Assembly (NCBI GenBank): GCA_043821365.1 | Contig: JBDRCX010000006.1 | Coordinates: 1 to 64,000, forward strand | DNA: 64,000 nucleotides | Reading direction: 5' to 3' | Source of the DNA: Candidatus Micrarchaeota archaeon | Lineage (GTDB): Archaea; Micrarchaeota; Micrarchaeia; Anstonellales; Bilamarchaeaceae | Shown here: piece after piece, positions 1-64,000 of the stretch | Layout of the letters: the number at the start of each line of letters is the position of its first letter | Numbering within the stretch: the first letter of the stretch is position 1 | The notes under the pieces: generated by a model | Told to the model about the DNA's origin: nothing | Seen by the model: only the letters and a program-made list of their open reading frames with translations | Databases searched by the model: none | Position numbers and translations under genes: made by a program

Positions 1-146
1 TGGGTACTATGTCAGCCACAACTGCAGAATACAAAAGGTACATACTGACAAAATTATCTAACAAAGAAGAACTTGGGAGATTACAAGAGAATCTAAAAAG
101 AAGAGCGGATATGGGAAAGGATATATTAAAAAAAGACAAAAAGTGA
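1..146 (+). CDS. 3' end of an unidentified CDS (partial, runs off window start)
   Basis: Open frame reading ...GTMSATTAEYKRYILTKLSNKEELGRLQENLKRRADMGKDILKKDKK to TGA at 144-146, 9 nt before the next gene. Confidence 0.6.
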   Translation, partial: GTMSATTAEYKRYILTKLSNKEELGRLQENLKRRADMGKDILKKDKK

Positions 147-155
147 GGGTTTTGA

Positions 156-1001
156 ATGGAGCGAAAATTCATCAAAAGTTGTGTGCCTGGTTTAGATATG
201 GTTTTAGGTGGGGGACTATTAGAGAATTCAATTGTCACAGTAAGCGGACCAACTGGATGTGGAAAAAGTACACTTGCAGCACAATTCATACATAATGGAG
301 CAGTACAGGAAAATGAACCTGGTTTATACATATCGTTAGAAGAAAGCAGAAGCGACTTTCTTTTTCACACAAGTTCTTATAATTGGGATTTTCAAAGCCT
401 AGAAATGGACAAGAAATTCATTTTGCTGGATTACCCAATACACGAAGTAGACCAAATAGTAAATCAGGCCAGTGCTATCCAGGAAATAATTGCAACAACT
501 GGTGTTAAGAGAGTTGTAATAGATTCAATAATGCCAATTGCAATGTTCTTCCAAGGAGAAGATGAACGTAAAAAAGGATTCCTTAAGTTCATGGAGAACC
601 TAAGAAAATGGAAAGCAACAATATTGATTGTTTCTGAAGACATAACAGTTGTAGAAACAGAGCATGTACCAAACACAGGTTATATCATTGAGAGTTTTGC
701 TGATGGTTGGATAAACATGTTCTACAAATATAATGAAGAGAGGATGGAAAGATCAAGATATCTTGAAGTTTTAAAAATGAAGGGAGTTGGGCATTCAACA
801 AAATCATACCCAATAGCCATAGACAATGATGGCCTGAGAGTTATTGTACCAGAAAATGCAAAGATAGCAGTTGAAGGCTTAAAGAAAACAAGTAAGACCC
901 CTCCAGTAAAAAAACCAACTAAAACACCAACAAAGGCAACTGAAGGTAGTGCAAAAATAGCTGCAGTAAAGAAGAAGTTGCTCAGACGCGAGATACTATA
1001 A
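156..1001 (+). CDS. KaiC/RAD55-like RecA-superfamily ATPase with Lys/Thr/Pro-rich C-terminal tail
   Basis: GLDMVLGGG, Walker A GPTGCGKS, YISLEE, RVVIDS, and the R-x-LEVLKMKG motif of single-domain KaiC proteins. Confidence 0.9.
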   Translation: MERKFIKSCVPGLDMVLGGGLLENSIVTVSGPTGCGKSTLAAQFIHNGAVQENEPGLYISLEESRSDFLFHTSSYNWDFQSLEMDKKFILLDYPIHEVDQIVNQASAIQEIIATTGVKRVVIDSIMPIAMFFQGEDERKKGFLKFMENLRKWKATILIVSEDITVVETEHVPNTGYIIESFADGWINMFYKYNEERMERSRYLEVLKMKGVGHSTKSYPIAIDNDGLRVIVPENAKIAVEGLKKTSKTPPVKKPTKTPTKATEGSAKIAAVKKKLLRREIL

Positions 1002-1491
1002 TTCCCCATGGTTTTGAAATCTTTGTTTTTTCATTTTCATAGACTATTATTCTTTTCCCTAATTCTGTGAATTTTTTTACCGCAACTTCATCATAGTCTT
1101 GTAGGATAACATCCTTGAAGAACTCTGCCTTGCCTTGGTAATTTTTTGGTATTTTAGCTACAAGTAGATTTTTATTTAGATTTTTTAACGGGAGAGTATC
1201 TTCTGCAGAAACATCAAGTACAACTCGGCATTTTAAAGCTAAAAGTTTGGAAACAAATTCTAATTTAGGTGCACATTCAACTTGTATGTTTATGAAAAAT
1301 GTTAGACCACTATACATATCAAGATTATTAGAAAGGCCAGAAAGAGCATCAGCATCTACAAAATGTATGAGCTTATAATTTTCCTTCAAATCTTTGGCAA
1401 CATTAAGAGGTTTACCAACAAAACGCAGGATGCCGTCTTTTTTAGTGAAGACCTGTTTGTCCTTTATATATAGAAGAGGTATTTCAAACAA
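982..1491 (-). CDS. Degenerate, shortened HisA-like (beta/alpha-barrel) protein
   Basis: IPLLYIKD, GKPLNVAK, LIHFVDADA and IQVECAP parallel IPAIDLMD, KTPFEVAE, LIHVVDLDG and IQVGGG of the HisA in this window. Confidence 0.6.
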   Translation of the reverse strand: MFEIPLLYIKDKQVFTKKDGILRFVGKPLNVAKDLKENYKLIHFVDADALSGLSNNLDMYSGLTFFINIQVECAPKLEFVSKLLALKCRVVLDVSAEDTLPLKNLNKNLLVAKIPKNYQGKAEFFKDVILQDYDEVAVKKFTELGKRIIVYENEKTKISKPWGIIVSRV

Positions 1492-1492
1492 A

Positions 1493-2722
1493 TCAACGAC
1501 CTCTTAGTTGTTTTATTGCATCTGCAACATTTAACAATTGCTCTTTACCAGATGCCATATTACGAAGTGTTATTTTCTTTGTTGCTATTTCACGCTCACC
1601 AACTATTGCAACATATGGAATTGATAGAACATTAGCATAGTCAAATTGTTTACGAAGATTACGTTCATTAAGATCAGTTTCACATGGTATGTTTGCTTTT
1701 CTAAATTTTTCGGCAATTTCTATTGAATTTTTATAGAACTCTGGTTTGACTGCCGCAATAACAATCATGCTCTCGGTTTTTTTATCAGATTTTTTCTTTT
1801 CTTCTATTAATGTAATTAAACGTTCGATACCAAATGAAACCCCAACTGCAGGGGCATCTTGGCCATAAACCCCAAGAAGATTATCATACCTACCCCCACC
1901 TGCAACTGAACCCATATTATCGCTTAATTTGGCTTCGAAAACTGGGCCAGTATAGTATCCAAGTCCCCTAACCAAAAATAGATCAAATTCAACTTCAAAA
2001 TTACACATTGATAGAATTTCTTCAATTTCTTTTGCACCTTCTGGGCTATATTCTGCAGCAAGTTCCAATTTCTTTTTGTTATCTCCTTTTGTCCTTATAA
2101 TTTCAAGGAGTTTTTCAGCATTTTTTCCAAGAATTTCACGCAACAACTTTTCAACTTCTTTTTCTCCAATCTTATCAAGCTTATCAAGTATTCTGAATAC
2201 TTCTGTTTTTTTATCTACAAATCCAAGTTTCTCTGCAACTCCATCCAAAATTTTCCTATTATTAACCATTATCCTTGGTTTGTTAAAACCAAATTCAGCA
2301 CAAACAACTTTCACTAAAGAAAGAATTTCTGCCTCACATCGCATAGATGAACTTCCTACAATATCAACATCTGCTTGATAGAATTCGCGGAAACGCCCTC
2401 TTTGAGGTTCTTCTTTTCTCCAAACAACATCGATAGCATATCTCTTGAATGGTTTTGGAACTGTGGTGGAGGATGCATATCTAGCAAGCGGAACGGTTAG
2501 ATCAAACCTAAGACCATACTCATCACCATCAATTACAAAAATTTGCTTATCAACTTCTGGACCTGCTTTTGCTCTAAGTGTATCTAAGTATTCCATTGCA
2601 GGTGTCTCCAACGGTCGGTAGCCAAACACCTTGAAAACCGAACGTATTTTTTCAATTACTTCTTCTCTTATAATCATGTTCTCCGGATCAATATCACGCA
2701 TTCCTTTTGGAGTAAGTTTCAT
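1493..2722 (-). CDS. hisS: Histidyl-tRNA synthetase
   Basis: PKGMRD, LRFDLTVPLAR, motif 2 RFREFYQADVD, RGLGYYTG, GGGRYD, motif 3 GIERL, C-terminal anticodon-binding domain. Confidence 0.97.
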   Translation of the reverse strand: MKLTPKGMRDIDPENMIIREEVIEKIRSVFKVFGYRPLETPAMEYLDTLRAKAGPEVDKQIFVIDGDEYGLRFDLTVPLARYASSTTVPKPFKRYAIDVVWRKEEPQRGRFREFYQADVDIVGSSSMRCEAEILSLVKVVCAEFGFNKPRIMVNNRKILDGVAEKLGFVDKKTEVFRILDKLDKIGEKEVEKLLREILGKNAEKLLEIIRTKGDNKKKLELAAEYSPEGAKEIEEILSMCNFEVEFDLFLVRGLGYYTGPVFEAKLSDNMGSVAGGGRYDNLLGVYGQDAPAVGVSFGIERLITLIEEKKKSDKKTESMIVIAAVKPEFYKNSIEIAEKFRKANIPCETDLNERNLRKQFDYANVLSIPYVAIVGEREIATKKITLRNMASGKEQLLNVADAIKQLRGR

Positions 2723-2841
2723 AATATCACAACTTATATTTTCTCATTAATACATTTTCGTCATAAACATATGTTTTCCCTAGTTCGTTCGTCTCCCTAT
2801 GAACCAAGGCTCACGAAGTCAGGTGAATGTTCTGACCAATA

Positions 2842-3414
2842 TTATTTCCTTCTTCTTTCCAATTCATCCAGCACTTTAGAAAATTTAATGCTTCTGTTCT
2901 CCAGATATACCAGCATAAAAAACAGTAAATCTGCTGCTTCCCATATTATTTCATCATCTTTTTCGGCATTTAATAATTCAAGAAGCTCCTCATTAAGCTT
3001 ATTTACTATTTCTTGTTTGTCATTGATGATACTGGAAACATATGAATTTGGTTGTGGATCTTTTTTCCTGTTTGATATTACTTTGGTAAGTTTATCAAGT
3101 ATTAGTTGATCACCAAAGCAAGAGAACGCACCAGTGTGACAGGCAGGACCAGTTGGTCTTACTTTTACAAGTAGAGCATCAGAATCGCAATCAGGAGAAA
3201 TTGAAACGACTTTTAAAAAATTGCCACTTTCCTCACCTTTTTTCATAAGTTTCTTTTTACTTCTACTATATCTCCAAACATATCCTTCTTTTTTCATTCT
3301 ATCTATTGCATCTTGATTTGCATAGAATAATGATAGAACTGAACCACTGTCAGCATCCTGCACTATTAATGGGATAAGACCATTGAGATCAAATTTTATC
3401 TCTGACACAAACAT
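2842..3414 (-). CDS. hisI: Bifunctional phosphoribosyl-AMP cyclohydrolase / phosphoribosyl-ATP pyrophosphatase (HisIE)
   Basis: YSRS, KGEESG, DCDSDALL and GPACHTGAFSCF (HisI); K-x-x-EE and EAADLLF (HisE). Start set at ATG 3414 behind GGAG. Confidence 0.95.
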   Translation of the reverse strand: MFVSEIKFDLNGLIPLIVQDADSGSVLSLFYANQDAIDRMKKEGYVWRYSRSKKKLMKKGEESGNFLKVVSISPDCDSDALLVKVRPTGPACHTGAFSCFGDQLILDKLTKVISNRKKDPQPNSYVSSIINDKQEIVNKLNEELLELLNAEKDDEIIWEAADLLFFMLVYLENRSIKFSKVLDELERRRK

Positions 3415-4156
3415 CAACTCCATTTTGTTTTAGAAATGATTTAAGCTCTGGAATTTTTATCTCATTATAGTGGAAAAGACTTGCTGCCAAAGCAGCAGAA
3501 GATTTTGTTTTTTGAAAAACATCAAGAAAGTCAGTACTTGTTCCTGCGCCTCCTGAAGCAATTACTGGGACATTTACAGAATTGCAGATCATATTCATAA
3601 GTTCAAGATCAAAACCTGACTTTGTACCGTCCCTGTCAATACTTGTCACAAGAAGTTCACCTGCACCAAGTGAAACTGCTTGTTTGGCCCACTCAACAGC
3701 ATTGAGATTGGTTGGGATTGAACCTCCTTTAGAATATACCATCCAATTATTTTGTTGTTTTTTGGCATCTATGGCAACCACCACGGCCTGTGACCCGAAT
3801 TCTTTTGAAGCAGCTTCAATAAGAGATGGGTTTTCAATTGCTGCACTATTAAGTGAAATTTTATCAGCACCAGCCTTAAGGAGTGATTTGATATCTTCTA
3901 TTGATGAGATACCCCCACCAATGGTGAATGGTATGAAAACTTCTTTTGCAACTGCATTTGCAAGTTTTGTTAATGTTTTTCTTTTTTCCAAAGATGCAGA
4001 TATATCCAAAAAAATTATTTCATCTGCGCCTTCCTCATAGTACCGTTGCGCCAGTTCAACTGGGTCTCCTGCGTCCCTGATTGACACAAAATTAGTACCT
4101 TTAACAACCCTGTTTTCTTTGATATCAAGACAGGGGATAATTCTTTTGCACCACAT
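3389..4156 (-). CDS. hisF: Imidazole glycerol phosphate synthase cyclase subunit
   Basis: KRIIPCLD, GDPVELA, FLDISAS, VVVAIDAK, TSIDRDGTKSGFD, IASGGAG. Confidence 0.97.
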   Translation of the reverse strand: MWCKRIIPCLDIKENRVVKGTNFVSIRDAGDPVELAQRYYEEGADEIIFLDISASLEKRKTLTKLANAVAKEVFIPFTIGGGISSIEDIKSLLKAGADKISLNSAAIENPSLIEAASKEFGSQAVVVAIDAKKQQNNWMVYSKGGSIPTNLNAVEWAKQAVSLGAGELLVTSIDRDGTKSGFDLELMNMICNSVNVPVIASGGAGTSTDFLDVFQKTKSSAALAASLFHYNEIKIPELKSFLKQNGVDVCVRDKI

Positions 4157-4853
4157 TAGAACCACCTTCTAGTAAAAATCCATCACGTAATTTGATCCTT
4201 CCTTCAAGAAATGCTCTTCCAACAATTGCACCATATAACCCCATTTTCCTCAATTCTATAAGATCTGGAAGATCAAGCACCCCACCAGCAGCAATTATTT
4301 TGGCTTTTGTTTGCTTCATAAGGTTAGATAAAAGCTGAGTGTTTGGACCCATATACGTACCGTCTCTTGAAGTGTCTGTTACCACTATTTCACTGAGATT
4401 TTTTGATGTTTCCTTGAAGCTGAGTTTTGTTTTCTTTGTCCAACCAGCATATGAAAGTTTGTCATCTTTGAAATCAAAAGAACCAATTAATCTTCCATAA
4501 AATTTCTCTTTTATTCTTTTTGCAATTGCTTGATCTTTGAAAAGCAATGTGCTTACAATTACCTTCCTGACTCCGCCCTCAAGTAATTTTTTTATTGCTG
4601 TTTCGGATCTTACTCCACCGCCCACTTGTATTGGGAATTTTTTTGCTAATGATAATATTGTTTCAATATTTTTCATTTTGCCTGTGAATGCTCCGTCAAG
4701 ATCAACTACGTGTATTAGTCTCACTCCCAAACTCTCATATTGCTCTGCAACTTCAAACGGAGTTTTGGCATAGCTTATTAGTTTGTCTTTCTGACCTTTA
4801 ACAAGTCGAATGCATTTTCCATCCATCAAATCAATTGCCGGTATCACGATCAT
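4125..4853 (-). CDS. hisA: ProFAR isomerase
   Basis: IPAIDLMDGKCIRL, HVVDLDGA, IQVGGGVR, TDTSRDGT, IAAGGV. Confidence 0.95.
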   Translation of the reverse strand: MIVIPAIDLMDGKCIRLVKGQKDKLISYAKTPFEVAEQYESLGVRLIHVVDLDGAFTGKMKNIETILSLAKKFPIQVGGGVRSETAIKKLLEGGVRKVIVSTLLFKDQAIAKRIKEKFYGRLIGSFDFKDDKLSYAGWTKKTKLSFKETSKNLSEIVVTDTSRDGTYMGPNTQLLSNLMKQTKAKIIAAGGVLDLPDLIELRKMGLYGAIVGRAFLEGRIKLRDGFLLEGGSNVVQKNYPLS

Positions 4854-5437
4854 TTTTTCACCTCTTTTGTAAATCTTTTTAATAAATCCAACCCAGCGTT
4901 ACCACTTTTCTCAGGGTGGAATTGAGTTAGTAGAATATTTTTGGAACATATTACAGATGGAAAGTCCAGACCATAGTTCGTCCATGCAGAAACGACCTGG
5001 CCATCTGGAACGCAGTAATAAGAGTGAACAAAGTATGCATAGAATTCAGAATTACCACCAAAGATTGAGTCTTTTGATGACACTAGATTCCATCCTATGT
5101 GTGGAACTGGCAAACTAAAATTGAATTTTTTAACTGCACCTTTCAATACACCAAGTCCTTTGGTCTTTGGCGATTCCTCGCTTTTTTCAAACAACAACTG
5201 CATTCCAAGACAAATTCCAAGGAATGGTTTTTGTTTTATAAGATCACAAATAACATTTGCATTTGGTTCAATCTTTTTCATAGCTGCCCCAAAAGAACCA
5301 ACTCCAGGTAACACTAGACCATCTGCTTTTTCCCAAAACATTGGATCGGAACTTGCAACTGCATCTACCCCAATTTTGTTGAATGCATTTTTTACATTTG
5401 CAATATTTCCAGCCCCATAATCAATTATAGTAATCAT
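4850..5437 (-). CDS. hisH: Imidazole glycerol phosphate synthase glutamine amidotransferase subunit
   Basis: IIDYGAGN, LPGVGSF, GICLGMQ (catalytic Cys), PHIGWN, YFVHSY, QFHPEKS. Confidence 0.97.
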   Translation of the reverse strand: MITIIDYGAGNIANVKNAFNKIGVDAVASSDPMFWEKADGLVLPGVGSFGAAMKKIEPNANVICDLIKQKPFLGICLGMQLLFEKSEESPKTKGLGVLKGAVKKFNFSLPVPHIGWNLVSSKDSIFGGNSEFYAYFVHSYYCVPDGQVVSAWTNYGLDFPSVICSKNILLTQFHPEKSGNAGLDLLKRFTKEVKK

Positions 5438-6288
5438 GTAACCACCCGAGACACATTCATAACAAGAATGTCTTTTGCGCCAGCCTTCTTGATTTTGCCC
5501 ATTGTTGAAATCAAATTTTGGCTGTCAACAACGCTGTGAATTGAGAATCCACCATTTGCAAGGCTAAGAACAGTTGGGCTATCCATTGCAGGCATCACAC
5601 TGACAACAGAATCAAGTGTTTGTTTGTCAGGCACATTTGCCATGATATATCTTTTTTCTTCGGCAGTGATTACACTTTCAATGGAAAGAGCAATTTCAGT
5701 TACTTCTTCTTGTTTTTTCTGGAAGGAATCGTTATTTACTATAAGGCATGATTTGGATTCCATAATATTGTCAATTACCACAAGGTTGTTCTGGGTCAAA
5801 GTTGTACCTGTGCTCACTTGATCAACAATCACATCAGCTATGCCCAAATAAGGAGCCAGCTCAGTTGCACCATCAACCTTTACAATTTTGCATTTAATCC
5901 CCTTATCTGCAAAATATTTTTCTGAAATATTTGCAAGTTTAGTTGCAACCTTAATCCCATCACTGCAATCACTAACTGATTTGATATTGGAATCTTTTGG
6001 AGCTGCAAGTGCAATTTTACATGTTCCGAAATTTAGCGCGAGTAATTTTTTTACATCTACCATGCTTTCGTTTATCATATCCTCGCCACTAATGCCAAGA
6101 TCAGCTGCACCAGATTGAACATATAATGGAATGTCAGAGGCACGGGCATATACAATCAAAATATTTGGATTGTTCGTATTTGCATATAGTTTACGCCCAT
6201 TTTCTGGTATTTCTAAACCAATTTTTTCCAATAGCCTAAGTATGTCTGGCTTTAATCTTCCTTTATTTGGAATTGCTAATTTTATCAT
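5434..6288 (-). CDS. hisG: ATP phosphoribosyltransferase, long form
   Basis: AIPNKGRL, RASDIP, DLGISGED, GATELAP, DQVSTGTTL; C-terminal regulatory domain ending GAKDILV. Confidence 0.96.
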   Translation of the reverse strand: MIKLAIPNKGRLKPDILRLLEKIGLEIPENGRKLYANTNNPNILIVYARASDIPLYVQSGAADLGISGEDMINESMVDVKKLLALNFGTCKIALAAPKDSNIKSVSDCSDGIKVATKLANISEKYFADKGIKCKIVKVDGATELAPYLGIADVIVDQVSTGTTLTQNNLVVIDNIMESKSCLIVNNDSFQKKQEEVTEIALSIESVITAEEKRYIMANVPDKQTLDSVVSVMPAMDSPTVLSLANGGFSIHSVVDSQNLISTMGKIKKAGAKDILVMNVSRVVT

Positions 6289-6900
6289 TTATATCACTCC
6301 TTTTGTACTTGGTATTTTCCCAATTTGTCTTGGATCATTTTCAACAGCTAAGCGCAATGCTTTACCAAATGCTTTGAATGATGCTTCGATCTCGTGGTGT
6401 GCATTGCCGCTTCTTGTTAAGCGTATGGCAATATTTGCCTTCATGCTTGACGCCATTGCCCAGAAGAATTCCTTGATATCCTCAGTTGCAAGATCAGACA
6501 CCGTTTCACTGCTATATTTAAGCTGGGCTGAGTTTTTGTCCTCAAAAATCAATCTACCTCTTCCTGAAAGATCAACGATTGACTCCGCAATAGCATCATC
6601 CATCATGTAACGGAATTCAAACCAACCTGCACGATTGATTCCTTTTTTCTCAGAAAGTGCTTTTGCTATTGCACTGCCAAGAACAATGCCAACATCCTCA
6701 ACAGTGTGGTGTGTTCCTGTTTCAAGATCACCTTGTGCAGAAACTTGCATATCAATAAGGGAATATTTTGAAAGTGCGGTAAGTAAGTGATCGAAAAAAC
6801 CGACGCCTGTATTTATTTTCGATTCGCCTGTGCCGTCAATGTTCACCTGCACTTCTATTGTAGTTTCTTTTGTTTTCCGTTTTTCCATTGCTAATCTCAT
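6289..6900 (-). CDS. hisB: Imidazoleglycerol-phosphate dehydratase
   Basis: RKTKET, GFFDHLL, HHTVEDVGI, MDDA, NAHHEIEASFKAFGKALR. Confidence 0.97.
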   Translation of the reverse strand: MRLAMEKRKTKETTIEVQVNIDGTGESKINTGVGFFDHLLTALSKYSLIDMQVSAQGDLETGTHHTVEDVGIVLGSAIAKALSEKKGINRAGWFEFRYMMDDAIAESIVDLSGRGRLIFEDKNSAQLKYSSETVSDLATEDIKEFFWAMASSMKANIAIRLTRSGNAHHEIEASFKAFGKALRLAVENDPRQIGKIPSTKGVI

Positions 6901-8609
6901 TCTAACACCCCCAAAATTTCATTAACATCTTTCAACAAGTAGTCTGCCTCAAGATTTTGTGTCACGGACGCAAATTTTAATTTAGCTGCACGTGCAGCAA
7001 GACCATCGTTGACTGTATCCCCAATGTAGATTGCACTAGTACAGTTCATTCTTTCCATAACAAGCAGAATTGGATCTGGGTCTGGTTTTTCATATTTACA
7101 ATCTTCTTGTGCAACAACACACTTAGGCTTGAAAATATTTGGAAAAAATCGGTCGAGAACATATATTGCCTCTGTACGAGGGCGGCTTGTCACAACCCCC
7201 AATTTATAGCCGTATTCAACTAGCACTTTTAGAATTCCAAGTTTTGCAATTGGAATTTCACAGTTTCTTAGACTGCCAAGGTAAAGTTCCTGAAATTGTT
7301 GTTTTATTTTTGTATAGAATAGGTCATTTCTATCAATGGATGCAAGATCATCTAAACCAGTAACCAATGCATAAGTCACATCCCAATCATTGTTTGAGTT
7401 TGGTTTTTGCTTAATCCTGTCAATATCAGCATCACACACCTCGCGACCAGAGATTAATTTTACAGTTTGTTTAATTGCCTCCCTATAAGACTGAGAAACA
7501 TCAACCAGAACACCATCTATGTCAAATATTACTGCACCAACCTTAGCAGAGTTTTCTCCTTTCCCGAGTATTTCACTAAGTGCTACTAAGAATTTTGCAT
7601 TTTCCTCATCAGTTCCGATATTTACCCGAAGATAGTCACTCATTTTTGGGTATTTGGTTATATTTCTAACTAGAATACCTCTTTTTTCAAGCCCTTCAAA
7701 TACTCTTTTTGCATCTTTAACTTTGAATGAAAGGAAGTTTGTTTCACTATCCAAAACTTCAACAATTTTCCTCATTTCAGTAAGCATTTTTTTCCTATTC
7801 GCATTTAGCATTGGAATTTTTTGTAAAAAGGTTTCTTCATTATCAAGTAATATTTCACCGATAATCTGTGTCAGAACACTTAGATTCCATGGTAGCCTCA
7901 CTCGATTTATGTATTCTGCAACTCTTTTATTTGCAAGAATGTACCCCAACCTCACCCCAGCAGCAGAATAAACTTTAGAGAATGTCCTTCCAATAATCAC
8001 ATTTTCATATTTCAAAAATTCTAAGCAATCATCTTGTGCAAATTCAGCATAAGCTTCATCAATAAACACAATTCCAGATGTTCCTTTAATTATTTTTTCA
8101 ATGATTTTTTTATCCCAGGAATTTCCAGTCTGGCTGTTTGGTCTGCATAAGAAAGTTAGTTTTGCATCTTTGCTCTCTTTTACAAATTTTTCTGTTAGTT
8201 TAAACTTATCACCAAGTTCTACTGCGGCATCTTTTGCACCAGCAACATCTGCACATACCTTATACATAGCAAAACTCGGAATAGGCCTAACTATTTTTTC
8301 ACCTTCAGAAACAAAAGTCATTATAGTATAATAGAAGAGCTCGTCCATTCCACATCCTAAAACAACCTGGTCTGGATCAACATTGAATTTTTTCCCAAGT
8401 CTCTCCCTCAATCCTTTGGATGAACCTTCACTGTACCTATTGAAATCAATCACATCAATTTTTTCTTTTATTTTTTGCTTAACCTCTTTAGGTAGATTGT
8501 AAGGAGATTCGTTTTGATTCAGTTTAACTTCTCCGAATGTCTCTGATGGTCCTGGGTATGGTGCCATTTTTCGAATATTATTTCTGACTAAATTATCTAT
8601 GTTGCCCAT
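6897..8609 (-). CDS. hisC: Histidinol-phosphate aminotransferase fused to a C-terminal HAD phosphatase (putative histidinol-phosphate phosphatase)
   Basis: N-terminal part: LNQNESP, CRPNSQTG, DEAYAEF, RTFSK (PLP Lys), RLGY. C-terminal part: FDIDGVLVD, VVTSRP, KPDPDP, YIGDTVND. Start at ATG 8609 behind AGGTGA. Confidence 0.93.
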   Translation of the reverse strand: MGNIDNLVRNNIRKMAPYPGPSETFGEVKLNQNESPYNLPKEVKQKIKEKIDVIDFNRYSEGSSKGLRERLGKKFNVDPDQVVLGCGMDELFYYTIMTFVSEGEKIVRPIPSFAMYKVCADVAGAKDAAVELGDKFKLTEKFVKESKDAKLTFLCRPNSQTGNSWDKKIIEKIIKGTSGIVFIDEAYAEFAQDDCLEFLKYENVIIGRTFSKVYSAAGVRLGYILANKRVAEYINRVRLPWNLSVLTQIIGEILLDNEETFLQKIPMLNANRKKMLTEMRKIVEVLDSETNFLSFKVKDAKRVFEGLEKRGILVRNITKYPKMSDYLRVNIGTDEENAKFLVALSEILGKGENSAKVGAVIFDIDGVLVDVSQSYREAIKQTVKLISGREVCDADIDRIKQKPNSNNDWDVTYALVTGLDDLASIDRNDLFYTKIKQQFQELYLGSLRNCEIPIAKLGILKVLVEYGYKLGVVTSRPRTEAIYVLDRFFPNIFKPKCVVAQEDCKYEKPDPDPILLVMERMNCTSAIYIGDTVNDGLAARAAKLKFASVTQNLEADYLLKDVNEILGVLE

Positions 8610-8614
8610 CAATT

Positions 8615-9952
8615 TCACCTTTTTCTTATCCTAGCTGCACTTGAGTGTGCTTCCAAAGACTCCAGATCAGCAAAACAGCTTGCCAAAGTTGACAATTTTT
8701 GTTGTCCTTGTTCAGTCAATTCTTCTACATATTGCCACACAACAAAATCTTTGACAGATAATCCTGATGAAAATCTTGCAGTGCTGTTTGTGGGGAGTAT
8801 GTGATTCCCCCCTGTCATCCCATAATCTGCAAATGATTCCCCAGTTTTTATAAAAATTGCACCAGCAGCAACACCTGATGATAATATGGCAAGTTCAGTA
8901 TCTTTTTTACAGAAAATTTCCAAGTGTTCTGGTGCGAAATCATTTGCGATTTGGACTCCGTCCAAAATATCCTCAACAATGAAGATAGCACCACAATTTT
9001 CAAGTGCTAATTTTATTTCGTTTTTTCGCTTCAGTTGAGTTAATTGCAAATCTAATTGTTTTTGGACTTCCACAACTAATTCTTTTGAATCAGTAACAAG
9101 AATTGCTGATGAATTTGTTCCGTGTTCTGCTTGAGCAAGCAAGTCTGCTGCAATAAATTCTGGATTTGCTGATTTATCTGCTATAATCAAAACTTCACTT
9201 GGGCCTGCAAGCATGTCAATTCCAACTTTACCTGATTGTAAAAGCTGGCTTTTGGCTTCGGTTACATATGAGTTTCCTGGTCCGCAGATTTTGTCGACTG
9301 ATCTGCTAATTTTCGGAATGCCATTTGCCATAAACCAAACTGCAGCAACACCACCGAGCCAAAACGCTTCGGTTATGTTAAGTTTTTGTAAAAGATAGGC
9401 AATTGCTGGATTTAGACCCTCTTTTCTTGGCGGAGTGCAAACTATCAATTCTCTGGATTTTGCAACCCTTGCACTTGTACCAGCCATAAGAAGCGAAGAT
9501 GGAAGAGGAGCCAGCCCACCTGGCACATATATCCCGATGCGTTCAATTGGTTTTGGAATGAACTTGGTAGACCCGAATTCTGTTTGTTTTATTATTGGTT
9601 GTAGGTTTTGTGCAATTTCTTGTTGAAACTCTTGAGTTTGATTAAACGCAAAATCAATTGCCTTAATCTGATTTTCTGTTAACTTAGATGCCTGAAGATT
9701 AATTTCATCTTTCTGAATTTTGATATTTTCTTGAGAAATAGTGATGCCATCAAATTTTAATGAATAATCAGCAAGTGCATCAAACCCTCTCTGGTTCATA
9801 TCATTTATCAATAATTTAACAGAATCAGAAACCGAGACAGACGTCCTATTTTTTAATTTAGATAAATCAGTAATATCTCTAACTAACCAAGATGTGAAGT
9901 AAACCCCTTCCCAAATCCTTCTTATCCTCCATTTTTTCACCTTTTTAAACAT
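8615..9952 (-). CDS. hisD: Histidinol dehydrogenase (5' end uncertain)
   Basis: GIYVPGG, GGVAAV, DKICGPGNSYV, IDMLAGPSEV, DLLAQAEH, APEHLE, GGNHILPT, LEAH. Confidence 0.95.
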   Translation of the reverse strand: MFKKVKKWRIRRIWEGVYFTSWLVRDITDLSKLKNRTSVSVSDSVKLLINDMNQRGFDALADYSLKFDGITISQENIKIQKDEINLQASKLTENQIKAIDFAFNQTQEFQQEIAQNLQPIIKQTEFGSTKFIPKPIERIGIYVPGGLAPLPSSLLMAGTSARVAKSRELIVCTPPRKEGLNPAIAYLLQKLNITEAFWLGGVAAVWFMANGIPKISRSVDKICGPGNSYVTEAKSQLLQSGKVGIDMLAGPSEVLIIADKSANPEFIAADLLAQAEHGTNSSAILVTDSKELVVEVQKQLDLQLTQLKRKNEIKLALENCGAIFIVEDILDGVQIANDFAPEHLEIFCKKDTELAILSSGVAAGAIFIKTGESFADYGMTGGNHILPTNSTARFSSGLSVKDFVVWQYVEELTEQGQQKLSTLASCFADLESLEAHSSAARIRKR

Positions 9953-10018
9953 GGTAATTTGCTCTTGGTTGTTGGAAATAACCAACAAACAAAAGACCCA
10001 CTTTTTTCCCACTTGAAT

Positions 10019-10040
10019 AGTGGTGAGAAGAGTTTATAAA
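10019..10040 (-). promoter_or_regulatory. Putative promoter of the his operon: TATA box plus downstream CACCACT motif
   Basis: Minus strand reads TTTATAAA-CTCTTCT-CACCACT, upstream of hisD. Confidence 0.55.
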
Positions 10041-10065
10041 GCTATGTTTTTTGTTGTTAAAAATG

Positions 10066-10461
10066 TTATAATTTGGTGATAGTTACAGAAGTTGCAAGGT
10101 TTTTCAGAAGTAGTTTTCTGAGTTTTTTCATATCAACATTTTTTGCCGAACATAGGATACGCCAAGTTGCACCTTTGGTACGCAGAGTAGAATGGGACTC
10201 CGTGGCAATAAGATCAATATTATTTTTATATAGAAGTTGAGCAAGCTTTGCAAGAGTTCCAGGAGTATCCCCCATGCCGATAACCATTTGATAGACATTA
10301 TTTTCAGCATACTGGCAGATAATTATTGCATGGTTCTGATTATCCAGAGAAACAAAAATAGGATCATCTTCTTTTAGTCCCAGCGTCTCACGAAATGATT
10401 TTGGAATGAGTGCACGGCCTTTTGAATCCAACTTTGTTTTTTCTGTTTTCATGACTATCAT
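10066..10461 (-). CDS. AbrB/MazE-type DNA-binding domain fused to ACT domain (paralogue 1)
   Basis: KLDSKGRALIPKSFRETLGL (AbrB swapped hairpin), then MGDTPGTLAKLAQLL...IDLIATES (ACT). Confidence 0.85.
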   Translation of the reverse strand: MIVMKTEKTKLDSKGRALIPKSFRETLGLKEDDPIFVSLDNQNHAIIICQYAENNVYQMVIGMGDTPGTLAKLAQLLYKNNIDLIATESHSTLRTKGATWRILCSAKNVDMKKLRKLLLKNLATSVTITKL

Positions 10462-10487
10462 ACATTATCAGATTTTAAAAATTTAAG

Positions 10488-10877
10488 TTAAAGATGAACG
10501 ATGGTAACAGAAGTAGCTCCGTTTTTTTGTAGATCTCTCTTCAAACCTGTAATGTCTTGTTTGCTTTTGAATGTTCCAACTGCTCTCCACCATGCACTTT
10601 TGTTTCGAACCATAGAATGTGCTTCAGTAAAAACAATATCGAAATGATGTTCATAAAGAACAGAAGCAAGCCATGCCAATGAACCAGGTTTATCTTTCAT
10701 GGTGATTAGGATTTCATAGATATTGGTTGATTTGAATTGGGAAACTCGCAAGGTGTGGTTTTTTTCATCTAGAAGTATAAACACTGGGTCATTAACCTTA
10801 AGCCCTAGGTGTTCTAGAAATTCACTTGGTAAACGAATATTGTGTCTTGGACCTATTTTTGATTTTGATATTTTCAT
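10488..10877 (-). CDS. AbrB/MazE-type DNA-binding domain fused to ACT domain (paralogue 2)
   Basis: KIGPRHNIRLPSEFLEHLGL, then MKDKPGSLAWLASVL...FDIVFTEA; collinear with the neighbouring gene. Confidence 0.8.
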   Translation of the reverse strand: MKISKSKIGPRHNIRLPSEFLEHLGLKVNDPVFILLDEKNHTLRVSQFKSTNIYEILITMKDKPGSLAWLASVLYEHHFDIVFTEAHSMVRNKSAWWRAVGTFKSKQDITGLKRDLQKNGATSVTIVHL

Positions 10878-10954
10878 ATCACCACATCTAGTCTCAAATT
10901 AATAATTGTTAGTAAGGAAAACAGATAAAACCCTTGCATATTATAGATAACACA

Positions 10955-12409
10955 ATGTCCAACCTATTGGGAAAATTATTTGCAGTAATGTTTTATGCAT
11001 CAATTCCTCTGCTTGTTCCGTTTATATACAGCTTGTATATAGGTGATGACGGTTGGATACCAATTGGGATTACCATTGCAATTTTAGCTCTACCTGCAAT
11101 ACCACAAATGATCCTGGCTATTGCAGACAATATAAGTAATTTCATAAAATCAATATTGAACCCAGAGGTACCGTTCAATTATGCAAAAATTGTAAACACA
11201 GAAGAGATAAGGAAGAAAGTAGAAGTACTGACTTTGGGTGAAGTTCTCGTCATAACATCAGTGGCATGGATTCTCGTCCCACTTATATCAGTAATACCAT
11301 ACCTCTATTACGGTGTGCCTGGTATCGATGCAATATTTGAAAGTGTATCAGGTTGGACATCAACAGGACTTTCTGCACTCCAGACAGTAGATGTTCTTCC
11401 CGAGAGTGTGATTTTTTTCAGGAGTACAACTCAATGGATAGGTGGCCTTGGTATTGTTATTTTGATATTAAGTACCCTCAGGGGAAGAGAGGCAATAAGT
11501 TTTTTAAGAGCAGAAGGAAGAAATCAGGCTGAACTTGGAATAGGTCAGACAGTTGCATTAACGTTCAAGGTCTATGTTGCAATAACAATAGCCGGTATGG
11601 CCCTTCTTTTACTATCTGGTTTTGATTTGTTCAACTCAGTAAACCTGGCACTTAGCGGATTATCAAATGGGGGATTCTTTCCTTTTGATAATTATGAGTT
11701 TTTACCAATCCAAAAGATTGTTTTGGCCATATTGATGTTTGGAGGAGCAACAAGCTTTTTGTTCTATAACAATATATGGCATGGGAAAATAGGCAGAAGT
11801 ATTATTGAAGAGGAATTCATATTTTACCTATTCATTACAGTACTTGCAATAATGATGATAATTGCTATTGGAAAAGAAGATATTTTCAACACTGTTTTAA
11901 ACGGAATATCTGCAGTTGCAACTGGTGGGTTTGGTATAGGTGATTTGAGCATACTACATAATTTCGCCATCTATGTACTCATATTAATGATGCTTAGTGG
12001 AGGGATGGTCGGATCAACAACAGGTGGAATCAAATTATGGCGTATTTTAGTGATATTAAAAGCACTTGCAAAACAAGTAAAAGAAACATTCTTACCGCAT
12101 GGGTCAGTACAGGTTGTAAAGATCAACGGACTACCAATAAACGAAAGGATGATAGTTGAAAGTGCAACTTTTGTTTTTGCATATCTACTGCTTTTCTTGT
12201 TCAGTGCAGGAGTTTTTCTGGCAGTTGGATATGGAGTGAATAACTCCTTGTTTATTGTTGCTTCTGCAATGGGCAATGTTGGTCTTTCAACGATATCAGT
12301 ACCCACCATGAGCACCATGGCAAAGACTTTTTTAATGGTACTAATGTATTTAGGTAGAATAGAGATATTCCCTTTTCTTGCTTTAGTTGGTTACTTGGTG
12401 AGGAGATAA
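10955..12409 (+). CDS. trkH: TrkH-family potassium uptake membrane protein
   Basis: Pore-loop signatures FESVSGWTSTGLS, SNGGF, ATGGF and SAMGNVG, plus GSTTGGIK and MYLGRIE. Confidence 0.93.
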   Translation: MSNLLGKLFAVMFYASIPLLVPFIYSLYIGDDGWIPIGITIAILALPAIPQMILAIADNISNFIKSILNPEVPFNYAKIVNTEEIRKKVEVLTLGEVLVITSVAWILVPLISVIPYLYYGVPGIDAIFESVSGWTSTGLSALQTVDVLPESVIFFRSTTQWIGGLGIVILILSTLRGREAISFLRAEGRNQAELGIGQTVALTFKVYVAITIAGMALLLLSGFDLFNSVNLALSGLSNGGFFPFDNYEFLPIQKIVLAILMFGGATSFLFYNNIWHGKIGRSIIEEEFIFYLFITVLAIMMIIAIGKEDIFNTVLNGISAVATGGFGIGDLSILHNFAIYVLILMMLSGGMVGSTTGGIKLWRILVILKALAKQVKETFLPHGSVQVVKINGLPINERMIVESATFVFAYLLLFLFSAGVFLAVGYGVNNSLFIVASAMGNVGLSTISVPTMSTMAKTFLMVLMYLGRIEIFPFLALVGYLVRR

Positions 12410-12410
12410 T

Positions 12411-13019
12411 ATGAAGATAGTTATATTTGGCGGTGGAAGAGTTGGTAAGGCACTCTTACAAACACTTAGTGATGGCAAGCACAAGATAGTGATGGTTGAT
12501 GCTGATAGGTTGGTTTGTGATGAGATAGCTGGAGAAACAAATGCAAATGTTATTTGTGGGGACATAGCAGACCCACAACTTCTTGAAGAATTGAAATTAG
12601 ATGAAGCTGATTATGTATTTGCAGTCACAGGAAATGAAGAGACAAACTTCTTGGTATCAGTATATGCAAAACATATGAAAGCCAAAAAAGTAGTCTCACG
12701 TGCTTCTGAAGCAAAATATTCAATACTTATGGAAAGACTTGGTGTTGAACCACTCATACCAGAAGTTACACTTGCACGTGAACTGGCAAACATGGTAATA
12801 AGTCCAAAAATAACAAAAATGCTTGACCCAAAATATTCAAACATTGAGATATATGAAAAGGAGATAGATGGAGGACTTAAAGGTAAAACAGTAAAGGAAA
12901 TAGCAGAGAAAAAGAAATTTGTAATAATATCCATCCATGATGGTGAAAAATTCCTTAGACCAGACCCAGATTTTGTACTTGAGGAAGGAATGTCAATAAT
13001 AGTTGTCAAGCACAATTAA
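12411..13019 (+). CDS. trkA: TrkA-family RCK regulatory subunit
   Basis: IVIFGGGRVG Rossmann motif, GDIAD, AVTGNEETN; directly follows trkH. Confidence 0.92.
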   Translation: MKIVIFGGGRVGKALLQTLSDGKHKIVMVDADRLVCDEIAGETNANVICGDIADPQLLEELKLDEADYVFAVTGNEETNFLVSVYAKHMKAKKVVSRASEAKYSILMERLGVEPLIPEVTLARELANMVISPKITKMLDPKYSNIEIYEKEIDGGLKGKTVKEIAEKKKFVIISIHDGEKFLRPDPDFVLEEGMSIIVVKHN

Positions 13020-14109
13020 TTTTCTTATTTTTCATAAACTCAAAAATAAGTACATAGAGAAACATAGATAGACCAGTAACCAGTAAAGGAATGCGTAAAT
13101 CTAATGTTAGAAGATATAATCCAAGTGAAAATATAGCACTAAATGATCTTCCCAAATTTAGCATAATTTCTCTTGAATACATTATGCCAGGTGTTATTTG
13201 CCTTTTGTCAAGCATTAAAGAAAGTGGAAATGGAAAGAACAATACCCTTGCGAAATTAACAAATGAAACCGCAATAAACCAAAACAGAATATCAGAAGCA
13301 AAAGATGCAAACACTGTTGAAATTCCTAGAATAATTGCAAATAATATTATGAAGTTCCTTCGATTACCTGATCTGTCTGAGGATTTTGCAAAGATAAATG
13401 AAGACACCACAGACAAAACCATTGCAAGAGACATGAAAATACCGAAATCAACAGGCCTGGGAAAATAGTATATTGAAATTATTGTTATGAGGACAAATGG
13501 GGCTATATGATGTACCCCTTCAATAAAAAATAAAGTTTTGAAACCATCAAGTTCTTTTAAACTAACAGCTAGATTCAAAGAAACTTTTTTCTTAGGTGCC
13601 AATTTCAATGAGATCAGGGAAGCAAACAAGAGTATAATGGCACTAGATAAAAAAATTGCAGCAAACCCGAATTCCTGCGCTATTGCACCAGACAATGCAG
13701 GCATTATAAGACCAACAACGATAATTATAGCAGCATAGATTGTACTGTGAGCGGCATTCTGTTTTTTCATTGAAAACCAGAAATGATTGAATGGCACCCA
13801 GAATAGAAAAAATGAGAGTGCACCTATTGCAAATAATGCTATCACTCCTGCTACCCCACCTAAAAAAACAAATAGGAAATATGCCAATGCAACAAAGAAC
13901 ATTCCCAATGGCATTGAGATTGCAGAATCATAATTCCTAAGAATAATGAGGAAAATAAGTGGAAATGCATAGTTTAGAAAAGCAAAGAACAACATTTCCT
14001 GGACAGAAAAACCAACTGTAAACAAGTATGGGAAAATGAATGATAATGAAAATGCCATCCCAACATTCCAAAGGATGAACATGAGAGTTAGATTGTTTTC
14101 ATTTTGCAT
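13006..14109 (-). CDS. MFS-type transporter
   Basis: About 12 hydrophobic segments; AKSSDRSGNRR loop resembles MFS motif A. Confidence 0.7.
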   Translation of the reverse strand: MQNENNLTLMFILWNVGMAFSLSFIFPYLFTVGFSVQEMLFFAFLNYAFPLIFLIILRNYDSAISMPLGMFFVALAYFLFVFLGGVAGVIALFAIGALSFFLFWVPFNHFWFSMKKQNAAHSTIYAAIIIVVGLIMPALSGAIAQEFGFAAIFLSSAIILLFASLISLKLAPKKKVSLNLAVSLKELDGFKTLFFIEGVHHIAPFVLITIISIYYFPRPVDFGIFMSLAMVLSVVSSFIFAKSSDRSGNRRNFIILFAIILGISTVFASFASDILFWFIAVSFVNFARVLFFPFPLSLMLDKRQITPGIMYSREIMLNLGRSFSAIFSLGLYLLTLDLRIPLLVTGLSMFLYVLIFEFMKNKKINCA

Positions 14110-14172
14110 GGTTCCACTTAGTTTTTATTAACTTCTAGTATTAATAAATAAATCCCTAGCCCCGTCGTCTAG

Positions 14173-14195
14173 TTTACCTTTTAGGAAAAGGTAAA
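14173..14195 (+). repeat. REP-like palindrome copy 1
   Basis: TTTACCTTTT-AGG-AAAAGGTAAA followed by GCCAAAAC. Confidence 0.85.
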
Positions 14196-14264
14196 GCCAA
14201 AACCGGGTGATTAAATTCGCTTTGCGAATTTTTCACGAAGTGAAAAATCAAAAACCAGTTTTTG

Positions 14265-14289
14265 TGCCACTTTTTCCTAAAAAGTGGCA
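14265..14289 (-). repeat. REP-like palindrome copy 2
   Basis: TGCCACTTTTT-CCT-AAAAAGTGGCA preceded by CAGTTTTTG (inverted relative to copy 1). Confidence 0.85.
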
Positions 14290-14349
14290 GTGGTCAAGGA
14301 TAGGAGATTCTGGATCTCTTGACAGCGGTTCGAATCCGCTCGGGGCTAA

Positions 14350-14766
14350 TTATCTTTTTGAAAACTTTGCTGCTACGCCAGACACTTCATCATGAATATC
14401 TTGGATAGCATCTTCAAAAACCATCGAAGCAGTAGAAACAAGTGTTGTTGTGGCACTTATAAGATTAGTGAGGGCAGCCATATTAACGTCATCATGATCT
14501 GCACTAAGAAGAGTTTTGGTTGGAACTTGTTCCCTAATTAGTATGTATAATGGAACACCTTCACCAAGTAAAAACCTAACTTGAGCTAGTGTTGGTTTTC
14601 CTTTTCCATGTGGACGTAGAATATCAGATATTGTTACCTGCATCCTATCTGACGCTACCTTCATGTGTTCAAGCTCTCCCAAAAGCACTGATTGTGAAGC
14701 TTGTGGAAGATCTTTGAAATTGGTTTTTTGTTCACTAATTCTAAGTGTTCTTAAACGAACTCCCAT
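14350..14766 (-). CDS. Hypothetical protein
   Basis: 138-aa ORF filling the gap between tRNA-Gln and the next gene; no motif recognised. Confidence 0.6.
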   Translation of the reverse strand: MGVRLRTLRISEQKTNFKDLPQASQSVLLGELEHMKVASDRMQVTISDILRPHGKGKPTLAQVRFLLGEGVPLYILIREQVPTKTLLSADHDDVNMAALTNLISATTTLVSTASMVFEDAIQDIHDEVSGVAAKFSKR

Positions 14767-14844
14767 AATAATCTATCAATAGTAACACCTTTTAAACATA
14801 ATGAGTAACAAGTTAAAAAACATTGACCCTCTAATTCACTGTAA

Positions 14845-15255
14845 ATGGATATTTCTCCGAAGAACATTAGTGATAGCCTCGCTGCTGCAGAATGGGATGC
14901 ACTAGCCCATGCACTAAAAAAAATGGATACTGGAATCATAGGGGATGATGCAACTTCAAAAAAATTACGCGCACAACTCGGAATTATTAGAATGATAATG
15001 TACGAGGAGATAAGAGAATGGAATGGGCACAATACCATTGACATAACATTTTTTGTTGCATCATTTAAAACAATAAAAAAATTAGAAAAAGATTTTAGTA
15101 AAAAAGGCATAACTAAAAGTGAGTTCTTATTATTCCTAAAGCTGCTATTTTATAAATTTAAAAAACAAAAGATAATAGCCATAAAACCGCTTGAAAAAAT
15201 CGGCGAGTTCAAAAAAATGAAAGGGGTGGTAGAGAATGGCTATGGTCTTATATGA
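14845..15255 (+). CDS. Hypothetical protein
   Basis: 136-aa ORF overlapping the start of the PGI gene. Confidence 0.6.
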   Translation: MDISPKNISDSLAAAEWDALAHALKKMDTGIIGDDATSKKLRAQLGIIRMIMYEEIREWNGHNTIDITFFVASFKTIKKLEKDFSKKGITKSEFLLFLKLLFYKFKKQKIIAIKPLEKIGEFKKMKGVVENGYGLI

Positions 15256-15949
15256 AAATCCGATTCGAATAGAATTAGATGGTATTGATATTATTGTAAA
15301 TGGAGAAACACACCACAAATCCATCAGATACCTAAACCAAATGAAAAAAACCCTTATGAAGTCCATTGATGGCAACATTAATCCTGAAATGTATTTTATG
15401 TTTAGAAATATATATAGCAATCATGATCTCAGGTATGATATAACCATACTTTCTGCACTTGAAATAAATGGTGAGTGCACAAAAACATATGGGCATTACC
15501 ACCCAGAAGATGAGAAGGGAATCTCTTACCCTGAATTATACCAGGTATTGAAAGGAGAGGCAGTATTTATCTTACAGAGAAAAAACAGAGATGGTAGCAT
15601 TGATACAATAATGACCCATGCAAAAGAGGGTGATGTGATACTTATGCCACCTGGATATGGACATGTATCCATAAACCCAGGAGACAAAGCATTGGTACTT
15701 TCCAATCTTGTTTATGATAAATTCGAATCAGTATATACTGATTTTGAAGAAAACCAAGGCGGCGCATATTATTACCTTAAAGGAGGGGAAATAGTTCAGA
15801 ATTCCAATTACATAGTTAAACATAATGAAAGAATGACACCGGAGCAGATTAATGAACGATATAAATTCAATTGTAAAGATCTGCTAAAAGAATTTTATGA
15901 GAACCCTAAAAAGTTTGAGTTTTTAAGAAACCCAGAACTTTTAGAGTAA
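15236..15949 (+). CDS. pgi: Cupin-type (archaeal) glucose-6-phosphate isomerase
   Basis: LRYDITIL, KTYGHYHP, YPELYQVLKGEA, PPGYGHVSINPG, GGAYY. Confidence 0.88.
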   Translation: MAMVLYENPIRIELDGIDIIVNGETHHKSIRYLNQMKKTLMKSIDGNINPEMYFMFRNIYSNHDLRYDITILSALEINGECTKTYGHYHPEDEKGISYPELYQVLKGEAVFILQRKNRDGSIDTIMTHAKEGDVILMPPGYGHVSINPGDKALVLSNLVYDKFESVYTDFEENQGGAYYYLKGGEIVQNSNYIVKHNERMTPEQINERYKFNCKDLLKEFYENPKKFEFLRNPELLE

Positions 15950-16693
15950 TTAAATTTCTATTTTTGAAAACAAATAACTCCCAACAACCAGAACAACCAG
16001 AGTAACTGCCCCCAGAATGCCAAAATCATTGAACATACCTAAATGAGATTGATTGATCAACGCACCCCTCAATCCATCCACACCATAGGAAAGTGGATTA
16101 AACATGGTTATTGTTGCTATGGCACTTGGAAGATTATCAAGTGGGAACAGTGCACCAGAAAGAAAGAATGTTGGCATCACTAAAAAGTTCATTATAAGGT
16201 GGAACCCTTGCATGTCTTCAAGTAGTGATGCAATTGCAGTTCCCAATGCAGTAAAGAAAAGAGCGATTAGAAATGCGAATACCACTGCTGCTGGAAGCAT
16301 AGTAAGATCAGGATGGAAACCAACAAGAAGCGATAGACCAAATACCAGAACTCCTTGAAATAATGAAATTGTTGCGCCGCCTAGAGTTCTTCCTAACATT
16401 ATTTCATACCTGGAAATTGGTGCAACCAATGTTTCTTTAAGAAACCCAAACTGCTTATCCCAAATAACCTCGATGCCTGCAAAAACAGCAGTAAACAGAA
16501 TACTCATTGCAATAATTCCAGGTGCCAAAAAATCAATATAGTTGCCACCACCTGCTTTCTCAAAAATTGGACCAAAGCCAAAACCAAGGGCAACTAGAAA
16601 CAACAAAGGCTGCCCAATAGAACCGATTATACGTGATTTGGAACGAAAGTACCTTTTTATCTGTCTAAGCCATAGGATATAGATTACTTCCAT
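15950..16693 (-). CDS. ABC-2 type exporter permease
   Basis: FLAPGIIAM, DKQFGFLKETLVAP, FLSGALFP, NPLSYGVDGLR. Confidence 0.92.
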   Translation of the reverse strand: MEVIYILWLRQIKRYFRSKSRIIGSIGQPLLFLVALGFGFGPIFEKAGGGNYIDFLAPGIIAMSILFTAVFAGIEVIWDKQFGFLKETLVAPISRYEIMLGRTLGGATISLFQGVLVFGLSLLVGFHPDLTMLPAAVVFAFLIALFFTALGTAIASLLEDMQGFHLIMNFLVMPTFFLSGALFPLDNLPSAIATITMFNPLSYGVDGLRGALINQSHLGMFNDFGILGAVTLVVLVVGSYLFSKIEI

Positions 16694-16694
16694 A

Positions 16695-17495
16695 TCACTT
16701 ACCTCTTCTTCTCCACATTTTCCTATTCATCCTCATATGATCAGATAACGCTGCTTCTTCTGCACGTATCTCACGACCAGTAAGTTGAATGAAAGCTTCC
16801 TCTAAAGTATTGCATTTTGTTTGTTTTTTTAATTCGTTGGATGAACCTTGTGCAATGATTTTCCCATTGTCAATTATTGCAATCTGATCTGCTATTTTTT
16901 CAGCTTCTTCCATATAATGCGTTGTAAAGAAAATAGTAATTTTTTCTTCTTTGTTCATTTTTTGGATATAGGACCAAATGTGGTTTCTTGTTTGTGGATC
17001 AAGACCAATTGTTGGTTCATCTAAAAAAAGGATTTTTGGATGATGAAGTAAACCACGTGCGATTTCAAGACGACGTTTCATACCACCAGAAAAATGCTTA
17101 ACAAGATCATTTTTTCTCTCCCAAAGCTCAACAAATTTCAAAAGATGTTCTATTTTCTTTTTTCTTGTATCAGATGGCATGTGATACACTGCTCCGTGAA
17201 AGTCCATGTTCTCATAGGCAGTAAGTTCATCATCAAGACTTTGATCTTGAAAAACAATACCAAAATTTTTGCGAACTTCATTTGGAGAACTTGCAAGATC
17301 ATGACCATTTAATCTAACCGAACCAATGGTAGGCTGGAGAAGAGTTGTCATCATCTTTATGGTAGTGCTTTTTCCAGCTCCATTTGGACCTAGAAAAGCA
17401 AATACACTACCCTGAGGAACAGTAAATGAAATATCATTAACAGCAATAACTTCTTTGAATTTTTTTGTTAGATTTGTTACTTCGATAGCAAACAT
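16695..17495 (-). CDS. ABC exporter ATP-binding protein (DrrA-like)
   Basis: GPNGAGKST, FSGGMKRR, LDEPTIGLD, TTHYM. Confidence 0.95.
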   Translation of the reverse strand: MFAIEVTNLTKKFKEVIAVNDISFTVPQGSVFAFLGPNGAGKSTTIKMMTTLLQPTIGSVRLNGHDLASSPNEVRKNFGIVFQDQSLDDELTAYENMDFHGAVYHMPSDTRKKKIEHLLKFVELWERKNDLVKHFSGGMKRRLEIARGLLHHPKILFLDEPTIGLDPQTRNHIWSYIQKMNKEEKITIFFTTHYMEEAEKIADQIAIIDNGKIIAQGSSNELKKQTKCNTLEEAFIQLTGREIRAEEAALSDHMRMNRKMWRRRGK

Positions 17496-17508
17496 GAGGG
17501 GCCTCTAA

Positions 17509-20193
17509 TTATATTTTGATGACTGCCACTCTTTTTGCTCTTCCCTGAGCTATTCTGTCACTGCCGCCGCCAGAACCACCAAGTTCTTTTAGTACCTTTT
17601 CAAGAAGTGTTTTGGCACTCGAACCGGAATTTTTACCTGCAGCACAGATAACATTCCCGTGTTTATTAATAATGCAGGCTGCTGCCTTATCACTTTCCGC
17701 AACCTTCAATGCAAGTTTTTTTAGCGAAGATTCATCAAGATCAAGAAGTTTCATAATTGGATGTCCTGAATAATTTTTGATAATTTGAATTGCCTCATCT
17801 TTAACTAATACTTTCTCAAGATTTTCAATCTGCTTCTTTTGTTGTTTCCATTCATCAAAAAATCTTTCAACTGTCCTAACCAACTCCCCTTCAGAGACAC
17901 TTAGAACAATAGATGCATCATGCAATAGTTTTTCTTTTTCATGCATATATGCGATTGCAACAGAACCGCACTTGTAAGTGATTCTTTCAACCCCATCTTG
18001 AACGCTTTCTCTTTTTACAATTTTAAAACATCCGATTTCACCGGTAGTTGAAAGCATTGAATGTGTTCCACCGCATGCCTCGCTATCGATAGTACCAACA
18101 CTTACAACACGAATTTCTTTTCCAGGAACTGCGCCACCCTGGTATAGAGTAAACCCGTATTTTTCTTCTGCCTGATTTCTGGGTAGGACTTCAGTTTTAA
18201 TCGGAAGATTTTGCATAATATATTCATTTACTTTTTGCTCTATTTTCAGCAATTCTTCATTTGATATTCTTCTATAATGAGTAACATCAAGGTGGGCTTT
18301 TTCATCATCTTTATTGGATCCGCCTTGCCATATGTGTGGACCAAGAACATCACGACATGCTGCATTGAGTATGTGTGCAGCAGTATGATGCCTTGCAATA
18401 ATTTTTCTTCTGTTAAGATTGACAACTCCGATGGCTTTCATTCCTTTTTTGAATTTAGATGGATCAGCAACCTCGTGAAGAATAACTCCTGCTTGTCGCG
18501 TAACAAACTTTACTTCCACTTCATTTAATGATCCAGTATCTGCAACCTGACCACCGCTTTCTGGATAGAACGCAGTTTGATCTAGAACCACATATTTACC
18601 GTGAACAACATCCAAAACTTTTGCTTCAAATTTGTCTTGACGCTCATAATAGAGTGGTTCTGTTTTTGATAGATTCACTAGGTCTGATGATAAAACTTTC
18701 ACAGTTGGAGTTTGATCTGCTTTCTCTTCGCCCTCTCCTGCTTTAACCTGTTGATAAAAATTCCCTGGAATTTCAACTTCAACATCATTTTCAGCTGCAA
18801 CTTCCCCAACTGCTTCAGGAGGGATTCCTTGGCTCTTGTACAGGGTGATTAATTCGTTTGCAGGTATCTTGCTACCTTTTGCCTTTTTCACTAAATTAGT
18901 AACAATTGTTTTGGCCTTTTCCTTTGTTGCCTGGTATCGTTTTTGTTCTTCTGCAATCACATCTATTGTAGTATTGACACCGCTTTTCAGATGTGGGAAT
19001 ATATAATGTAAAAATTCTGCATGGCCTTCGATGATTTTAGCATAATCTAAATCATAACCATAACGGGTTTGGAAACCAAACACTCTTCTTAATAGCATTC
19101 TGAGGTTATAACCACCGCCAGAATTGCTTGGAAGCATCCCATCAGTAACTGTAAACAATAGAGTACACAGATGATCAGATGATGCGTAAAGTGCCTGTAA
19201 TGGTTCAAGTGTTTCGAATAATTCTTTTTTACTTACACCAAGCATACCTGCAATTCTTTCCTTTTCTTTCTCAAGATCAGGAACTTCATCTTCATTCAAG
19301 CTTCCTGAAATCTTTGCGAATCTAACAAAAAGTTCTTTGTCAATTTTCACTCCTGCTTTCTTCTTCATATTCTCAATAACAGAACCGAACACAACCTCAT
19401 AACTTGTTGGTTCTCCAGATGTTATCCATGCAAGCCTGCTCAAGCCTGCACCCATATCAATTACTTTTGTAGGAAGTTCTTTTGGACCTGAAGGAGTTAC
19501 TTCATACTGCATAAAAACACAGTTCCCCAATTCCAAACCACGAACAAAATATTCGATACATGGACCGAAATTGCCCCCACCTGCCCAAACATCTTCTTGG
19601 AAAACTATTTCTTCTTCTGGAATTCCAAGAGCTTTCAGATAGTTTAGATCGTGAGTGAGTGCTTCTTCTTTCCAATAAAAATTACCAGTTTTTTTAGTAT
19701 TGAATGCATGCTGTCCGATCATAACAAAATTAGTATAATGTCTTCCACTAACCCCAACATTACTAATATCAGAGAATCTAACACAGGGTTGTGGAACAAT
19801 TAGTGGGTTGTGTGGTGGTTCTAATTCCCCATTAACTACATATGGTTGGAAATCATTGATTGACGCAACTGTAAAATATAGATCATCCCTCCATCTTGCA
19901 ACAGTTGGATATGGTTTAACATAACCATGACCAGATTGTTTGAAATATTTTTCAATTACTTTCCAAGTATCAACATATCCCAATTTTTTCTTCACTGGTG
20001 TAGAACCAATAAACTGATAACCAATACACGACGGATCGCCACATTGTTCTCTTATGTCTTTAGCCCAAAACATCCTAGAACATTTGGCACATTTTTGTCT
20101 TTTGAAACCACGATCAGTGAGGATATTCAACTTGTAGTGTTTTTCCCAATCTTTAGCAAAATCTTTACGTAATTGATTTTTGTCAACGTCCAT
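17509..20193 (-). CDS. alaS: Alanyl-tRNA synthetase, archaeal type
   Basis: ARWRDDLYFTVASI, VGVSGRH, IDMGAGL, editing-domain HHTAAH and CGGTH, C-terminal GGSGGG. Confidence 0.97.
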   Translation of the reverse strand: MDVDKNQLRKDFAKDWEKHYKLNILTDRGFKRQKCAKCSRMFWAKDIREQCGDPSCIGYQFIGSTPVKKKLGYVDTWKVIEKYFKQSGHGYVKPYPTVARWRDDLYFTVASINDFQPYVVNGELEPPHNPLIVPQPCVRFSDISNVGVSGRHYTNFVMIGQHAFNTKKTGNFYWKEEALTHDLNYLKALGIPEEEIVFQEDVWAGGGNFGPCIEYFVRGLELGNCVFMQYEVTPSGPKELPTKVIDMGAGLSRLAWITSGEPTSYEVVFGSVIENMKKKAGVKIDKELFVRFAKISGSLNEDEVPDLEKEKERIAGMLGVSKKELFETLEPLQALYASSDHLCTLLFTVTDGMLPSNSGGGYNLRMLLRRVFGFQTRYGYDLDYAKIIEGHAEFLHYIFPHLKSGVNTTIDVIAEEQKRYQATKEKAKTIVTNLVKKAKGSKIPANELITLYKSQGIPPEAVGEVAAENDVEVEIPGNFYQQVKAGEGEEKADQTPTVKVLSSDLVNLSKTEPLYYERQDKFEAKVLDVVHGKYVVLDQTAFYPESGGQVADTGSLNEVEVKFVTRQAGVILHEVADPSKFKKGMKAIGVVNLNRRKIIARHHTAAHILNAACRDVLGPHIWQGGSNKDDEKAHLDVTHYRRISNEELLKIEQKVNEYIMQNLPIKTEVLPRNQAEEKYGFTLYQGGAVPGKEIRVVSVGTIDSEACGGTHSMLSTTGEIGCFKIVKRESVQDGVERITYKCGSVAIAYMHEKEKLLHDASIVLSVSEGELVRTVERFFDEWKQQKKQIENLEKVLVKDEAIQIIKNYSGHPIMKLLDLDESSLKKLALKVAESDKAAACIINKHGNVICAAGKNSGSSAKTLLEKVLKELGGSGGGSDRIAQGRAKRVAVIKI

Positions 20194-20367
20194 TCAAAAC
20201 CCTCTACACTTCTCTACTTGGGGTTCGTTATGGACGGCGTTCCGTCCATGATGTGTTCGTGAACGTTGCAACGTTCGCGACATTGTATCCCCATCATATA
20301 CCAATTGATATTGCACTCAAAACCCTCAGTAGATAAAATAAATACAGAAACATTTAACAGAACAGAT

Positions 20368-20622
20368 TTAACTTCTTTTTGATTTTCCCAAAATAGCCAT
20401 CCCTTCTTCAATGGTATGAGTTAGGGCAATACTCTTTGCTTTCTTTAGATGCTTATTGCAAAACCACACAGCATTCTCAGGATGGCAACAGATATTTTTT
20501 CTTTCGAACAATGAAAGCAACCTTTCCAATATAGTTTTTTTACGAACTAAAAAATAGACAAGATCACCATCTTTTTCGGGGTAGAATTCCTTATTGCAGA
20601 TCTTACAAACTGGGGGCAACAT
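20368..20622 (-). CDS. Small putative zinc-binding protein
   Basis: CKIC near the N-terminus; HP...WFCNKH near the C-terminus. Confidence 0.65.
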   Translation of the reverse strand: MLPPVCKICNKEFYPEKDGDLVYFLVRKKTILERLLSLFERKNICCHPENAVWFCNKHLKKAKSIALTHTIEEGMAILGKSKRS

Positions 20623-20651
20623 AAAGTGAATATCAAAGAAAAATTAATAGA

Positions 20652-21254
20652 TTATTCTAATCTCAAAGACCTAAGAATTGCCTCTTTTATATTGAATGCG
20701 ATTTGCGAATCAAGTGCAAGAACACGAATGTTCACGTGGATTGATTTTTCAGGTATGTATATACTCATAGCATAACCAGCGTATGTAGTATTGAAATCAG
20801 TCAACTCGAAATAGGATTCTGCAACATAGTATTTCTGTGCGACTGTAAATTGGGTTGGAGAATCGATCCTATCTGCCCTAAGAAGAGTATTCATAGAATC
20901 AAGTTCAATATCATCCAGAAGAAAATCAGTAGCAAATTTTGTAGGGTTATCTTTGAAAATCTCATCCTGATTTTCACCATATTCTTCAGTTGTATTTATA
21001 TAAACAAGATTAATTGATTCTGCTGGCTGATATGAATATGGAGAAGGAAGATAGTGAACACCGGAAAGAGTTCCGGGTTGGGAAGTTGTTACAATGTTCC
21101 CAGGATGATCAAAACTAAAAATCTCATTTGAATAATGACTCCAAACAGACGGCTGATTGAGTAATGGAGCTGGAGCTGGATCAAGCGGAGTAAACACTAT
21201 CTCTTCTGTGCATCCGCATAGAAGCAATGGAAGTAGAATAATTAGCCATTTCAT
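20652..21254 (-). CDS. Putative lipoprotein
   Basis: MKWLIILLPLLLCGC: signal peptide with lipobox-like Cys. Confidence 0.7.
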   Translation of the reverse strand: MKWLIILLPLLLCGCTEEIVFTPLDPAPAPLLNQPSVWSHYSNEIFSFDHPGNIVTTSQPGTLSGVHYLPSPYSYQPAESINLVYINTTEEYGENQDEIFKDNPTKFATDFLLDDIELDSMNTLLRADRIDSPTQFTVAQKYYVAESYFELTDFNTTYAGYAMSIYIPEKSIHVNIRVLALDSQIAFNIKEAILRSLRLE

Positions 21255-21643
21255 AGTCCAACCACCTTATGTACAGAATCCAAAAAACCCCATGCAATCA
21301 TAATTGCTTGTTTGGATTGGTGTCTTTCAATGTTAAGGATTCTTTGTGCAATATTTAATAAAATACCTTGTTTCTGAGTAAAATCAATTGATTCTATTTT
21401 TTTCCACTCATTTAATGGAAATAAATGCGGGTAGCTACCATGTAAATAAGAGAGAACAGTAGAAAAATCAGAATATATGAAACCATCACTGAATAAAATG
21501 GCAGATGCTGACATTCTCATTGAATTTCTAGCTTCATTGAATGCAAGCACATAATCACAATTGTCAAACTTCTCATTCGCAACGTCAAGCATATCCATTG
21601 CAACCTCGATGGCAAGTGCTGCTTTTGATATGTCTGGTTTCAT
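21251..21643 (-). CDS. HEPN-like helical protein (stand-alone)
   Basis: N-terminal helices (AMDMLDVANEKF..CDYVLAFNEARNSMRMSASAIL..G) resemble the HEPN pattern. Confidence 0.5.
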   Translation of the reverse strand: MKPDISKAALAIEVAMDMLDVANEKFDNCDYVLAFNEARNSMRMSASAILFSDGFIYSDFSTVLSYLHGSYPHLFPLNEWKKIESIDFTQKQGILLNIAQRILNIERHQSKQAIMIAWGFLDSVHKVVGL

Positions 21644-21707
21644 TGGATGAGGTATCTTCGGAAAATGATTTAAAACCGCATATACAAGATCCTATTGTGA
21701 ATAAATT

Positions 21708-23192
21708 ATGCAACTTAATGATATAGTATTTGAATTAGCACTTAAGAGATCATTTTTCTTTCCAAGTAATGAACCCTATGGTTCCATTGCAGGGTTCTAT
21801 GAATACGGACCAGTTGGAGTGCTTATAAAACACAAGATAGAGAATCTCTGGCGCGAAATGTTTCTAAAAAAAGAAGGATTTCATGAGGTTGAGACCAGTA
21901 TTGTGACTCCAGAACCAATATTGGTGGCATCGGGTCATGTCTCTAGCTTTGCTGATCCAGTTGTGGAATGTGAAAAGTGCAAAACAAAAATAAGGGCAGA
22001 CAGCCTTGTAGAGGAAAAGCACTACAACCTCCACGGAGAAAAATGGGATGGAAAACTTGAAAGTTTAGACACAACCATATCAGAAAAAGGGATAAAATGC
22101 CCAAAATGCAGTGGTTCATTTGGCAGATGTTTTATGTTCAATTTAATGTTTCAGACTGGAATAGGTGGTGAAAGATTAACTGCATATTCAAGACCAGAAA
22201 CAGCACAGGGTATTTTCACAGCATTTCCAAGAATCTTCAAAAATCATGGAACAAAATTACCTCTGGCAGTTGGTCAGGTCGGTAAAAGTTTTAGGAATGA
22301 GATTTCGCCAAGAAAAGGTCTTGTAAGAATGCGAGAATTCACCCAAATGGAATTAGAATATTTCTTCAACCCATCACAACCAGATTATAATTGTTTTGAT
22401 AAAGTCGAAAATTTCAAATTGATTATGGGCATTGCTGGGGAATCCAAAGAGATGACTGCTGCTCAGATAGTGGAACAGAAAATTGCAGCCAACCAGATAA
22501 TGGCATATTTCTTAGTGCGTCAGTGGGAATTTTACAGAAGAGTGGGGATCACTGAATCAAAAATGTGCCTTCGCGTTCTTGATAGTCATGAAATCCCGCA
22601 TTATTCAAAAGGCAATATAGATATGGAAGTTGAAACATCATTTGGTAAAATTGAAACAATAGGAAATGCTTACAGAACTGATTTTGATCTTACATCGCAC
22701 ACAAAACATAGTGGCCAGGATTTCAGTGTTTTTGTTGAAACTGAAAAGAAAAAAATAATGCCTCATGTATTTGAACTGTCAATGGGGGTTGACAGACTAT
22801 TCTATTGCATATTGGAACATTGTTATAGAGAGAAAACAAAAGAAAAGGACTGGGAATGGTTTGATTTCCCACCTGCAATTGCCCCATATGATGTCGCAGT
22901 ATTCCCATTGATGACAAAGGATGGACTCGGTAAAAAAGCAGAAGAAGTTGCAAGTTTATTGAGAAAAAGTGGATTGGATGTTGCCTACCGTGACAGCGGA
23001 AGTATTGGAAGGCGCTACGCAAGAAATGATGAAATAGGAGTACCATATGCTCTAACAATTGATTATGATACGCTAAAAGATGACACAGTAACAATAAGAT
23101 ATAGAAATGATGGTAAACAAGAAAGGATTAAAATTTCCGAATGTGAAATTTTGATAAAAGAAAACATCAAAAATGGGAAGGTGAACTTATGA
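21708..23192 (+). CDS. glyS: Glycyl-tRNA synthetase (homodimeric type)
   Basis: YEYGPVG, SGHV, FNLMFQT, RPETAQGIF, FRNEISPR, REFTQME, MGVDR, GRRYARNDEIG. Confidence 0.97.
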   Translation: MQLNDIVFELALKRSFFFPSNEPYGSIAGFYEYGPVGVLIKHKIENLWREMFLKKEGFHEVETSIVTPEPILVASGHVSSFADPVVECEKCKTKIRADSLVEEKHYNLHGEKWDGKLESLDTTISEKGIKCPKCSGSFGRCFMFNLMFQTGIGGERLTAYSRPETAQGIFTAFPRIFKNHGTKLPLAVGQVGKSFRNEISPRKGLVRMREFTQMELEYFFNPSQPDYNCFDKVENFKLIMGIAGESKEMTAAQIVEQKIAANQIMAYFLVRQWEFYRRVGITESKMCLRVLDSHEIPHYSKGNIDMEVETSFGKIETIGNAYRTDFDLTSHTKHSGQDFSVFVETEKKKIMPHVFELSMGVDRLFYCILEHCYREKTKEKDWEWFDFPPAIAPYDVAVFPLMTKDGLGKKAEEVASLLRKSGLDVAYRDSGSIGRRYARNDEIGVPYALTIDYDTLKDDTVTIRYRNDGKQERIKISECEILIKENIKNGKVNL

Positions 23193-24214
23193 AGAAGATT
23201 ATTTTTATTTTCGTTGTTGCTATTTTATTATTTGGATGTTTTGATGGAGAAACACCAGCAAACCAAACGATTGTTAACAATAATCAAACCCAGCAGAACA
23301 ACACTCCAATAACAATAGTAATTGGTGGTCAAACCAACCAGACAATAGGAGCAAACATAACAATAGAACCACCGGATAATAACACGATTTATACCGAAGA
23401 ACTAGAATATACCTATCAGCCTGATCAATCATTTGGAGTGTATTTCATAGATGTTGGATCAGATACTCATGGAAATGCAGTTTTTGTGAAGAAAGGCGAT
23501 TTAGATATTCTTATTGATGCTGGTCCAGAGGCCATGGGGAATAAAGTTGTTGATTTTCTTAGATCAAAGGGCGTTGATGATCTGGAACTCATAATATCAA
23601 CCAGTGCTGATCCAAGACAATATGGTGGGATACCAACGATTCTGAATAATTTCGTAGTAGAACAGTATTGGTGGGGAGATGATTCTTTTGGAGATCCAAA
23701 TTATGATGCTATATTAGATAGTATGATAGATAAAACAAAAAGTGTAAAAATAATCAAGGCAGGTATGAGTGTTGATTTAAATGGCATGAATTTTACATTC
23801 ATCAATCCTCAGACAGATAAATTCAATAACATAAATAATGATGCAGTTGTTACAAGGATAATTGATAGGAATTTCTCGTTATTGCTTACATCAGGAATAC
23901 AAAAAGGAGCACAGGGAAAATTAATAACAAAGTACGGCCAACTGATAAAGACCAAGATATTACAGGCACCTTATTATGGCGTTGGAGAAGGAACTAGTGA
24001 TATCGGAGTATTTTTAGTAAATGCAAACCCAACAAACATAATAATAACAGGAAGCAGTGACGACTCTGCAACAAATGGAGGGTCAAGAGAACCATTCAAG
24101 AAACTGTTAACACAGTACAACATGAAATGGAATGACACATACACAGATGGAACAATAAGAATTTTCAGCGATGGATATGAATATTCGATAAGTGCACTTG
24201 GTTCTGGACAATAG
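23189..24214 (+). CDS. Lipoprotein with ComEC/Rec2-like metallo-beta-lactamase fold and degenerate metal site
   Basis: Lipobox LLFGC; FIDVG, ILIDAG, GVDDLELII. The HxHxDH position reads STSADPRQ and the PHHG position reads PYYG. Confidence 0.75.
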   Translation: MKKIIFIFVVAILLFGCFDGETPANQTIVNNNQTQQNNTPITIVIGGQTNQTIGANITIEPPDNNTIYTEELEYTYQPDQSFGVYFIDVGSDTHGNAVFVKKGDLDILIDAGPEAMGNKVVDFLRSKGVDDLELIISTSADPRQYGGIPTILNNFVVEQYWWGDDSFGDPNYDAILDSMIDKTKSVKIIKAGMSVDLNGMNFTFINPQTDKFNNINNDAVVTRIIDRNFSLLLTSGIQKGAQGKLITKYGQLIKTKILQAPYYGVGEGTSDIGVFLVNANPTNIIITGSSDDSATNGGSREPFKKLLTQYNMKWNDTYTDGTIRIFSDGYEYSISALGSGQ

Positions 24215-24257
24215 ACCACCATTTAAATTATTTTCTTATGAACATCATTTCTCTGGT

Positions 24258-24384
24258 GGGCCTGTAGCTCAGCTTGGTAGAGCGACGGACTCTTATCTTT
24301 TGGAAATGGACAGTCAGTTTTGGCTCCACCTTTTCCTAAAAGGTGGAAATCCGTGTGTCGAGAGTTCAAATCTCTCCAGGCCCG
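24258..24384 (+). tRNA. tRNA-Lys(CTT) with 53-nt canonical intron (24296-24348)
   Basis: GGGCCTG/CAGGCCC acceptor, ACGGA-CT-CTT-A|A-TCCGT anticodon arm, GAGAG-TTCAAAT-CTCTC T-arm. Confidence 0.92.
24325..24347 (-). repeat. REP-like palindrome copy 3
   Basis: TCCACCTTTT-CCT-AAAAGGTGGA preceded by CAGTTTTGGC; inside the tRNA-Lys intron. Confidence 0.85.
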
Positions 24385-24516
24385 AATTTTCATCTTAAAT
24401 TAGGTCTTTCCTGATATATCATCGGGAAAATCGGGACGGAAGTGAACGAAGTTCGCAACAGGCCTGTTTTAGTTTGTTTGAGGGGCCAGCGCCCAGACAA
24501 AAGTGATGGTTTTTCA

Positions 24517-25053
24517 ATGAAGATAATAGCTATTTCTGGATCGCCAAGAAGCGGTAACTGTGAACGATTAGTAAAAGAGGCCTTAGAAGCAGCACAACTG
24601 GAAGGTGCAGAAGTAGAATTAGTTTTATTAAGAAAATTAAGAATTACTAGATGTTGTGGTGATGACCAATGTTACCATACTGAGAGATGCAAGATTAACG
24701 ATGAGATTAGTGAATTGATGAAACGCATAAGTGAATGTGATGGCATGATTCTCGGTTCCCCGTCATACTTCAATAATGTAACTGGACTTATGAAAGAATT
24801 TATGGATAGAACAAATCCATATGCTAAGTACCAAAGATGGAGTAATAAAAAAGCAGCAATTATTGTAGTTGGTGGAGCAACACACCGGTCTCTTGTGAAA
24901 TGTGCAAAAATAATCAAGGATTTTTTCTGGATCCATAGAATAAACGTTGTTACTACTGGATATTTTCTTGCTGAAAAACCAACTGATGCCAGTCAAAATC
25001 AGAAGTACTTAAAGAAAGCAAAGATAATCGGAAAAAAATTGGCAAAATCTTAA
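24517..25053 (+). CDS. Flavodoxin-like iron-sulfur flavoprotein / NADPH-dependent FMN reductase
   Basis: AISGSPR.GN, CCGDDQC...C...D, GSPSYF..VTG.MK.FMDR. Confidence 0.88.
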   Translation: MKIIAISGSPRSGNCERLVKEALEAAQLEGAEVELVLLRKLRITRCCGDDQCYHTERCKINDEISELMKRISECDGMILGSPSYFNNVTGLMKEFMDRTNPYAKYQRWSNKKAAIIVVGGATHRSLVKCAKIIKDFFWIHRINVVTTGYFLAEKPTDASQNQKYLKKAKIIGKKLAKS

Positions 25054-25097
25054 TAAACACATAATACATAATCAAATTGAGGCAAGGAGGTTTAACT

Positions 25098-25799
25098 ATG
25101 GTTAATATTATTTCTGTACGCGGATTAGTATTTCTGGCTCTTTTCACCATATTGGCATTGGTCGGCATGCAAATGAACTTTGCACAATTGGTTGGAGCTA
25201 ATGCTCAATACCTGACTTTCTTCCAATTCCTGGGCCCAATGGCAGGAGGATTCTTGGGAGTGTTTGGTGTTATTGCGGTTCTTGGTGCACAGGTACTTAA
25301 TTCTACATTGTTTACACACAATTTCGAGATGTTGACAATACTTAGATTTGCAACAATGATGTTTGGTGCCTATTACTTTAGTAGAAACTTCAAAAGAGGA
25401 TTTGAGGATAAAATAAGCCTCATTATTCCGGTTCTAGCAATGCTAGTATTCTGGATGGACCCAATAGGGCAACAAGCATGGTATTATGCTTTATTCTGGA
25501 CAATACCATTGATAGTCAAATTTATACCAGATAATCTTTTCTTGAGAAGCTTAGGCGCAACTTTTACTTCTCATGCAGCAGGAAGTATGATTTGGGTGTT
25601 GGCAGCAGTTCCAATGACATCAGAAGCTTGGACAGCATTGCTTCCAATTACAGCAACTGAAAGACTTTTGTTTGCAGCTGGAATCTCAGTGAGTTATGTG
25701 TTCTTTACAAATGTACTTAATGCAGTTGATAAGGTTACCAATGCAAGCAAATACATAAACATCGAGAAGAAGTATGTTATTTCCCTTGCAGGGAAATAA
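25098..25799 (+). CDS. Polytopic membrane protein, possibly ECF S-component-like
   Basis: Six to seven hydrophobic segments and a GGAGG RBS; function is inferred only from size and topology. Confidence 0.5.
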   Translation: MVNIISVRGLVFLALFTILALVGMQMNFAQLVGANAQYLTFFQFLGPMAGGFLGVFGVIAVLGAQVLNSTLFTHNFEMLTILRFATMMFGAYYFSRNFKRGFEDKISLIIPVLAMLVFWMDPIGQQAWYYALFWTIPLIVKFIPDNLFLRSLGATFTSHAAGSMIWVLAAVPMTSEAWTALLPITATERLLFAAGISVSYVFFTNVLNAVDKVTNASKYINIEKKYVISLAGK

Positions 25800-25805
25800 T
25801 TTTAT

Positions 25806-26423
25806 TTATTTTTTTATATATTGGACTAATCTTCCGTTAATCATATAATGACCTTTAGAAAAAGAATCAACAATTTTTGCATAAGCCGTATGTTCTATCT
25901 TAAGGATTTTGGCAGCAGTTTCATCAGCATCCTTACAATCACTAATGTCAATAGATTCTTGATAAATAATAGGCCCACCATCAAGAGTCTCATCGACAAA
26001 GTGAATGGTAATGCCTGAAACCTTCGCACCATAATCAAACGCCTGTTTCTGCGCATTTTCACCAGGAAATGCTGGTAAAAGAGCAGGATGAATATTTATG
26101 ATTTTATTTTTGTATTTTTCAAGAAGTGATTTGCCCTTAATAAGAAGCATATATCCAGCCAGAACAACAAGATCAACATTATTTTGATCTAGAATCTGTT
26201 TTATGTGTTCGTCCATTTCATCTCTTGATGCAAATTTCTTCTTATCAATTAGTTCAACTGGAATTGAATTTGAATTGGCAATTTGAATTGCCCCTGCTTC
26301 CGGATTATTAGTGATTAGAACAGTGATATTAGCATTGCATCTGCCAGCCTTTATTTCATTTACAATTGCTTGAAAATTACTTCCCCTGCCAGAAGCAAGA
26401 ACTGCAACTTTTACTTTATCCAT
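25806..26423 (-). CDS. purN: Phosphoribosylglycinamide formyltransferase
   Basis: LASGRGSNFQAI, VLAGYM, NIHPALLPAF, G.TIHFVDE.LDGGPII. Confidence 0.96.
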   Translation of the reverse strand: MDKVKVAVLASGRGSNFQAIVNEIKAGRCNANITVLITNNPEAGAIQIANSNSIPVELIDKKKFASRDEMDEHIKQILDQNNVDLVVLAGYMLLIKGKSLLEKYKNKIINIHPALLPAFPGENAQKQAFDYGAKVSGITIHFVDETLDGGPIIYQESIDISDCKDADETAAKILKIEHTAYAKIVDSFSKGHYMINGRLVQYIKK

Positions 26424-26456
26424 AGATAGATGTAGGATGAGAAGAATATAAATATA

Positions 26457-26696
26457 TTATTTCCAGGCAGGCATACCAGCCATTCTTTCATCAACATAAG
26501 CAGCAGCAGTTGCCCTATCTGCTTTTTTATTTTTCATATAGAAAAGGATCATGCCTTCACGCACTTCATGTTTTGGTTTCAACGTCCCATTTGGTAAAGT
26601 ACAATGTTTGCAATGGTGATTTGATTCATCCCCACCACCAAAATCAAACTTACTGATCATAGGCATACCACAGCTTTCACAAGTTTTAAACGTCAT
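26457..26696 (-). CDS. Zinc-ribbon domain protein
   Basis: CESCGMPM...HCKHC. Confidence 0.75.
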   Translation of the reverse strand: MTFKTCESCGMPMISKFDFGGGDESNHHCKHCTLPNGTLKPKHEVREGMILFYMKNKKADRATAAAYVDERMAGMPAWK

Positions 26697-26748
26697 AATA
26701 ACACCCGAAGTAAACAAATATCAAAGATAAGATGTAAATACTTTACGA

Positions 26749-27885
26749 TTAGAGTGTTTGGATGCCAAGTGTTCTGCTTATCAATTCATCAACAGATTTG
26801 AACCCCGCAGTTCCAGCCATACCACTAACTGGCTGTGCATTTTTGAACAGGATAAGTGTTGGGGTGCCCTGCACATTAAATTCTTCAGCTGATGCTTGGA
26901 GTAACAAAACATTATTTCCCCATATTCTTGCAATATCATTCATAATTGGTGCAAATGCCCTGCAAGCAAAACAAGAATCATTATACACCAGCAACAAAAC
27001 CGGCTGCTTACTTGAATGGATAAGACCCATTGCAGTTGCATAATCAACTTGTGTATATACATTCGACAGTTGGATACCACTTTCACTAAGAATGCGCACA
27101 GCAATTGACCTGAGATGAGCATCATCAGAATCCAACAATTGTTTTGCAGGTTGGAAATCACCTTGATCAGCTTTAAGTGCAACACCATAGAGTCGTATCA
27201 TCGGATTAGAATCAGCTAATAGAACTTCGGCAGTTGGACCTGCTTTTAATTTTATAAGTTGTCCTATTACTAGCACTCTCACATCCTGATTTTCTGAATT
27301 AGATAATTCGTTATATGCTGGAATGAAAAATTGAGAAGGAGTATTTCTTTTAAAATAAATGATTTGAAGAACATCATCAGTGGAATATAAACTAATTGCT
27401 TTTGCAAGTTCTTCAGGAGTTTTCTCCCCGTGTTCTGTTAAAGTAAACAATGCTATTCCACGAACAACTGCATTGGGATGCTTTTGAAGTGAATTGAAAA
27501 CAGCTAGTGCTTCTTTCTTTAGATCAGCAGAGTAAGTAAGATTGGTTAGGATTTCCAACACCATATCTCTTGTGTTTGGTGATGGATTTGGAGTTTGATT
27601 TAATAGATCTCCCAATAGAGAAACCACCTCGCCATGTTGATTGTCAGACAATAATTCTTTTGCTTTTGCAATAGAATGAATTAAGCCAACTGCATTCCCA
27701 TCATGAATCGATGCTCTCATTTCAGCTGTAACACTTTGAGGTAGAGATATTGTATGTGCACATGCAGCAAAACTAAGACTCAAGACACCAACTGAGATCA
27801 ATGGCAATACTCCAGTTAATCTAGTTTTTTGTTGTTCTGGTCTAGGAGTTGGTTTTTCTATTCTATGACACCGCATACACATCAC
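26749..27885 (-). CDS. Membrane-anchored HEAT-repeat protein with C-terminal thioredoxin domain
   Basis: N-terminal hydrophobic helix; about five D/H-x-N/D-x-x-VR type HEAT units; CFAC...FAP and GTPT thioredoxin motifs. Confidence 0.75.
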   Translation of the reverse strand: MMCMRCHRIEKPTPRPEQQKTRLTGVLPLISVGVLSLSFAACAHTISLPQSVTAEMRASIHDGNAVGLIHSIAKAKELLSDNQHGEVVSLLGDLLNQTPNPSPNTRDMVLEILTNLTYSADLKKEALAVFNSLQKHPNAVVRGIALFTLTEHGEKTPEELAKAISLYSTDDVLQIIYFKRNTPSQFFIPAYNELSNSENQDVRVLVIGQLIKLKAGPTAEVLLADSNPMIRLYGVALKADQGDFQPAKQLLDSDDAHLRSIAVRILSESGIQLSNVYTQVDYATAMGLIHSSKQPVLLLVYNDSCFACRAFAPIMNDIARIWGNNVLLLQASAEEFNVQGTPTLILFKNAQPVSGMAGTAGFKSVDELISRTLGIQTL

Positions 27886-27960
27886 TTTACTATGTGTTTA
27901 ATAGTGGTAAGTAGAGTATTTAAATGTTTGTAAAGTGTAACGTTGATTGGTATGAATATT

Positions 27961-28090
27961 TGCCGAGGGGGGAATTCGAATCCCCGGCCTCTCGATGTCT
28001 GAGTACACTAGATATCATAGGGTTTCCCCTCATAACTCATCTGATTTGCACATATGAGTCGAGCACTCTAGCCAACTGAGCTACCTCGGC
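27961..28090 (-). tRNA. tRNA-Met(CAT), probably elongator, with 56-nt canonical intron (27997-28052)
   Basis: GCCGAGG/CCTCGGC acceptor, CTCGA-CT-CAT-A|A-TCGAG anticodon arm, TTCGAAT T-loop. Ile2 identity is not excluded. Confidence 0.9.
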
Positions 28091-28222
28091 GAACAATGTG
28101 AACTGAGGTTTTGCAAACGAAGTGTCGTTTGGTTATACCTCAGCATGGACAATAACATATCCATAAAAAGTAGAGTTATTTAATTTGATTAGCTTTTTAT
28201 TATATACGAATTTTGTGATTTG

Positions 28223-31200
28223 ATGGCAGAATACCTTACTATATTGCGGGAAGAACTCCAACGTGCTTACGCAGCAGCTAGCGAAGCCCGCAAACAGGAT
28301 TATGATCCTGTAGATGAAATAGAAGTGAAGATAGCAGAAGATGTTGCAGCAAGAGTAGAAGGAATTGTTGGACCACCTGGCATTGCAAAACTAATCAGAT
28401 CACTTGAAACAAACGGAATGCCAAGAGAGGACATTGCATTCGAAGTTGCCAGAAAGATTGCAGCAGGGGAAGTGATAACAGGCAACAAGGAAACATTAAT
28501 TGAACAGGCAGTGAGAACCGGACTTGGAATTCTAACTGAAGGTGTTCTTGTTGCACCAACAGAGGGAATATCAAAAGTAAAAATAAACACAAATCCAGAT
28601 GGAAGTGACTATGTTGCAGTGTATTATGCTGGCCCAATACGAAGTGCTGGTGGAACTGCAGCTGCATTGAGTCTTGTCTTAGCAGACATTGCAAGAAAAA
28701 CATGTGGAATCGGTGATTATAGAGCTACAGATTCTCAAATTATGAGGTATATCGAAGAAGTAATAACTTACGAAACAAGATGTGTTCATCTTCAATATTT
28801 ACCTCCAGAAGATGACATAAAAGTCATTGTTAGTAATTGCCCAGTATGTATAAGTGGTGACCCTACAGAAGAGATAGAAGTATCTGCCTATAGAGGGGTA
28901 CCTGGGATAGAAACAGATAGAGTGAGAGGAGGAGTACCACTTGTAATGTGTGAAGGAGTTGCTGCAAAAGCAGCAAAATTGTTCAAATACACTAAAAAAT
29001 ACAAGCTTGGTTGGGACTGGCTTGAAAAAATTATAAAAATAAAGAGAAAGCAAGATAAAATAGAGATAAAACCAGACTGGAGTTATATGGAAGGGCTTGT
29101 TGCAGGAAGACCAGTATTTAGTCATCCATCAGCAAAAGGAGGCTTTAGACTTAGATATGGTAGAAGTAAATCAAATAGCCTTATGGGAAAGAATGTCCAC
29201 CCGGCAACCATGATTATTCTGAATAATTTTTTGGCATATGGAACCCACATGAAAATTGAAAGACCTGGAAAGGGATGTGTTGTAACTGCACATGAAGGAC
29301 TGGAGCCACCAGTAGTAAAGTTGAAGAATGGAAGAGTGATGAAAGTTCATACTATAGAAGAAGCATATGCACATAGTAACGATGTGGATGAGATACTCTT
29401 TCTTGGAGATATGCTTTGCACTTATGGTGACTTCCTAAAATCAAACCACCCTCTTCTTCCTTCAGGATATTGCGAAGAGTGGTGGCAAAGAGAGATTGAA
29501 GAAAAAGGAATACAAATACCGACAGAATTAGATGCACAAACTTCATTTGAATTTTCCAAGATCCACAGTGTTCCACTCCACCCAAAATACACATTTCCAT
29601 GGCACGATATAAGTCCAGAACAAATAAGCATCCTAGCGAAATGGCTGGAAAATGCAACCATAGAGGTTGATGGAAAAAATATAAAATCCATGACTATCCC
29701 TAAAGAAGATGGAAAAAGAATTTTAGAAGAACTTCTTGTAGAACATAGATTGCACGACGATAAAATTGTGGTGGGAGGACAGGATAGCCATGCAATATTA
29801 CTATCTCTTGGTGCACTAACAAAAGAATTGAAAATAGATTTGAGCGAATTTCATAAAAAATTTGATAGTACAAAATCTTCTTTAGATTTGATAAATGAAT
29901 TGTCTGGAGTAACAATCAAAGCAAAGGCACCAACATACATTGGTGCTAGGATGGGAAGGCCAGAAAAAGCAAAGGAAAGAAAAATGGATGGGAGTCCGCA
30001 TGTTCTTTTTCCGACTGGTTCTTTCAAAAACAGAAGCTTAAGCAAACAATATCGCTTGCTAAAAAGTAGAGAAGGAGAAAAAACAATAAATATTGAAATT
30101 GCACGCTATCGTTGTCAAAAATGCAATAGACTGGGATTTTACAAAAAATGTGATGTGTGCGGAAATACAACAAAAAAAGAAAAAATCTGTCAACAATGCG
30201 GAAGGGTAGTTGAAACAGACATTCATTGTGAAAGAGAAACAGTCTCATATGATCGCAGACCAGTAGATTTGATTGAATTATTTGAGAATGTCAAAAATAA
30301 CATTGGAAACACCGATGACATCAAAGGAGTAAAAGGACTTTCAAATGCATTGAGAATCCCGGAAAGATTGGAAAAGGGGATTTTACGTGCAAAACATAAT
30401 GTTTATGTTTTCAGAGATGGAACATCAAGATTTGATGCTACTGATGTGCCGCTCACCCATTTCACGCCAAAAGAAATTGGATTGACAATTGAAAAGGCAA
30501 TTTCATTAGGCTATACGAAAGATTATCTTGGCAATAAATTAGAAAAGGACGGCCAGCTCGTAACACTCTTTCACCAGGATATTATTTTGGCAGACCCAGG
30601 TGCAGAATATTTTTCCAGAGTAACAAGATTTATCGATGATATGCTGGTAAATATGTATGGTCAGAGGTCATTTTACAATATAAAAACAAAAGAAGACCTG
30701 ATTGGGCATATGGCAGTTGGCCTATCACCCCACACTAGTGCGGGGGTTCTTTGTAGAATTATTGGTTTTACAAAAGCCAATGTTGGATATGGGCATCCCT
30801 ATTTCCATACAGCAAAAAGAAGAAACTGTGATGGAGATGAGGACAGCATCATGCTTTTGATGGATGCATTTTTGAATTTCTCAAAAAAATATTTAACTGA
30901 GAATAGAGGTGGGACAATGGATGCCCCTCTTGTTCTTTCCATAGAAATAAACCCCAAAGAAGTTGATGATGAAGCATATTGTATTGAATTTGTGTCACAC
31001 TATTCTCTTGATTTTTATCAAGCAGCTGAAAAAAACGCATTGCCAGGAGAAGTGAAAATAAAAACAGTAAAGGATGTTCTCGGACGCCCAGAACAATATG
31101 AATTACCCATAACTCACCCCGGTGGCACATTGGATGTTGGAAACATAAGAACTGCATATGTGGAATTAGAATCAATACCAGAAAAAATTGATATTCAGTT

Positions 31201-31570
31201 TAAACTTCAAGAAAAATTAAGGTCTGTAGATAGCAAAGATGCTGCCGAAAGATTAATACTTAGCCATTTCATACCAGATCTTTATGGGAATCTAAGATCA
31301 TATTCTAGACAAACTTTCAGATGTGTATCCTGCAACACCATATTTAGAAGAGTTCCACTTGCAGGGAAGTGTAACAGATGTGGGGGGAAACTACTCCTAA
31401 CAATAAATAAAGGCGGAATTGAAAAATACCTCCAGATATCCAGAGATATTGTTGAGAAATACGAACTGCCAGCATATTTGAAACAGAGACTGGAGTTAGT
31501 AGAAAGAGAAATACGCAGTATTTTCGAAGACGACAAGATAAAGCAGATGGGACTTTCAGACTTCCTATAG
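28223..31570 (+). CDS. polC: DNA polymerase D large subunit DP2
   Basis: EGVLVAP, YYAGPIRSAGGT, GGFRLRYGR, IGARMGRPEK, FRDGTSRFD, AKRRNCDGDED, C-terminal CxxC...CxxC. Confidence 0.98.
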   Translation: MAEYLTILREELQRAYAAASEARKQDYDPVDEIEVKIAEDVAARVEGIVGPPGIAKLIRSLETNGMPREDIAFEVARKIAAGEVITGNKETLIEQAVRTGLGILTEGVLVAPTEGISKVKINTNPDGSDYVAVYYAGPIRSAGGTAAALSLVLADIARKTCGIGDYRATDSQIMRYIEEVITYETRCVHLQYLPPEDDIKVIVSNCPVCISGDPTEEIEVSAYRGVPGIETDRVRGGVPLVMCEGVAAKAAKLFKYTKKYKLGWDWLEKIIKIKRKQDKIEIKPDWSYMEGLVAGRPVFSHPSAKGGFRLRYGRSKSNSLMGKNVHPATMIILNNFLAYGTHMKIERPGKGCVVTAHEGLEPPVVKLKNGRVMKVHTIEEAYAHSNDVDEILFLGDMLCTYGDFLKSNHPLLPSGYCEEWWQREIEEKGIQIPTELDAQTSFEFSKIHSVPLHPKYTFPWHDISPEQISILAKWLENATIEVDGKNIKSMTIPKEDGKRILEELLVEHRLHDDKIVVGGQDSHAILLSLGALTKELKIDLSEFHKKFDSTKSSLDLINELSGVTIKAKAPTYIGARMGRPEKAKERKMDGSPHVLFPTGSFKNRSLSKQYRLLKSREGEKTINIEIARYRCQKCNRLGFYKKCDVCGNTTKKEKICQQCGRVVETDIHCERETVSYDRRPVDLIELFENVKNNIGNTDDIKGVKGLSNALRIPERLEKGILRAKHNVYVFRDGTSRFDATDVPLTHFTPKEIGLTIEKAISLGYTKDYLGNKLEKDGQLVTLFHQDIILADPGAEYFSRVTRFIDDMLVNMYGQRSFYNIKTKEDLIGHMAVGLSPHTSAGVLCRIIGFTKANVGYGHPYFHTAKRRNCDGDEDSIMLLMDAFLNFSKKYLTENRGGTMDAPLVLSIEINPKEVDDEAYCIEFVSHYSLDFYQAAEKNALPGEVKIKTVKDVLGRPEQYELPITHPGGTLDVGNIRTAYVELESIPEKIDIQFKLQEKLRSVDSKDAAERLILSHFIPDLYGNLRSYSRQTFRCVSCNTIFRRVPLAGKCNRCGGKLLLTINKGGIEKYLQISRDIVEKYELPAYLKQRLELVEREIRSIFEDDKIKQMGLSDFL

Positions 31571-31609
31571 TCATTTAAGCATTCTGTCAGAATTATCTGC
31601 GGTGATCAC

Positions 31610-32053
31610 TTGGATTTTGGCAAATCAATGAAAGCTGCCACAATACCAGCAGTACTTTTAATAGCTCTTGGAATTGTTGGTGTTGGAATAGGATTCATAC
31701 CTTTTTTAGGATGCATTACAGGGATACCAATGCTCCTTGCAGGTTGGGCTATTCTAGGATGGGCAGGATTTAAAGCAGTAAAAGAAGAGAATTTAGACAT
31801 TGTTGGTGGTGCACTTGCAGGTCTTATTGCAGGTTTAGCTAGCTCATTAGTAGTGGGTGTGATAAACTTTGTACTTGGCATGCTTGGAATTGCAGCAGTA
31901 GCAGCAATGGGCAGTAGTGACATAACCGGTGCAGCATTAGGTGGTGGCCTGGCAATAGTTGGTCTTGTTATTGGAATTGTAGTAGGTGCAGTAATAGGAC
32001 TTGTGTTTGGTGCTATCGGAGCTTTAGTTGCACAACAAATGGCAAAAAAATAA
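31610..32053 (+). CDS. Gly-rich membrane protein
   Basis: TTG start behind GGTGA; four hydrophobic Gly-rich helices. Confidence 0.7.
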   Translation: MDFGKSMKAATIPAVLLIALGIVGVGIGFIPFLGCITGIPMLLAGWAILGWAGFKAVKEENLDIVGGALAGLIAGLASSLVVGVINFVLGMLGIAAVAAMGSSDITGAALGGGLAIVGLVIGIVVGAVIGLVFGAIGALVAQQMAKK

Positions 32054-32244
32054 ATCTTATTTTTTTCTTATTTTTTCTTTACTTGCATATGTTGAATCCT
32101 TATCCTAGGTAATAGCATCTCTAAGCCCCAAAATTAAGATATAAAACCACAAAACAAAGTCTTCGATGATTTATATTAGCTTAAAATATCATTGAAATTT
32201 TACCATTCTAGGCTGTTGAAAAGAAAAATAAAATAAAGAAAAAA

Positions 32245-32679
32245 TTATTTGTTTGCCTGTTTTTCTGCGAAATCACCGATAATTGGTAATTTGTATTTCT
32301 CACCAAGGTACGCCTTGTATGCAACAAATAATATTGCACATAATGCTACCAAACCAACTGGTAAGAATAAACAGCTCAACAATCCTCCAATGCCCATAGT
32401 TACAATGCTTATTACAGTAACTAAAATTCCACCAACAGAGAAGATCGCAAACCATGCAATACAAAATATCAATGATTGCCAAGCATGAAATGCTAGGAAC
32501 TTATTTTGTTTCTTCTCAGTGAATAGGATGAACAAAGGAACAATAATACCAATTATATAACAAAGTGCTCCGAAAATGTTATCATCACTACTTGAAGCTG
32601 GTTTTGGGGCTTCTTTTGGTTTTTCCACTGGAGTATCAATTTTTTCATCTACTTTCTCATCTACTTTTTTGCCTCCCAT
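32245..32679 (-). CDS. DUF4870-like small membrane protein
   Basis: GALCY, FHAWQSL, AYKAYLGEKYKLPIIG. Confidence 0.75.
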   Translation of the reverse strand: MGGKKVDEKVDEKIDTPVEKPKEAPKPASSSDDNIFGALCYIIGIIVPLFILFTEKKQNKFLAFHAWQSLIFCIAWFAIFSVGGILVTVISIVTMGIGGLLSCLFLPVGLVALCAILFVAYKAYLGEKYKLPIIGDFAEKQANK

Positions 32680-32770
32680 TATATACCTCCGGTTCTCGAC
32701 TAATGTCGAATTGTATGAAATACACTCACATACTATCTTTATAAATATTTTTCGTGACGTGAACCTTCTG

Positions 32771-34222
32771 ATGCATATCTTAAATTCGCTAACTAAGAGT
32801 ACAGAAGAACTAATTTCCTCTGAAAAGACGATTTCAATGTATGTTTGCGGCCTGACCCCTTACGACAGTACACACATTGGCCATGCAAGAACATATGTAT
32901 CATTTGACGTCATAAAACGCTATTTGACAAAAAAAGGATACGATGTATCGCACATACAGAATATCACAGATGTCGATGATAAAATAATAAAAAGATGCAA
33001 GGAAACCGGTGCTGACCCAAAAACATTAACAGAACAAAACCATAATGAAGCCCTGGAACTGTTTGCCCAGCTAAACATACTTCCTGCAGATATATACCCA
33101 AAAGTAACAGATCATATTCCGCAAATAATTGAACTTATAAAATTGATAATAGAAAATGGTTCAGCATATGAAACAAATACTGGTATTTACTTTGATGTTT
33201 CTTCATTCAAAAACTATGGTATTTTATCAGGACAGAACATGGATGAGATAAAATCAGGGTCAAGATTTGATGTTGATGAAACAAAGAACGATCCTGCAGA
33301 TTTTGCTCTTTGGAAGAAAACTAACAGTGAGATAATAGAATTTGACAGTCCATGGGGAAAAGGAAGACCAGGATGGCATATTGAATGTTCAGCAATGATA
33401 AGAAGCCATGTAAAAGGAACTTTAGACATACATGGTGGCGCAAGGGATTTAATTTTCCCACACCACGAAAATGAGATTGCCCAGAGCGAAGCTGGAACCA
33501 AACAAAAGTTCTGCAACTGTTGGATGCATACTGGTTTTCTAACTGTTAATGGAGAGAAAATGAGCAAATCACTAGGTAATTTCATAACCCTGAAACATGC
33601 TCTTTCAAAATCAAGTCCAAACGCACTAAGACTATTTTATTTGCAAGCACATTACCGCAGTCCTCTTGACTATGATGAAGAGAAATTAGAGGCAATGGAA
33701 GAGAGTGTAGAGCGGATATTCAACACCATTGGATTGCTAACTGAAACTCTTGCTCAGCCAAACACTGGATCTTACCTTGATGAGGAATTTAGAGAGAGAA
33801 CCAATAAGTTAGTAACTGCATTTTACAAAAATATGGAAAATGATTTCAACACACCAGAAGCACTGTCTTCGATGTATACAATTATCAGAATGGTAAACAG
33901 TCATTTGGCAGCTGGAAAATTAGATCATGAACAGCTAGAGATAATCAGAAAATCATTGGACGATATATTATGGATATTTGGACTTAAAGAAGAAAAACAA
34001 CCCTTTGAGAATACAGATGATGTAATTGCACTGGCTAGTGAATTTGGTTTAGAAACGAATACAGCAGAAGAAGCAATTGAATTTTTAATAAAATTAAGAA
34101 ATGATGCCAGAACAGCAAAAGATTACAAAAAATCAGATGAAATAAGAAACAAACTCAAAAAAATTGGAATACTTCTAGAGGATAAATCTGGCCAGACTGG
34201 AGCAAGATGGAAATTAGCCTAA
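32771..34222 (+). CDS. cysS: Cysteinyl-tRNA synthetase
   Basis: MYVCGLTPYD, HIGH, NITDVDDKII, PADFALWK, GRPGWHIECS, HGG..DL.FPHHENE, KMSKS. The ORF-track N-terminal extension is antisense to the previous gene. Confidence 0.97.
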   Translation: MHILNSLTKSTEELISSEKTISMYVCGLTPYDSTHIGHARTYVSFDVIKRYLTKKGYDVSHIQNITDVDDKIIKRCKETGADPKTLTEQNHNEALELFAQLNILPADIYPKVTDHIPQIIELIKLIIENGSAYETNTGIYFDVSSFKNYGILSGQNMDEIKSGSRFDVDETKNDPADFALWKKTNSEIIEFDSPWGKGRPGWHIECSAMIRSHVKGTLDIHGGARDLIFPHHENEIAQSEAGTKQKFCNCWMHTGFLTVNGEKMSKSLGNFITLKHALSKSSPNALRLFYLQAHYRSPLDYDEEKLEAMEESVERIFNTIGLLTETLAQPNTGSYLDEEFRERTNKLVTAFYKNMENDFNTPEALSSMYTIIRMVNSHLAAGKLDHEQLEIIRKSLDDILWIFGLKEEKQPFENTDDVIALASEFGLETNTAEEAIEFLIKLRNDARTAKDYKKSDEIRNKLKKIGILLEDKSGQTGARWKLA

Positions 34223-34923
34223 TTTTTAGTATATCCTTTCATCACATCTATTCCTTTGCCAAATAACGCACAAATATCGCTCCATATCCAAAGTGCAACT
34301 GTTCTAAAAAAACCATCCTCCTTGAATCTTCTATCTGAAAGAGTTGCTACTAGTTTGAAATCATAGACAACTTTTCGATTTGGAGGAGCGCGATGCATAA
34401 AATCAGTATCCTCCATTATCACTGATCTGTACCCCCCAACTTTGAAGAAAAGTTCCTTCCGCATAGCACAATTGTTTGCAGCTATCCAGTATTTTCCAGT
34501 AATGAGATGAATAATTCTAACAAGCCAGAAAACTTTCAGGGAATATAGATTATAGATAAACTTCCAAATTTTTGAATCTGATTCATACAAATCAAAACCA
34601 CAAACAGCAGGAACATCTTTATTAGAAAAATGTTTTTTCAAACGTTGTACAAAATCAGGTGAAAGAACACAATCACAATCAAAAAAAACAAAAACATCGT
34701 TCTTTGCTTCTTTTGCCCCTTCAGTTCTTGCTAACCCAACCCCTTGTTTTGGCCTGAGAACTACTTTTGCCCCATATTTTTTTGCTACTGACGCAGTATT
34801 ATCCTTGCTATGAGAATCAACAATAATGATCTCATCCTTTTTATCTATCTGTTTAACAAGATTTTTCAGCAACCTCTCGACATTTTTTTCTTCATTTAAT
34901 GTAGGTATGATAAAACTCAACAT
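34219..34923 (-). CDS. Glycosyltransferase family 2
   Basis: IIPTLNEE, VDSHSKD.T, FFDCD, EDTDF. Confidence 0.9.
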   Translation of the reverse strand: MLSFIIPTLNEEKNVERLLKNLVKQIDKKDEIIIVDSHSKDNTASVAKKYGAKVVLRPKQGVGLARTEGAKEAKNDVFVFFDCDCVLSPDFVQRLKKHFSNKDVPAVCGFDLYESDSKIWKFIYNLYSLKVFWLVRIIHLITGKYWIAANNCAMRKELFFKVGGYRSVIMEDTDFMHRAPPNRKVVYDFKLVATLSDRRFKEDGFFRTVALWIWSDICALFGKGIDVMKGYTKN

Positions 34924-35000
34924 AAAAGTCCTCTTTTCGAAAATTACACAGAAAACTATAATAAGTATTAAGCTATTTGAAACCGCACCATATTTTCAAT

Positions 35001-35288
35001 CTAATTTCTAAATTGTCCAAGTTGATCAGACAAAACCTGACACTGCCCTTTGAGTTTGTTTAGTTCTTCGATACTGAATGTAGAACGTTGTGCTTCACGA
35101 ATAGTAACTATTTTAGATTCCCAGACTTTAAGACTGAAATTCCTTTTTGTTTGATTGATTCTTCGTGCTTGTTGCAAGAGAATTGAGCAATCAAAATCAA
35201 TTTTTTTGCGCAAATTATCTATTATTATCTCTATTGGTACGGCATCTTGAACATCAGGAACCGAATACCGGTCCGATTTCACAGCCAT
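35001..35288 (-). CDS. Hypothetical protein
   Basis: About 95-aa ORF in an otherwise empty gap. Confidence 0.5.
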   Translation of the reverse strand: MAVKSDRYSVPDVQDAVPIEIIIDNLRKKIDFDCSILLQQARRINQTKRNFSLKVWESKIVTIREAQRSTFSIEELNKLKGQCQVLSDQLGQFRN

Positions 35289-35443
35289 GTATAAATCTTT
35301 ACAAAGCATGCTTATATAGTTTATGTTAGTCAGTAAAATTCAGAACTTTTTAAAAAAAATGTTATAGTAAGTTTATTTTGTGTTTGAAAATTACCGAGGG
35401 GAAAACAATCATTTATAAGGACTTATTACGTAATGAAAAAGGG

Positions 35444-35626
35444 ATGACCATGACCGATGAAAAAATCTCTTTTCCAACAGTTTCTGTTAACGTTGATGTA
35501 CCACAAAATGCTCTTTCTGAAGCTCAAAAAATAAAAAAAGGGATATGTCCGTCGTGTGAAGGAAGTTTGGTTTTCCAAGAAGGATGTAAGGTTTGCTATT
35601 CTTGTGGCTGGGGAGGCTGCGAATGA
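35444..35626 (+). CDS. Small stand-alone zinc-ribbon protein
   Basis: CPSCEGSLVFQEGCKVCYSCGWGGC resembles the C-terminal Zn ribbon of class II ribonucleotide reductases. Confidence 0.7.
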   Translation: MTMTDEKISFPTVSVNVDVPQNALSEAQKIKKGICPSCEGSLVFQEGCKVCYSCGWGGCE

Positions 35627-35646
35627 AAAGAACTCTGGTTCTTTTC
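35625..35646 (+). terminator. Possible terminator hairpin
   Basis: GAAAAGAAC-TCTG-GTTCTTTTC directly after the zinc-ribbon stop codon. Confidence 0.35.
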
Positions 35647-35713
35647 GAATTGCCTAATTTTTAAAAGTAATGCCATCCTAATTTATCCTGCTTGATTGTG
35701 GTTATTAGTAAAT

Positions 35714-35840
35714 GGGCTCGTAGCTCAGTCCGCCTTTTAGAAAAAGGCGGCCCAAAACTGGGTCGCTATATAGGTGGGAGAAACAGCAGAGCACTCGCCT
35801 TGCACGCGAGGGGCCGAGGGTGCGAGTCCCTCCGAGTCCA
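35714..35840 (+). tRNA. tRNA-Ala(TGC) with about 55-nt D-loop intron (35729-35783)
   Basis: GGGCTCG/CGAGTCC acceptor with G3:U70, CTCGC-CT-TGC-AC-GCGAG anticodon arm, T-loop TGCGAGT. Confidence 0.88.
35730..35750 (+). repeat. REP-like palindrome copy 4
   Basis: CCGCCTTTT-AGA-AAAAGGCGG followed by CCCAAAACTG. Confidence 0.85.
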
Positions 35841-35884
35841 TTTTATAGTTATCCATCTAATTTTAGATTGCGGTTAAGAGATAC

Positions 35885-36409
35885 ATGGACAAAAAAATAG
35901 AGGGAATTATTCAGATAATAATTGCAATTGGAGTAGTTGCACTTATTCTTTATTTTGCCAGTGACATTGAAAAATTACGAGAGTATGGGTATTTGGGGGT
36001 ATTTTTAATATCACTAATAGCATCAGCAACACTCTTCTTCCCAGCACCAGGTTGGGCTGCTGTTATAGCCATGAGTGGTTTTCTGAACCCAGTCTATCTT
36101 GGGTTGGCTGCAGGGATTGGAAGTGCATTAGGTGAATTAACTGGGTATGTAGCTGGAAAAGGAGCAAGAGATCTTTTAAGTAAAAACATCAAGGAGAGTA
36201 AAAAAATAGAGAGACTAGTTGAAAAATATGATATGCTTGCAATTTTCTTTTTTGCATTTATACCAAACCCACTATTTGATATTGCGGGTATAATATCAGG
36301 TGGACTCAAAATTCCCTGGTGGAAGTATCTAATTGCATGTAGTTTGGGGAGAATACTGAGATATTCACTATTGGCGTATTTTGGCAAATTAACTCTTGAT
36401 TTAGTCTAA
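35885..36409 (+). CDS. VTT/DedA (SNARE-associated) membrane protein
   Basis: GIGSALGELTGY..G, FIPNPLFDIAGI..G, GRILRY. Confidence 0.88.
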   Translation: MDKKIEGIIQIIIAIGVVALILYFASDIEKLREYGYLGVFLISLIASATLFFPAPGWAAVIAMSGFLNPVYLGLAAGIGSALGELTGYVAGKGARDLLSKNIKESKKIERLVEKYDMLAIFFFAFIPNPLFDIAGIISGGLKIPWWKYLIACSLGRILRYSLLAYFGKLTLDLV

Positions 36410-36480
36410 TTACAGATTAGTTCTTTTTCGCATTCATCGTTTAGAATCAAGATTATTTCCAAATCAAGTTCATCTGCCAT
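36406..36480 (-). CDS. Candidate 24-aa acidic small protein (not in ORF track)
   Basis: MADELDLEIILILNDECEKELICN, preceded by AGGTG RBS and a TTTAAATA TATA box. Confidence 0.35.
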   Translation of the reverse strand: MADELDLEIILILNDECEKELICN

Positions 36481-36569
36481 AATCAACACCTGTGTTATAA
36501 TATATGGTAAAAAGAGTATTTAAAGGTATGTTTCAAAATGATTATAATATTCAGAAATATGATTAGGTT

Positions 36570-37121
36570 ATGGAAATGGGAAAAACTATTTATATAACTA
36601 AAAGAGAGGACTGGCGTTCTTGGCTGAAGAAAAATTATAACAGGGAAAAAGAGATATGGTTGATATATTACAAAAAAACATCAGGCAAACCAAGAATAGA
36701 TTATAATGACGCCGTGGAAGAGGCATTGTGTTACGGATGGATTGATAGTATAGTTAAGAGAGTAGATGACGAAAGATTTGCACAGAGATTTACACCCAGG
36801 AGAACTGGAAGTCCCATATCTGAAATGAATAAGGAACGGGTCAGGAGATTGATAAAAAAGAGACTTATGACTAAGATAGGACTTGGGGCAATTTCATTTG
36901 ACAGAAGGGAGAAATTCACAATTTCCCCGGATATTTTGAAGGCGTTGCAATCAAATGAACTGATATGGAAAAATTTTCAGAGGTTTTCCTTGGGATACAA
37001 AAGAGTTCGCATAGGTTATATCGAACACGCTAGAGACCATAGTAAGAAAATGTTTAATAGTAGATTAAATAATTTTATCAAAAAAACAGCCAAAAATAAA
37101 AAATTCGGACATATTAAATAA
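36570..37121 (+). CDS. YdeI/OmpD-associated family protein
   Basis: WRSWLKKN, EALCYGWIDS, RFTPRR..S..S..NK.RV, DILKAL. Confidence 0.88.
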   Translation: MEMGKTIYITKREDWRSWLKKNYNREKEIWLIYYKKTSGKPRIDYNDAVEEALCYGWIDSIVKRVDDERFAQRFTPRRTGSPISEMNKERVRRLIKKRLMTKIGLGAISFDRREKFTISPDILKALQSNELIWKNFQRFSLGYKRVRIGYIEHARDHSKKMFNSRLNNFIKKTAKNKKFGHIK

Positions 37122-37126
37122 AAAAA

Positions 37127-37241
37127 TAGCGGGGGGTAGATTTGAACTACCGGTCCCTGGGTTATGAGCTTCACCCCTAATATTCTTTAAATAAAATGGA
37201 ATATCAGGTCCAGTGGGAACTCCAAGCTTCCCTACCCCGCT
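37127..37241 (-). tRNA. Initiator tRNA-Met(CAT) with 40-nt non-canonical intron at 30/31 (37170-37209)
   Basis: A1:U72 acceptor AGCGGGG/CCCCGCT; spliced anticodon arm CTGGG-CTCATAA-CCCAG with three G-C pairs; bulge-helix-bulge CACT/GGTG with bulges GG|A and AA|G. Confidence 0.92.
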
Positions 37242-37298
37242 TTTTGGAGTTGACTTAACCCAGTAGAAATAGATGATAGGCTAGTATTTATAACTATA

Positions 37299-37944
37299 TC
37301 ATAAATTATCAGAAGATGGATTTAGAAAAGAATCTGCAATTTTTTGATTTCTAGGATTAGAGAACTTTATAATTTTGGTCCATTTTTTTAATTTAGGAAT
37401 GCCTGCAAGACAAACTCTTACTTTGCTCTTTCCCAGTCTGTTTATTTGAGGACCCAACCCATGTTTTGAAAGTATGGAAATCAATTGATTTTGCATAGGG
37501 GAAGGGCTAATTTTCATCTCTAACCTAGGATACCGCGTACCATTATTATTAACACAGGAAATGCATCCGTCTGTGTCAAAATACCCCCTTACAATTAAGA
37601 TACTAAGGTCATGAGTCATAAAACGAAGAGGTATAATTGCTCGATTCCATTTTGGTGCTAGAACCAGACCGAGATTGAGTAAATAATCTAGATATTGTTT
37701 ACCAAATAGAAAGATATCCAGAGCCCCTACATTTTTTTCTAAATCTTATTTTAGGATCTTTACCAAAAATAATTTTGATGAGGCTAGCCACATATTTAGA
37801 ATATTCTTTATCCTTAACAGAATTGAGTGTAATTTTAATCCGATATTGTGTCTTTATTCTACCATTAACAGTAGATTTGTAAATTCCGATATTTCCATCT
37901 CCGAGCAATATACCAACAAACTCGGCAAGTTCTTCATCCCCCAT
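37299..37944 (-). pseudogene. Two-motif LAGLIDADG homing endonuclease gene split by one frameshift
   Basis: Motif 1 LAEFVGILLGDGNI and motif 2 IVRGYFDTDG. Deleting one base of the A7 run (37732-37738) gives one 214-aa ORF. Confidence 0.85.
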
Positions 37945-37985
37945 AAAAAGAAAAACAAAAATTAATTAATAAATAAAACTAGGCC

Positions 37986-38411
37986 TTATTTCCGCGGCTT
38001 GGCCTTTTCCTTTTCCATCTTCTTTACAAGCCTATGGACAACTGCCCTCTTTAATTGGTCTTCTGCCTTTGCATGTTCATCGATCTTGCCTTTATGATAG
38101 TAGAAACCTGCCAAAAACATCAGAAGAGAGATCATTACAAAGAAAATTGGAAGACCATAATAGAGAAATGGTAAAATAATCACATTAAGATCTGCATTAA
38201 GATGAGTAAGGTCTGGAGGTAACAGAATGCCACATTCTTGTAGATTCGAAATCCCGTTTTTATTTAAAAAGTCAATTATTGCATTTAGCATGGAATTTAC
38301 ATAATCAGACGATAGATAGACAAAAACAAATATCAATAAAATAGTCAATAAAACAAACATATAGCTCATTGATTTGTATTTGCTCATCCCAACACCAACA
38401 ATACTATTCAT
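37986..38411 (-). CDS. Hypothetical membrane protein
   Basis: Two hydrophobic helices and a basic tail. Confidence 0.65.
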   Translation of the reverse strand: MNSIVGVGMSKYKSMSYMFVLLTILLIFVFVYLSSDYVNSMLNAIIDFLNKNGISNLQECGILLPPDLTHLNADLNVIILPFLYYGLPIFFVMISLLMFLAGFYYHKGKIDEHAKAEDQLKRAVVHRLVKKMEKEKAKPRK

Positions 38412-39102
38412 TTAAAGTAAAATAAATCCTTCGGTTTGATTTTCCCTTGTTTTCCATCTTTAAAATTGAGATTTTTCCAACTTCTTTTAGATTTTTCACG
38501 TGAGTTCCGCCATCAGCTTGAATATCAATTCCTGGAATTTCAACAATACGTAAGACTGATATGGATGGTGGAAGAGCTGCTGCTAGTTTAACAACACCTT
38601 CAATTTTCATGGCACCTTCACGAGGAAGAGAATAGATTTTGAGTTCAATGTCCTTCAGAAGTTCCTGGTTGGCTTTTTCAACTACTTTTTCAAATGCAGT
38701 TCGATCAAATTCATCCATCGTAAAATCAAATCTGGTTTTATCCTCTTCAAGTTGATTTCCACTAATGAGAACTCCGAGTTCTTTATACATTAGAGCACCC
38801 AGAACATGAGCTGCGGTATGCATCCTCATTAATTTATATCGCCTTGACCAATCAAGAACGCAATTTACTTTAGTTCCTTCTGTTAGGCTGTGTGTGTCGG
38901 TTTCAAGTTCATGAATAGTTTTGCTCTCTTTTTTCATTACAGTAGTGACTTTGAAATCATTTATTTTACCAGTATCTGATGGTTGGCCCCCTCCACGAGG
39001 ATAAAAAATAGTTTGATCCAGTACGATTTCTTTGCCATTAACCGATTCAACAGTAGCCTGGCACTCCTTTAGGTAGCTATCTTCAAGATAAAGGGTTTTC
39101 AT
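38404..39102 (-). CDS. alaXM: Alanyl-tRNA editing protein AlaX-M
   Basis: LYLEDSY, FYPRGGGQPSDTG, RMHTAAH, RFDF, DGGTHV. Start placed at MKTLY. Confidence 0.93.
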   Translation of the reverse strand: MKTLYLEDSYLKECQATVESVNGKEIVLDQTIFYPRGGGQPSDTGKINDFKVTTVMKKESKTIHELETDTHSLTEGTKVNCVLDWSRRYKLMRMHTAAHVLGALMYKELGVLISGNQLEEDKTRFDFTMDEFDRTAFEKVVEKANQELLKDIELKIYSLPREGAMKIEGVVKLAAALPPSISVLRIVEIPGIDIQADGGTHVKNLKEVGKISILKMENKGKSNRRIYFTLNE

Positions 39103-39139
39103 AATGTTTTTAAATAAGAGAAAGGAATTATAGATAGGG

Positions 39140-39418
39140 ATGTTTATGGCAGACGAAGAAGGACCAATTAGGATGAAAAGGCCAGAAGAGAGACAGCCAA
39201 GTGATAGACTAGCAGCTATACCAAGAGTTGTGGTGCCAGTTGGAGATGCAGTTAGAGCATCTGTTGAAGCTTCAAAAGGTGAAGACTCAAAAAGACGGGC
39301 AGGTGAAATGGTGGTCGTATCAACATTCCAAGGGTTTAGAGATGCTATAGAAAAAAACGGGGACTTCAATACAAAAAGACTGTTCCAAAATTCTGAACTT
39401 AATCGTCTTCTGAGTTGA
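39140..39418 (+). CDS. Hypothetical protein
   Basis: 92-aa ORF, first gene of a tightly packed plus-strand run. Confidence 0.55.
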   Translation: MFMADEEGPIRMKRPEERQPSDRLAAIPRVVVPVGDAVRASVEASKGEDSKRRAGEMVVVSTFQGFRDAIEKNGDFNTKRLFQNSELNRLLS

Positions 39419-39422
39419 TCAT

Positions 39423-39647
39423 ATGATAGAAGATTTATTCAAAAACTCTAAGGTTAAGTATGCATACGATAAAAAACAAAAAATTTATAGCGTGCTTGTT
39501 ATGTTGGATGGACGTCCAAGAATATTGACAGTACGTGCCGGTGAGAACTTCACTGAGTTATCACTTTCTGACAAAGATGGTAATTTGTTAGAAATACTTA
39601 GACAGGAAGAGGGTAAAGGAGTAACCATGCACAAGATGATGAAATGA
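39423..39647 (+). CDS. Hypothetical protein
   Basis: 74-aa ORF with ATGA coupling to rpiA. Confidence 0.6.
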   Translation: MIEDLFKNSKVKYAYDKKQKIYSVLVMLDGRPRILTVRAGENFTELSLSDKDGNLLEILRQEEGKGVTMHKMMK

Positions 39648-40297
39648 GTAAATCCAAAATAAATGCTGCAAACGCAGCACTTGAGTATGTAAAGAGCGGA
39701 ATGTGCATAGGTTTGGGGAGTGGAAGCACTACAAAAGAATTCATCAAATTACTTGGGGAAAGAGTAAGAAAAGGACTAAAGATAACATGCGTAACTACTT
39801 CTTTTGACTCAAGAATGCTTGCTATTGAAAATGGTATATTCGTCACAGAAACAGATGCAATAGACGAGATAGATCTTACTGTTGATGGTGCGGATACAGT
39901 TATCAAAACTGCACTTCTCAAAGGAGGAGGCGGAGCACTTACACGAGAAAAGATAATAGGTTACAATGCAAAAAAATTCATAATAATCGTAGATGAGAGC
40001 AAAGTTCAGACTGGTACACTGGAAGGTGAAGTAAATCTTGAAGTTTTGCCATTTGCTGCTCCTTTGGTTATGCGACAATTGAAAAAGTATAATCCAAGAA
40101 TACGGATGGCCAAATCAAAACTTGGGCCAGTTATTAGTGATAATGGTAGTTTTATTATTGATTGTGATATGAAAATCGAAGATCCCAAAAAAATGGAAAG
40201 CTGGCTGAAAAGCATTCCAGGAATCATTGAAAACGGAATATTCACAAAATTCGATATGATAATAGTTGGAAATGAAAAGGGGCATAGAATCCTCTAA
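39644..40297 (+). CDS. rpiA: Ribose-5-phosphate isomerase A
   Basis: IGLGSGST, DGAD, KGGGGALTREK, DESK, SDNG, IPGIIENGIF. Confidence 0.96.
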   Translation: MSKSKINAANAALEYVKSGMCIGLGSGSTTKEFIKLLGERVRKGLKITCVTTSFDSRMLAIENGIFVTETDAIDEIDLTVDGADTVIKTALLKGGGGALTREKIIGYNAKKFIIIVDESKVQTGTLEGEVNLEVLPFAAPLVMRQLKKYNPRIRMAKSKLGPVISDNGSFIIDCDMKIEDPKKMESWLKSIPGIIENGIFTKFDMIIVGNEKGHRIL

Positions 40298-40305
40298 GGG
40301 AGCAT

Positions 40306-40824
40306 ATGGAGATTCCAGAAAAAATAAAAAATGAATTAAAAAAACCGCTTGGGCAACTAATTACTTTAGAAGAGATAAAAAAAACAGAAGCAAAAAGAAT
40401 AATATCTGTTGGGGATGTTTGTACACTCAATTTGATATTTGTTGGGATTACCCCACATCTTGCTGTTTTCGATCATTTATACATGAGACGAAAACTTGAA
40501 GCAGATGCAATTGCCAAATTAAAATCAAAATTCGCCAATCCTAAAAAATACAAAAACCAGCCAGGAACCATTTCAGAAGAACTAATTAATGATGCGGAAA
40601 AAATATTGGAAGAGGGCGGCGCAGTGTTAATAGAAGGGGAAGAAGACCTCACAGCATTGGCTTTCATACTTGTAGCAAATGAAAATGACATAATAGTTTA
40701 TGGTCAACCAAATGAAGGAATGGTAATGGTAATTCCTGATAAAGAGATAAAGAATAAAATAAAAAATTGGTTAGCCACCGCGGCCCTTGGCCATGAAGTA
40801 AAGGGCGATGAAAGCAAAGACTGA
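40306..40824 (+). CDS. GTP-dependent dephospho-CoA kinase (DUF359)
   Basis: LKKPLG, SVGDVCT, VFD, NQPGTIS, IEGEEDL, YGQPNEGMV. Confidence 0.88.
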   Translation: MEIPEKIKNELKKPLGQLITLEEIKKTEAKRIISVGDVCTLNLIFVGITPHLAVFDHLYMRRKLEADAIAKLKSKFANPKKYKNQPGTISEELINDAEKILEEGGAVLIEGEEDLTALAFILVANENDIIVYGQPNEGMVMVIPDKEIKNKIKNWLATAALGHEVKGDESKD

Positions 40825-40956
40825 GACAACAATTGCTATAATTATCTGAGTCTGTTGGTCTAATTTAATTAATTGAGAAGAGAAGTAGGTCATCCCAACT
40901 CCAATAACTATTGACCCAACCAGAAGTAAAAAATTGCCAAATGCGCTGCTTCCCAT
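40771..40956 (-). CDS. Small two-helix membrane protein
   Basis: 61 aa with two hydrophobic helices; same strand as, and close to, the PRC-barrel gene. Confidence 0.55.
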   Translation of the reverse strand: MGSSAFGNFLLLVGSIVIGVGMTYFSSQLIKLDQQTQIIIAIVVSVFAFIALYFMAKGRGG

Positions 40957-40966
40957 AATGACTCCT

Positions 40967-41224
40967 TTAATCAGATTTGTGTGAAGCTGACAGACCCTTT
41001 GTTACAACAATAACATCTTCGACTGATTTTACATTTTTATAAAGAATGCTTTTTTCACGAAGAGCTTTTCTTGCATCATCTTTTCCAAGTGGTAATGATT
41101 CAATTAATATCCTTGATACTTCCCCACCTTCAAGATCAACAATGAAGTCCTGTGCATTGCCAATGAACTTACCAGAGTCCGTAAAAATATCCATACCATA
41201 TAGTCTTGATAGCTTTGTGCTCAT
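40967..41224 (-). CDS. PRC-barrel domain protein
   Basis: LSRLYGMDIFTDSGKFIG...DFIVD...G, SVEDVIVV. Confidence 0.85.
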   Translation of the reverse strand: MSTKLSRLYGMDIFTDSGKFIGNAQDFIVDLEGGEVSRILIESLPLGKDDARKALREKSILYKNVKSVEDVIVVTKGLSASHKSD

Positions 41225-41288
41225 CAGATCACCTTGCACAATTAATCGTGAAACTAATTAAAAAACCTTTCTCTCCCTAAATACGACG

Positions 41289-41873
41289 ATGAAAAGCGAA
41301 TACATAGTTTATGGAGTATTTATTTTGTTTTTTTTGTTACTTATGGGGGCAACTTTTATTGTTCCTTTTATGGCATTTGACCAGGATATGGATTCTGCAT
41401 ATACTGCATTTGCATATACTTGCCACCAAAAACTTTCACGATCTCATTGTTTGTTTAAAGATGATCAAAATTTTTGGATAGCAGATTGCACTATACAAGA
41501 TGGAAGTTTTGTAAACACAAAACAAGATAGAACAACAATAATGGTACAAGATGGAGACGCGATAGGTTACAAAATACCAATTTGTTCGAGAGATGTTGGG
41601 ATATACGGTGCATTGTTAATTGGTGGAATAGCTTATCCTTTTGTTCGCAAACTAGATGAACGACACATCTACCCAGCCATATACCTAATCCTAGCTCTGA
41701 TCCCACTTGGACTTGATGGTAGCGTACAATTACTATCAGAAATAGGGATACTACCATTCCTATATGAAAGTACAAATTTGATAAGATTATTCACTGGAGT
41801 AGTTGCTGGGTTTGTTTCCTCGTTTTATGCAATCCCAGTATTGATGAATATGTTTGGTGGAATAAAAAAATAA
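41289..41873 (+). CDS. DUF2085-like membrane protein
   Basis: CHQKLSRS, PICSRDVGIY, PLGLDG..Q, TNLIRLFTG. Confidence 0.82.
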   Translation: MKSEYIVYGVFILFFLLLMGATFIVPFMAFDQDMDSAYTAFAYTCHQKLSRSHCLFKDDQNFWIADCTIQDGSFVNTKQDRTTIMVQDGDAIGYKIPICSRDVGIYGALLIGGIAYPFVRKLDERHIYPAIYLILALIPLGLDGSVQLLSEIGILPFLYESTNLIRLFTGVVAGFVSSFYAIPVLMNMFGGIKK

Positions 41874-41874
41874 A

Positions 41875-43116
41875 TTAAAAATCAGACAAGCTTTTTTGCT
41901 TTCTATCAATTTTATTTTTTATTTGTTGTGAATCATCCAATATTAGCTGGCCAAAAACACCATCATAACCAGGAACCCAACTAACTTTACCCTCTTGGAC
42001 ACGAATAATTGAACTTGCAATATCTGTAGTAGTTGCCAAACGAATTTGTTCTGCAGATGCTTCATAAACAGAAAACTCACTGCCAAAATAACGAATTAAT
42101 TTGGAATATTCATCTAAAACTAATCTGGATGTTTCTGGTTTCTTCAATGTTTTCGATATGACAATTGATAGTGGGACTACATATTTGAAAGGGATATGAT
42201 CAGATGGTTTGTACCCTAATCTTCGATCTGCAAGATCAGTTACACGATGAAGAACACCGAGTGTGAGTTTCTTTTTGCAAACAGGACAGATATTTCCATG
42301 TTCTTTTGATTCAAGTGGTGAGTAAGTAATATTGCAATTACGATGACCATCATAGTGGTATTTGCCTTCTTCTGGATAGAATTCATAGGTATGAGTAAAA
42401 TTTTTTCTTGTTTTTATGGCATTGATAATATTTTCATAAGTCAATTCTTCAAGATCAAAAACATTTGCTTCACGACCAAGTTTTTCCAAACTGTGCGCAT
42501 CACTATTGGATAATAGTGAAATACCATCCAGATTACTCAGCATCCAATTCATAGATGGATCTGAACTGAGTCCTGTTTCCAATGCAAATATTCTATCAGT
42601 TTTATCCTCAAATGCATCCTTGAGCCTATCAACACCAGTCGAAGAACCAAAAACACCAAAATAAGGAGTCCATGCATGTGCTGGAAAAATAACAAACTTT
42701 TTTGATATTTCTTCACATTGCTCAATAAGTTCAGCAGATGACATCTTAAGCATCGGTCGACCATCAGCAACCAGACTTCCAAAAGACTTCAATCTATCAT
42801 TTAATTGCTCTGCCTCACTCAATCCAGGTGCAAGTACAACATTGTGTATACGAAGGGAATGTTCTGGTGTTTTATAAAATAACGCAAGCTCTGTAGATAG
42901 GATAAAATGAACTCCGTCGTAAGGAAACAATCCATGTTCTTCTTTTTTTAAGTGTGTTTTGAGCTCATTAAAATAAGAAGGATGAGTAAAATCACCAGTG
43001 GCCATTACACTTATGCCTTTGATCTTTGCCCCTTGTGCAAGACCAGGAACATCACATTTTGGACTGGTTGCACGAGCATATTTGCTATGAACATGAAGAT
43101 CAGCAATAATTCGCAT
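41875..43116 (-). CDS. Endonuclease Q family (PHP-domain) protein
   Basis: ADLHVHSKYARATS, GDFTHP, PAHAWTP, ETGLSSD, SNSDAHS, LGREAN, GKYHYDGHRNC, CPVC, PGYDGVFG. Confidence 0.9.
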   Translation of the reverse strand: MRIIADLHVHSKYARATSPKCDVPGLAQGAKIKGISVMATGDFTHPSYFNELKTHLKKEEHGLFPYDGVHFILSTELALFYKTPEHSLRIHNVVLAPGLSEAEQLNDRLKSFGSLVADGRPMLKMSSAELIEQCEEISKKFVIFPAHAWTPYFGVFGSSTGVDRLKDAFEDKTDRIFALETGLSSDPSMNWMLSNLDGISLLSNSDAHSLEKLGREANVFDLEELTYENIINAIKTRKNFTHTYEFYPEEGKYHYDGHRNCNITYSPLESKEHGNICPVCKKKLTLGVLHRVTDLADRRLGYKPSDHIPFKYVVPLSIVISKTLKKPETSRLVLDEYSKLIRYFGSEFSVYEASAEQIRLATTTDIASSIIRVQEGKVSWVPGYDGVFGQLILDDSQQIKNKIDRKQKSLSDF

Positions 43117-43169
43117 TAAAATTGATAAGGCGGAGCAAATTAAAAAACAGATATTACAATAGGTTGTGT

Positions 43170-43898
43170 ATGCGCGGGAAAAAAACATTTGAAAAAATAA
43201 AAAAACAGATTGAATCTTTTTCTCCATTTGTAAAAAGCTGGGAAAGTGCAAAGGCACTGTTTACGCCAAAGAAGATTGATAGCACATTAAAAGAATCAAT
43301 AAAACTAGCTGATATGAATTTGGCAATAAAAATATTTATTCTAGCGTCCATAATTGCCACATTCTTAACCTTACTTGGATTGGTCGAAATAATTTATCTT
43401 CTGAATTTTACTTCTGAAACAATGACAGATGTATTTGGAGTTGAGCAGCAGATGATGACATTGGAGGATATCATACCACTTGCCATATTCCATATCATCA
43501 CTGGAATACCCCTTGCATTATTCATGAATATTGGTGGCGAATTCCTTGCTTATAAGATAGCAAAAATAAGCGGTGGAAAAGGAACTCTTGCTCAGCACCT
43601 ATACCTTATTTCAGTTATAACATTGGCACTCGCAATGTTGAATGTAATTGCATTGGCATTACCAATACCATGTATACAAATAATTGCATGGATAATAAAT
43701 ATAGTAGGAATGATCTACCTATGGGGATACGTAGCAAGCAAAGCATATTCAGAAGCACATAATATAACTTTTGTACATTCATTGACCATTATCATAATAG
43801 TATCAATCATAAGATTTGCAATTATGATAACAGTAATAAATTGGTTGACTGGTGCATTGAATTTAACAGAAATATTAGATTACCAAATTGGTGTGTGA
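43170..43898 (+). CDS. Yip1-like membrane protein
   Basis: Five hydrophobic helices; AKISGGKG loop. Confidence 0.6.
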   Translation: MRGKKTFEKIKKQIESFSPFVKSWESAKALFTPKKIDSTLKESIKLADMNLAIKIFILASIIATFLTLLGLVEIIYLLNFTSETMTDVFGVEQQMMTLEDIIPLAIFHIITGIPLALFMNIGGEFLAYKIAKISGGKGTLAQHLYLISVITLALAMLNVIALALPIPCIQIIAWIINIVGMIYLWGYVASKAYSEAHNITFVHSLTIIIIVSIIRFAIMITVINWLTGALNLTEILDYQIGV

Positions 43899-43899
43899 T

Positions 43900-44859
43900 A
43901 TGGGATTTCATCCGAAAAAATTCATTTTAGAAGCAGAAAACAGCATAAAACAAACAATAGGAAAAGAACATGCAATAACTGCTCTTTCAGGTGGTGTTGA
44001 TTCATTTGTTGCCGCAACTCTTGCATCAAGAGCTTTACCTGGCCAGATCCACGCATTTTATGTTGACAATGGGTTAATGAGAAAAAATGAAACAGAAAAG
44101 GTTATGGCAATTGCAAAATCACTTGGAGTTGAACTTACTGTAATAGATGCAAAAAAACGATTTTTAGATGCACTTAAGGGAATTGATGAACCAGAAAACA
44201 AACGTAAGGTGATTGGTGAAACTTTTGTAAGAATTTTCGAAGAAGAAGCAAAGAAAAAGAACAATATAACTTTTCTTATCCAAGGCACTATTGCACCAGA
44301 CTGGATTGAAAGTGGTGGAATGGGAAGGGATACGATAAAAAGCCACCATAATGTCGGTGGATTACCAGAAAAGATGCACCTGAAGCTTTGTGAACCATTA
44401 CGAGAATTGTATAAGCATGAAGTACGTGAAGTAGGCAAAGAACTTGAACTTCCAGAAATAGTACACCAAAGGCAGCCATTTCCAGGCCCAGGTCTTGCAG
44501 TTCGTGTAGTTGGGGAGATTACTGAAGAAAAAGTGAAGATAGTGCAGGATGCATGCGAGATTGTAGAAACAGAACTTGACAATGCAGTCGAAGCAAAGGA
44601 AATTGACAAACCATGGCAGTATTTTGCTGCACTTCTTCCATCAAAAACAGTTGGGGTCAGAGGAGACGAAAGAGCTTACCAGTATACCGTTATTGTTAGA
44701 TCAGTAAGAAGCCTTGATGGTATGACTGCAAACTTTTCGCATATACCAATGGATATACTTGAAAAAATTTCAACTAGAATAACAAATGAAATAAGATCAG
44801 TTGGTAGAGTGGTTTATGATATAACGAATAAACCGCCAGGAACAGTAGAGATGGAATAA
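43900..44859 (+). CDS. guaA: GMP synthase subunit B (ATP pyrophosphatase)
   Basis: ALSGGVDS, DNGLMRKNE, KRKVIG, QGTIAPD, IKSHHNVGG, PFPGPGLAVR, YDITNKPPGTVE. Confidence 0.95.
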   Translation: MGFHPKKFILEAENSIKQTIGKEHAITALSGGVDSFVAATLASRALPGQIHAFYVDNGLMRKNETEKVMAIAKSLGVELTVIDAKKRFLDALKGIDEPENKRKVIGETFVRIFEEEAKKKNNITFLIQGTIAPDWIESGGMGRDTIKSHHNVGGLPEKMHLKLCEPLRELYKHEVREVGKELELPEIVHQRQPFPGPGLAVRVVGEITEEKVKIVQDACEIVETELDNAVEAKEIDKPWQYFAALLPSKTVGVRGDERAYQYTVIVRSVRSLDGMTANFSHIPMDILEKISTRITNEIRSVGRVVYDITNKPPGTVEME

Positions 44860-45108
44860 TTAGACACGTTCCATTAAAGCAGCAAAGCGTCTGCTAATAG
44901 GATTTGCAGGATTATCGTATTTTTCTTTGTTTGTAAGAGCACGGGTACTTATATCTGCCCTTGCAACTGTTGTATGTATCTCTCTCGAACGAACATCTGC
45001 AGCCCTTGAAAGAACATCGATACTAGAATGAGGTTCAGATTCTGTTTTTCTGGCAACTGGAGAAACGATTATTGTTGGTTTTTTACGTTCTTTATATGCT
45101 TCAGCCAT
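44860..45108 (-). CDS. Hypothetical protein
   Basis: 82-aa ORF abutting the guaA stop codon. Confidence 0.5.
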   Translation of the reverse strand: MAEAYKERKKPTIIVSPVARKTESEPHSSIDVLSRAADVRSREIHTTVARADISTRALTNKEKYDNPANPISRRFAALMERV

Positions 45109-45184
45109 GTTCCCACATTTTTACATTCTTTACAATAAAGCAATGTATAAAACCATTTAAAAGGTTACCTCTAAAGGAATAGTA

Positions 45185-45691
45185 ATGGCAGAATTCGACG
45201 AAGCACGTAATTTATTAAGCCAGCAAAAATACAAGGAAGCTGCCTTGATGCTTGACAGAACTATGCCTAATAATAAAAATAAAGACGAGTTTTGGTATCT
45301 TCGCGGAGTTGTATCATTAAAATTAAAAAATTATGATGCAGCACAAGAATTTTTTGATCGTGCATTGGCAGTTGAAAAAAAATCAAAATATTATCAGATA
45401 AAGGGAATGGCATATTTTGAACTTTTTGAGATTGACGAGGCAGTTGATGCATTTCTCAGTGCACTTGCACTTGAACCAGATAATGCAACAATAAACTTTT
45501 TCCTATCAATAAGTTACTTGTTCTTAGATGATCCAAGATCAGAGCAATACATAAGAAAAGCATATACAGCTGATATGAAAAAAACAAGACAGCTACTTCT
45601 TAATTTTTACACTGTATTTTTGAAAAATGATAGAAGCTTAACAGATGTACAAAAAAGAAAAATAGAAGAAAAAATAAGAGGAAAGAATTAG
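45185..45691 (+). CDS. TPR-repeat protein
   Basis: WYLRGVV..KLKNYDAA...FDRAL; KG.AYF....IDEA...F..AL.LEP. Confidence 0.88.
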   Translation: MAEFDEARNLLSQQKYKEAALMLDRTMPNNKNKDEFWYLRGVVSLKLKNYDAAQEFFDRALAVEKKSKYYQIKGMAYFELFEIDEAVDAFLSALALEPDNATINFFLSISYLFLDDPRSEQYIRKAYTADMKKTRQLLLNFYTVFLKNDRSLTDVQKRKIEEKIRGKN

Positions 45692-45803
45692 CTGAATTTT
45701 TTCTTTAGGTTGAAAATTCGGAAGAATTTTTGACCTTGAAAAATTCAGACGAAATTTTTCTTCAGGTTGAAAATCTAGCAGGGTTTTCGACTATAGAGAA
45801 AGT

Positions 45804-46694
45804 TCAACTAAACTTTCTCTTCATCTCATTTAACCATGCTCTTTCTCTCAGAGTGTGTGGAGTAATTGTTTGAACGAATTTTTCAAGTCCGGTTGGTTTT
45901 TCTTTTGACAACCAGGCTTTTTTTTGTTTTATTTTCCTTAGATAGGATGGATTAGTAAGGAGGATCTGTCTGAGAATTCTTTCGTAGCGTTCTTTTTTTC
46001 TTGTTACTTCTTCTAATCTTCTTTGCGCAGCTGTTTCAACAACAGTGCCTTTTCCAAGAACCCTGTAAAGATAACTTTTTGCAGTATTTTGTTCATAAGT
46101 ATAATGATTTATTTTTGTCATAAATTTGGCTATGGGAATTTGGATTAAAGAATCGGAAATAAGAAGAAGCCAGCCTTCACGAAGAACAACTTTTTCAGCT
46201 TCTTTAATTGCATCAAGAGCATCTGCCTTCATCATATCCTTATTTATGAAACCACGCAAGACAGGGAAATTTGCATCCATAGCACGTGCATTTACCTTTC
46301 CAACCCAACCACGTAATGATTCTCTTGCAGCTTTTATCTGCATTCTCCATTCCACAAGTTGTTCAAGTTTAACTGATGCCTCTTGTGGAGGAACCTGGTT
46401 AAAATCTAAAAGCCATGCTTTTTTCGATACAATAGGACCGACATATTTATCTTCCATTATAACACTAAGAAGTTCAGGATGGTATTTGTGCAATGCACGG
46501 AATTCATCAAGATTGAGGAGAAGTTGATCTATAACTTCACCTCTTTTCTTTGACACTTCCCTACGAAGTATCATGGTTTCTCTTTTCAAATCACGATCAT
46601 ACACATCATGGAATTTACGTTCTAATTTTTGTATTTGAATCATGCGATCTTTTATGTATTCAGATGCCTCTTCTAAATATTCCACAAGTAACAT
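45804..46694 (-). CDS. Hypothetical helical/coiled-coil protein
   Basis: 296-aa charged ORF; start overlaps the stop of the upstream gene. Confidence 0.75.
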   Translation of the reverse strand: MLLVEYLEEASEYIKDRMIQIQKLERKFHDVYDRDLKRETMILRREVSKKRGEVIDQLLLNLDEFRALHKYHPELLSVIMEDKYVGPIVSKKAWLLDFNQVPPQEASVKLEQLVEWRMQIKAARESLRGWVGKVNARAMDANFPVLRGFINKDMMKADALDAIKEAEKVVLREGWLLLISDSLIQIPIAKFMTKINHYTYEQNTAKSYLYRVLGKGTVVETAAQRRLEEVTRKKERYERILRQILLTNPSYLRKIKQKKAWLSKEKPTGLEKFVQTITPHTLRERAWLNEMKRKFS

Positions 46695-47530
46695 TATTTC
46701 CCCTTTTTAAATTTCTCATATCTTTCCTTTAATACTAAAGCATCGATGTCGAGTTTGGGTGTTTCGCAAATAATTGTTCCGGAATAACCATTTTCAGCAA
46801 GTATTTTCATAAATGGTTCAAATGGCGGTTCGTTGTTTGTGCCAAGTACGTAATGATTCAGTTCTCCTTTATCTGAATAATTTATCTCAGAAAAATGACA
46901 GTGAAATCTTTTTACATAATCCCCAAGTTCATTTTCAAGTTTGTTGAAGATTGATAAATAATCTTTTTCGCCAGTGATTTTAAAATCACCGCGAGCATGA
47001 AGATGAGCGAAATCAAGCACTGGTTCAACCATATCCAATTGCTGAGATAGTTTTATGTTCTCATCAAATCCACCAAATGCACTTTTTTTACCAACTGTTT
47101 CTGCACCAAGACGAATTTTGACATTGTGTTGTTTTAATTTTTCAACTAGATCAGAAAGGTTTTTTTTAGCGATCTCAAATGCTTTTTCTTTTGTTAACTT
47201 CTGATAGAAACCGGGATGAAAAACAGTTATGTTGCCACCACACAACGAAGTTATTCTGGCAGATTCGAAAATATGTCTTTTTGTATTTTGAAGTTTATGC
47301 TCTTCAAGAGTGCAAAAATTAACATAGTATGGAGCATGTGAAGAAAGTGAGATATTGTATTTTTTTGAGATTGATGCTGCTTCTTTTGCAGTATCATCTT
47401 TCATTCTGACTCCATGAACAAATTCCATCTCCATTGCAGACAATCCAATTTCTGAACAGCATTTTATTCCATCAAGAGTACTACTACCATTACATTGAAT
47501 GGGAACTCCTGCTGGACCAAAAAGGATCAT
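46694..47530 (-). CDS. AP endonuclease family 2 / endonuclease IV-like TIM-barrel protein
   Basis: FGPAG, MEMEFV, HAPYYVNF, VFHPG, ETVGK..FG, DFAHLHAR, HCHFS, ICETP. Confidence 0.88.
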   Translation of the reverse strand: MILFGPAGVPIQCNGSSTLDGIKCCSEIGLSAMEMEFVHGVRMKDDTAKEAASISKKYNISLSSHAPYYVNFCTLEEHKLQNTKRHIFESARITSLCGGNITVFHPGFYQKLTKEKAFEIAKKNLSDLVEKLKQHNVKIRLGAETVGKKSAFGGFDENIKLSQQLDMVEPVLDFAHLHARGDFKITGEKDYLSIFNKLENELGDYVKRFHCHFSEINYSDKGELNHYVLGTNNEPPFEPFMKILAENGYSGTIICETPKLDIDALVLKERYEKFKKGK

Positions 47531-47687
47531 AAAGTAGATTTGAAGTGAAAAGATAAAAAAGGAAGGTTGAAACCTTAGGTTCTAAACAAAAAGGAAGCTC
47601 AGATAGAAAGGAGATTCGAAAAGGACCTCGCTCAAAATGCCTTGCATTTTGGGTGTACAAAACCTGCGGTTTTGAACATGGTCCTTT

Positions 47688-48533
47688 TCATTGGCACATA
47701 TGTGTTTGCTGATTACATTGTTCTCCTTGTACACAATCAGCTGCAGTATTACAGTAACCTGTTTTTGCATTGCAATAATGGCTACTATCGCAAACTTGCC
47801 AAGTGCCACAGTCATCGTTTGAATTACAACGATCAACATCATGCACACAAATATGAGTTGTGCTGCTGCACAATTCCCATTCATTACACTCATTGTGCCC
47901 CATACAGTAACCTTGTCTTGCAACACATTTGTTAGTTGTCTTATCACAAACTGACCATGCTTGACAATTCTCAGTACTTATACAGAAACCAACTTTTGGA
48001 ATGCATGTATGTGAAGCTGAGTCACATGTTTGCCATGTTTCACAATCACCATCAAGATCGCATTTACCATCTAGTAGCATACATCTCTTAGAGGAGATAT
48101 CACATTGTTTCCATGCATCACAATCTCTTGTGTCCACACAGTAACCTGGAGCTGGACCACATTCATGCTTTGCTGGATTACAATATTCGTATGGTTGATT
48201 GCATTGATTGTCAGCATCACAGTAACCTGGAGCAGGTCTGCATGTTTGTGCTGAATCGCAAACCTGCCAACTCTGACAATCACTTGTTTTTCTACATAAT
48301 CCAGTCTTATAAACACAAAGATGAGTTGAATCCGAATCGCATGTTGTCAGATTATCTGAACAATCAGTTTCAACATAACAAAAACCAGAACGAAGACCGC
48401 AGGTCTGAGAGGTTACATTACAACCTTCCCACGCCTGACATTCAGAATCAGATGTACATGCTTTGGGAGCACTACTGTCGCATCCAGCTAATATAAAAAC
48501 AATGGCTATAAGCCCGATTAAGATTACTCTCAT
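47688..48533 (-). CDS. Cys-rich repeat lipoprotein (10 units of about 26 aa, 4 Cys each)
   Basis: Lipobox LAGC, then units such as CDLDGDCETWQTCDSASHTCIPKVGF. Confidence 0.88.
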   Translation of the reverse strand: MRVILIGLIAIVFILAGCDSSAPKACTSDSECQAWEGCNVTSQTCGLRSGFCYVETDCSDNLTTCDSDSTHLCVYKTGLCRKTSDCQSWQVCDSAQTCRPAPGYCDADNQCNQPYEYCNPAKHECGPAPGYCVDTRDCDAWKQCDISSKRCMLLDGKCDLDGDCETWQTCDSASHTCIPKVGFCISTENCQAWSVCDKTTNKCVARQGYCMGHNECNEWELCSSTTHICVHDVDRCNSNDDCGTWQVCDSSHYCNAKTGYCNTAADCVQGEQCNQQTHMCQ

Positions 48534-48561
48534 GAGGATGTATTAGATTGATGGTTTTAAA

Positions 48562-49221
48562 TTACTTAAGTTTGGCTAGAATAGACGATAGATCATGAAT
48601 ATTGTTGCTAATAAAATCTGCTTTACTTGGGATTTCTGAGTATTTTCCAGTTAAAACTCGGATTGTTTTTATGCCCACCTGTTTTGCAGGAAGGATATCC
48701 ACATCCTCCCGATCACCAATCATCAAACATTCTTCTGGTTTCGCTCTGAGTTCGGATAGGATTTTCTTATAGAAATTTTTATCTTTCTCTTTTTTCGTTA
48801 CGAAAACTCCATCAAAATACAATGACAAGCGCAATCGAATGAGTTTATCCCATTGTTTAATTGAATTTCCACTTGTTGCTGCATAAATTTTGAATCCCTG
48901 TTCTTTAAGTCGTAGAAGGAGAAGTGGAACTTGAGGAAATGGTTGGATTGATGTTTTAGTGTCATGATATGATGCAACTGCAGCAGCAACATATTTTTCA
49001 GGATTTTTTATTTTTAGTTGTTTGCACAACTCATCAAAATGACCCTCATAGTTGGAACCCTTTTGTTTTATGATTCTCATTAATTTCTTGTTCAATGTGT
49101 TGTAATCATATCTGAGCCCCATTCCAATCATTGAAGTTAATGCATTTTTTCTGGCTAAAGAAGAGAATTCTGTTGATGGGAATAAAGTATCATCAATATC
49201 AAATAAAACAAACCTAAGCAT
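48562..49221 (-). CDS. HAD-superfamily hydrolase (subfamily IA)
   Basis: FDIDDTL, ATSG, MIGDREDVD. Start placed at MLRFV. Confidence 0.88.
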   Translation of the reverse strand: MLRFVLFDIDDTLFPSTEFSSLARKNALTSMIGMGLRYDYNTLNKKLMRIIKQKGSNYEGHFDELCKQLKIKNPEKYVAAAVASYHDTKTSIQPFPQVPLLLLRLKEQGFKIYAATSGNSIKQWDKLIRLRLSLYFDGVFVTKKEKDKNFYKKILSELRAKPEECLMIGDREDVDILPAKQVGIKTIRVLTGKYSEIPSKADFISNNIHDLSSILAKLK

Positions 49222-49291
49222 AATAGTAATTTGATGAATAAATCTTAAGAATAGGATGATTTTATAATAAGAAAAATTATAAAATAAAAAA

Positions 49292-50344
49292 TTATTGTCT
49301 TTGTTCTGGGCCAACTACCACAGTGTGTGCAACACCTTTACATTCTCCACTGTCTAAACGTACTAATTTGCTTGTTGCAAGGCTTAATACTTGTGATTCG
49401 TTACCTGGACTTGCACAGCCATCTCTTCCACATGATACGCCTCCATTTCTTACTACTGGCATACCAGAAGAATCAACATCAATAGTAACACTAACTGTAA
49501 AGTCTCTGTCTTCTGCTCCTACTGTGCCTCTTATGCGTTTTATGTGTGAAAGAACAGATTGCTTTACCCTTTGATAAATTGATGCATTAACATCATCAGT
49601 ACATTCTGGGACTATTTTTACACGTGCTGCTGCCCTTACTGGGCTGGGTTTTCTTCCACTACAATCATCCTTACATCTTGGGTCAATTCCTGGATCGCAA
49701 ACTTCGTTAATTTTAACTGTTGCAAATTCATAGACAGTTGTTCCATCCTCACGAACAACTGGAACTTCTACACCAACAACTACGTTTCTTTGTAGTATAC
49801 CATCACCACAGTGAGTGTCTGCAAGACAAACAACTGGCTTGGCATCTTCTGGTGTGAAAGTAGGCTCACCATCTTGTTTTGATCTAACTGGAGCATCCGC
49901 ATTAGGTATTTCTAATGGACCTGCAACCCCATCACCACAACGACCAGCATCTGCTGGATCATGTCTTGGTGATCTTGATTCGCCTTCACCTTTACTTAAT
50001 TCTACTATTCCGTCTCCTTTAACTGGAGGAAGATCACATGGAACACAATCAGTTCTTGGTGCTTCAACTTCCACCCATTCTATTTGAGTTACTTCTTGAA
50101 CATTTCGCACAACTCTAGTAACTTGAACACACTCTTTTGGTTCTTCATGCATAGTTGCTGCGGCAACTGGTTTTGATGGTTCTGGAGGCAATATTGGTCC
50201 TTCAGTTTGTGGTCCGCCACTGCATGTTTTGAAAAGAAGCATAGCTGCAACTGCAGCTGTAGTTGTACCGATAGCAGCATAATTCTTCCATCCCATCTTT
50301 TTTGATTCTGGTGTTTTAGGACCAGATGTGCGAGTTGTTCTCAT
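49292..50344 (-). CDS. Membrane-anchored Cys-rich orphan protein with CGDG repeats
   Basis: GGTGA RBS; N-terminal TM helix; CGDGV and CGDGIL...EVCDPG units resembling myxobacterial cysteine-rich repeats. Confidence 0.75.
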   Translation of the reverse strand: MRTTRTSGPKTPESKKMGWKNYAAIGTTTAAVAAMLLFKTCSGGPQTEGPILPPEPSKPVAAATMHEEPKECVQVTRVVRNVQEVTQIEWVEVEAPRTDCVPCDLPPVKGDGIVELSKGEGESRSPRHDPADAGRCGDGVAGPLEIPNADAPVRSKQDGEPTFTPEDAKPVVCLADTHCGDGILQRNVVVGVEVPVVREDGTTVYEFATVKINEVCDPGIDPRCKDDCSGRKPSPVRAAARVKIVPECTDDVNASIYQRVKQSVLSHIKRIRGTVGAEDRDFTVSVTIDVDSSGMPVVRNGGVSCGRDGCASPGNESQVLSLATSKLVRLDSGECKGVAHTVVVGPEQRQ

Positions 50345-50452
50345 AAATTTCACCAAATAAACATTTTATACCCCATAGGGTAGTTGTGTTATATTATATA
50401 CTTTAGTGGTAAAGTATATTTAAACCTATCTTTTTTCTGGTTTGTTGAAAAA

Positions 50453-51973
50453 TCATGACTTTACCTCTAAAGATGCTGCTTCCTTATTGAGGTTGGTGTT
50501 TCTTGTTCCTCGGCTGAATAAAAGTAAACCTGCCTGTACTGCTGCAAGGGCCACAAGTGCTGGTTGGTAGAAAGTACCCAAAAGATCACTGCCAGTTGAT
50601 GTTAAAAACAACGCAGCATCTGCACCAAAACATACTGTAGCAGTTGCTATTTCGAATGTGTATGGTTTCAACCTCAAGTTAGACCACATTTCTGCAATGC
50701 CTCCTCGAGATATTGAATCAAGGATTTTTTGCTGAGTTTCCATTTTAACTGAAACCAACTTATTTCCTGATTTTCCATTGTGTGAATTTAGTGTTATTTC
50801 AACATCAGCTTTGACGCCTTTGATAGTAACTTGTTTTGAATACTGTTCTGTAATAACTAATCTGAATAGATCTGGTTTAGCACCTTTTTGATGAAGAACA
50901 AACTCGTATTGACCATCTTTTGCACCTTTGTATTCAAGATAGCACCCTGATGCTAGCCTTCTTTTTGATCCTGGAAGACCGAACGAATGTGGATAAGTTT
51001 TTTCACCCATTTTTGGTGGTTCTACTTTCTTTGGTTCGGGTTTTGGCTTAAGAGATTCTGCAATTGCTCTTACTATTCTTTTGTTATTTTTATTCATTAC
51101 AGATGAAAAACCATTTTGAGTTCTTCCGTTACACACCAACCAATCAATTACTTGTTTATCAGTGTGTTTGAAGTTTCTAGTTGTTGAAGCTTCAAGAACA
51201 ACAGCTGAAAATCTTGGTAAATAATATCTGATATTGGTTTCTGATGATTCTGTTTCGCCTAATTTTTGTTTTAAAAGTTCAACTGCACTTTCAGCTCTTG
51301 CAGTACCGAATGTTTTAAGTTGTCTTAAATATTTATCATTAAACTTGTGTGGTTTGTTAATATTGAAAAGATTAGAGTTATCTGCAAACAATCTACCGTC
51401 TTGATGGTAAAACCTAATTGATGTTTCTAAAGCAAGCCTAACAAGGTCTTCACTATATCCTGCTTTTTTTGCTGCTTCTGAAAATGCAACAATTGCAGCT
51501 TGGTATTTATCATTACTAAAATTGGCTCTTACAAAAACACCTTCTACCCATGTTTGAATAGCAGAAACTTTTGGTATTGGTGGTTTTTCAACAAATGCTG
51601 GGTCTCTTTCTGATGGTGCAAAATCTAATACATCGCCCAACTCAGAATATGCTGCTCTTGGTGGTTCTGCTGGCCCTGGTGCCACACCTGGTGCTTCCTC
51701 TCTGAATCTTGCTGGTGGCATTGAACCAAGATCAACTGAATGATCACCTGGTGGACTAAAACCATCTGCATGAACATCAGTTCTGTCTGGTTCTCTGACT
51801 GGTGGTCTTGGTTCAGCTACTGGTGGTTTTCCACCGGTTGGAGCATCTTCAATCAAACTAGGTCTAAGTACTGGCCTTGGTAAAACTGTGGTGTCAAGAA
51901 CTTTTCTTGCATCATCAAGTCTTCTTTTTGCTGCATCTCTTCCTGATGGTCCTACCTGTCCTCTTCCTGCCAT
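50453..51973 (-). CDS. Orphan protein: Pro-rich N-terminus, two C-terminal hydrophobic helices
   Basis: 506-aa ORF with AGGTGG RBS; start overlaps the upstream stop codon. Confidence 0.8.
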   Translation of the reverse strand: MAGRGQVGPSGRDAAKRRLDDARKVLDTTVLPRPVLRPSLIEDAPTGGKPPVAEPRPPVREPDRTDVHADGFSPPGDHSVDLGSMPPARFREEAPGVAPGPAEPPRAAYSELGDVLDFAPSERDPAFVEKPPIPKVSAIQTWVEGVFVRANFSNDKYQAAIVAFSEAAKKAGYSEDLVRLALETSIRFYHQDGRLFADNSNLFNINKPHKFNDKYLRQLKTFGTARAESAVELLKQKLGETESSETNIRYYLPRFSAVVLEASTTRNFKHTDKQVIDWLVCNGRTQNGFSSVMNKNNKRIVRAIAESLKPKPEPKKVEPPKMGEKTYPHSFGLPGSKRRLASGCYLEYKGAKDGQYEFVLHQKGAKPDLFRLVITEQYSKQVTIKGVKADVEITLNSHNGKSGNKLVSVKMETQQKILDSISRGGIAEMWSNLRLKPYTFEIATATVCFGADAALFLTSTGSDLLGTFYQPALVALAAVQAGLLLFSRGTRNTNLNKEAASLEVKS

Positions 51974-53373
51974 TATGCACCACCTGAGTTAACTGAATCC
52001 CATTGGACAAGTACAAGCATTTCTGATGCTTTTGCCCTTACGGTTTCAGCTATTTGAGTTACCTCTTCTTTGAGTTTTGCGTTCTCTGGTTTATCAAGAT
52101 CAGTTAAAGAAACTCCTGCTTCTCTTGCAATAACTGCTTTAACTGAGCCTGGATCTTCAGTGAAAGATTCTAAAACTCCTTTCACTGTTTCAGCACCATA
52201 TTGAGATGCAATTGTAGTCACTGTATTAGTGTCCTCTCTTGCTGGTCTTCTGCTTTTGTCAGCTGACAAAGCACCAATAAGCAAGTTTGAAACAATTTGT
52301 AATGTAAACTGTCTTACTCCATTTGCACTTTCTGCATTTGTACCAAGTGCTCTATCAAGATCTTGTTCAAGCTGTGCTACTCTGCCTGCTAAACCATGAT
52401 CAGTTTTTTCTCCTTCTGCTGGCTCTGGTCCTTCAATTACATCAAAGATACCATCAACTGTTTTTCTAAGTTCAGCCATGAAAGGATCGACTATTCCTCT
52501 TAATTCTCTCCTGATTGTTCTGGCAACTTCACCAGTGACTTCTTCAACAGCTTCTGCTTTGAGTTGTTTTTTAAGATCTGGCAATACTCTGTCAAGAGCT
52601 GCTGCAACCATTGCTTCAAAATCAGGTTTTGCTTCTGGTTCTTGAACTACTGGAATTTGTCTTTCTGTATCTGGACCATCATCCATAGCTGGCATTTCTC
52701 TTTCTGGTTCTCGTTCTAAAAATGCTGGTCTTTCAACTGTATCTCTTGGACCAGCTGGTCTGTCTGCTAATGCATCTAAACCATCTGGAATTCCTGTAGC
52801 GTCTGGTTCTGGAACTTCAAATGGTGTACCTAGATCTCCAAAAGGATCAGAATCTAGATCAAAATCAGATGGTGGTGGTCTAGGAAGATCAGAAAATGCA
52901 TCACGAACTTCGTCGCTTGGCCCTAGATCTGAATAACCGTCTCCTGAATCAACAGATACAAGAGCACCCACATCTAAATCATCAAATGAACGTCCTCTAT
53001 CTTCTGGTTCTATTTCTGCAAGAACTTCAACTACTTCATCCGTTCCTTGACCATCTTGGTGATCTCTTGTTACTAAACTAGCTAAATCATCTTCTGGTGC
53101 GAGACCTGGACCATGTAATGTTGGTTCTTGATCAACTGAATCACCTTCAAGTGCTGGTGTTTCTTCTTGAACATCTGCAGCTTCACTTGGTAATTTTGCA
53201 TCACGTTCAACTACTGGTGCTTTTGGTTCAGCTGCTGGACCTTCTGTTAATCCAGCTCCAAGAACACCTGGTTTTAGTGGATCTGCAACTTTTTCAGGTG
53301 GTTTAGCTGCTCTTAATTTTGCTGCTTCCAATCTATCTTTCAAAGCTTGTCTTGGATCTGTCATCATAATCAC
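51973..53373 (-). CDS. Orphan protein: acidic/Pro-rich low-complexity N-terminal half, helical C-terminal half
   Basis: 466-aa ORF with AAGGTGA RBS; overlaps the upstream stop codon. Confidence 0.8.
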   Translation of the reverse strand: MIMMTDPRQALKDRLEAAKLRAAKPPEKVADPLKPGVLGAGLTEGPAAEPKAPVVERDAKLPSEAADVQEETPALEGDSVDQEPTLHGPGLAPEDDLASLVTRDHQDGQGTDEVVEVLAEIEPEDRGRSFDDLDVGALVSVDSGDGYSDLGPSDEVRDAFSDLPRPPPSDFDLDSDPFGDLGTPFEVPEPDATGIPDGLDALADRPAGPRDTVERPAFLEREPEREMPAMDDGPDTERQIPVVQEPEAKPDFEAMVAAALDRVLPDLKKQLKAEAVEEVTGEVARTIRRELRGIVDPFMAELRKTVDGIFDVIEGPEPAEGEKTDHGLAGRVAQLEQDLDRALGTNAESANGVRQFTLQIVSNLLIGALSADKSRRPAREDTNTVTTIASQYGAETVKGVLESFTEDPGSVKAVIAREAGVSLTDLDKPENAKLKEEVTQIAETVRAKASEMLVLVQWDSVNSGGA

Positions 53374-54813
53374 CTTTTAATATCTTCAACTGGTTCTGTG
53401 GTCTTTGCCACTCCTTCATAACTTGGCTTTAGCATTAATTCTGCTTGAGTCATTTCAGTCTCACTCAAATCTCTTCCAGCAGTTAGCATGTCAAATAATG
53501 CAGCAAGTTTTTGATCAACTACTTCAAATGCAGCTTTTACTGCACCTTCAACTCCACTTAATTGTTCTTGAACTCCTGCAACAGCTTCTTGTGCTTGTAC
53601 AAGCAAACCATTTGCTTGTTCAACAAGACCTTCTGCCCTGTCTGCTGCTTTTCTTGCTTCACTTGCTTCTCTTACAGCAGAACCTGCACTTCTTTTTGCA
53701 GTTCCAACTTCTGCTACAAGGTAGGCACTGAGTTCAGCTCCTGATAATGTTCTTTCTTCTCCATCGATTGTTACTCTGCATGTGAATACATCATCAACTG
53801 CTTTTCTTGTTTGTTCTGGTAATTCGAATTTTACTTTTTCTAAAGCATCAAACATATAGCCTAAAAGTTCAACACCCTTCTTTCTAACAGTTTTCAATTC
53901 ACCAGAACCATTATCTGGAACTTGAACAGTTGCACTGAATAGTTCATCCAATGAAACAGAAACAACACCTTTCATTACCATAGGATCTTGTAAATTATCA
54001 ACTTGTGCACATAGATATGCCAAAGCCTCTAATCCTTTCAATTGTTTAACTTCAGGTGTACCAAAATCAACTGAATGATCAACTGATTCGCCCATACCTT
54101 CAACAAGAACTTCTGTTCTGTCTGCTGGTTTTGATTGAACTGGACGATTAATTGTAATTGATTCTATTCCACTAACCATTTCTCCCAAAACTTCCATACC
54201 AACAACTTTATGTTCGCCACGCATTATTTCCAAACTTCCAATAGAACGAACAAGTTGTGCAACTGCTTCTGGTCCTTTTAGTTCTTCAGTACCAACAGCA
54301 ATAGATACTTCAGCTATTGCAGCAACAACAGAACTTATTTGTTCCAATGCTTCTGGTCCTTTTAGTTCTTTCTCACCAACAGTAATTGTAATTGAATCTA
54401 CCATTCCTTTCAAATCAGCTGCATCGCTTTGTGCTTTTTGTGCAGCGTCTGCAGCTTCAAGTGCTGAAGTTGCAGCTACTTCTGAATTTCCTCGAATCTC
54501 AACAGCAGCTTCAGATTGTTCTCCGATAAATCCTTCGAGCATATGACCTTGTTCTTCAACAAGTGTAGTAGCCTGAGTAAGTTTTCCTTTAGCTTCTTCA
54601 GCTGCTTCTTTAGCTCCCCGAGCATCTGCTCTAAGACCATCCAATTGAGCATCAACATTTCCTTTAACAGCATCCAGTCCTTCGACAAGCGCTGCACCTA
54701 CTGAACCAGTTTCACTACCAAGAACTTTACGAATATTTCTTTTTGCAACGTCTAAATCTGGTTGCCTAACTTCCTTTTTATCTGGAACCCCCGTACCTCT
54801 CTTCGTCAAACAT
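53370..54813 (-). CDS. Orphan coiled-coil protein with six internal hairpin-helix repeats (start uncertain)
   Basis: About 480 aa; Ala/Glu-rich heptad regions flank repeats of type x-I-x-V-G-x-x-E-L-K-G-P-E-A-L. A 23-nt exact DNA repeat occurs at 54264-54286 and 54348-54370. Confidence 0.8.
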
Positions 54814-54965
54814 ATCACCTCATAGCGAAATATCTAAATGTGTGTTATGGTATATTTTAGTGGGGACCAATATTTAAATGTTTGTATTTGTTCAATTGTG
54901 GTGGTACTAAGACATTCTTCATGCCCCCAAACCATACAATACATTTCTAACAAAAACTAATAATA

Positions 54966-57158
54966 TCAAACTCGACGGAACATTAACGTCTTGTCATCAT
55001 CATTTTTACTTTCTCTTTCTTTACATGAACACATGGTTGGGAATTTTGTTATTCTTTCCCCATCTGGACCATCATTATTATCTGCTCTTCTTTCTTCTGC
55101 CATTGATATTAGAGCATCTCTTGCCATAGTCAAATCCCCAGAATAAAGATCTATTACATCAACAATTTCATGATTGCAAATCGGTACTCCGATTCCATCA
55201 CTATGCACAGCAATGATGTCACCTTTTTGTAGAACAAATGGTTGGTGATGATAAAGTCTACCATTTATATGAATATGAGCAGCACCATGACCTAATGCTG
55301 AACCGATTATATGATCTGGATAATTAAGTTCAACTTGTTTTTTTAGAACTGCTTCGTAAAATTCTTTTGTTTGTGTTTCATCAAGATCTCTTACTCGAAG
55401 TCCTCTTTCTTCAAATTCATTAGAGACCAATCCAAAAGCACCAACATAGTTAAAAGAGTGGCCAGCACTTTCAGCTACTATTTTACCACCACGAATTATT
55501 TTCCAATCACTATCCCCACAGTGAATTCCATAAAACTCATTTTCTTTTTGATAGGATATTGTTACTGTGGTCCCCATATTGTTTATTTGTCTTCTATCTA
55601 GTGTTTGTTTTGATGCTATCTGGTCCATAACCACTGCCAAGTCCATTGCAACAATAGTAGCACGCACATCTTCTGGAGTTGATATCCAGCCCGCAGCAGA
55701 TGCAATCTCAAAAACTTCTTTTGCAATTTCACTTGCTCTGCTGCCACCGCCATGTCCACCCATACCATCAAAAACTGCATCAAGATAGACTAGTTTACCA
55801 TCAGGAAGAGTTACTCTGGCTGATGAGAAATTATCCTCACACTCTTTTGGAGTACCATCACGACATCTTTTTGCTTTCATACTTGTGTTTTTGTAAGTTA
55901 TTGAACCATAAACCTGGTGATTGAAGCCAAGAAACGAAGAGAAAACACTAAATTCTGCCTGTCTTAGTGCAGCTTGCCTAAGTGCACTCAGTTGCATTGT
56001 TTCTCCAAAAGCAGCAATATCAAGCAGTAGTTGTTGATGATAATTTTGTTGATAAACTGGATGTAAAAAAGCACGTTCTAAATTTCCCACTACTTCCGAA
56101 GGGATTCTTCTTGCATTAGAATAACTTGGAACCAACCTTGTTGATAAACCATGTTGTTCTCTTTCATATTTACCCTCAAGTTGTGGTGTTTGCGTCAGCA
56201 AATCAACCAAACCAGTTTCTTCTCTTGTGAACCTAGGGGCATCTTCAAATCGAATTTTGTGAGCTAATGAAGCAAGAGTCCTAAGGTCTAAAACATTTCT
56301 ACTATGAAATTGGAATCGCTCTGCAATTGGTGTGTTGAACCAAAGATCGTGTGTTGAATTGTATTTGAACACAGTATTCTTATGTGCCATTGTTGCAGCA
56401 TTTGTATCAACCAATAGACCTTTGCCTTTTTTTGCTTGTATAAGTATTTGTACTCCTTCAACCCTTTCCATCCATCGTATAACTGCAATTGTTCTTTCAT
56501 TTAATTTTCCTTTTCCAGATATTGCATCTGCAACAGATTGAAAATCAGAAGCAGAAGGATATGCCTTGCTCCAAAAATCAGAAAGTGCAGCATTATTTCC
56601 ATCTAACCATGCATGAAATAATTCAAGTTTTAGTGCAGTTTCTGGTAAACAAACATCAGTAAGATTCTTGAATCTCGGTGCATTTGGTCCAAGTGATTCC
56701 ATTGGCATTAAATAAAATGAATCAAGTTGAAAAGAATCTTCCATTGCCAGTGCTTCCAATCTTTTAGTTGGAGTTCCTGGAATAAGATCGCATTTGTCAT
56801 AAATAGAACGAACAGCCAGACGAACTTCCTGTACTCTGTGCTGACCATCTTGTTTTTCCCACATTCCTGCAACTAAAAGCTGCATTCTCAAATCCCTAAT
56901 TCCAGGATGCATTGCAAGGAACTCATTGAATCTTGATTGATCTAATTCACCAACTGATATTCTCAAAGCTAATGAAATCGCATCTCTTTCTCTCACATTT
57001 AATTCATTGAAAAGCATTTCTTCTCTTGAAGTTATTTTTGATCTTAGTTCAAGTGTTGGTAGACCCATCCTATCAGCTAAACCTTTGGTAATATCTTTAG
57101 GAATAGCTCTGGTATGTAGCTGACGTGAAAGTAAAGTTTGTGGGTTAATCTCGGCCAT
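54966..57158 (-). CDS. Large protein with C-terminal PP2C/PPM Ser/Thr phosphatase domain
   Basis: CED, AVFDGMGGHGGG.RAS, MGTT, HCGDS, HSDG, DDKT; about 430 aa of unknown N-terminal region. Confidence 0.85.
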   Translation of the reverse strand: MAEINPQTLLSRQLHTRAIPKDITKGLADRMGLPTLELRSKITSREEMLFNELNVRERDAISLALRISVGELDQSRFNEFLAMHPGIRDLRMQLLVAGMWEKQDGQHRVQEVRLAVRSIYDKCDLIPGTPTKRLEALAMEDSFQLDSFYLMPMESLGPNAPRFKNLTDVCLPETALKLELFHAWLDGNNAALSDFWSKAYPSASDFQSVADAISGKGKLNERTIAVIRWMERVEGVQILIQAKKGKGLLVDTNAATMAHKNTVFKYNSTHDLWFNTPIAERFQFHSRNVLDLRTLASLAHKIRFEDAPRFTREETGLVDLLTQTPQLEGKYEREQHGLSTRLVPSYSNARRIPSEVVGNLERAFLHPVYQQNYHQQLLLDIAAFGETMQLSALRQAALRQAEFSVFSSFLGFNHQVYGSITYKNTSMKAKRCRDGTPKECEDNFSSARVTLPDGKLVYLDAVFDGMGGHGGGSRASEIAKEVFEIASAAGWISTPEDVRATIVAMDLAVVMDQIASKQTLDRRQINNMGTTVTISYQKENEFYGIHCGDSDWKIIRGGKIVAESAGHSFNYVGAFGLVSNEFEERGLRVRDLDETQTKEFYEAVLKKQVELNYPDHIIGSALGHGAAHIHINGRLYHHQPFVLQKGDIIAVHSDGIGVPICNHEIVDVIDLYSGDLTMARDALISMAEERRADNNDGPDGERITKFPTMCSCKERESKNDDDKTLMFRRV

Positions 57159-57231
57159 TTTATCCCTTGTTTCTATGTATGTATTTTTGTGGGTATGTAT
57201 TTTTAAATAAACCTTTTATGAAAATGGAAAA

Positions 57232-57936
57232 TTATGTTAATGAGATTTGAAATAGAGTTCCAACAAAATAGCCAGTTAAAGCAGCTGCACCACCAATAAG
57301 CATCAACTCAATCCCACCATGAAGCCATTTGCCCGAGGTTAAATGACTTTTATATGCACCAAAAACAAATAGAAAAACAATGCTTATTATCAAACTTAGT
57401 ATAATTGAAAAATTCACTGAAAAGAAAAAGAATGGGGCAATAGGTATCAAAGATCCGATAATTGCACTGACTCCGACAATCAAACTTTGTTTCAAAGGAG
57501 ACATACTTTCCCTTGGATCTTCAAGTTTTAGCTCATCCCGCATCATTGTTTTAAGCCAGACTTTTCTATTTGAAACAATTTTGTCAACAACTTGATTCAA
57601 TAGTTTCCCTGAGAAACCTTTTTCTTTATATATCTCAGCTATTTCTTCACGTTCTTTATCTGGAAGATTTTCCATTTCCCAGATTTCTCTTGCTATTTCT
57701 GCTTCATAATGTTCAACTTCTGCACGTGCAGATGTATATGCAACTGCCGCCATGCTTACACTCTCTGCAAATGTTGCAGCAAGACCAGCAAGAAGAACAA
57801 GCTGAGTTGATTGAGTTGCAACCGCCACACCCAAAAGAATACCAAGAACATTGACAAGACCATCCTGGCCACCTAGAATAAGATTTCTGAAAAGTTCTCC
57901 TCGACCAGTTCGATGTTGCTCAATATGTTCTAACAT
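57232..57936 (-). CDS. VIT1/CCC1-family metal transporter
   Basis: ILGGQDGLV, ESVSMA..AYTS, E.EEI..IY..KG, M.RDEL, G.LIP..PF. Confidence 0.92.
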   Translation of the reverse strand: MLEHIEQHRTGRGELFRNLILGGQDGLVNVLGILLGVAVATQSTQLVLLAGLAATFAESVSMAAVAYTSARAEVEHYEAEIAREIWEMENLPDKEREEIAEIYKEKGFSGKLLNQVVDKIVSNRKVWLKTMMRDELKLEDPRESMSPLKQSLIVGVSAIIGSLIPIAPFFFFSVNFSIILSLIISIVFLFVFGAYKSHLTSGKWLHGGIELMLIGGAAALTGYFVGTLFQISLT

Positions 57937-58147
57937 ACAAAATCAATATAGTATATTACGATTAAAAAGATATCAAATTTTTCAGAATGAAAAATTCATC
58001 AACAAAAAATGGACTTGTTGTGAACTTCCAACTGAACGACGAATCGTTCAGTGGACCATAGAACGAATACTTCGTTCTGTAGGTCGTTCACTTCTCGTCC
58101 AAATTTCTTGAGTATAGCTAATAGAAGAACAAAAATAAAATGAAATT

Positions 58148-58407
58148 TGGACTTGAGGGGACTCGCACCCCTGGCCTCTCCGATTTTCTATTTACCATGA
58201 AATTGATAATTGCATGGCCGCATTGAACAGAGTCCAATAGCGTAGATATGCGAACGGAGCGCTCTGCTTCCCGCTTTTAGGAAAAGCGGGACCAAACCCC
58301 GCAGTTCATAAAAGATAATGCTCCAACCTTTTTCCTAAAAAGGTTGGACCAAAAACTAATTTTTGATCCAAACTTTTTTTCAAAAAGTTTGGCTGAGCTA
58401 CAAGCCC
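58148..58407 (-). tRNA. tRNA-Ala(CGC) with about 124-nt D-loop insertion (58269-58392) and 65-nt canonical intron (58184-58248)
   Basis: GGGCTTG/CAAGTCC acceptor with G3:U70, CTCCG-TT-CGC-A|T-CGGAG anticodon arm, T-loop TGCGAGT. Confidence 0.85.
58269..58392. repeat. REP-like palindrome copies 5-7
   Basis: TCCCGCTTTT-AGG-AAAAGCGGGA (58269-58291), TCCAACCTTTTT-CCT-AAAAAGGTTGGA (58322-58348), CCAAACTTTTT-TTC-AAAAAGTTTGG (58368-58392). Confidence 0.85.
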
Positions 58408-58450
58408 TTCTGATAAATAATTAGGAGAAGATAATTAAGACTTATCTAAG

Positions 58451-60079
58451 TCAATACATTGGTTGGGTTGCTTCACCATAATCTTTTGCCCACCTGTCAG
58501 CCATATTGGACAAATGCCTCTCAACTCTATCCCAAACTAATTGATATTGTTCTTGTAAATAATCACTACAACCATATTCTACTGAACCAAACTTAAATTC
58601 AGACATTTTATTGATCATAAATTTTGCATATCTAAGAAGAGTACTAACTTCTCTCTCAGTAAGATCATACTCTTGCTTTAGTCTTCGTCTTTCATTATCT
58701 GGAATTTCTGTTTGTCCATTTGGTAGAGTCAATAGACTATCAATAGCAAAATCAAGAGCATGCTGGAGTTGACTATACCTTCTATCAAATAATAGAGAAT
58801 CAGCACTAACTATTCTCATAGGAAGGTGTTCTTCCAGAGGCAGTTCATGACCATTTGAACAAATGCCCTGTAGAAATCGATTTACATCTGAATATCTTTC
58901 TGTTCTCATAAGACGATAAATCCTATAAAGTCCTGCATTTAATTCAAATAATGGACTTGATGGATCATCATGCAAACCAAGAATTCTTTGCCTACGAGCA
59001 CCGTATTGTAAATCAAACATGATAGTATCATTTGAACGAGCTTCTCTGGCTCCTTGTATTTGGCGCTTTTCTGCTGCAGAAACTGCATAATTTGAATAGT
59101 CCAATAATGGTGTAAGCAACCATGACTGTTCACTGTCTAATAGACCTGCTTTAAGTGGTGCTCCAACCTCATTAATTCCAGCAGGATTTTTTGGTTGTAA
59201 ATATTTCAAAAATAAACCATCATCAGTAATTGCAATGCAAAGATAGTACCTTGCATTAGAAACAACAAGATTAAGGTGGTAACCATAGGCCCCTTCTTTT
59301 GAATTGCCAGACCACCAAAAGGACACTAGACGATCTATACCATCACCAGGCTCTGCAAATGTTAAGCTGCTTATTCCTTCTCTCATAGAATCCTGAATAT
59401 CTTCTTCTGTCCTGAGGATAAGAGTATGCGCAACTGCCTGTCCGTCTTTGGTTTTTGCAACTGCATTTATACCAAAAGTTTCCAATTTTGTGTAGCCTCC
59501 TTTCAGAGTATAAACAATTGGAGCATCATGGTAAACTCTATCAATAATATTTTGGATATCAAAATGGAAATTCTGTAAATGCTCCCCATCTCTTTGTGAA
59601 CCTTTCCAAAAAATATTATGATATATAGAAAATCCAGCAAACCTACGCCAGCATTCTTGCGATTTTGAACGATAGGCAAAAACTAATCTTGTTTCATTAT
59701 TCTGATGGACGTAAACTGGAACTGCTTCATACCCAACATTAATTGGACTGCCAACACCAACCCACCCATCCTGAATTTTAACCATTTCACGTATTTTGAA
59801 TGGCTCTTTGTTTCTTCTTATTATAGCTTCTATATGTCTTGCATGACGGTCAATTAAATTTGCTGCAATTGAACGTTTATCAGATTGAACACGCCACAAT
59901 GAAGCATCACGATCAAATAAAGAGAATTTTGGAATGTCACCAACACGAAAAGGTTTTGCATCAACTTGCCTTCTGATCGGATCCGAATATGGTAACCCCA
60001 GCTTATCAGCAAGAGAACGTGCTAATGCTGAGGGATTAAGATCTCTAGATTTATAGTTTAATCTGACTACCATATACAA
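58451..60079 (-). CDS. Orphan protein (542 aa)
   Basis: Long ORF with upstream TATA box; no family motif recognised. Confidence 0.8.
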   Translation of the reverse strand: MYMVVRLNYKSRDLNPSALARSLADKLGLPYSDPIRRQVDAKPFRVGDIPKFSLFDRDASLWRVQSDKRSIAANLIDRHARHIEAIIRRNKEPFKIREMVKIQDGWVGVGSPINVGYEAVPVYVHQNNETRLVFAYRSKSQECWRRFAGFSIYHNIFWKGSQRDGEHLQNFHFDIQNIIDRVYHDAPIVYTLKGGYTKLETFGINAVAKTKDGQAVAHTLILRTEEDIQDSMREGISSLTFAEPGDGIDRLVSFWWSGNSKEGAYGYHLNLVVSNARYYLCIAITDDGLFLKYLQPKNPAGINEVGAPLKAGLLDSEQSWLLTPLLDYSNYAVSAAEKRQIQGAREARSNDTIMFDLQYGARRQRILGLHDDPSSPLFELNAGLYRIYRLMRTERYSDVNRFLQGICSNGHELPLEEHLPMRIVSADSLLFDRRYSQLQHALDFAIDSLLTLPNGQTEIPDNERRRLKQEYDLTEREVSTLLRYAKFMINKMSEFKFGSVEYGCSDYLQEQYQLVWDRVERHLSNMADRWAKDYGEATQPMY

Positions 60080-60180
60080 ACCTTCTGTTATTATCTATGT
60101 ATATTAATGTAGAAAGAGTTTTTAAATATGTTCTAACTTGGGTTTTTATATATTAGCATATAATTTCTCGTAAGATTCTA

Positions 60181-61269
60181 ATGTTGCCTAATATTTACAA
60201 AGGAAATTATTTGTTACTAGCAATATTCCCGATTGCTTTGATTCTATTATCTATCTATTATATACCCACAATAAAATTAGGTGTTGATTTCCAGGGAGGT
60301 ACGCTCATCACATTATCACTAAAAGAAAGCGTAGATGCAGATCAACTTGAGAGTCAACTTAATCAAGAAGGTTTAGAAGCTGATGTTAGAGTTTTTGAAA
60401 CTGCTGTTGGTACAAGAGCAGAAATAGAAGTTCCACAAAGCACTGATTTGATAGAAGCAGATGAACTAAGAAATAAATTCAATATACTTTTACCAACAGT
60501 AACTCAACTAGAAGTTGCAAATTACCAAAACTCAAGTTTTAGTGATGAATACATAACAAAAAAAGCAGAATTAGATGCCCTAGCTGATGAAATGTTCACT
60601 CTTGCAGGAACAAATAGAAACGCATTGAACATAACAAGCACAAATGAACTACAACAAGCTTTTTCACATGCATACACTGAGATTTACAAGAACTATCAGA
60701 CTTCGATCTCACAACCAATAAACAAATATGTGGAATATGACTCTATATCAGTCCAGACAGTTAGTCCTGCGTTAACCAGCCACTTTATCGAGGTCGCAAC
60801 AAATGTTGTTATTATGGCAATAGTCTTGAGCCTCGTACTTGTGTTTTTATTTTTCAGGGCATTCGTACCAAGCCTTGCAGTTATGCTTGGAGCTGTTAGT
60901 GACATTTTAATAGCACTTGGTGCAATGGGTTTGTTTGGTATACCATTAACCTTGGCTTCTTTTGCTGCGCTCCTCATGCTTCTCGGTTTCTCATTAGATA
61001 CCGACATATTATTGACGACTAGAATGCTTAAGAGAAAAGGAGACCCAAGAGAAAACGCACACGATGCAATGAAAACAGGAATGACAATGAGTATTACTGC
61101 AATAATAGCTTTTTCTGCACTATTTATTTTAGCAACTTTAACACACATACCAACTTACCATGAAATATCTGCAGTTGCACTTGCGGGTTTGGTTGGAGAC
61201 CTGTTTGCAACCTGGGGAATAAATGCAGTATTGATATTGCATTACGTAGAACATAGGAGGAGAACCTAA
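60181..61269 (+). CDS. secF: Protein translocase subunit SecF
   Basis: LGVDFQGGT, VSPAL, AALLMLLGFSLDTDILL; six TM helices. Confidence 0.9.
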   Translation: MLPNIYKGNYLLLAIFPIALILLSIYYIPTIKLGVDFQGGTLITLSLKESVDADQLESQLNQEGLEADVRVFETAVGTRAEIEVPQSTDLIEADELRNKFNILLPTVTQLEVANYQNSSFSDEYITKKAELDALADEMFTLAGTNRNALNITSTNELQQAFSHAYTEIYKNYQTSISQPINKYVEYDSISVQTVSPALTSHFIEVATNVVIMAIVLSLVLVFLFFRAFVPSLAVMLGAVSDILIALGAMGLFGIPLTLASFAALLMLLGFSLDTDILLTTRMLKRKGDPRENAHDAMKTGMTMSITAIIAFSALFILATLTHIPTYHEISAVALAGLVGDLFATWGINAVLILHYVEHRRRT

Positions 61270-62978
61270 TGGATTTTTATAAGGATAATCATTTCCTATT
61301 CTTATTATTCATTTTTGCATTATTTGCAGTTGCAATAGCAATGGTTGCAGGATGGATACTGATAATTGCAATTGTCTTTTTTGGAATTACTTCACTCAGG
61401 TGGAAACAGCCACACATAAAGATTTCTGGGATGGTATTCTTGGTTCTTTTGGCTCTTTTAAATGTCTACGTACACGGTATGAATTTTGGTATTGATTTTG
61501 TTGGTGGTACGCGAATCCCAGTTGTACTTGAACATGCAGTTGACCAAGATACAATGAACGAGATGGTTAATACAATAAAAAGCAGGGCAAATACACTTGG
61601 TCTTAAAGAAATTAAAGCAAGGGCAGTTGGCAATAGTCTTATCAACGTTGAAGTTGCAAGCAGCGATGAGGCAACTATTGAATATATAGAAAAAACACTT
61701 TCACAACAAGGAGTTTACATAGGTGTTGTTGATGGAGAAATTGCCATAAGCGGAGACCATATTTTTAGAACATCCATAAGATCATTATCACCAAACGAAC
61801 TTATACAGCAAGGTGGAGCAGATTGGGGAGTTGGATTTTCAGTTGATAGAGAAGGAGGAGAAATATTTGCAAGTACAGCAAAGGGAAAGGCAGATTATCC
61901 AGTTTACATGTTCATAGACAGACCAAATGATGCAGTCTTATTTTATGATAAGGCCACATTCAAATCATATATACTTTCAGACGCAGGAGAAAAAGAATCA
62001 TTGAAGGCAGTGCAAGAAATGCTTGAACTCGAAAATTCAAACATATCAGTCTATTTGATTGAAACAATTCCAGAGAATTTTACTGCTGCAACAAACTCAA
62101 CTAAAGCAATAATTTCTTCCAACCTATCTGCAGAGATAAAACAAAACCTAACGAATATGGGTTTCACTCTTGTAGAATATGCAGAAGAAAAAATGAAGCC
62201 TGAATTTATGAGATCACGAACAGGAGTTCTTATTGTTAACAAGCTGGAAGCAGTTGGATTGTTAACTGCACCATTGTTGAGCGGCGGAGTAACCTCTGGG
62301 GTTCCTAGTTATAATTATGTTATCACCGGAAGCATTGAAGCAAGCGATGGTAAATCAAAAAGTGCAGAGGCACTTGAAAAAGTAAAGAGCATAGAATCAA
62401 TTTTGAAAGGAGGGGCATTACCAGTACAAATATCACTTGGATCAAGAACAACCTTACCAGCATCTCTTGGAAGTGAATTTTTAAAGCTAAGTTTGATCGC
62501 AATTGGCGGGTCGCTTCTTGCAATAGCTGTTTTGATTGGTTTGAGATATAGAAACATAAAAGCAACATTACCAATAGTTTTGATTAGTTTTGCTGAGTTA
62601 GCAATATTATTATCCATCCTAGGCTCATTTACAATTGATCTTGCAGCAATGGCAGGTATTATTGCAGCCATAGGTGTTGGTGTAGATGCACAGATAGTTA
62701 TTACTGATGAACTTCTGAAAAAGGACGACCATAAGATTTCTGAGAAAGTTGAACTTGCTTTCGGTATAATAAGAACAAATGCAATAGTTGCAATTTGTTC
62801 GATGATACCGCTTTTGTTCTCTGGTTTGGTAGAAATTATCGGTTTCGCAATGTCAACCATGTTAGGTGCTTTGCTTGGTTATTTATTGACAAGACCAGCA
62901 TATGCAGCGATGGTAGAGAAAGTGCTTGAAGCAGAAAAGAAAGGAGAAGCACACAAGCACGGGCATCCGATTGCTTAG
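61269..62978 (+). CDS. secD: Protein translocase subunit SecD
   Basis: FGIDFVGGTRI, LKGGALP, ASLG, AGIIAAIGVGVDAQIVITDE. Confidence 0.92.
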   Translation: MDFYKDNHFLFLLFIFALFAVAIAMVAGWILIIAIVFFGITSLRWKQPHIKISGMVFLVLLALLNVYVHGMNFGIDFVGGTRIPVVLEHAVDQDTMNEMVNTIKSRANTLGLKEIKARAVGNSLINVEVASSDEATIEYIEKTLSQQGVYIGVVDGEIAISGDHIFRTSIRSLSPNELIQQGGADWGVGFSVDREGGEIFASTAKGKADYPVYMFIDRPNDAVLFYDKATFKSYILSDAGEKESLKAVQEMLELENSNISVYLIETIPENFTAATNSTKAIISSNLSAEIKQNLTNMGFTLVEYAEEKMKPEFMRSRTGVLIVNKLEAVGLLTAPLLSGGVTSGVPSYNYVITGSIEASDGKSKSAEALEKVKSIESILKGGALPVQISLGSRTTLPASLGSEFLKLSLIAIGGSLLAIAVLIGLRYRNIKATLPIVLISFAELAILLSILGSFTIDLAAMAGIIAAIGVGVDAQIVITDELLKKDDHKISEKVELAFGIIRTNAIVAICSMIPLLFSGLVEIIGFAMSTMLGALLGYLLTRPAYAAMVEKVLEAEKKGEAHKHGHPIA

Positions 62979-63063
62979 CGATGAAATGTATACCCTATTA
63001 TACTAATTACTTGATTTGAAAGAGCTACCTAGTATTTAAAAACTATAATTGGATTAGTAAAAT

Positions 63064-64000
63064 ATGTGCAACTTATACCTAGAGGGTACAAGGGCAATAG
63101 TGGACTTAGCAAAATGTCCATATGAATTTGCCTCACCAGAGTTTCTTAATCTTCATCTAAAGGACCTCTCAACAACTGAATCACCAATAAAAACATTAAG
63201 GTATGAAGAGGAAATAGTTGTAGAACTTAATGAAGAAAAAACTGCAATCCTAACTCAATATGCTTCATTTATACGCCAATTGGAAACAATACTTTTGAAA
63301 GATGATATTTATGGATTACGACAGGATCCAGCATGTGACAATAGGCGCAAATTATTGAAAAGATTTTATGAATATGTGTTCCTCAACCCACAGATGGCTT
63401 CTCAACAACTCAGAGATTATAATGAACCTGAACCTGAAAAAGCTATTTTTGTCAAAGGATATCAAACATTCAAGGGATGGATCGCAGGTATTTTGAAAAG
63501 TTATGAAGTGACAAAACTCTATAATTTAGTTAAGAATACCGGAGATCTACGTGCAGCATTTCTTGAACTCGTTGGACTTAAGACTCTTTACTTTGTCCCT
63601 TCTTTGGTTTTAGGAATACCAAAAGATGCAGTTCCAATGAAAGGTCCTGAAGCAAAATATAGCCTTTCTTTTGGTGTTGATGTACAGATATATGAGATTC
63701 CGGGTGAAGAAGCATACTTATATGTCCAAGAAAACAAAGCCATAGATGGACTAAGTCCTGAACTCAATAAACTGTTGAAAACAACCATAAATGAACAATT
63801 CAAGGAAACGTTCTCAAATGTAGATTGGGACATATTAATGAATTTAAAAACAAGAGATTATCGTCAATACTTCATAGATAGAGCAGTTATGGAAGGGATA
63901 CCGATTACTCCACAACAGGCAATGGCCATGGGACACGAATGTGCTGCATGGGTTGTTGGTCTTGGTGCCCATATTGAGAACCTATCTCTGGATAAAGAAA
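63064..64000 (+). CDS. 5' part of a long CDS, probably a type II/IV secretion-system (VirB11/TadA-like) ATPase; runs off window end
   Basis: Open frame from ATG 63064 to the window end (MCNLYLEG...), ending VVGLGAHIENLSLDKE, which resembles the GLG.(L/I)E.L..D segment before the ATPase core. Walker motifs are not in the window. Confidence 0.5.
   Translation, partial: MCNLYLEGTRAIVDLAKCPYEFASPEFLNLHLKDLSTTESPIKTLRYEEEIVVELNEEKTAILTQYASFIRQLETILLKDDIYGLRQDPACDNRRKLLKRFYEYVFLNPQMASQQLRDYNEPEPEKAIFVKGYQTFKGWIAGILKSYEVTKLYNLVKNTGDLRAAFLELVGLKTLYFVPSLVLGIPKDAVPMKGPEAKYSLSFGVDVQIYEIPGEEAYLYVQENKAIDGLSPELNKLLKTTINEQFKETFSNVDWDILMNLKTRDYRQYFIDRAVMEGIPITPQQAMAMGHECAAWVVGLGAHIENLSLDKE

Follow-up and report, generated by a model that had tools for sequence, protein, structure and literature searches.

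Seven short hairpins inside tRNA genes of a Candidatus Micrarchaeota archaeon are probably copies of a genus-specific, non-autonomous mobile module of ~32 nt that makes spliceable introns; overall, this reading explains the data best. An earlier note on the window (the whole analysed stretch of 64,000 nt) had described seven hairpins in four tRNA genes, and re-checking the coordinates verified all seven as perfect hairpins with the stems, loops and tails that it listed (Table 1). Their hosts are indeed the intron-bearing genes for tRNA-Gln(CTG), tRNA-Lys(CTT), tRNA-Ala(TGC) and tRNA-Ala(CGC). As the note also claimed, copies occur in both orientations and lie near exon junctions (offset 0–2 nt at every locus with a junction that can be fixed). 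The unit is directional and comprises a variable stem of 4–7 bp, C-T4-6, a purine-rich 3-nt loop, A4-6-G, the stem complement, and a CCAAAA(A)C tail.

Table 1. Hairpin units of the window and the tRNA genes that contain them; positions are those of the window.
Feature	Positions	Strand	Perfect hairpin	Evidence and context
tRNA-Gln(CTG) gene	14158..14348	+		Spliced product called tRNA-Gln(ctg) by ARAGORN
Gln exon 1; D-loop intron; exon 2	14158-14172; 14173-14290; 14291-14348	+		Intronless orthologues
118-nt composite element (entire Gln intron)	14173..14290	+		Orthologue comparison, nine homologous composite introns
Unit 1, TTTACC-TTTT-AGG-AAAA-GGTAAA + tail GCCAAAACC	14173..14204	+	14173-14195	35.9 bits; abuts 5' splice site
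Unit 2, TGCCAC...GTGGCA + tail, inverted	14256..14289	-	14265-14289	43.2 bits; ends 1 nt before 3' splice site
tRNA-Lys(CTT) gene, 53-nt intron at 37/38 (24296-24348)	24258..24384	+		Rfam tRNA 56.2 bits; spliced product is tRNA-Lys(ctt)
Unit 3, TCCACC...GGTGGA, inverted	24316..24347	-	24325-24347	Ends 0-1 nt before 3' splice site
tRNA-Ala(TGC) gene with D-loop intron	35714..35836	+		
Unit 4, CCGCC-TTTT-AGA-AAAA-GGCGG + CCCAAAAC	35730..35759	+	35730-35750	43.0 bits; directly 3' of exon ...GCTCAGT
tRNA-Ala(CGC) gene	58148..58410	-		Identity read from anticodon loop
Unit 5, TCCCGC...GCGGGA + CCAAACCC	58269..58299	+	58269-58291	On the tRNA strand, ends at D-loop intron 3' splice site
Unit 6, TCCAACC...GGTTGGA + CCAAAAAC	58322..58356	+	58322-58348	Internal to Ala(CGC) D-loop intron
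Unit 7, CCAAAC...GTTTGG + ATCAAAAAT	58359..58392	-	58368-58392	On the tRNA strand, directly after exon ...GTAGCTCAG

A single oriented consensus describes the family, and the tail is present in 43/45 copies. Genome-wide, 44 perfect copies were found against 0–1 expected by chance (ten Markov simulations), and stem lengths were bimodal (4–8 bp: 256, 76, 22, 7, and 1; 9–12 bp: 15, 20, 8, and 1). A covariance model recovered ~60 copies in the genome. Because the outer stems fall into recurring subfamilies (CCGCC, GCGC, CCACC, CAAAC, CCAAC, and TGAAAC), the earlier view that the copies conserve structure and not sequence holds only in part. The family is genus-specific and variable in copy number: it was present in 17/18 genomes of the genus searched, with 1–41 copies each (41 in G011 and 38 in G015, two high-copy genomes), and 12 other genera contained 0–1 copies. 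We found no published description of this hairpin-plus-tail family in the literature.

Confinement to tRNA introns, as originally proposed, holds inside the 64-kb window but not genome-wide, where 21 of the ~60 copies lie outside tRNA genes. The 60 covariance-model copies comprise 39 within tRNA genes (65%), three flanking tRNA ends, one following RNase P RNA, one within 23S rRNA, three at one unidentified non-coding locus, 12 in ordinary intergenic DNA, and one weak match within coding sequence. An equal or higher density in ordinary intergenic DNA, which the earlier note had named as grounds for dropping its reading, was not observed: tRNA loci carried copies at ~33 times the density of other non-coding DNA, a contrast that is partly circular because the units themselves make up intron length. 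We infer preferential targeting of tRNA genes over mere survival there. The intergenic copies sit between genuine genes (for example, in the E2/E3 operon spacer, beside L11, and beside radA) and in both orientations relative to their neighbors. In co-directional gene contexts, the transcript carries the U-rich side in 6/7 copies. This bias, reminiscent of archaeal oligo-T terminators, and the placement of copies after genes and in operon spacers would suit an intergenic hairpin of a general REP-like or terminator-like type, which builds up wherever it does no harm, colonizes existing introns as safe havens, and does not create them. Such an origin appears improbable, given the density contrast, the position of units at exon junctions rather than at random within introns, and the harm that T5 runs would cause in tRNA genes if they were efficient terminators. 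It also fits poorly with the Gln and 23S genes, where the element is the whole insert in an otherwise uninterrupted gene.

Insertion is visible in tRNA-Gln(CTG). In the orthologue comparison that the note had called for, this gene was intronless in 12/13 genomes of the genus, and G000 holds the 118-nt element exactly at GTCTAG|TGGTC, the junction fixed by the intronless orthologues; the element is therefore an insertion. Together with the density in tRNA loci, this supports the proposal that the palindromes form a non-autonomous family able to create tRNA introns. The Gln composite consists, in order, of hairpin A, a CCAAAAC tail, two internal hairpins, an inverted tail, hairpin B, and a G, and the fold prediction has the two tails pairing with each other. 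Two other genes carry different family-type inserts at the same insertion site. Likewise, four genomes of the genus have an empty 23S site, which is occupied in G000 and G013. At the Lys locus, G046 and G049 lack the intron, and G007 retains a decayed remnant of it. No target-site duplication was found at the Gln or Lys insertion sites, and the only possible one at the 23S site is a 10/12 direct repeat.

Where it is kept, the Lys hairpin is conserved in at least 12 genomes of the genus through double compensatory changes with sense-strand G.U intermediates, although the G.U versus A.C count is small, was made partly by eye, and comes from genomes that are not phylogenetically independent. A homologous intron is common to Lys(CTT), Lys(TTT), and Arg(CCT), and a 40-nt stretch at unit 4, exon sequence included, is identical to the copy in the tRNA at C6:684599. 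Such same-site spread among related tRNAs could reflect gene conversion rather than transposition. It also lends some weight to the idea that helper hairpins evolved within tRNA introns as a source of splice-site helices and spread between tRNA genes by recombination or gene conversion, much like introns of the Thermoproteales type, leaving intergenic copies as dead-end by-products: most copies are in tRNA genes, several tRNAs share one hairpin at a common D-loop site and the identical block extends into exon sequence, the Lys-type intron is shared by three tRNAs, and the pairing is conserved. We nevertheless consider this origin unlikely. Exact identities of 32 nt and 31 nt join tRNA-intron copies to two of the 12 ordinary intergenic copies, with the identical block bounded exactly by the hairpin foot and the tail end. 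The copies in 23S rRNA and beside RNase P RNA argue in the same direction, and the unit in the E2/E3 operon spacer is beyond the reach of gene conversion.

Under the mobile-module reading, the inserts would be removed from the RNA. All tRNA loci displayed have the junction order exon, hairpin-tail, inverted tail-hairpin, exon, and precise in silico removal restores a normal tRNA (spliced Gln and Lys were called by ARAGORN, and the third gene read as tRNA-Ala(TGC)); the Gln and Lys junctions coincide with those of intronless orthologues. By inspection, single-unit inserts fit a bulge-helix-bulge (BHB) well: the 23S insert would have H helix CATG/CATG, bulges AA|A and AT|A, and the hairpin starting at intron nt 2, and the Ile 37/38 intron would have the H helix CTGA/TCAG. 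Intron 1 of the tRNA at C6:400785 consists of T, the hairpin, GAGT, and AG, in which GAGT pairs with exon GCTC. The composite introns yielded no convincing canonical BHB and are predicted to fold into a multi-branch junction: the Gln composite has an H helix of 3/4 pairs in competition with an 11-bp hairpin, and the Thr(CGT) composite has no H helix. Ten composite introns are homologous to one another, with covarying stems, and lie in the D-loop, anticodon loop, or T-loop of different tRNAs. The Ala(CGC) gene combines a D-loop intron containing three units with a second, unit-free intron in the anticodon loop. A 393-aa ORF with two matches to the catalytic fold (tRNA_int_endo) encodes the predicted splicing endonuclease, alongside a 163-aa alpha-like paralogue. 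The ARMAN-2 enzyme of the 393-aa type cuts relaxed motifs (PMC3239211), and by analogy the enzyme encoded here probably does too. The hairpin-module introns explain why standard tRNA finders overlook most of the tRNA genes that these genomes contain; without intron mode, ARAGORN called zero in the window and eight genome-wide.

The search for a mobilizer yielded one Y1 transposase gene (C3:96623-97072, 106.6 bits), which has unrelated hairpins of its own on its flanks and no family unit in the vicinity. The earlier note had drawn an analogy to REP palindromes processed by RAYT (HUH) transposases, and a REP family moved by a RAYT/IS200-type HUH (Y1) enzyme acting on single-stranded DNA hairpins would agree with the presence of this gene and with repeats that are hairpins with an asymmetric tail. 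This route is largely refuted and the least credible of those considered: the Y1 flanks are unrelated, G011 and G015 yielded no Y1 gene despite their high copy numbers, and the composites have inverted ends, unlike IS200/IS605 derivatives. Assignment to the REP/RAYT class fails on the same observations. In a comparison with MITEs, composites end in two inverted units and thus have terminal inverted repeats, which single units lack; fixed-length target-site duplications are missing at Gln and Lys (with only the imperfect repeat at 23S). Around the Y1 gene and a TnpB remnant, we found no related autonomous element with the same ends and no family units beyond an adjacent tRNA intron.

An RtcB-type ligase acts in the release and ligation of archaeal introns. 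This, and the definition of the units at RNA splice junctions, would be compatible with spread at the RNA level, in which introns, once excised and perhaps circular, are ligated or reverse-spliced into other RNAs, copied by reverse transcription, and brought into the genome by recombination; a route of this kind was also raised in the earlier note. We regard it as very improbable: a search of the genome (87% complete) revealed no reverse transcriptase, intergenic copies point either way with respect to their neighboring genes, and what is copied is a single unit and not an entire intron.

We therefore favor the mobile module, for which we propose the following course. New sites would receive the module through DNA-level copying, either as a single unit or as a ~110–130-nt composite in which two inverted units surround two further hairpins. 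Copies would persist in non-coding DNA and, by preference, in genes for tRNA and rRNA. A hairpin directly against an exon would act as the intron-side helix of a relaxed BHB, and the broad-specificity epsilon2-type splicing endonuclease of the host, with a ligase, would remove the insert from the RNA; selection would thereafter maintain the hairpin pairing. More tentatively, the module would carry its own splice-site helix, so that any insertion beside suitable exon sequence could be spliced out as an intron. Some units may even have been co-opted to cut mature RNA ends, namely those at the tRNA-His and tRNA-Ala(GGC) 5' ends and at the RNase P RNA 3' end.

Several known systems share parts of this picture. 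Transposition of tRNA introns in Thermoproteales was reportedly described by Fujishima et al. in 2010 (Mol Biol Evol 27:2233). As in that type, related introns occur here in different tRNA identities and positions of one genome. A 2014 review, which called the mechanism of tRNA intron transposition unknown, describes in Thermoproteales near-identical intron families across tRNA genes and positions in one genome, a broad-specificity splicing endonuclease, and a presumed DNA-level process (PMC4090602). By contrast, the repeated entity here is a discrete ~32-nt hairpin-plus-tail module rather than a whole intron, it is also found between genes, within 23S rRNA, and flanking tRNA and RNase P RNA, and its host is a DPANN genus with an epsilon2-type enzyme. 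Candidatus Micrarchaeum acidiphilum ARMAN-2 belongs to the same phylum and has a homolog of the 393-aa ORF; more than half of its tRNA genes carry interruptions, located at both canonical and non-canonical positions, and its three-unit endonuclease cleaves strict and relaxed BHB motifs (PMC3239211, PMC3488258). A text search of these two papers found no mention of hairpins or repeats in ARMAN-2 introns. Bacterial REPs and REPINs with RAYT (PMC3116915) are likewise short, multicopy, extragenic palindromes, often in inverted pairs and conserved by compensatory changes, and REPIN-like doublets resemble the composite, whereas the present family is archaeal, has no cognate RAYT that we could find, and has most of its copies inside RNA genes as introns. 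Yeast mitochondrial GC clusters (PMC4478555) are also short mobile palindromes with no identified mobilizer, located in non-coding regions and sometimes in genes, but they belong to another domain of life and differ in sequence, and RNA splicing does not remove them.

A 2026 census of Asgard tRNA introns noted that the mode of intron arrival "remains open" (10.64898/2026.10.13.758758), and the family described here offers a rare concrete lead on the origin of archaeal tRNA introns. With a short and recognizable module, orthologous sites in both the empty and the filled state, copies that are identical within tRNA genes and elsewhere, and sister genomes ranging from 0 to >40 copies, it is a tractable natural system for studying intron gain. 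We tentatively suggest, at somewhat less than even confidence, that a free-standing ~32-nt hairpin module is the vehicle that creates new endonuclease-spliced tRNA and rRNA introns in this DPANN genus. If true, it would be the first donor element of archaeal tRNA-intron gain visible both outside and inside tRNA genes.

All seven hairpins reported in the earlier note were recovered in place by a sequence check of the window, and all four host genes were confirmed; of the loops it listed, CCT and TTC are the opposite-strand view of AGG and GAA. We scanned the whole source genome (G000; 1.2 Mb, 36% GC, 87%-complete), in which the window corresponds to C6:1-64000, for a TTTT-N3-AAAA core, extended outward while pairing remained perfect. 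Stem lengths were bimodal: counts at 4-8 bp (256, 76, 22, 7, and 1) decayed as chance predicts, and a separate population of 44 copies had stems of 9-12 bp, against 0-1 expected from ten Markov simulations. Once oriented by flank, 43 of 45 copies shared a single directional unit, comprising a variable stem of 4-7 bp, C-T4-6, a purine-rich 3-nt loop, A4-6-G, the stem complement, and a (N)CCAAAA(A)C tail. No account of this hairpin family was found in the literature. The alanyl-tRNA synthetase of the window was most similar to that of an uncultured archaeon (83%), and the remaining good matches were all Micrarchaeota/Micrarchaeia metagenome-assembled genomes. ARAGORN without intron mode predicted no tRNA in the window and eight in all of G000, and Rfam identified two tRNAs with introns in the window. 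Interrupted tRNA genes fit the phylum: in its member ARMAN-2, 56% of the tRNA genes are disrupted and the splicing endonuclease is a broad-specificity enzyme of the epsilon2 type (PMC3239211). Two tRNA-Met introns carry no unit, so some G000 introns are not derived from this module.

A covariance model built on the unit detected ~60 copies in G000. Within tRNA genes lay 39 copies (22/42 tRNA loci) and three abutted tRNA ends; with Rfam, one was placed directly 3' of RNase P RNA and one inside the 23S rRNA gene. Three more occupied a single non-coding locus, 12 were in ordinary intergenic DNA, and one was a weak match in coding sequence. Genuine genes border several intergenic copies. The spacer between E2 and E3 in a 2-oxoacid dehydrogenase operon is one such place, and other neighbours are ribosomal protein L11, radA, and a HerA-like ATPase. 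The confinement to tRNA introns proposed earlier is thus an effect of the window and fails genome-wide. Enrichment in tRNA genes held: units were 33-fold denser in tRNA loci than in other non-coding DNA (5.6 vs 0.17 per kb), a ratio to be read with the introns themselves being partly made of units. Among the loci left unexplained, Rfam named 23S and RNase P alone. The three-copy locus possibly represents an unrecognised, heavily interrupted RNA gene; SRP RNA was rejected as its identity, being encoded elsewhere on the contig. Beside co-directional genes, intergenic units placed the U-rich inverted tail and hairpin on the mRNA-sense strand in 6/7 cases, which may reflect biased orientation or be a by-product of terminator-like behaviour. 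Directly downstream of one intergenic unit on contig C1 lies a possible C/D box sRNA.

The units are arranged in a consistent manner at exon junctions and mature RNA ends. In every tRNA locus inspected, the sense-strand order is exon, hairpin-tail, inverted tail-hairpin, exon, with the hairpin adjoining the exon and the tail directed inward. One ~110-130-nt composite accounts, in varying versions, for ten long introns; its order is unit, spacer, hairpin X (A4-N3...N3'-T4), hairpin Y (ATTTTCGC...GCGAAAAT), spacer, and inverted unit. Alignment columns of these introns average 61% identity, and their stems contain compensatory pairs. Pre-tRNA-Gln is predicted to fold with the tail paired to the inverted tail, an arrangement that would set the two family hairpins at the two junctions. 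Units beside mature RNA ends keep the same sense as those inside tRNA genes. An inverted unit stops 2 nt upstream of tRNA-Ala(GGC), and a forward unit with G.U pairs directly follows RNase P RNA. At tRNA-His, which has an encoded G-1, the last base of an inverted unit is position -2, directly before G-1, and a forward unit begins 3 nt past the discriminator. Judged from sequence, the ends of this tRNA may be matured by the splicing endonuclease instead of RNase P and RNase Z. Its upstream flank resembles a composite intron's right half, and its 3' unit is followed by tandem half-units. One half-unit agrees with the Gln hairpin in its 3' arm (AAAGGTAAAGCCAAAAAC), suggesting partial duplications or decay products.

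Comparison across the genus revealed occupied and empty sites. The tRNA-Gln(CTG) gene is uninterrupted in 12/13 genus orthologues (GTCTAG-[C/T]GGTC), and in G000 the 118-nt composite sits exactly at this site, where other family-type inserts occur in Gln(CTG) of genome G011 and Gln(TTG) of genome G006. The 23S site is empty in G004, G007, G031, and G018; the insert measures 53 nt in G000 and 46 nt at the orthologous position in G013, and is absent from the closest relative, G031. In G000 the insert ends in a sequence that directly repeats its upstream flank at 10/12 positions (GGGGCCCATGAA vs GGGTCCATGAT), a duplication-like signature seen at this site alone, and no consistent target-site duplication was found across insertion sites. 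The tRNA-Lys(CTT) gene carries an old intron and aligns over its full length at 84-92% in many genus genomes; the intron is missing in G046 and G049 and a remnant in G007, and homologous introns occur in Lys(TTT) and Arg(CCT). The family was present in 17/18 genus genomes (1-41 copies); among 12 other genera of the same order, none had more than one copy. Two pairs of G000 copies, each made up of one tRNA-intron and one intergenic copy, share identical blocks of 32 nt and 31 nt, respectively. Both identities extend from the hairpin foot, with one additional T, to the tail end, which delimits the copied unit. DNA contigs of four sequencing runs showed no insertion polymorphism over window positions 14000-33900, and X1 was identical across the Gln locus. 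A 79-nt joint in the run contigs probably derives from another organism. Among public sequencing runs, no RNA run was listed as containing this genome.

The earlier note had raised an analogy with RAYT-processed palindromes and a route through reverse transcription, and neither was borne out. The single intact Y1/HUH transposase gene in G000 is IS200-like; its own subterminal hairpins are unrelated to the family, no unit lies nearby, and no such gene was found in the unit-rich genomes G011, with 41 copies, and G015, so a RAYT/IS200 link was rejected. No reverse transcriptase was found in the 87%-complete genome. TnpB survives only as a C-terminal remnant (Cas12f-like zinc-ribbon domain), and no link emerged.

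For removal, single-unit inserts permit a bulge-helix-bulge (BHB) motif to be drawn by inspection, in which the family hairpin forms the outer helix on the intron side, and endonuclease-mediated removal through this motif would be the probable route. G000 encodes a three-unit-like endonuclease with two catalytic-fold matches and, as a separate gene, an alpha-like homologue. The latter was rejected as a dedicated nuclease because it does not track the family: it occurs genus-wide, including in G008, which has 0 copies, and in a few other genera. Its match in G004 contains an in-frame TGA. Predicted folding and inspection yielded no convincing canonical BHB for the composite introns, with Gln and Thr as the cases tried, and we therefore only infer excision of the composites.

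Features and coordinates in G000 (C, contig)
Feature	Location	Details
79-nt joint in run contigs	window 24277-24357	21-nt sides, 88% likeness
tRNA-Met genes	window 27961-28090 (-), 37127-37241 (-)	introns 40-58 nt
IS200-like Y1 gene	C3:96623-97072	hairpins ATTGAACGA..., ATAGAACGG..., CTGCGGGC...
TnpB remnant	C6:553800-554150	between tRNA-Gln(TTG) and intron-bearing tRNA-Val(CAC)
23S insert	C4:16855-16907	BHB: exon CATG / intron-terminal CATG; bulges AA|A, AT|A; hairpin from intron nt 2
tRNA, intron 1	C6:400785	T + hairpin + GAGT + AG; GAGT pairs with exon GCTC
tRNA-Ile		exon CTGA / TCAG pairing; A-rich tail as linker
Three-unit-like endonuclease	C6:408560-409741	393 aa
Alpha-like endonuclease homologue	C6:480404-480892	163 aa
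SRP RNA	C6:464965-465223	
Three-copy non-coding locus	C6:474690-474969	same-orientation units in ~600-nt non-coding stretch; no Rfam family at E<=0.1
tRNA-His	C6:696722-696904	
Tandem half-units	C6:696893-696960	3' arm + GCCAAAAAC tail, x3
Intergenic units, mRNA-sense	C3:71510; C6:80868, 186914, 209935, 549088, 720439	
Intergenic unit, opposite orientation	C3:49213	
C-box/D-box-like motifs	C1:44400-44540	TGATGA ... CTGA, twice

In the outer stem of Lys orthologues, double substitutions preserve pairing (TCCACC/GGTGGA to TCAACC/GGTTGA in G015, and to CCGCC/GGCGG in G036 and G011), and several intermediates have G.U on the tRNA sense strand. Counted by eye, G.U exceeded A.C by ~7 to 2 in these orthologues; given the relatedness of the sequences, this is no more than suggestive of selection acting on the hairpin as RNA. 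Among the few imperfect copies within G000 the count was 2 vs 1.

The nearest precedent is intron transposition in Thermoproteales, whose mechanism a review calls unknown (PMC4090602); a preprint from 2026 finds no route by which Asgard tRNA introns arrive (10.64898/2026.10.13.758758). The hairpin observation is real, and the statement of its distribution is to be corrected. The REP/RAYT and reverse-transcription mechanisms are not supported, and the idea of a mobile palindrome giving rise to tRNA introns finds support in general terms.
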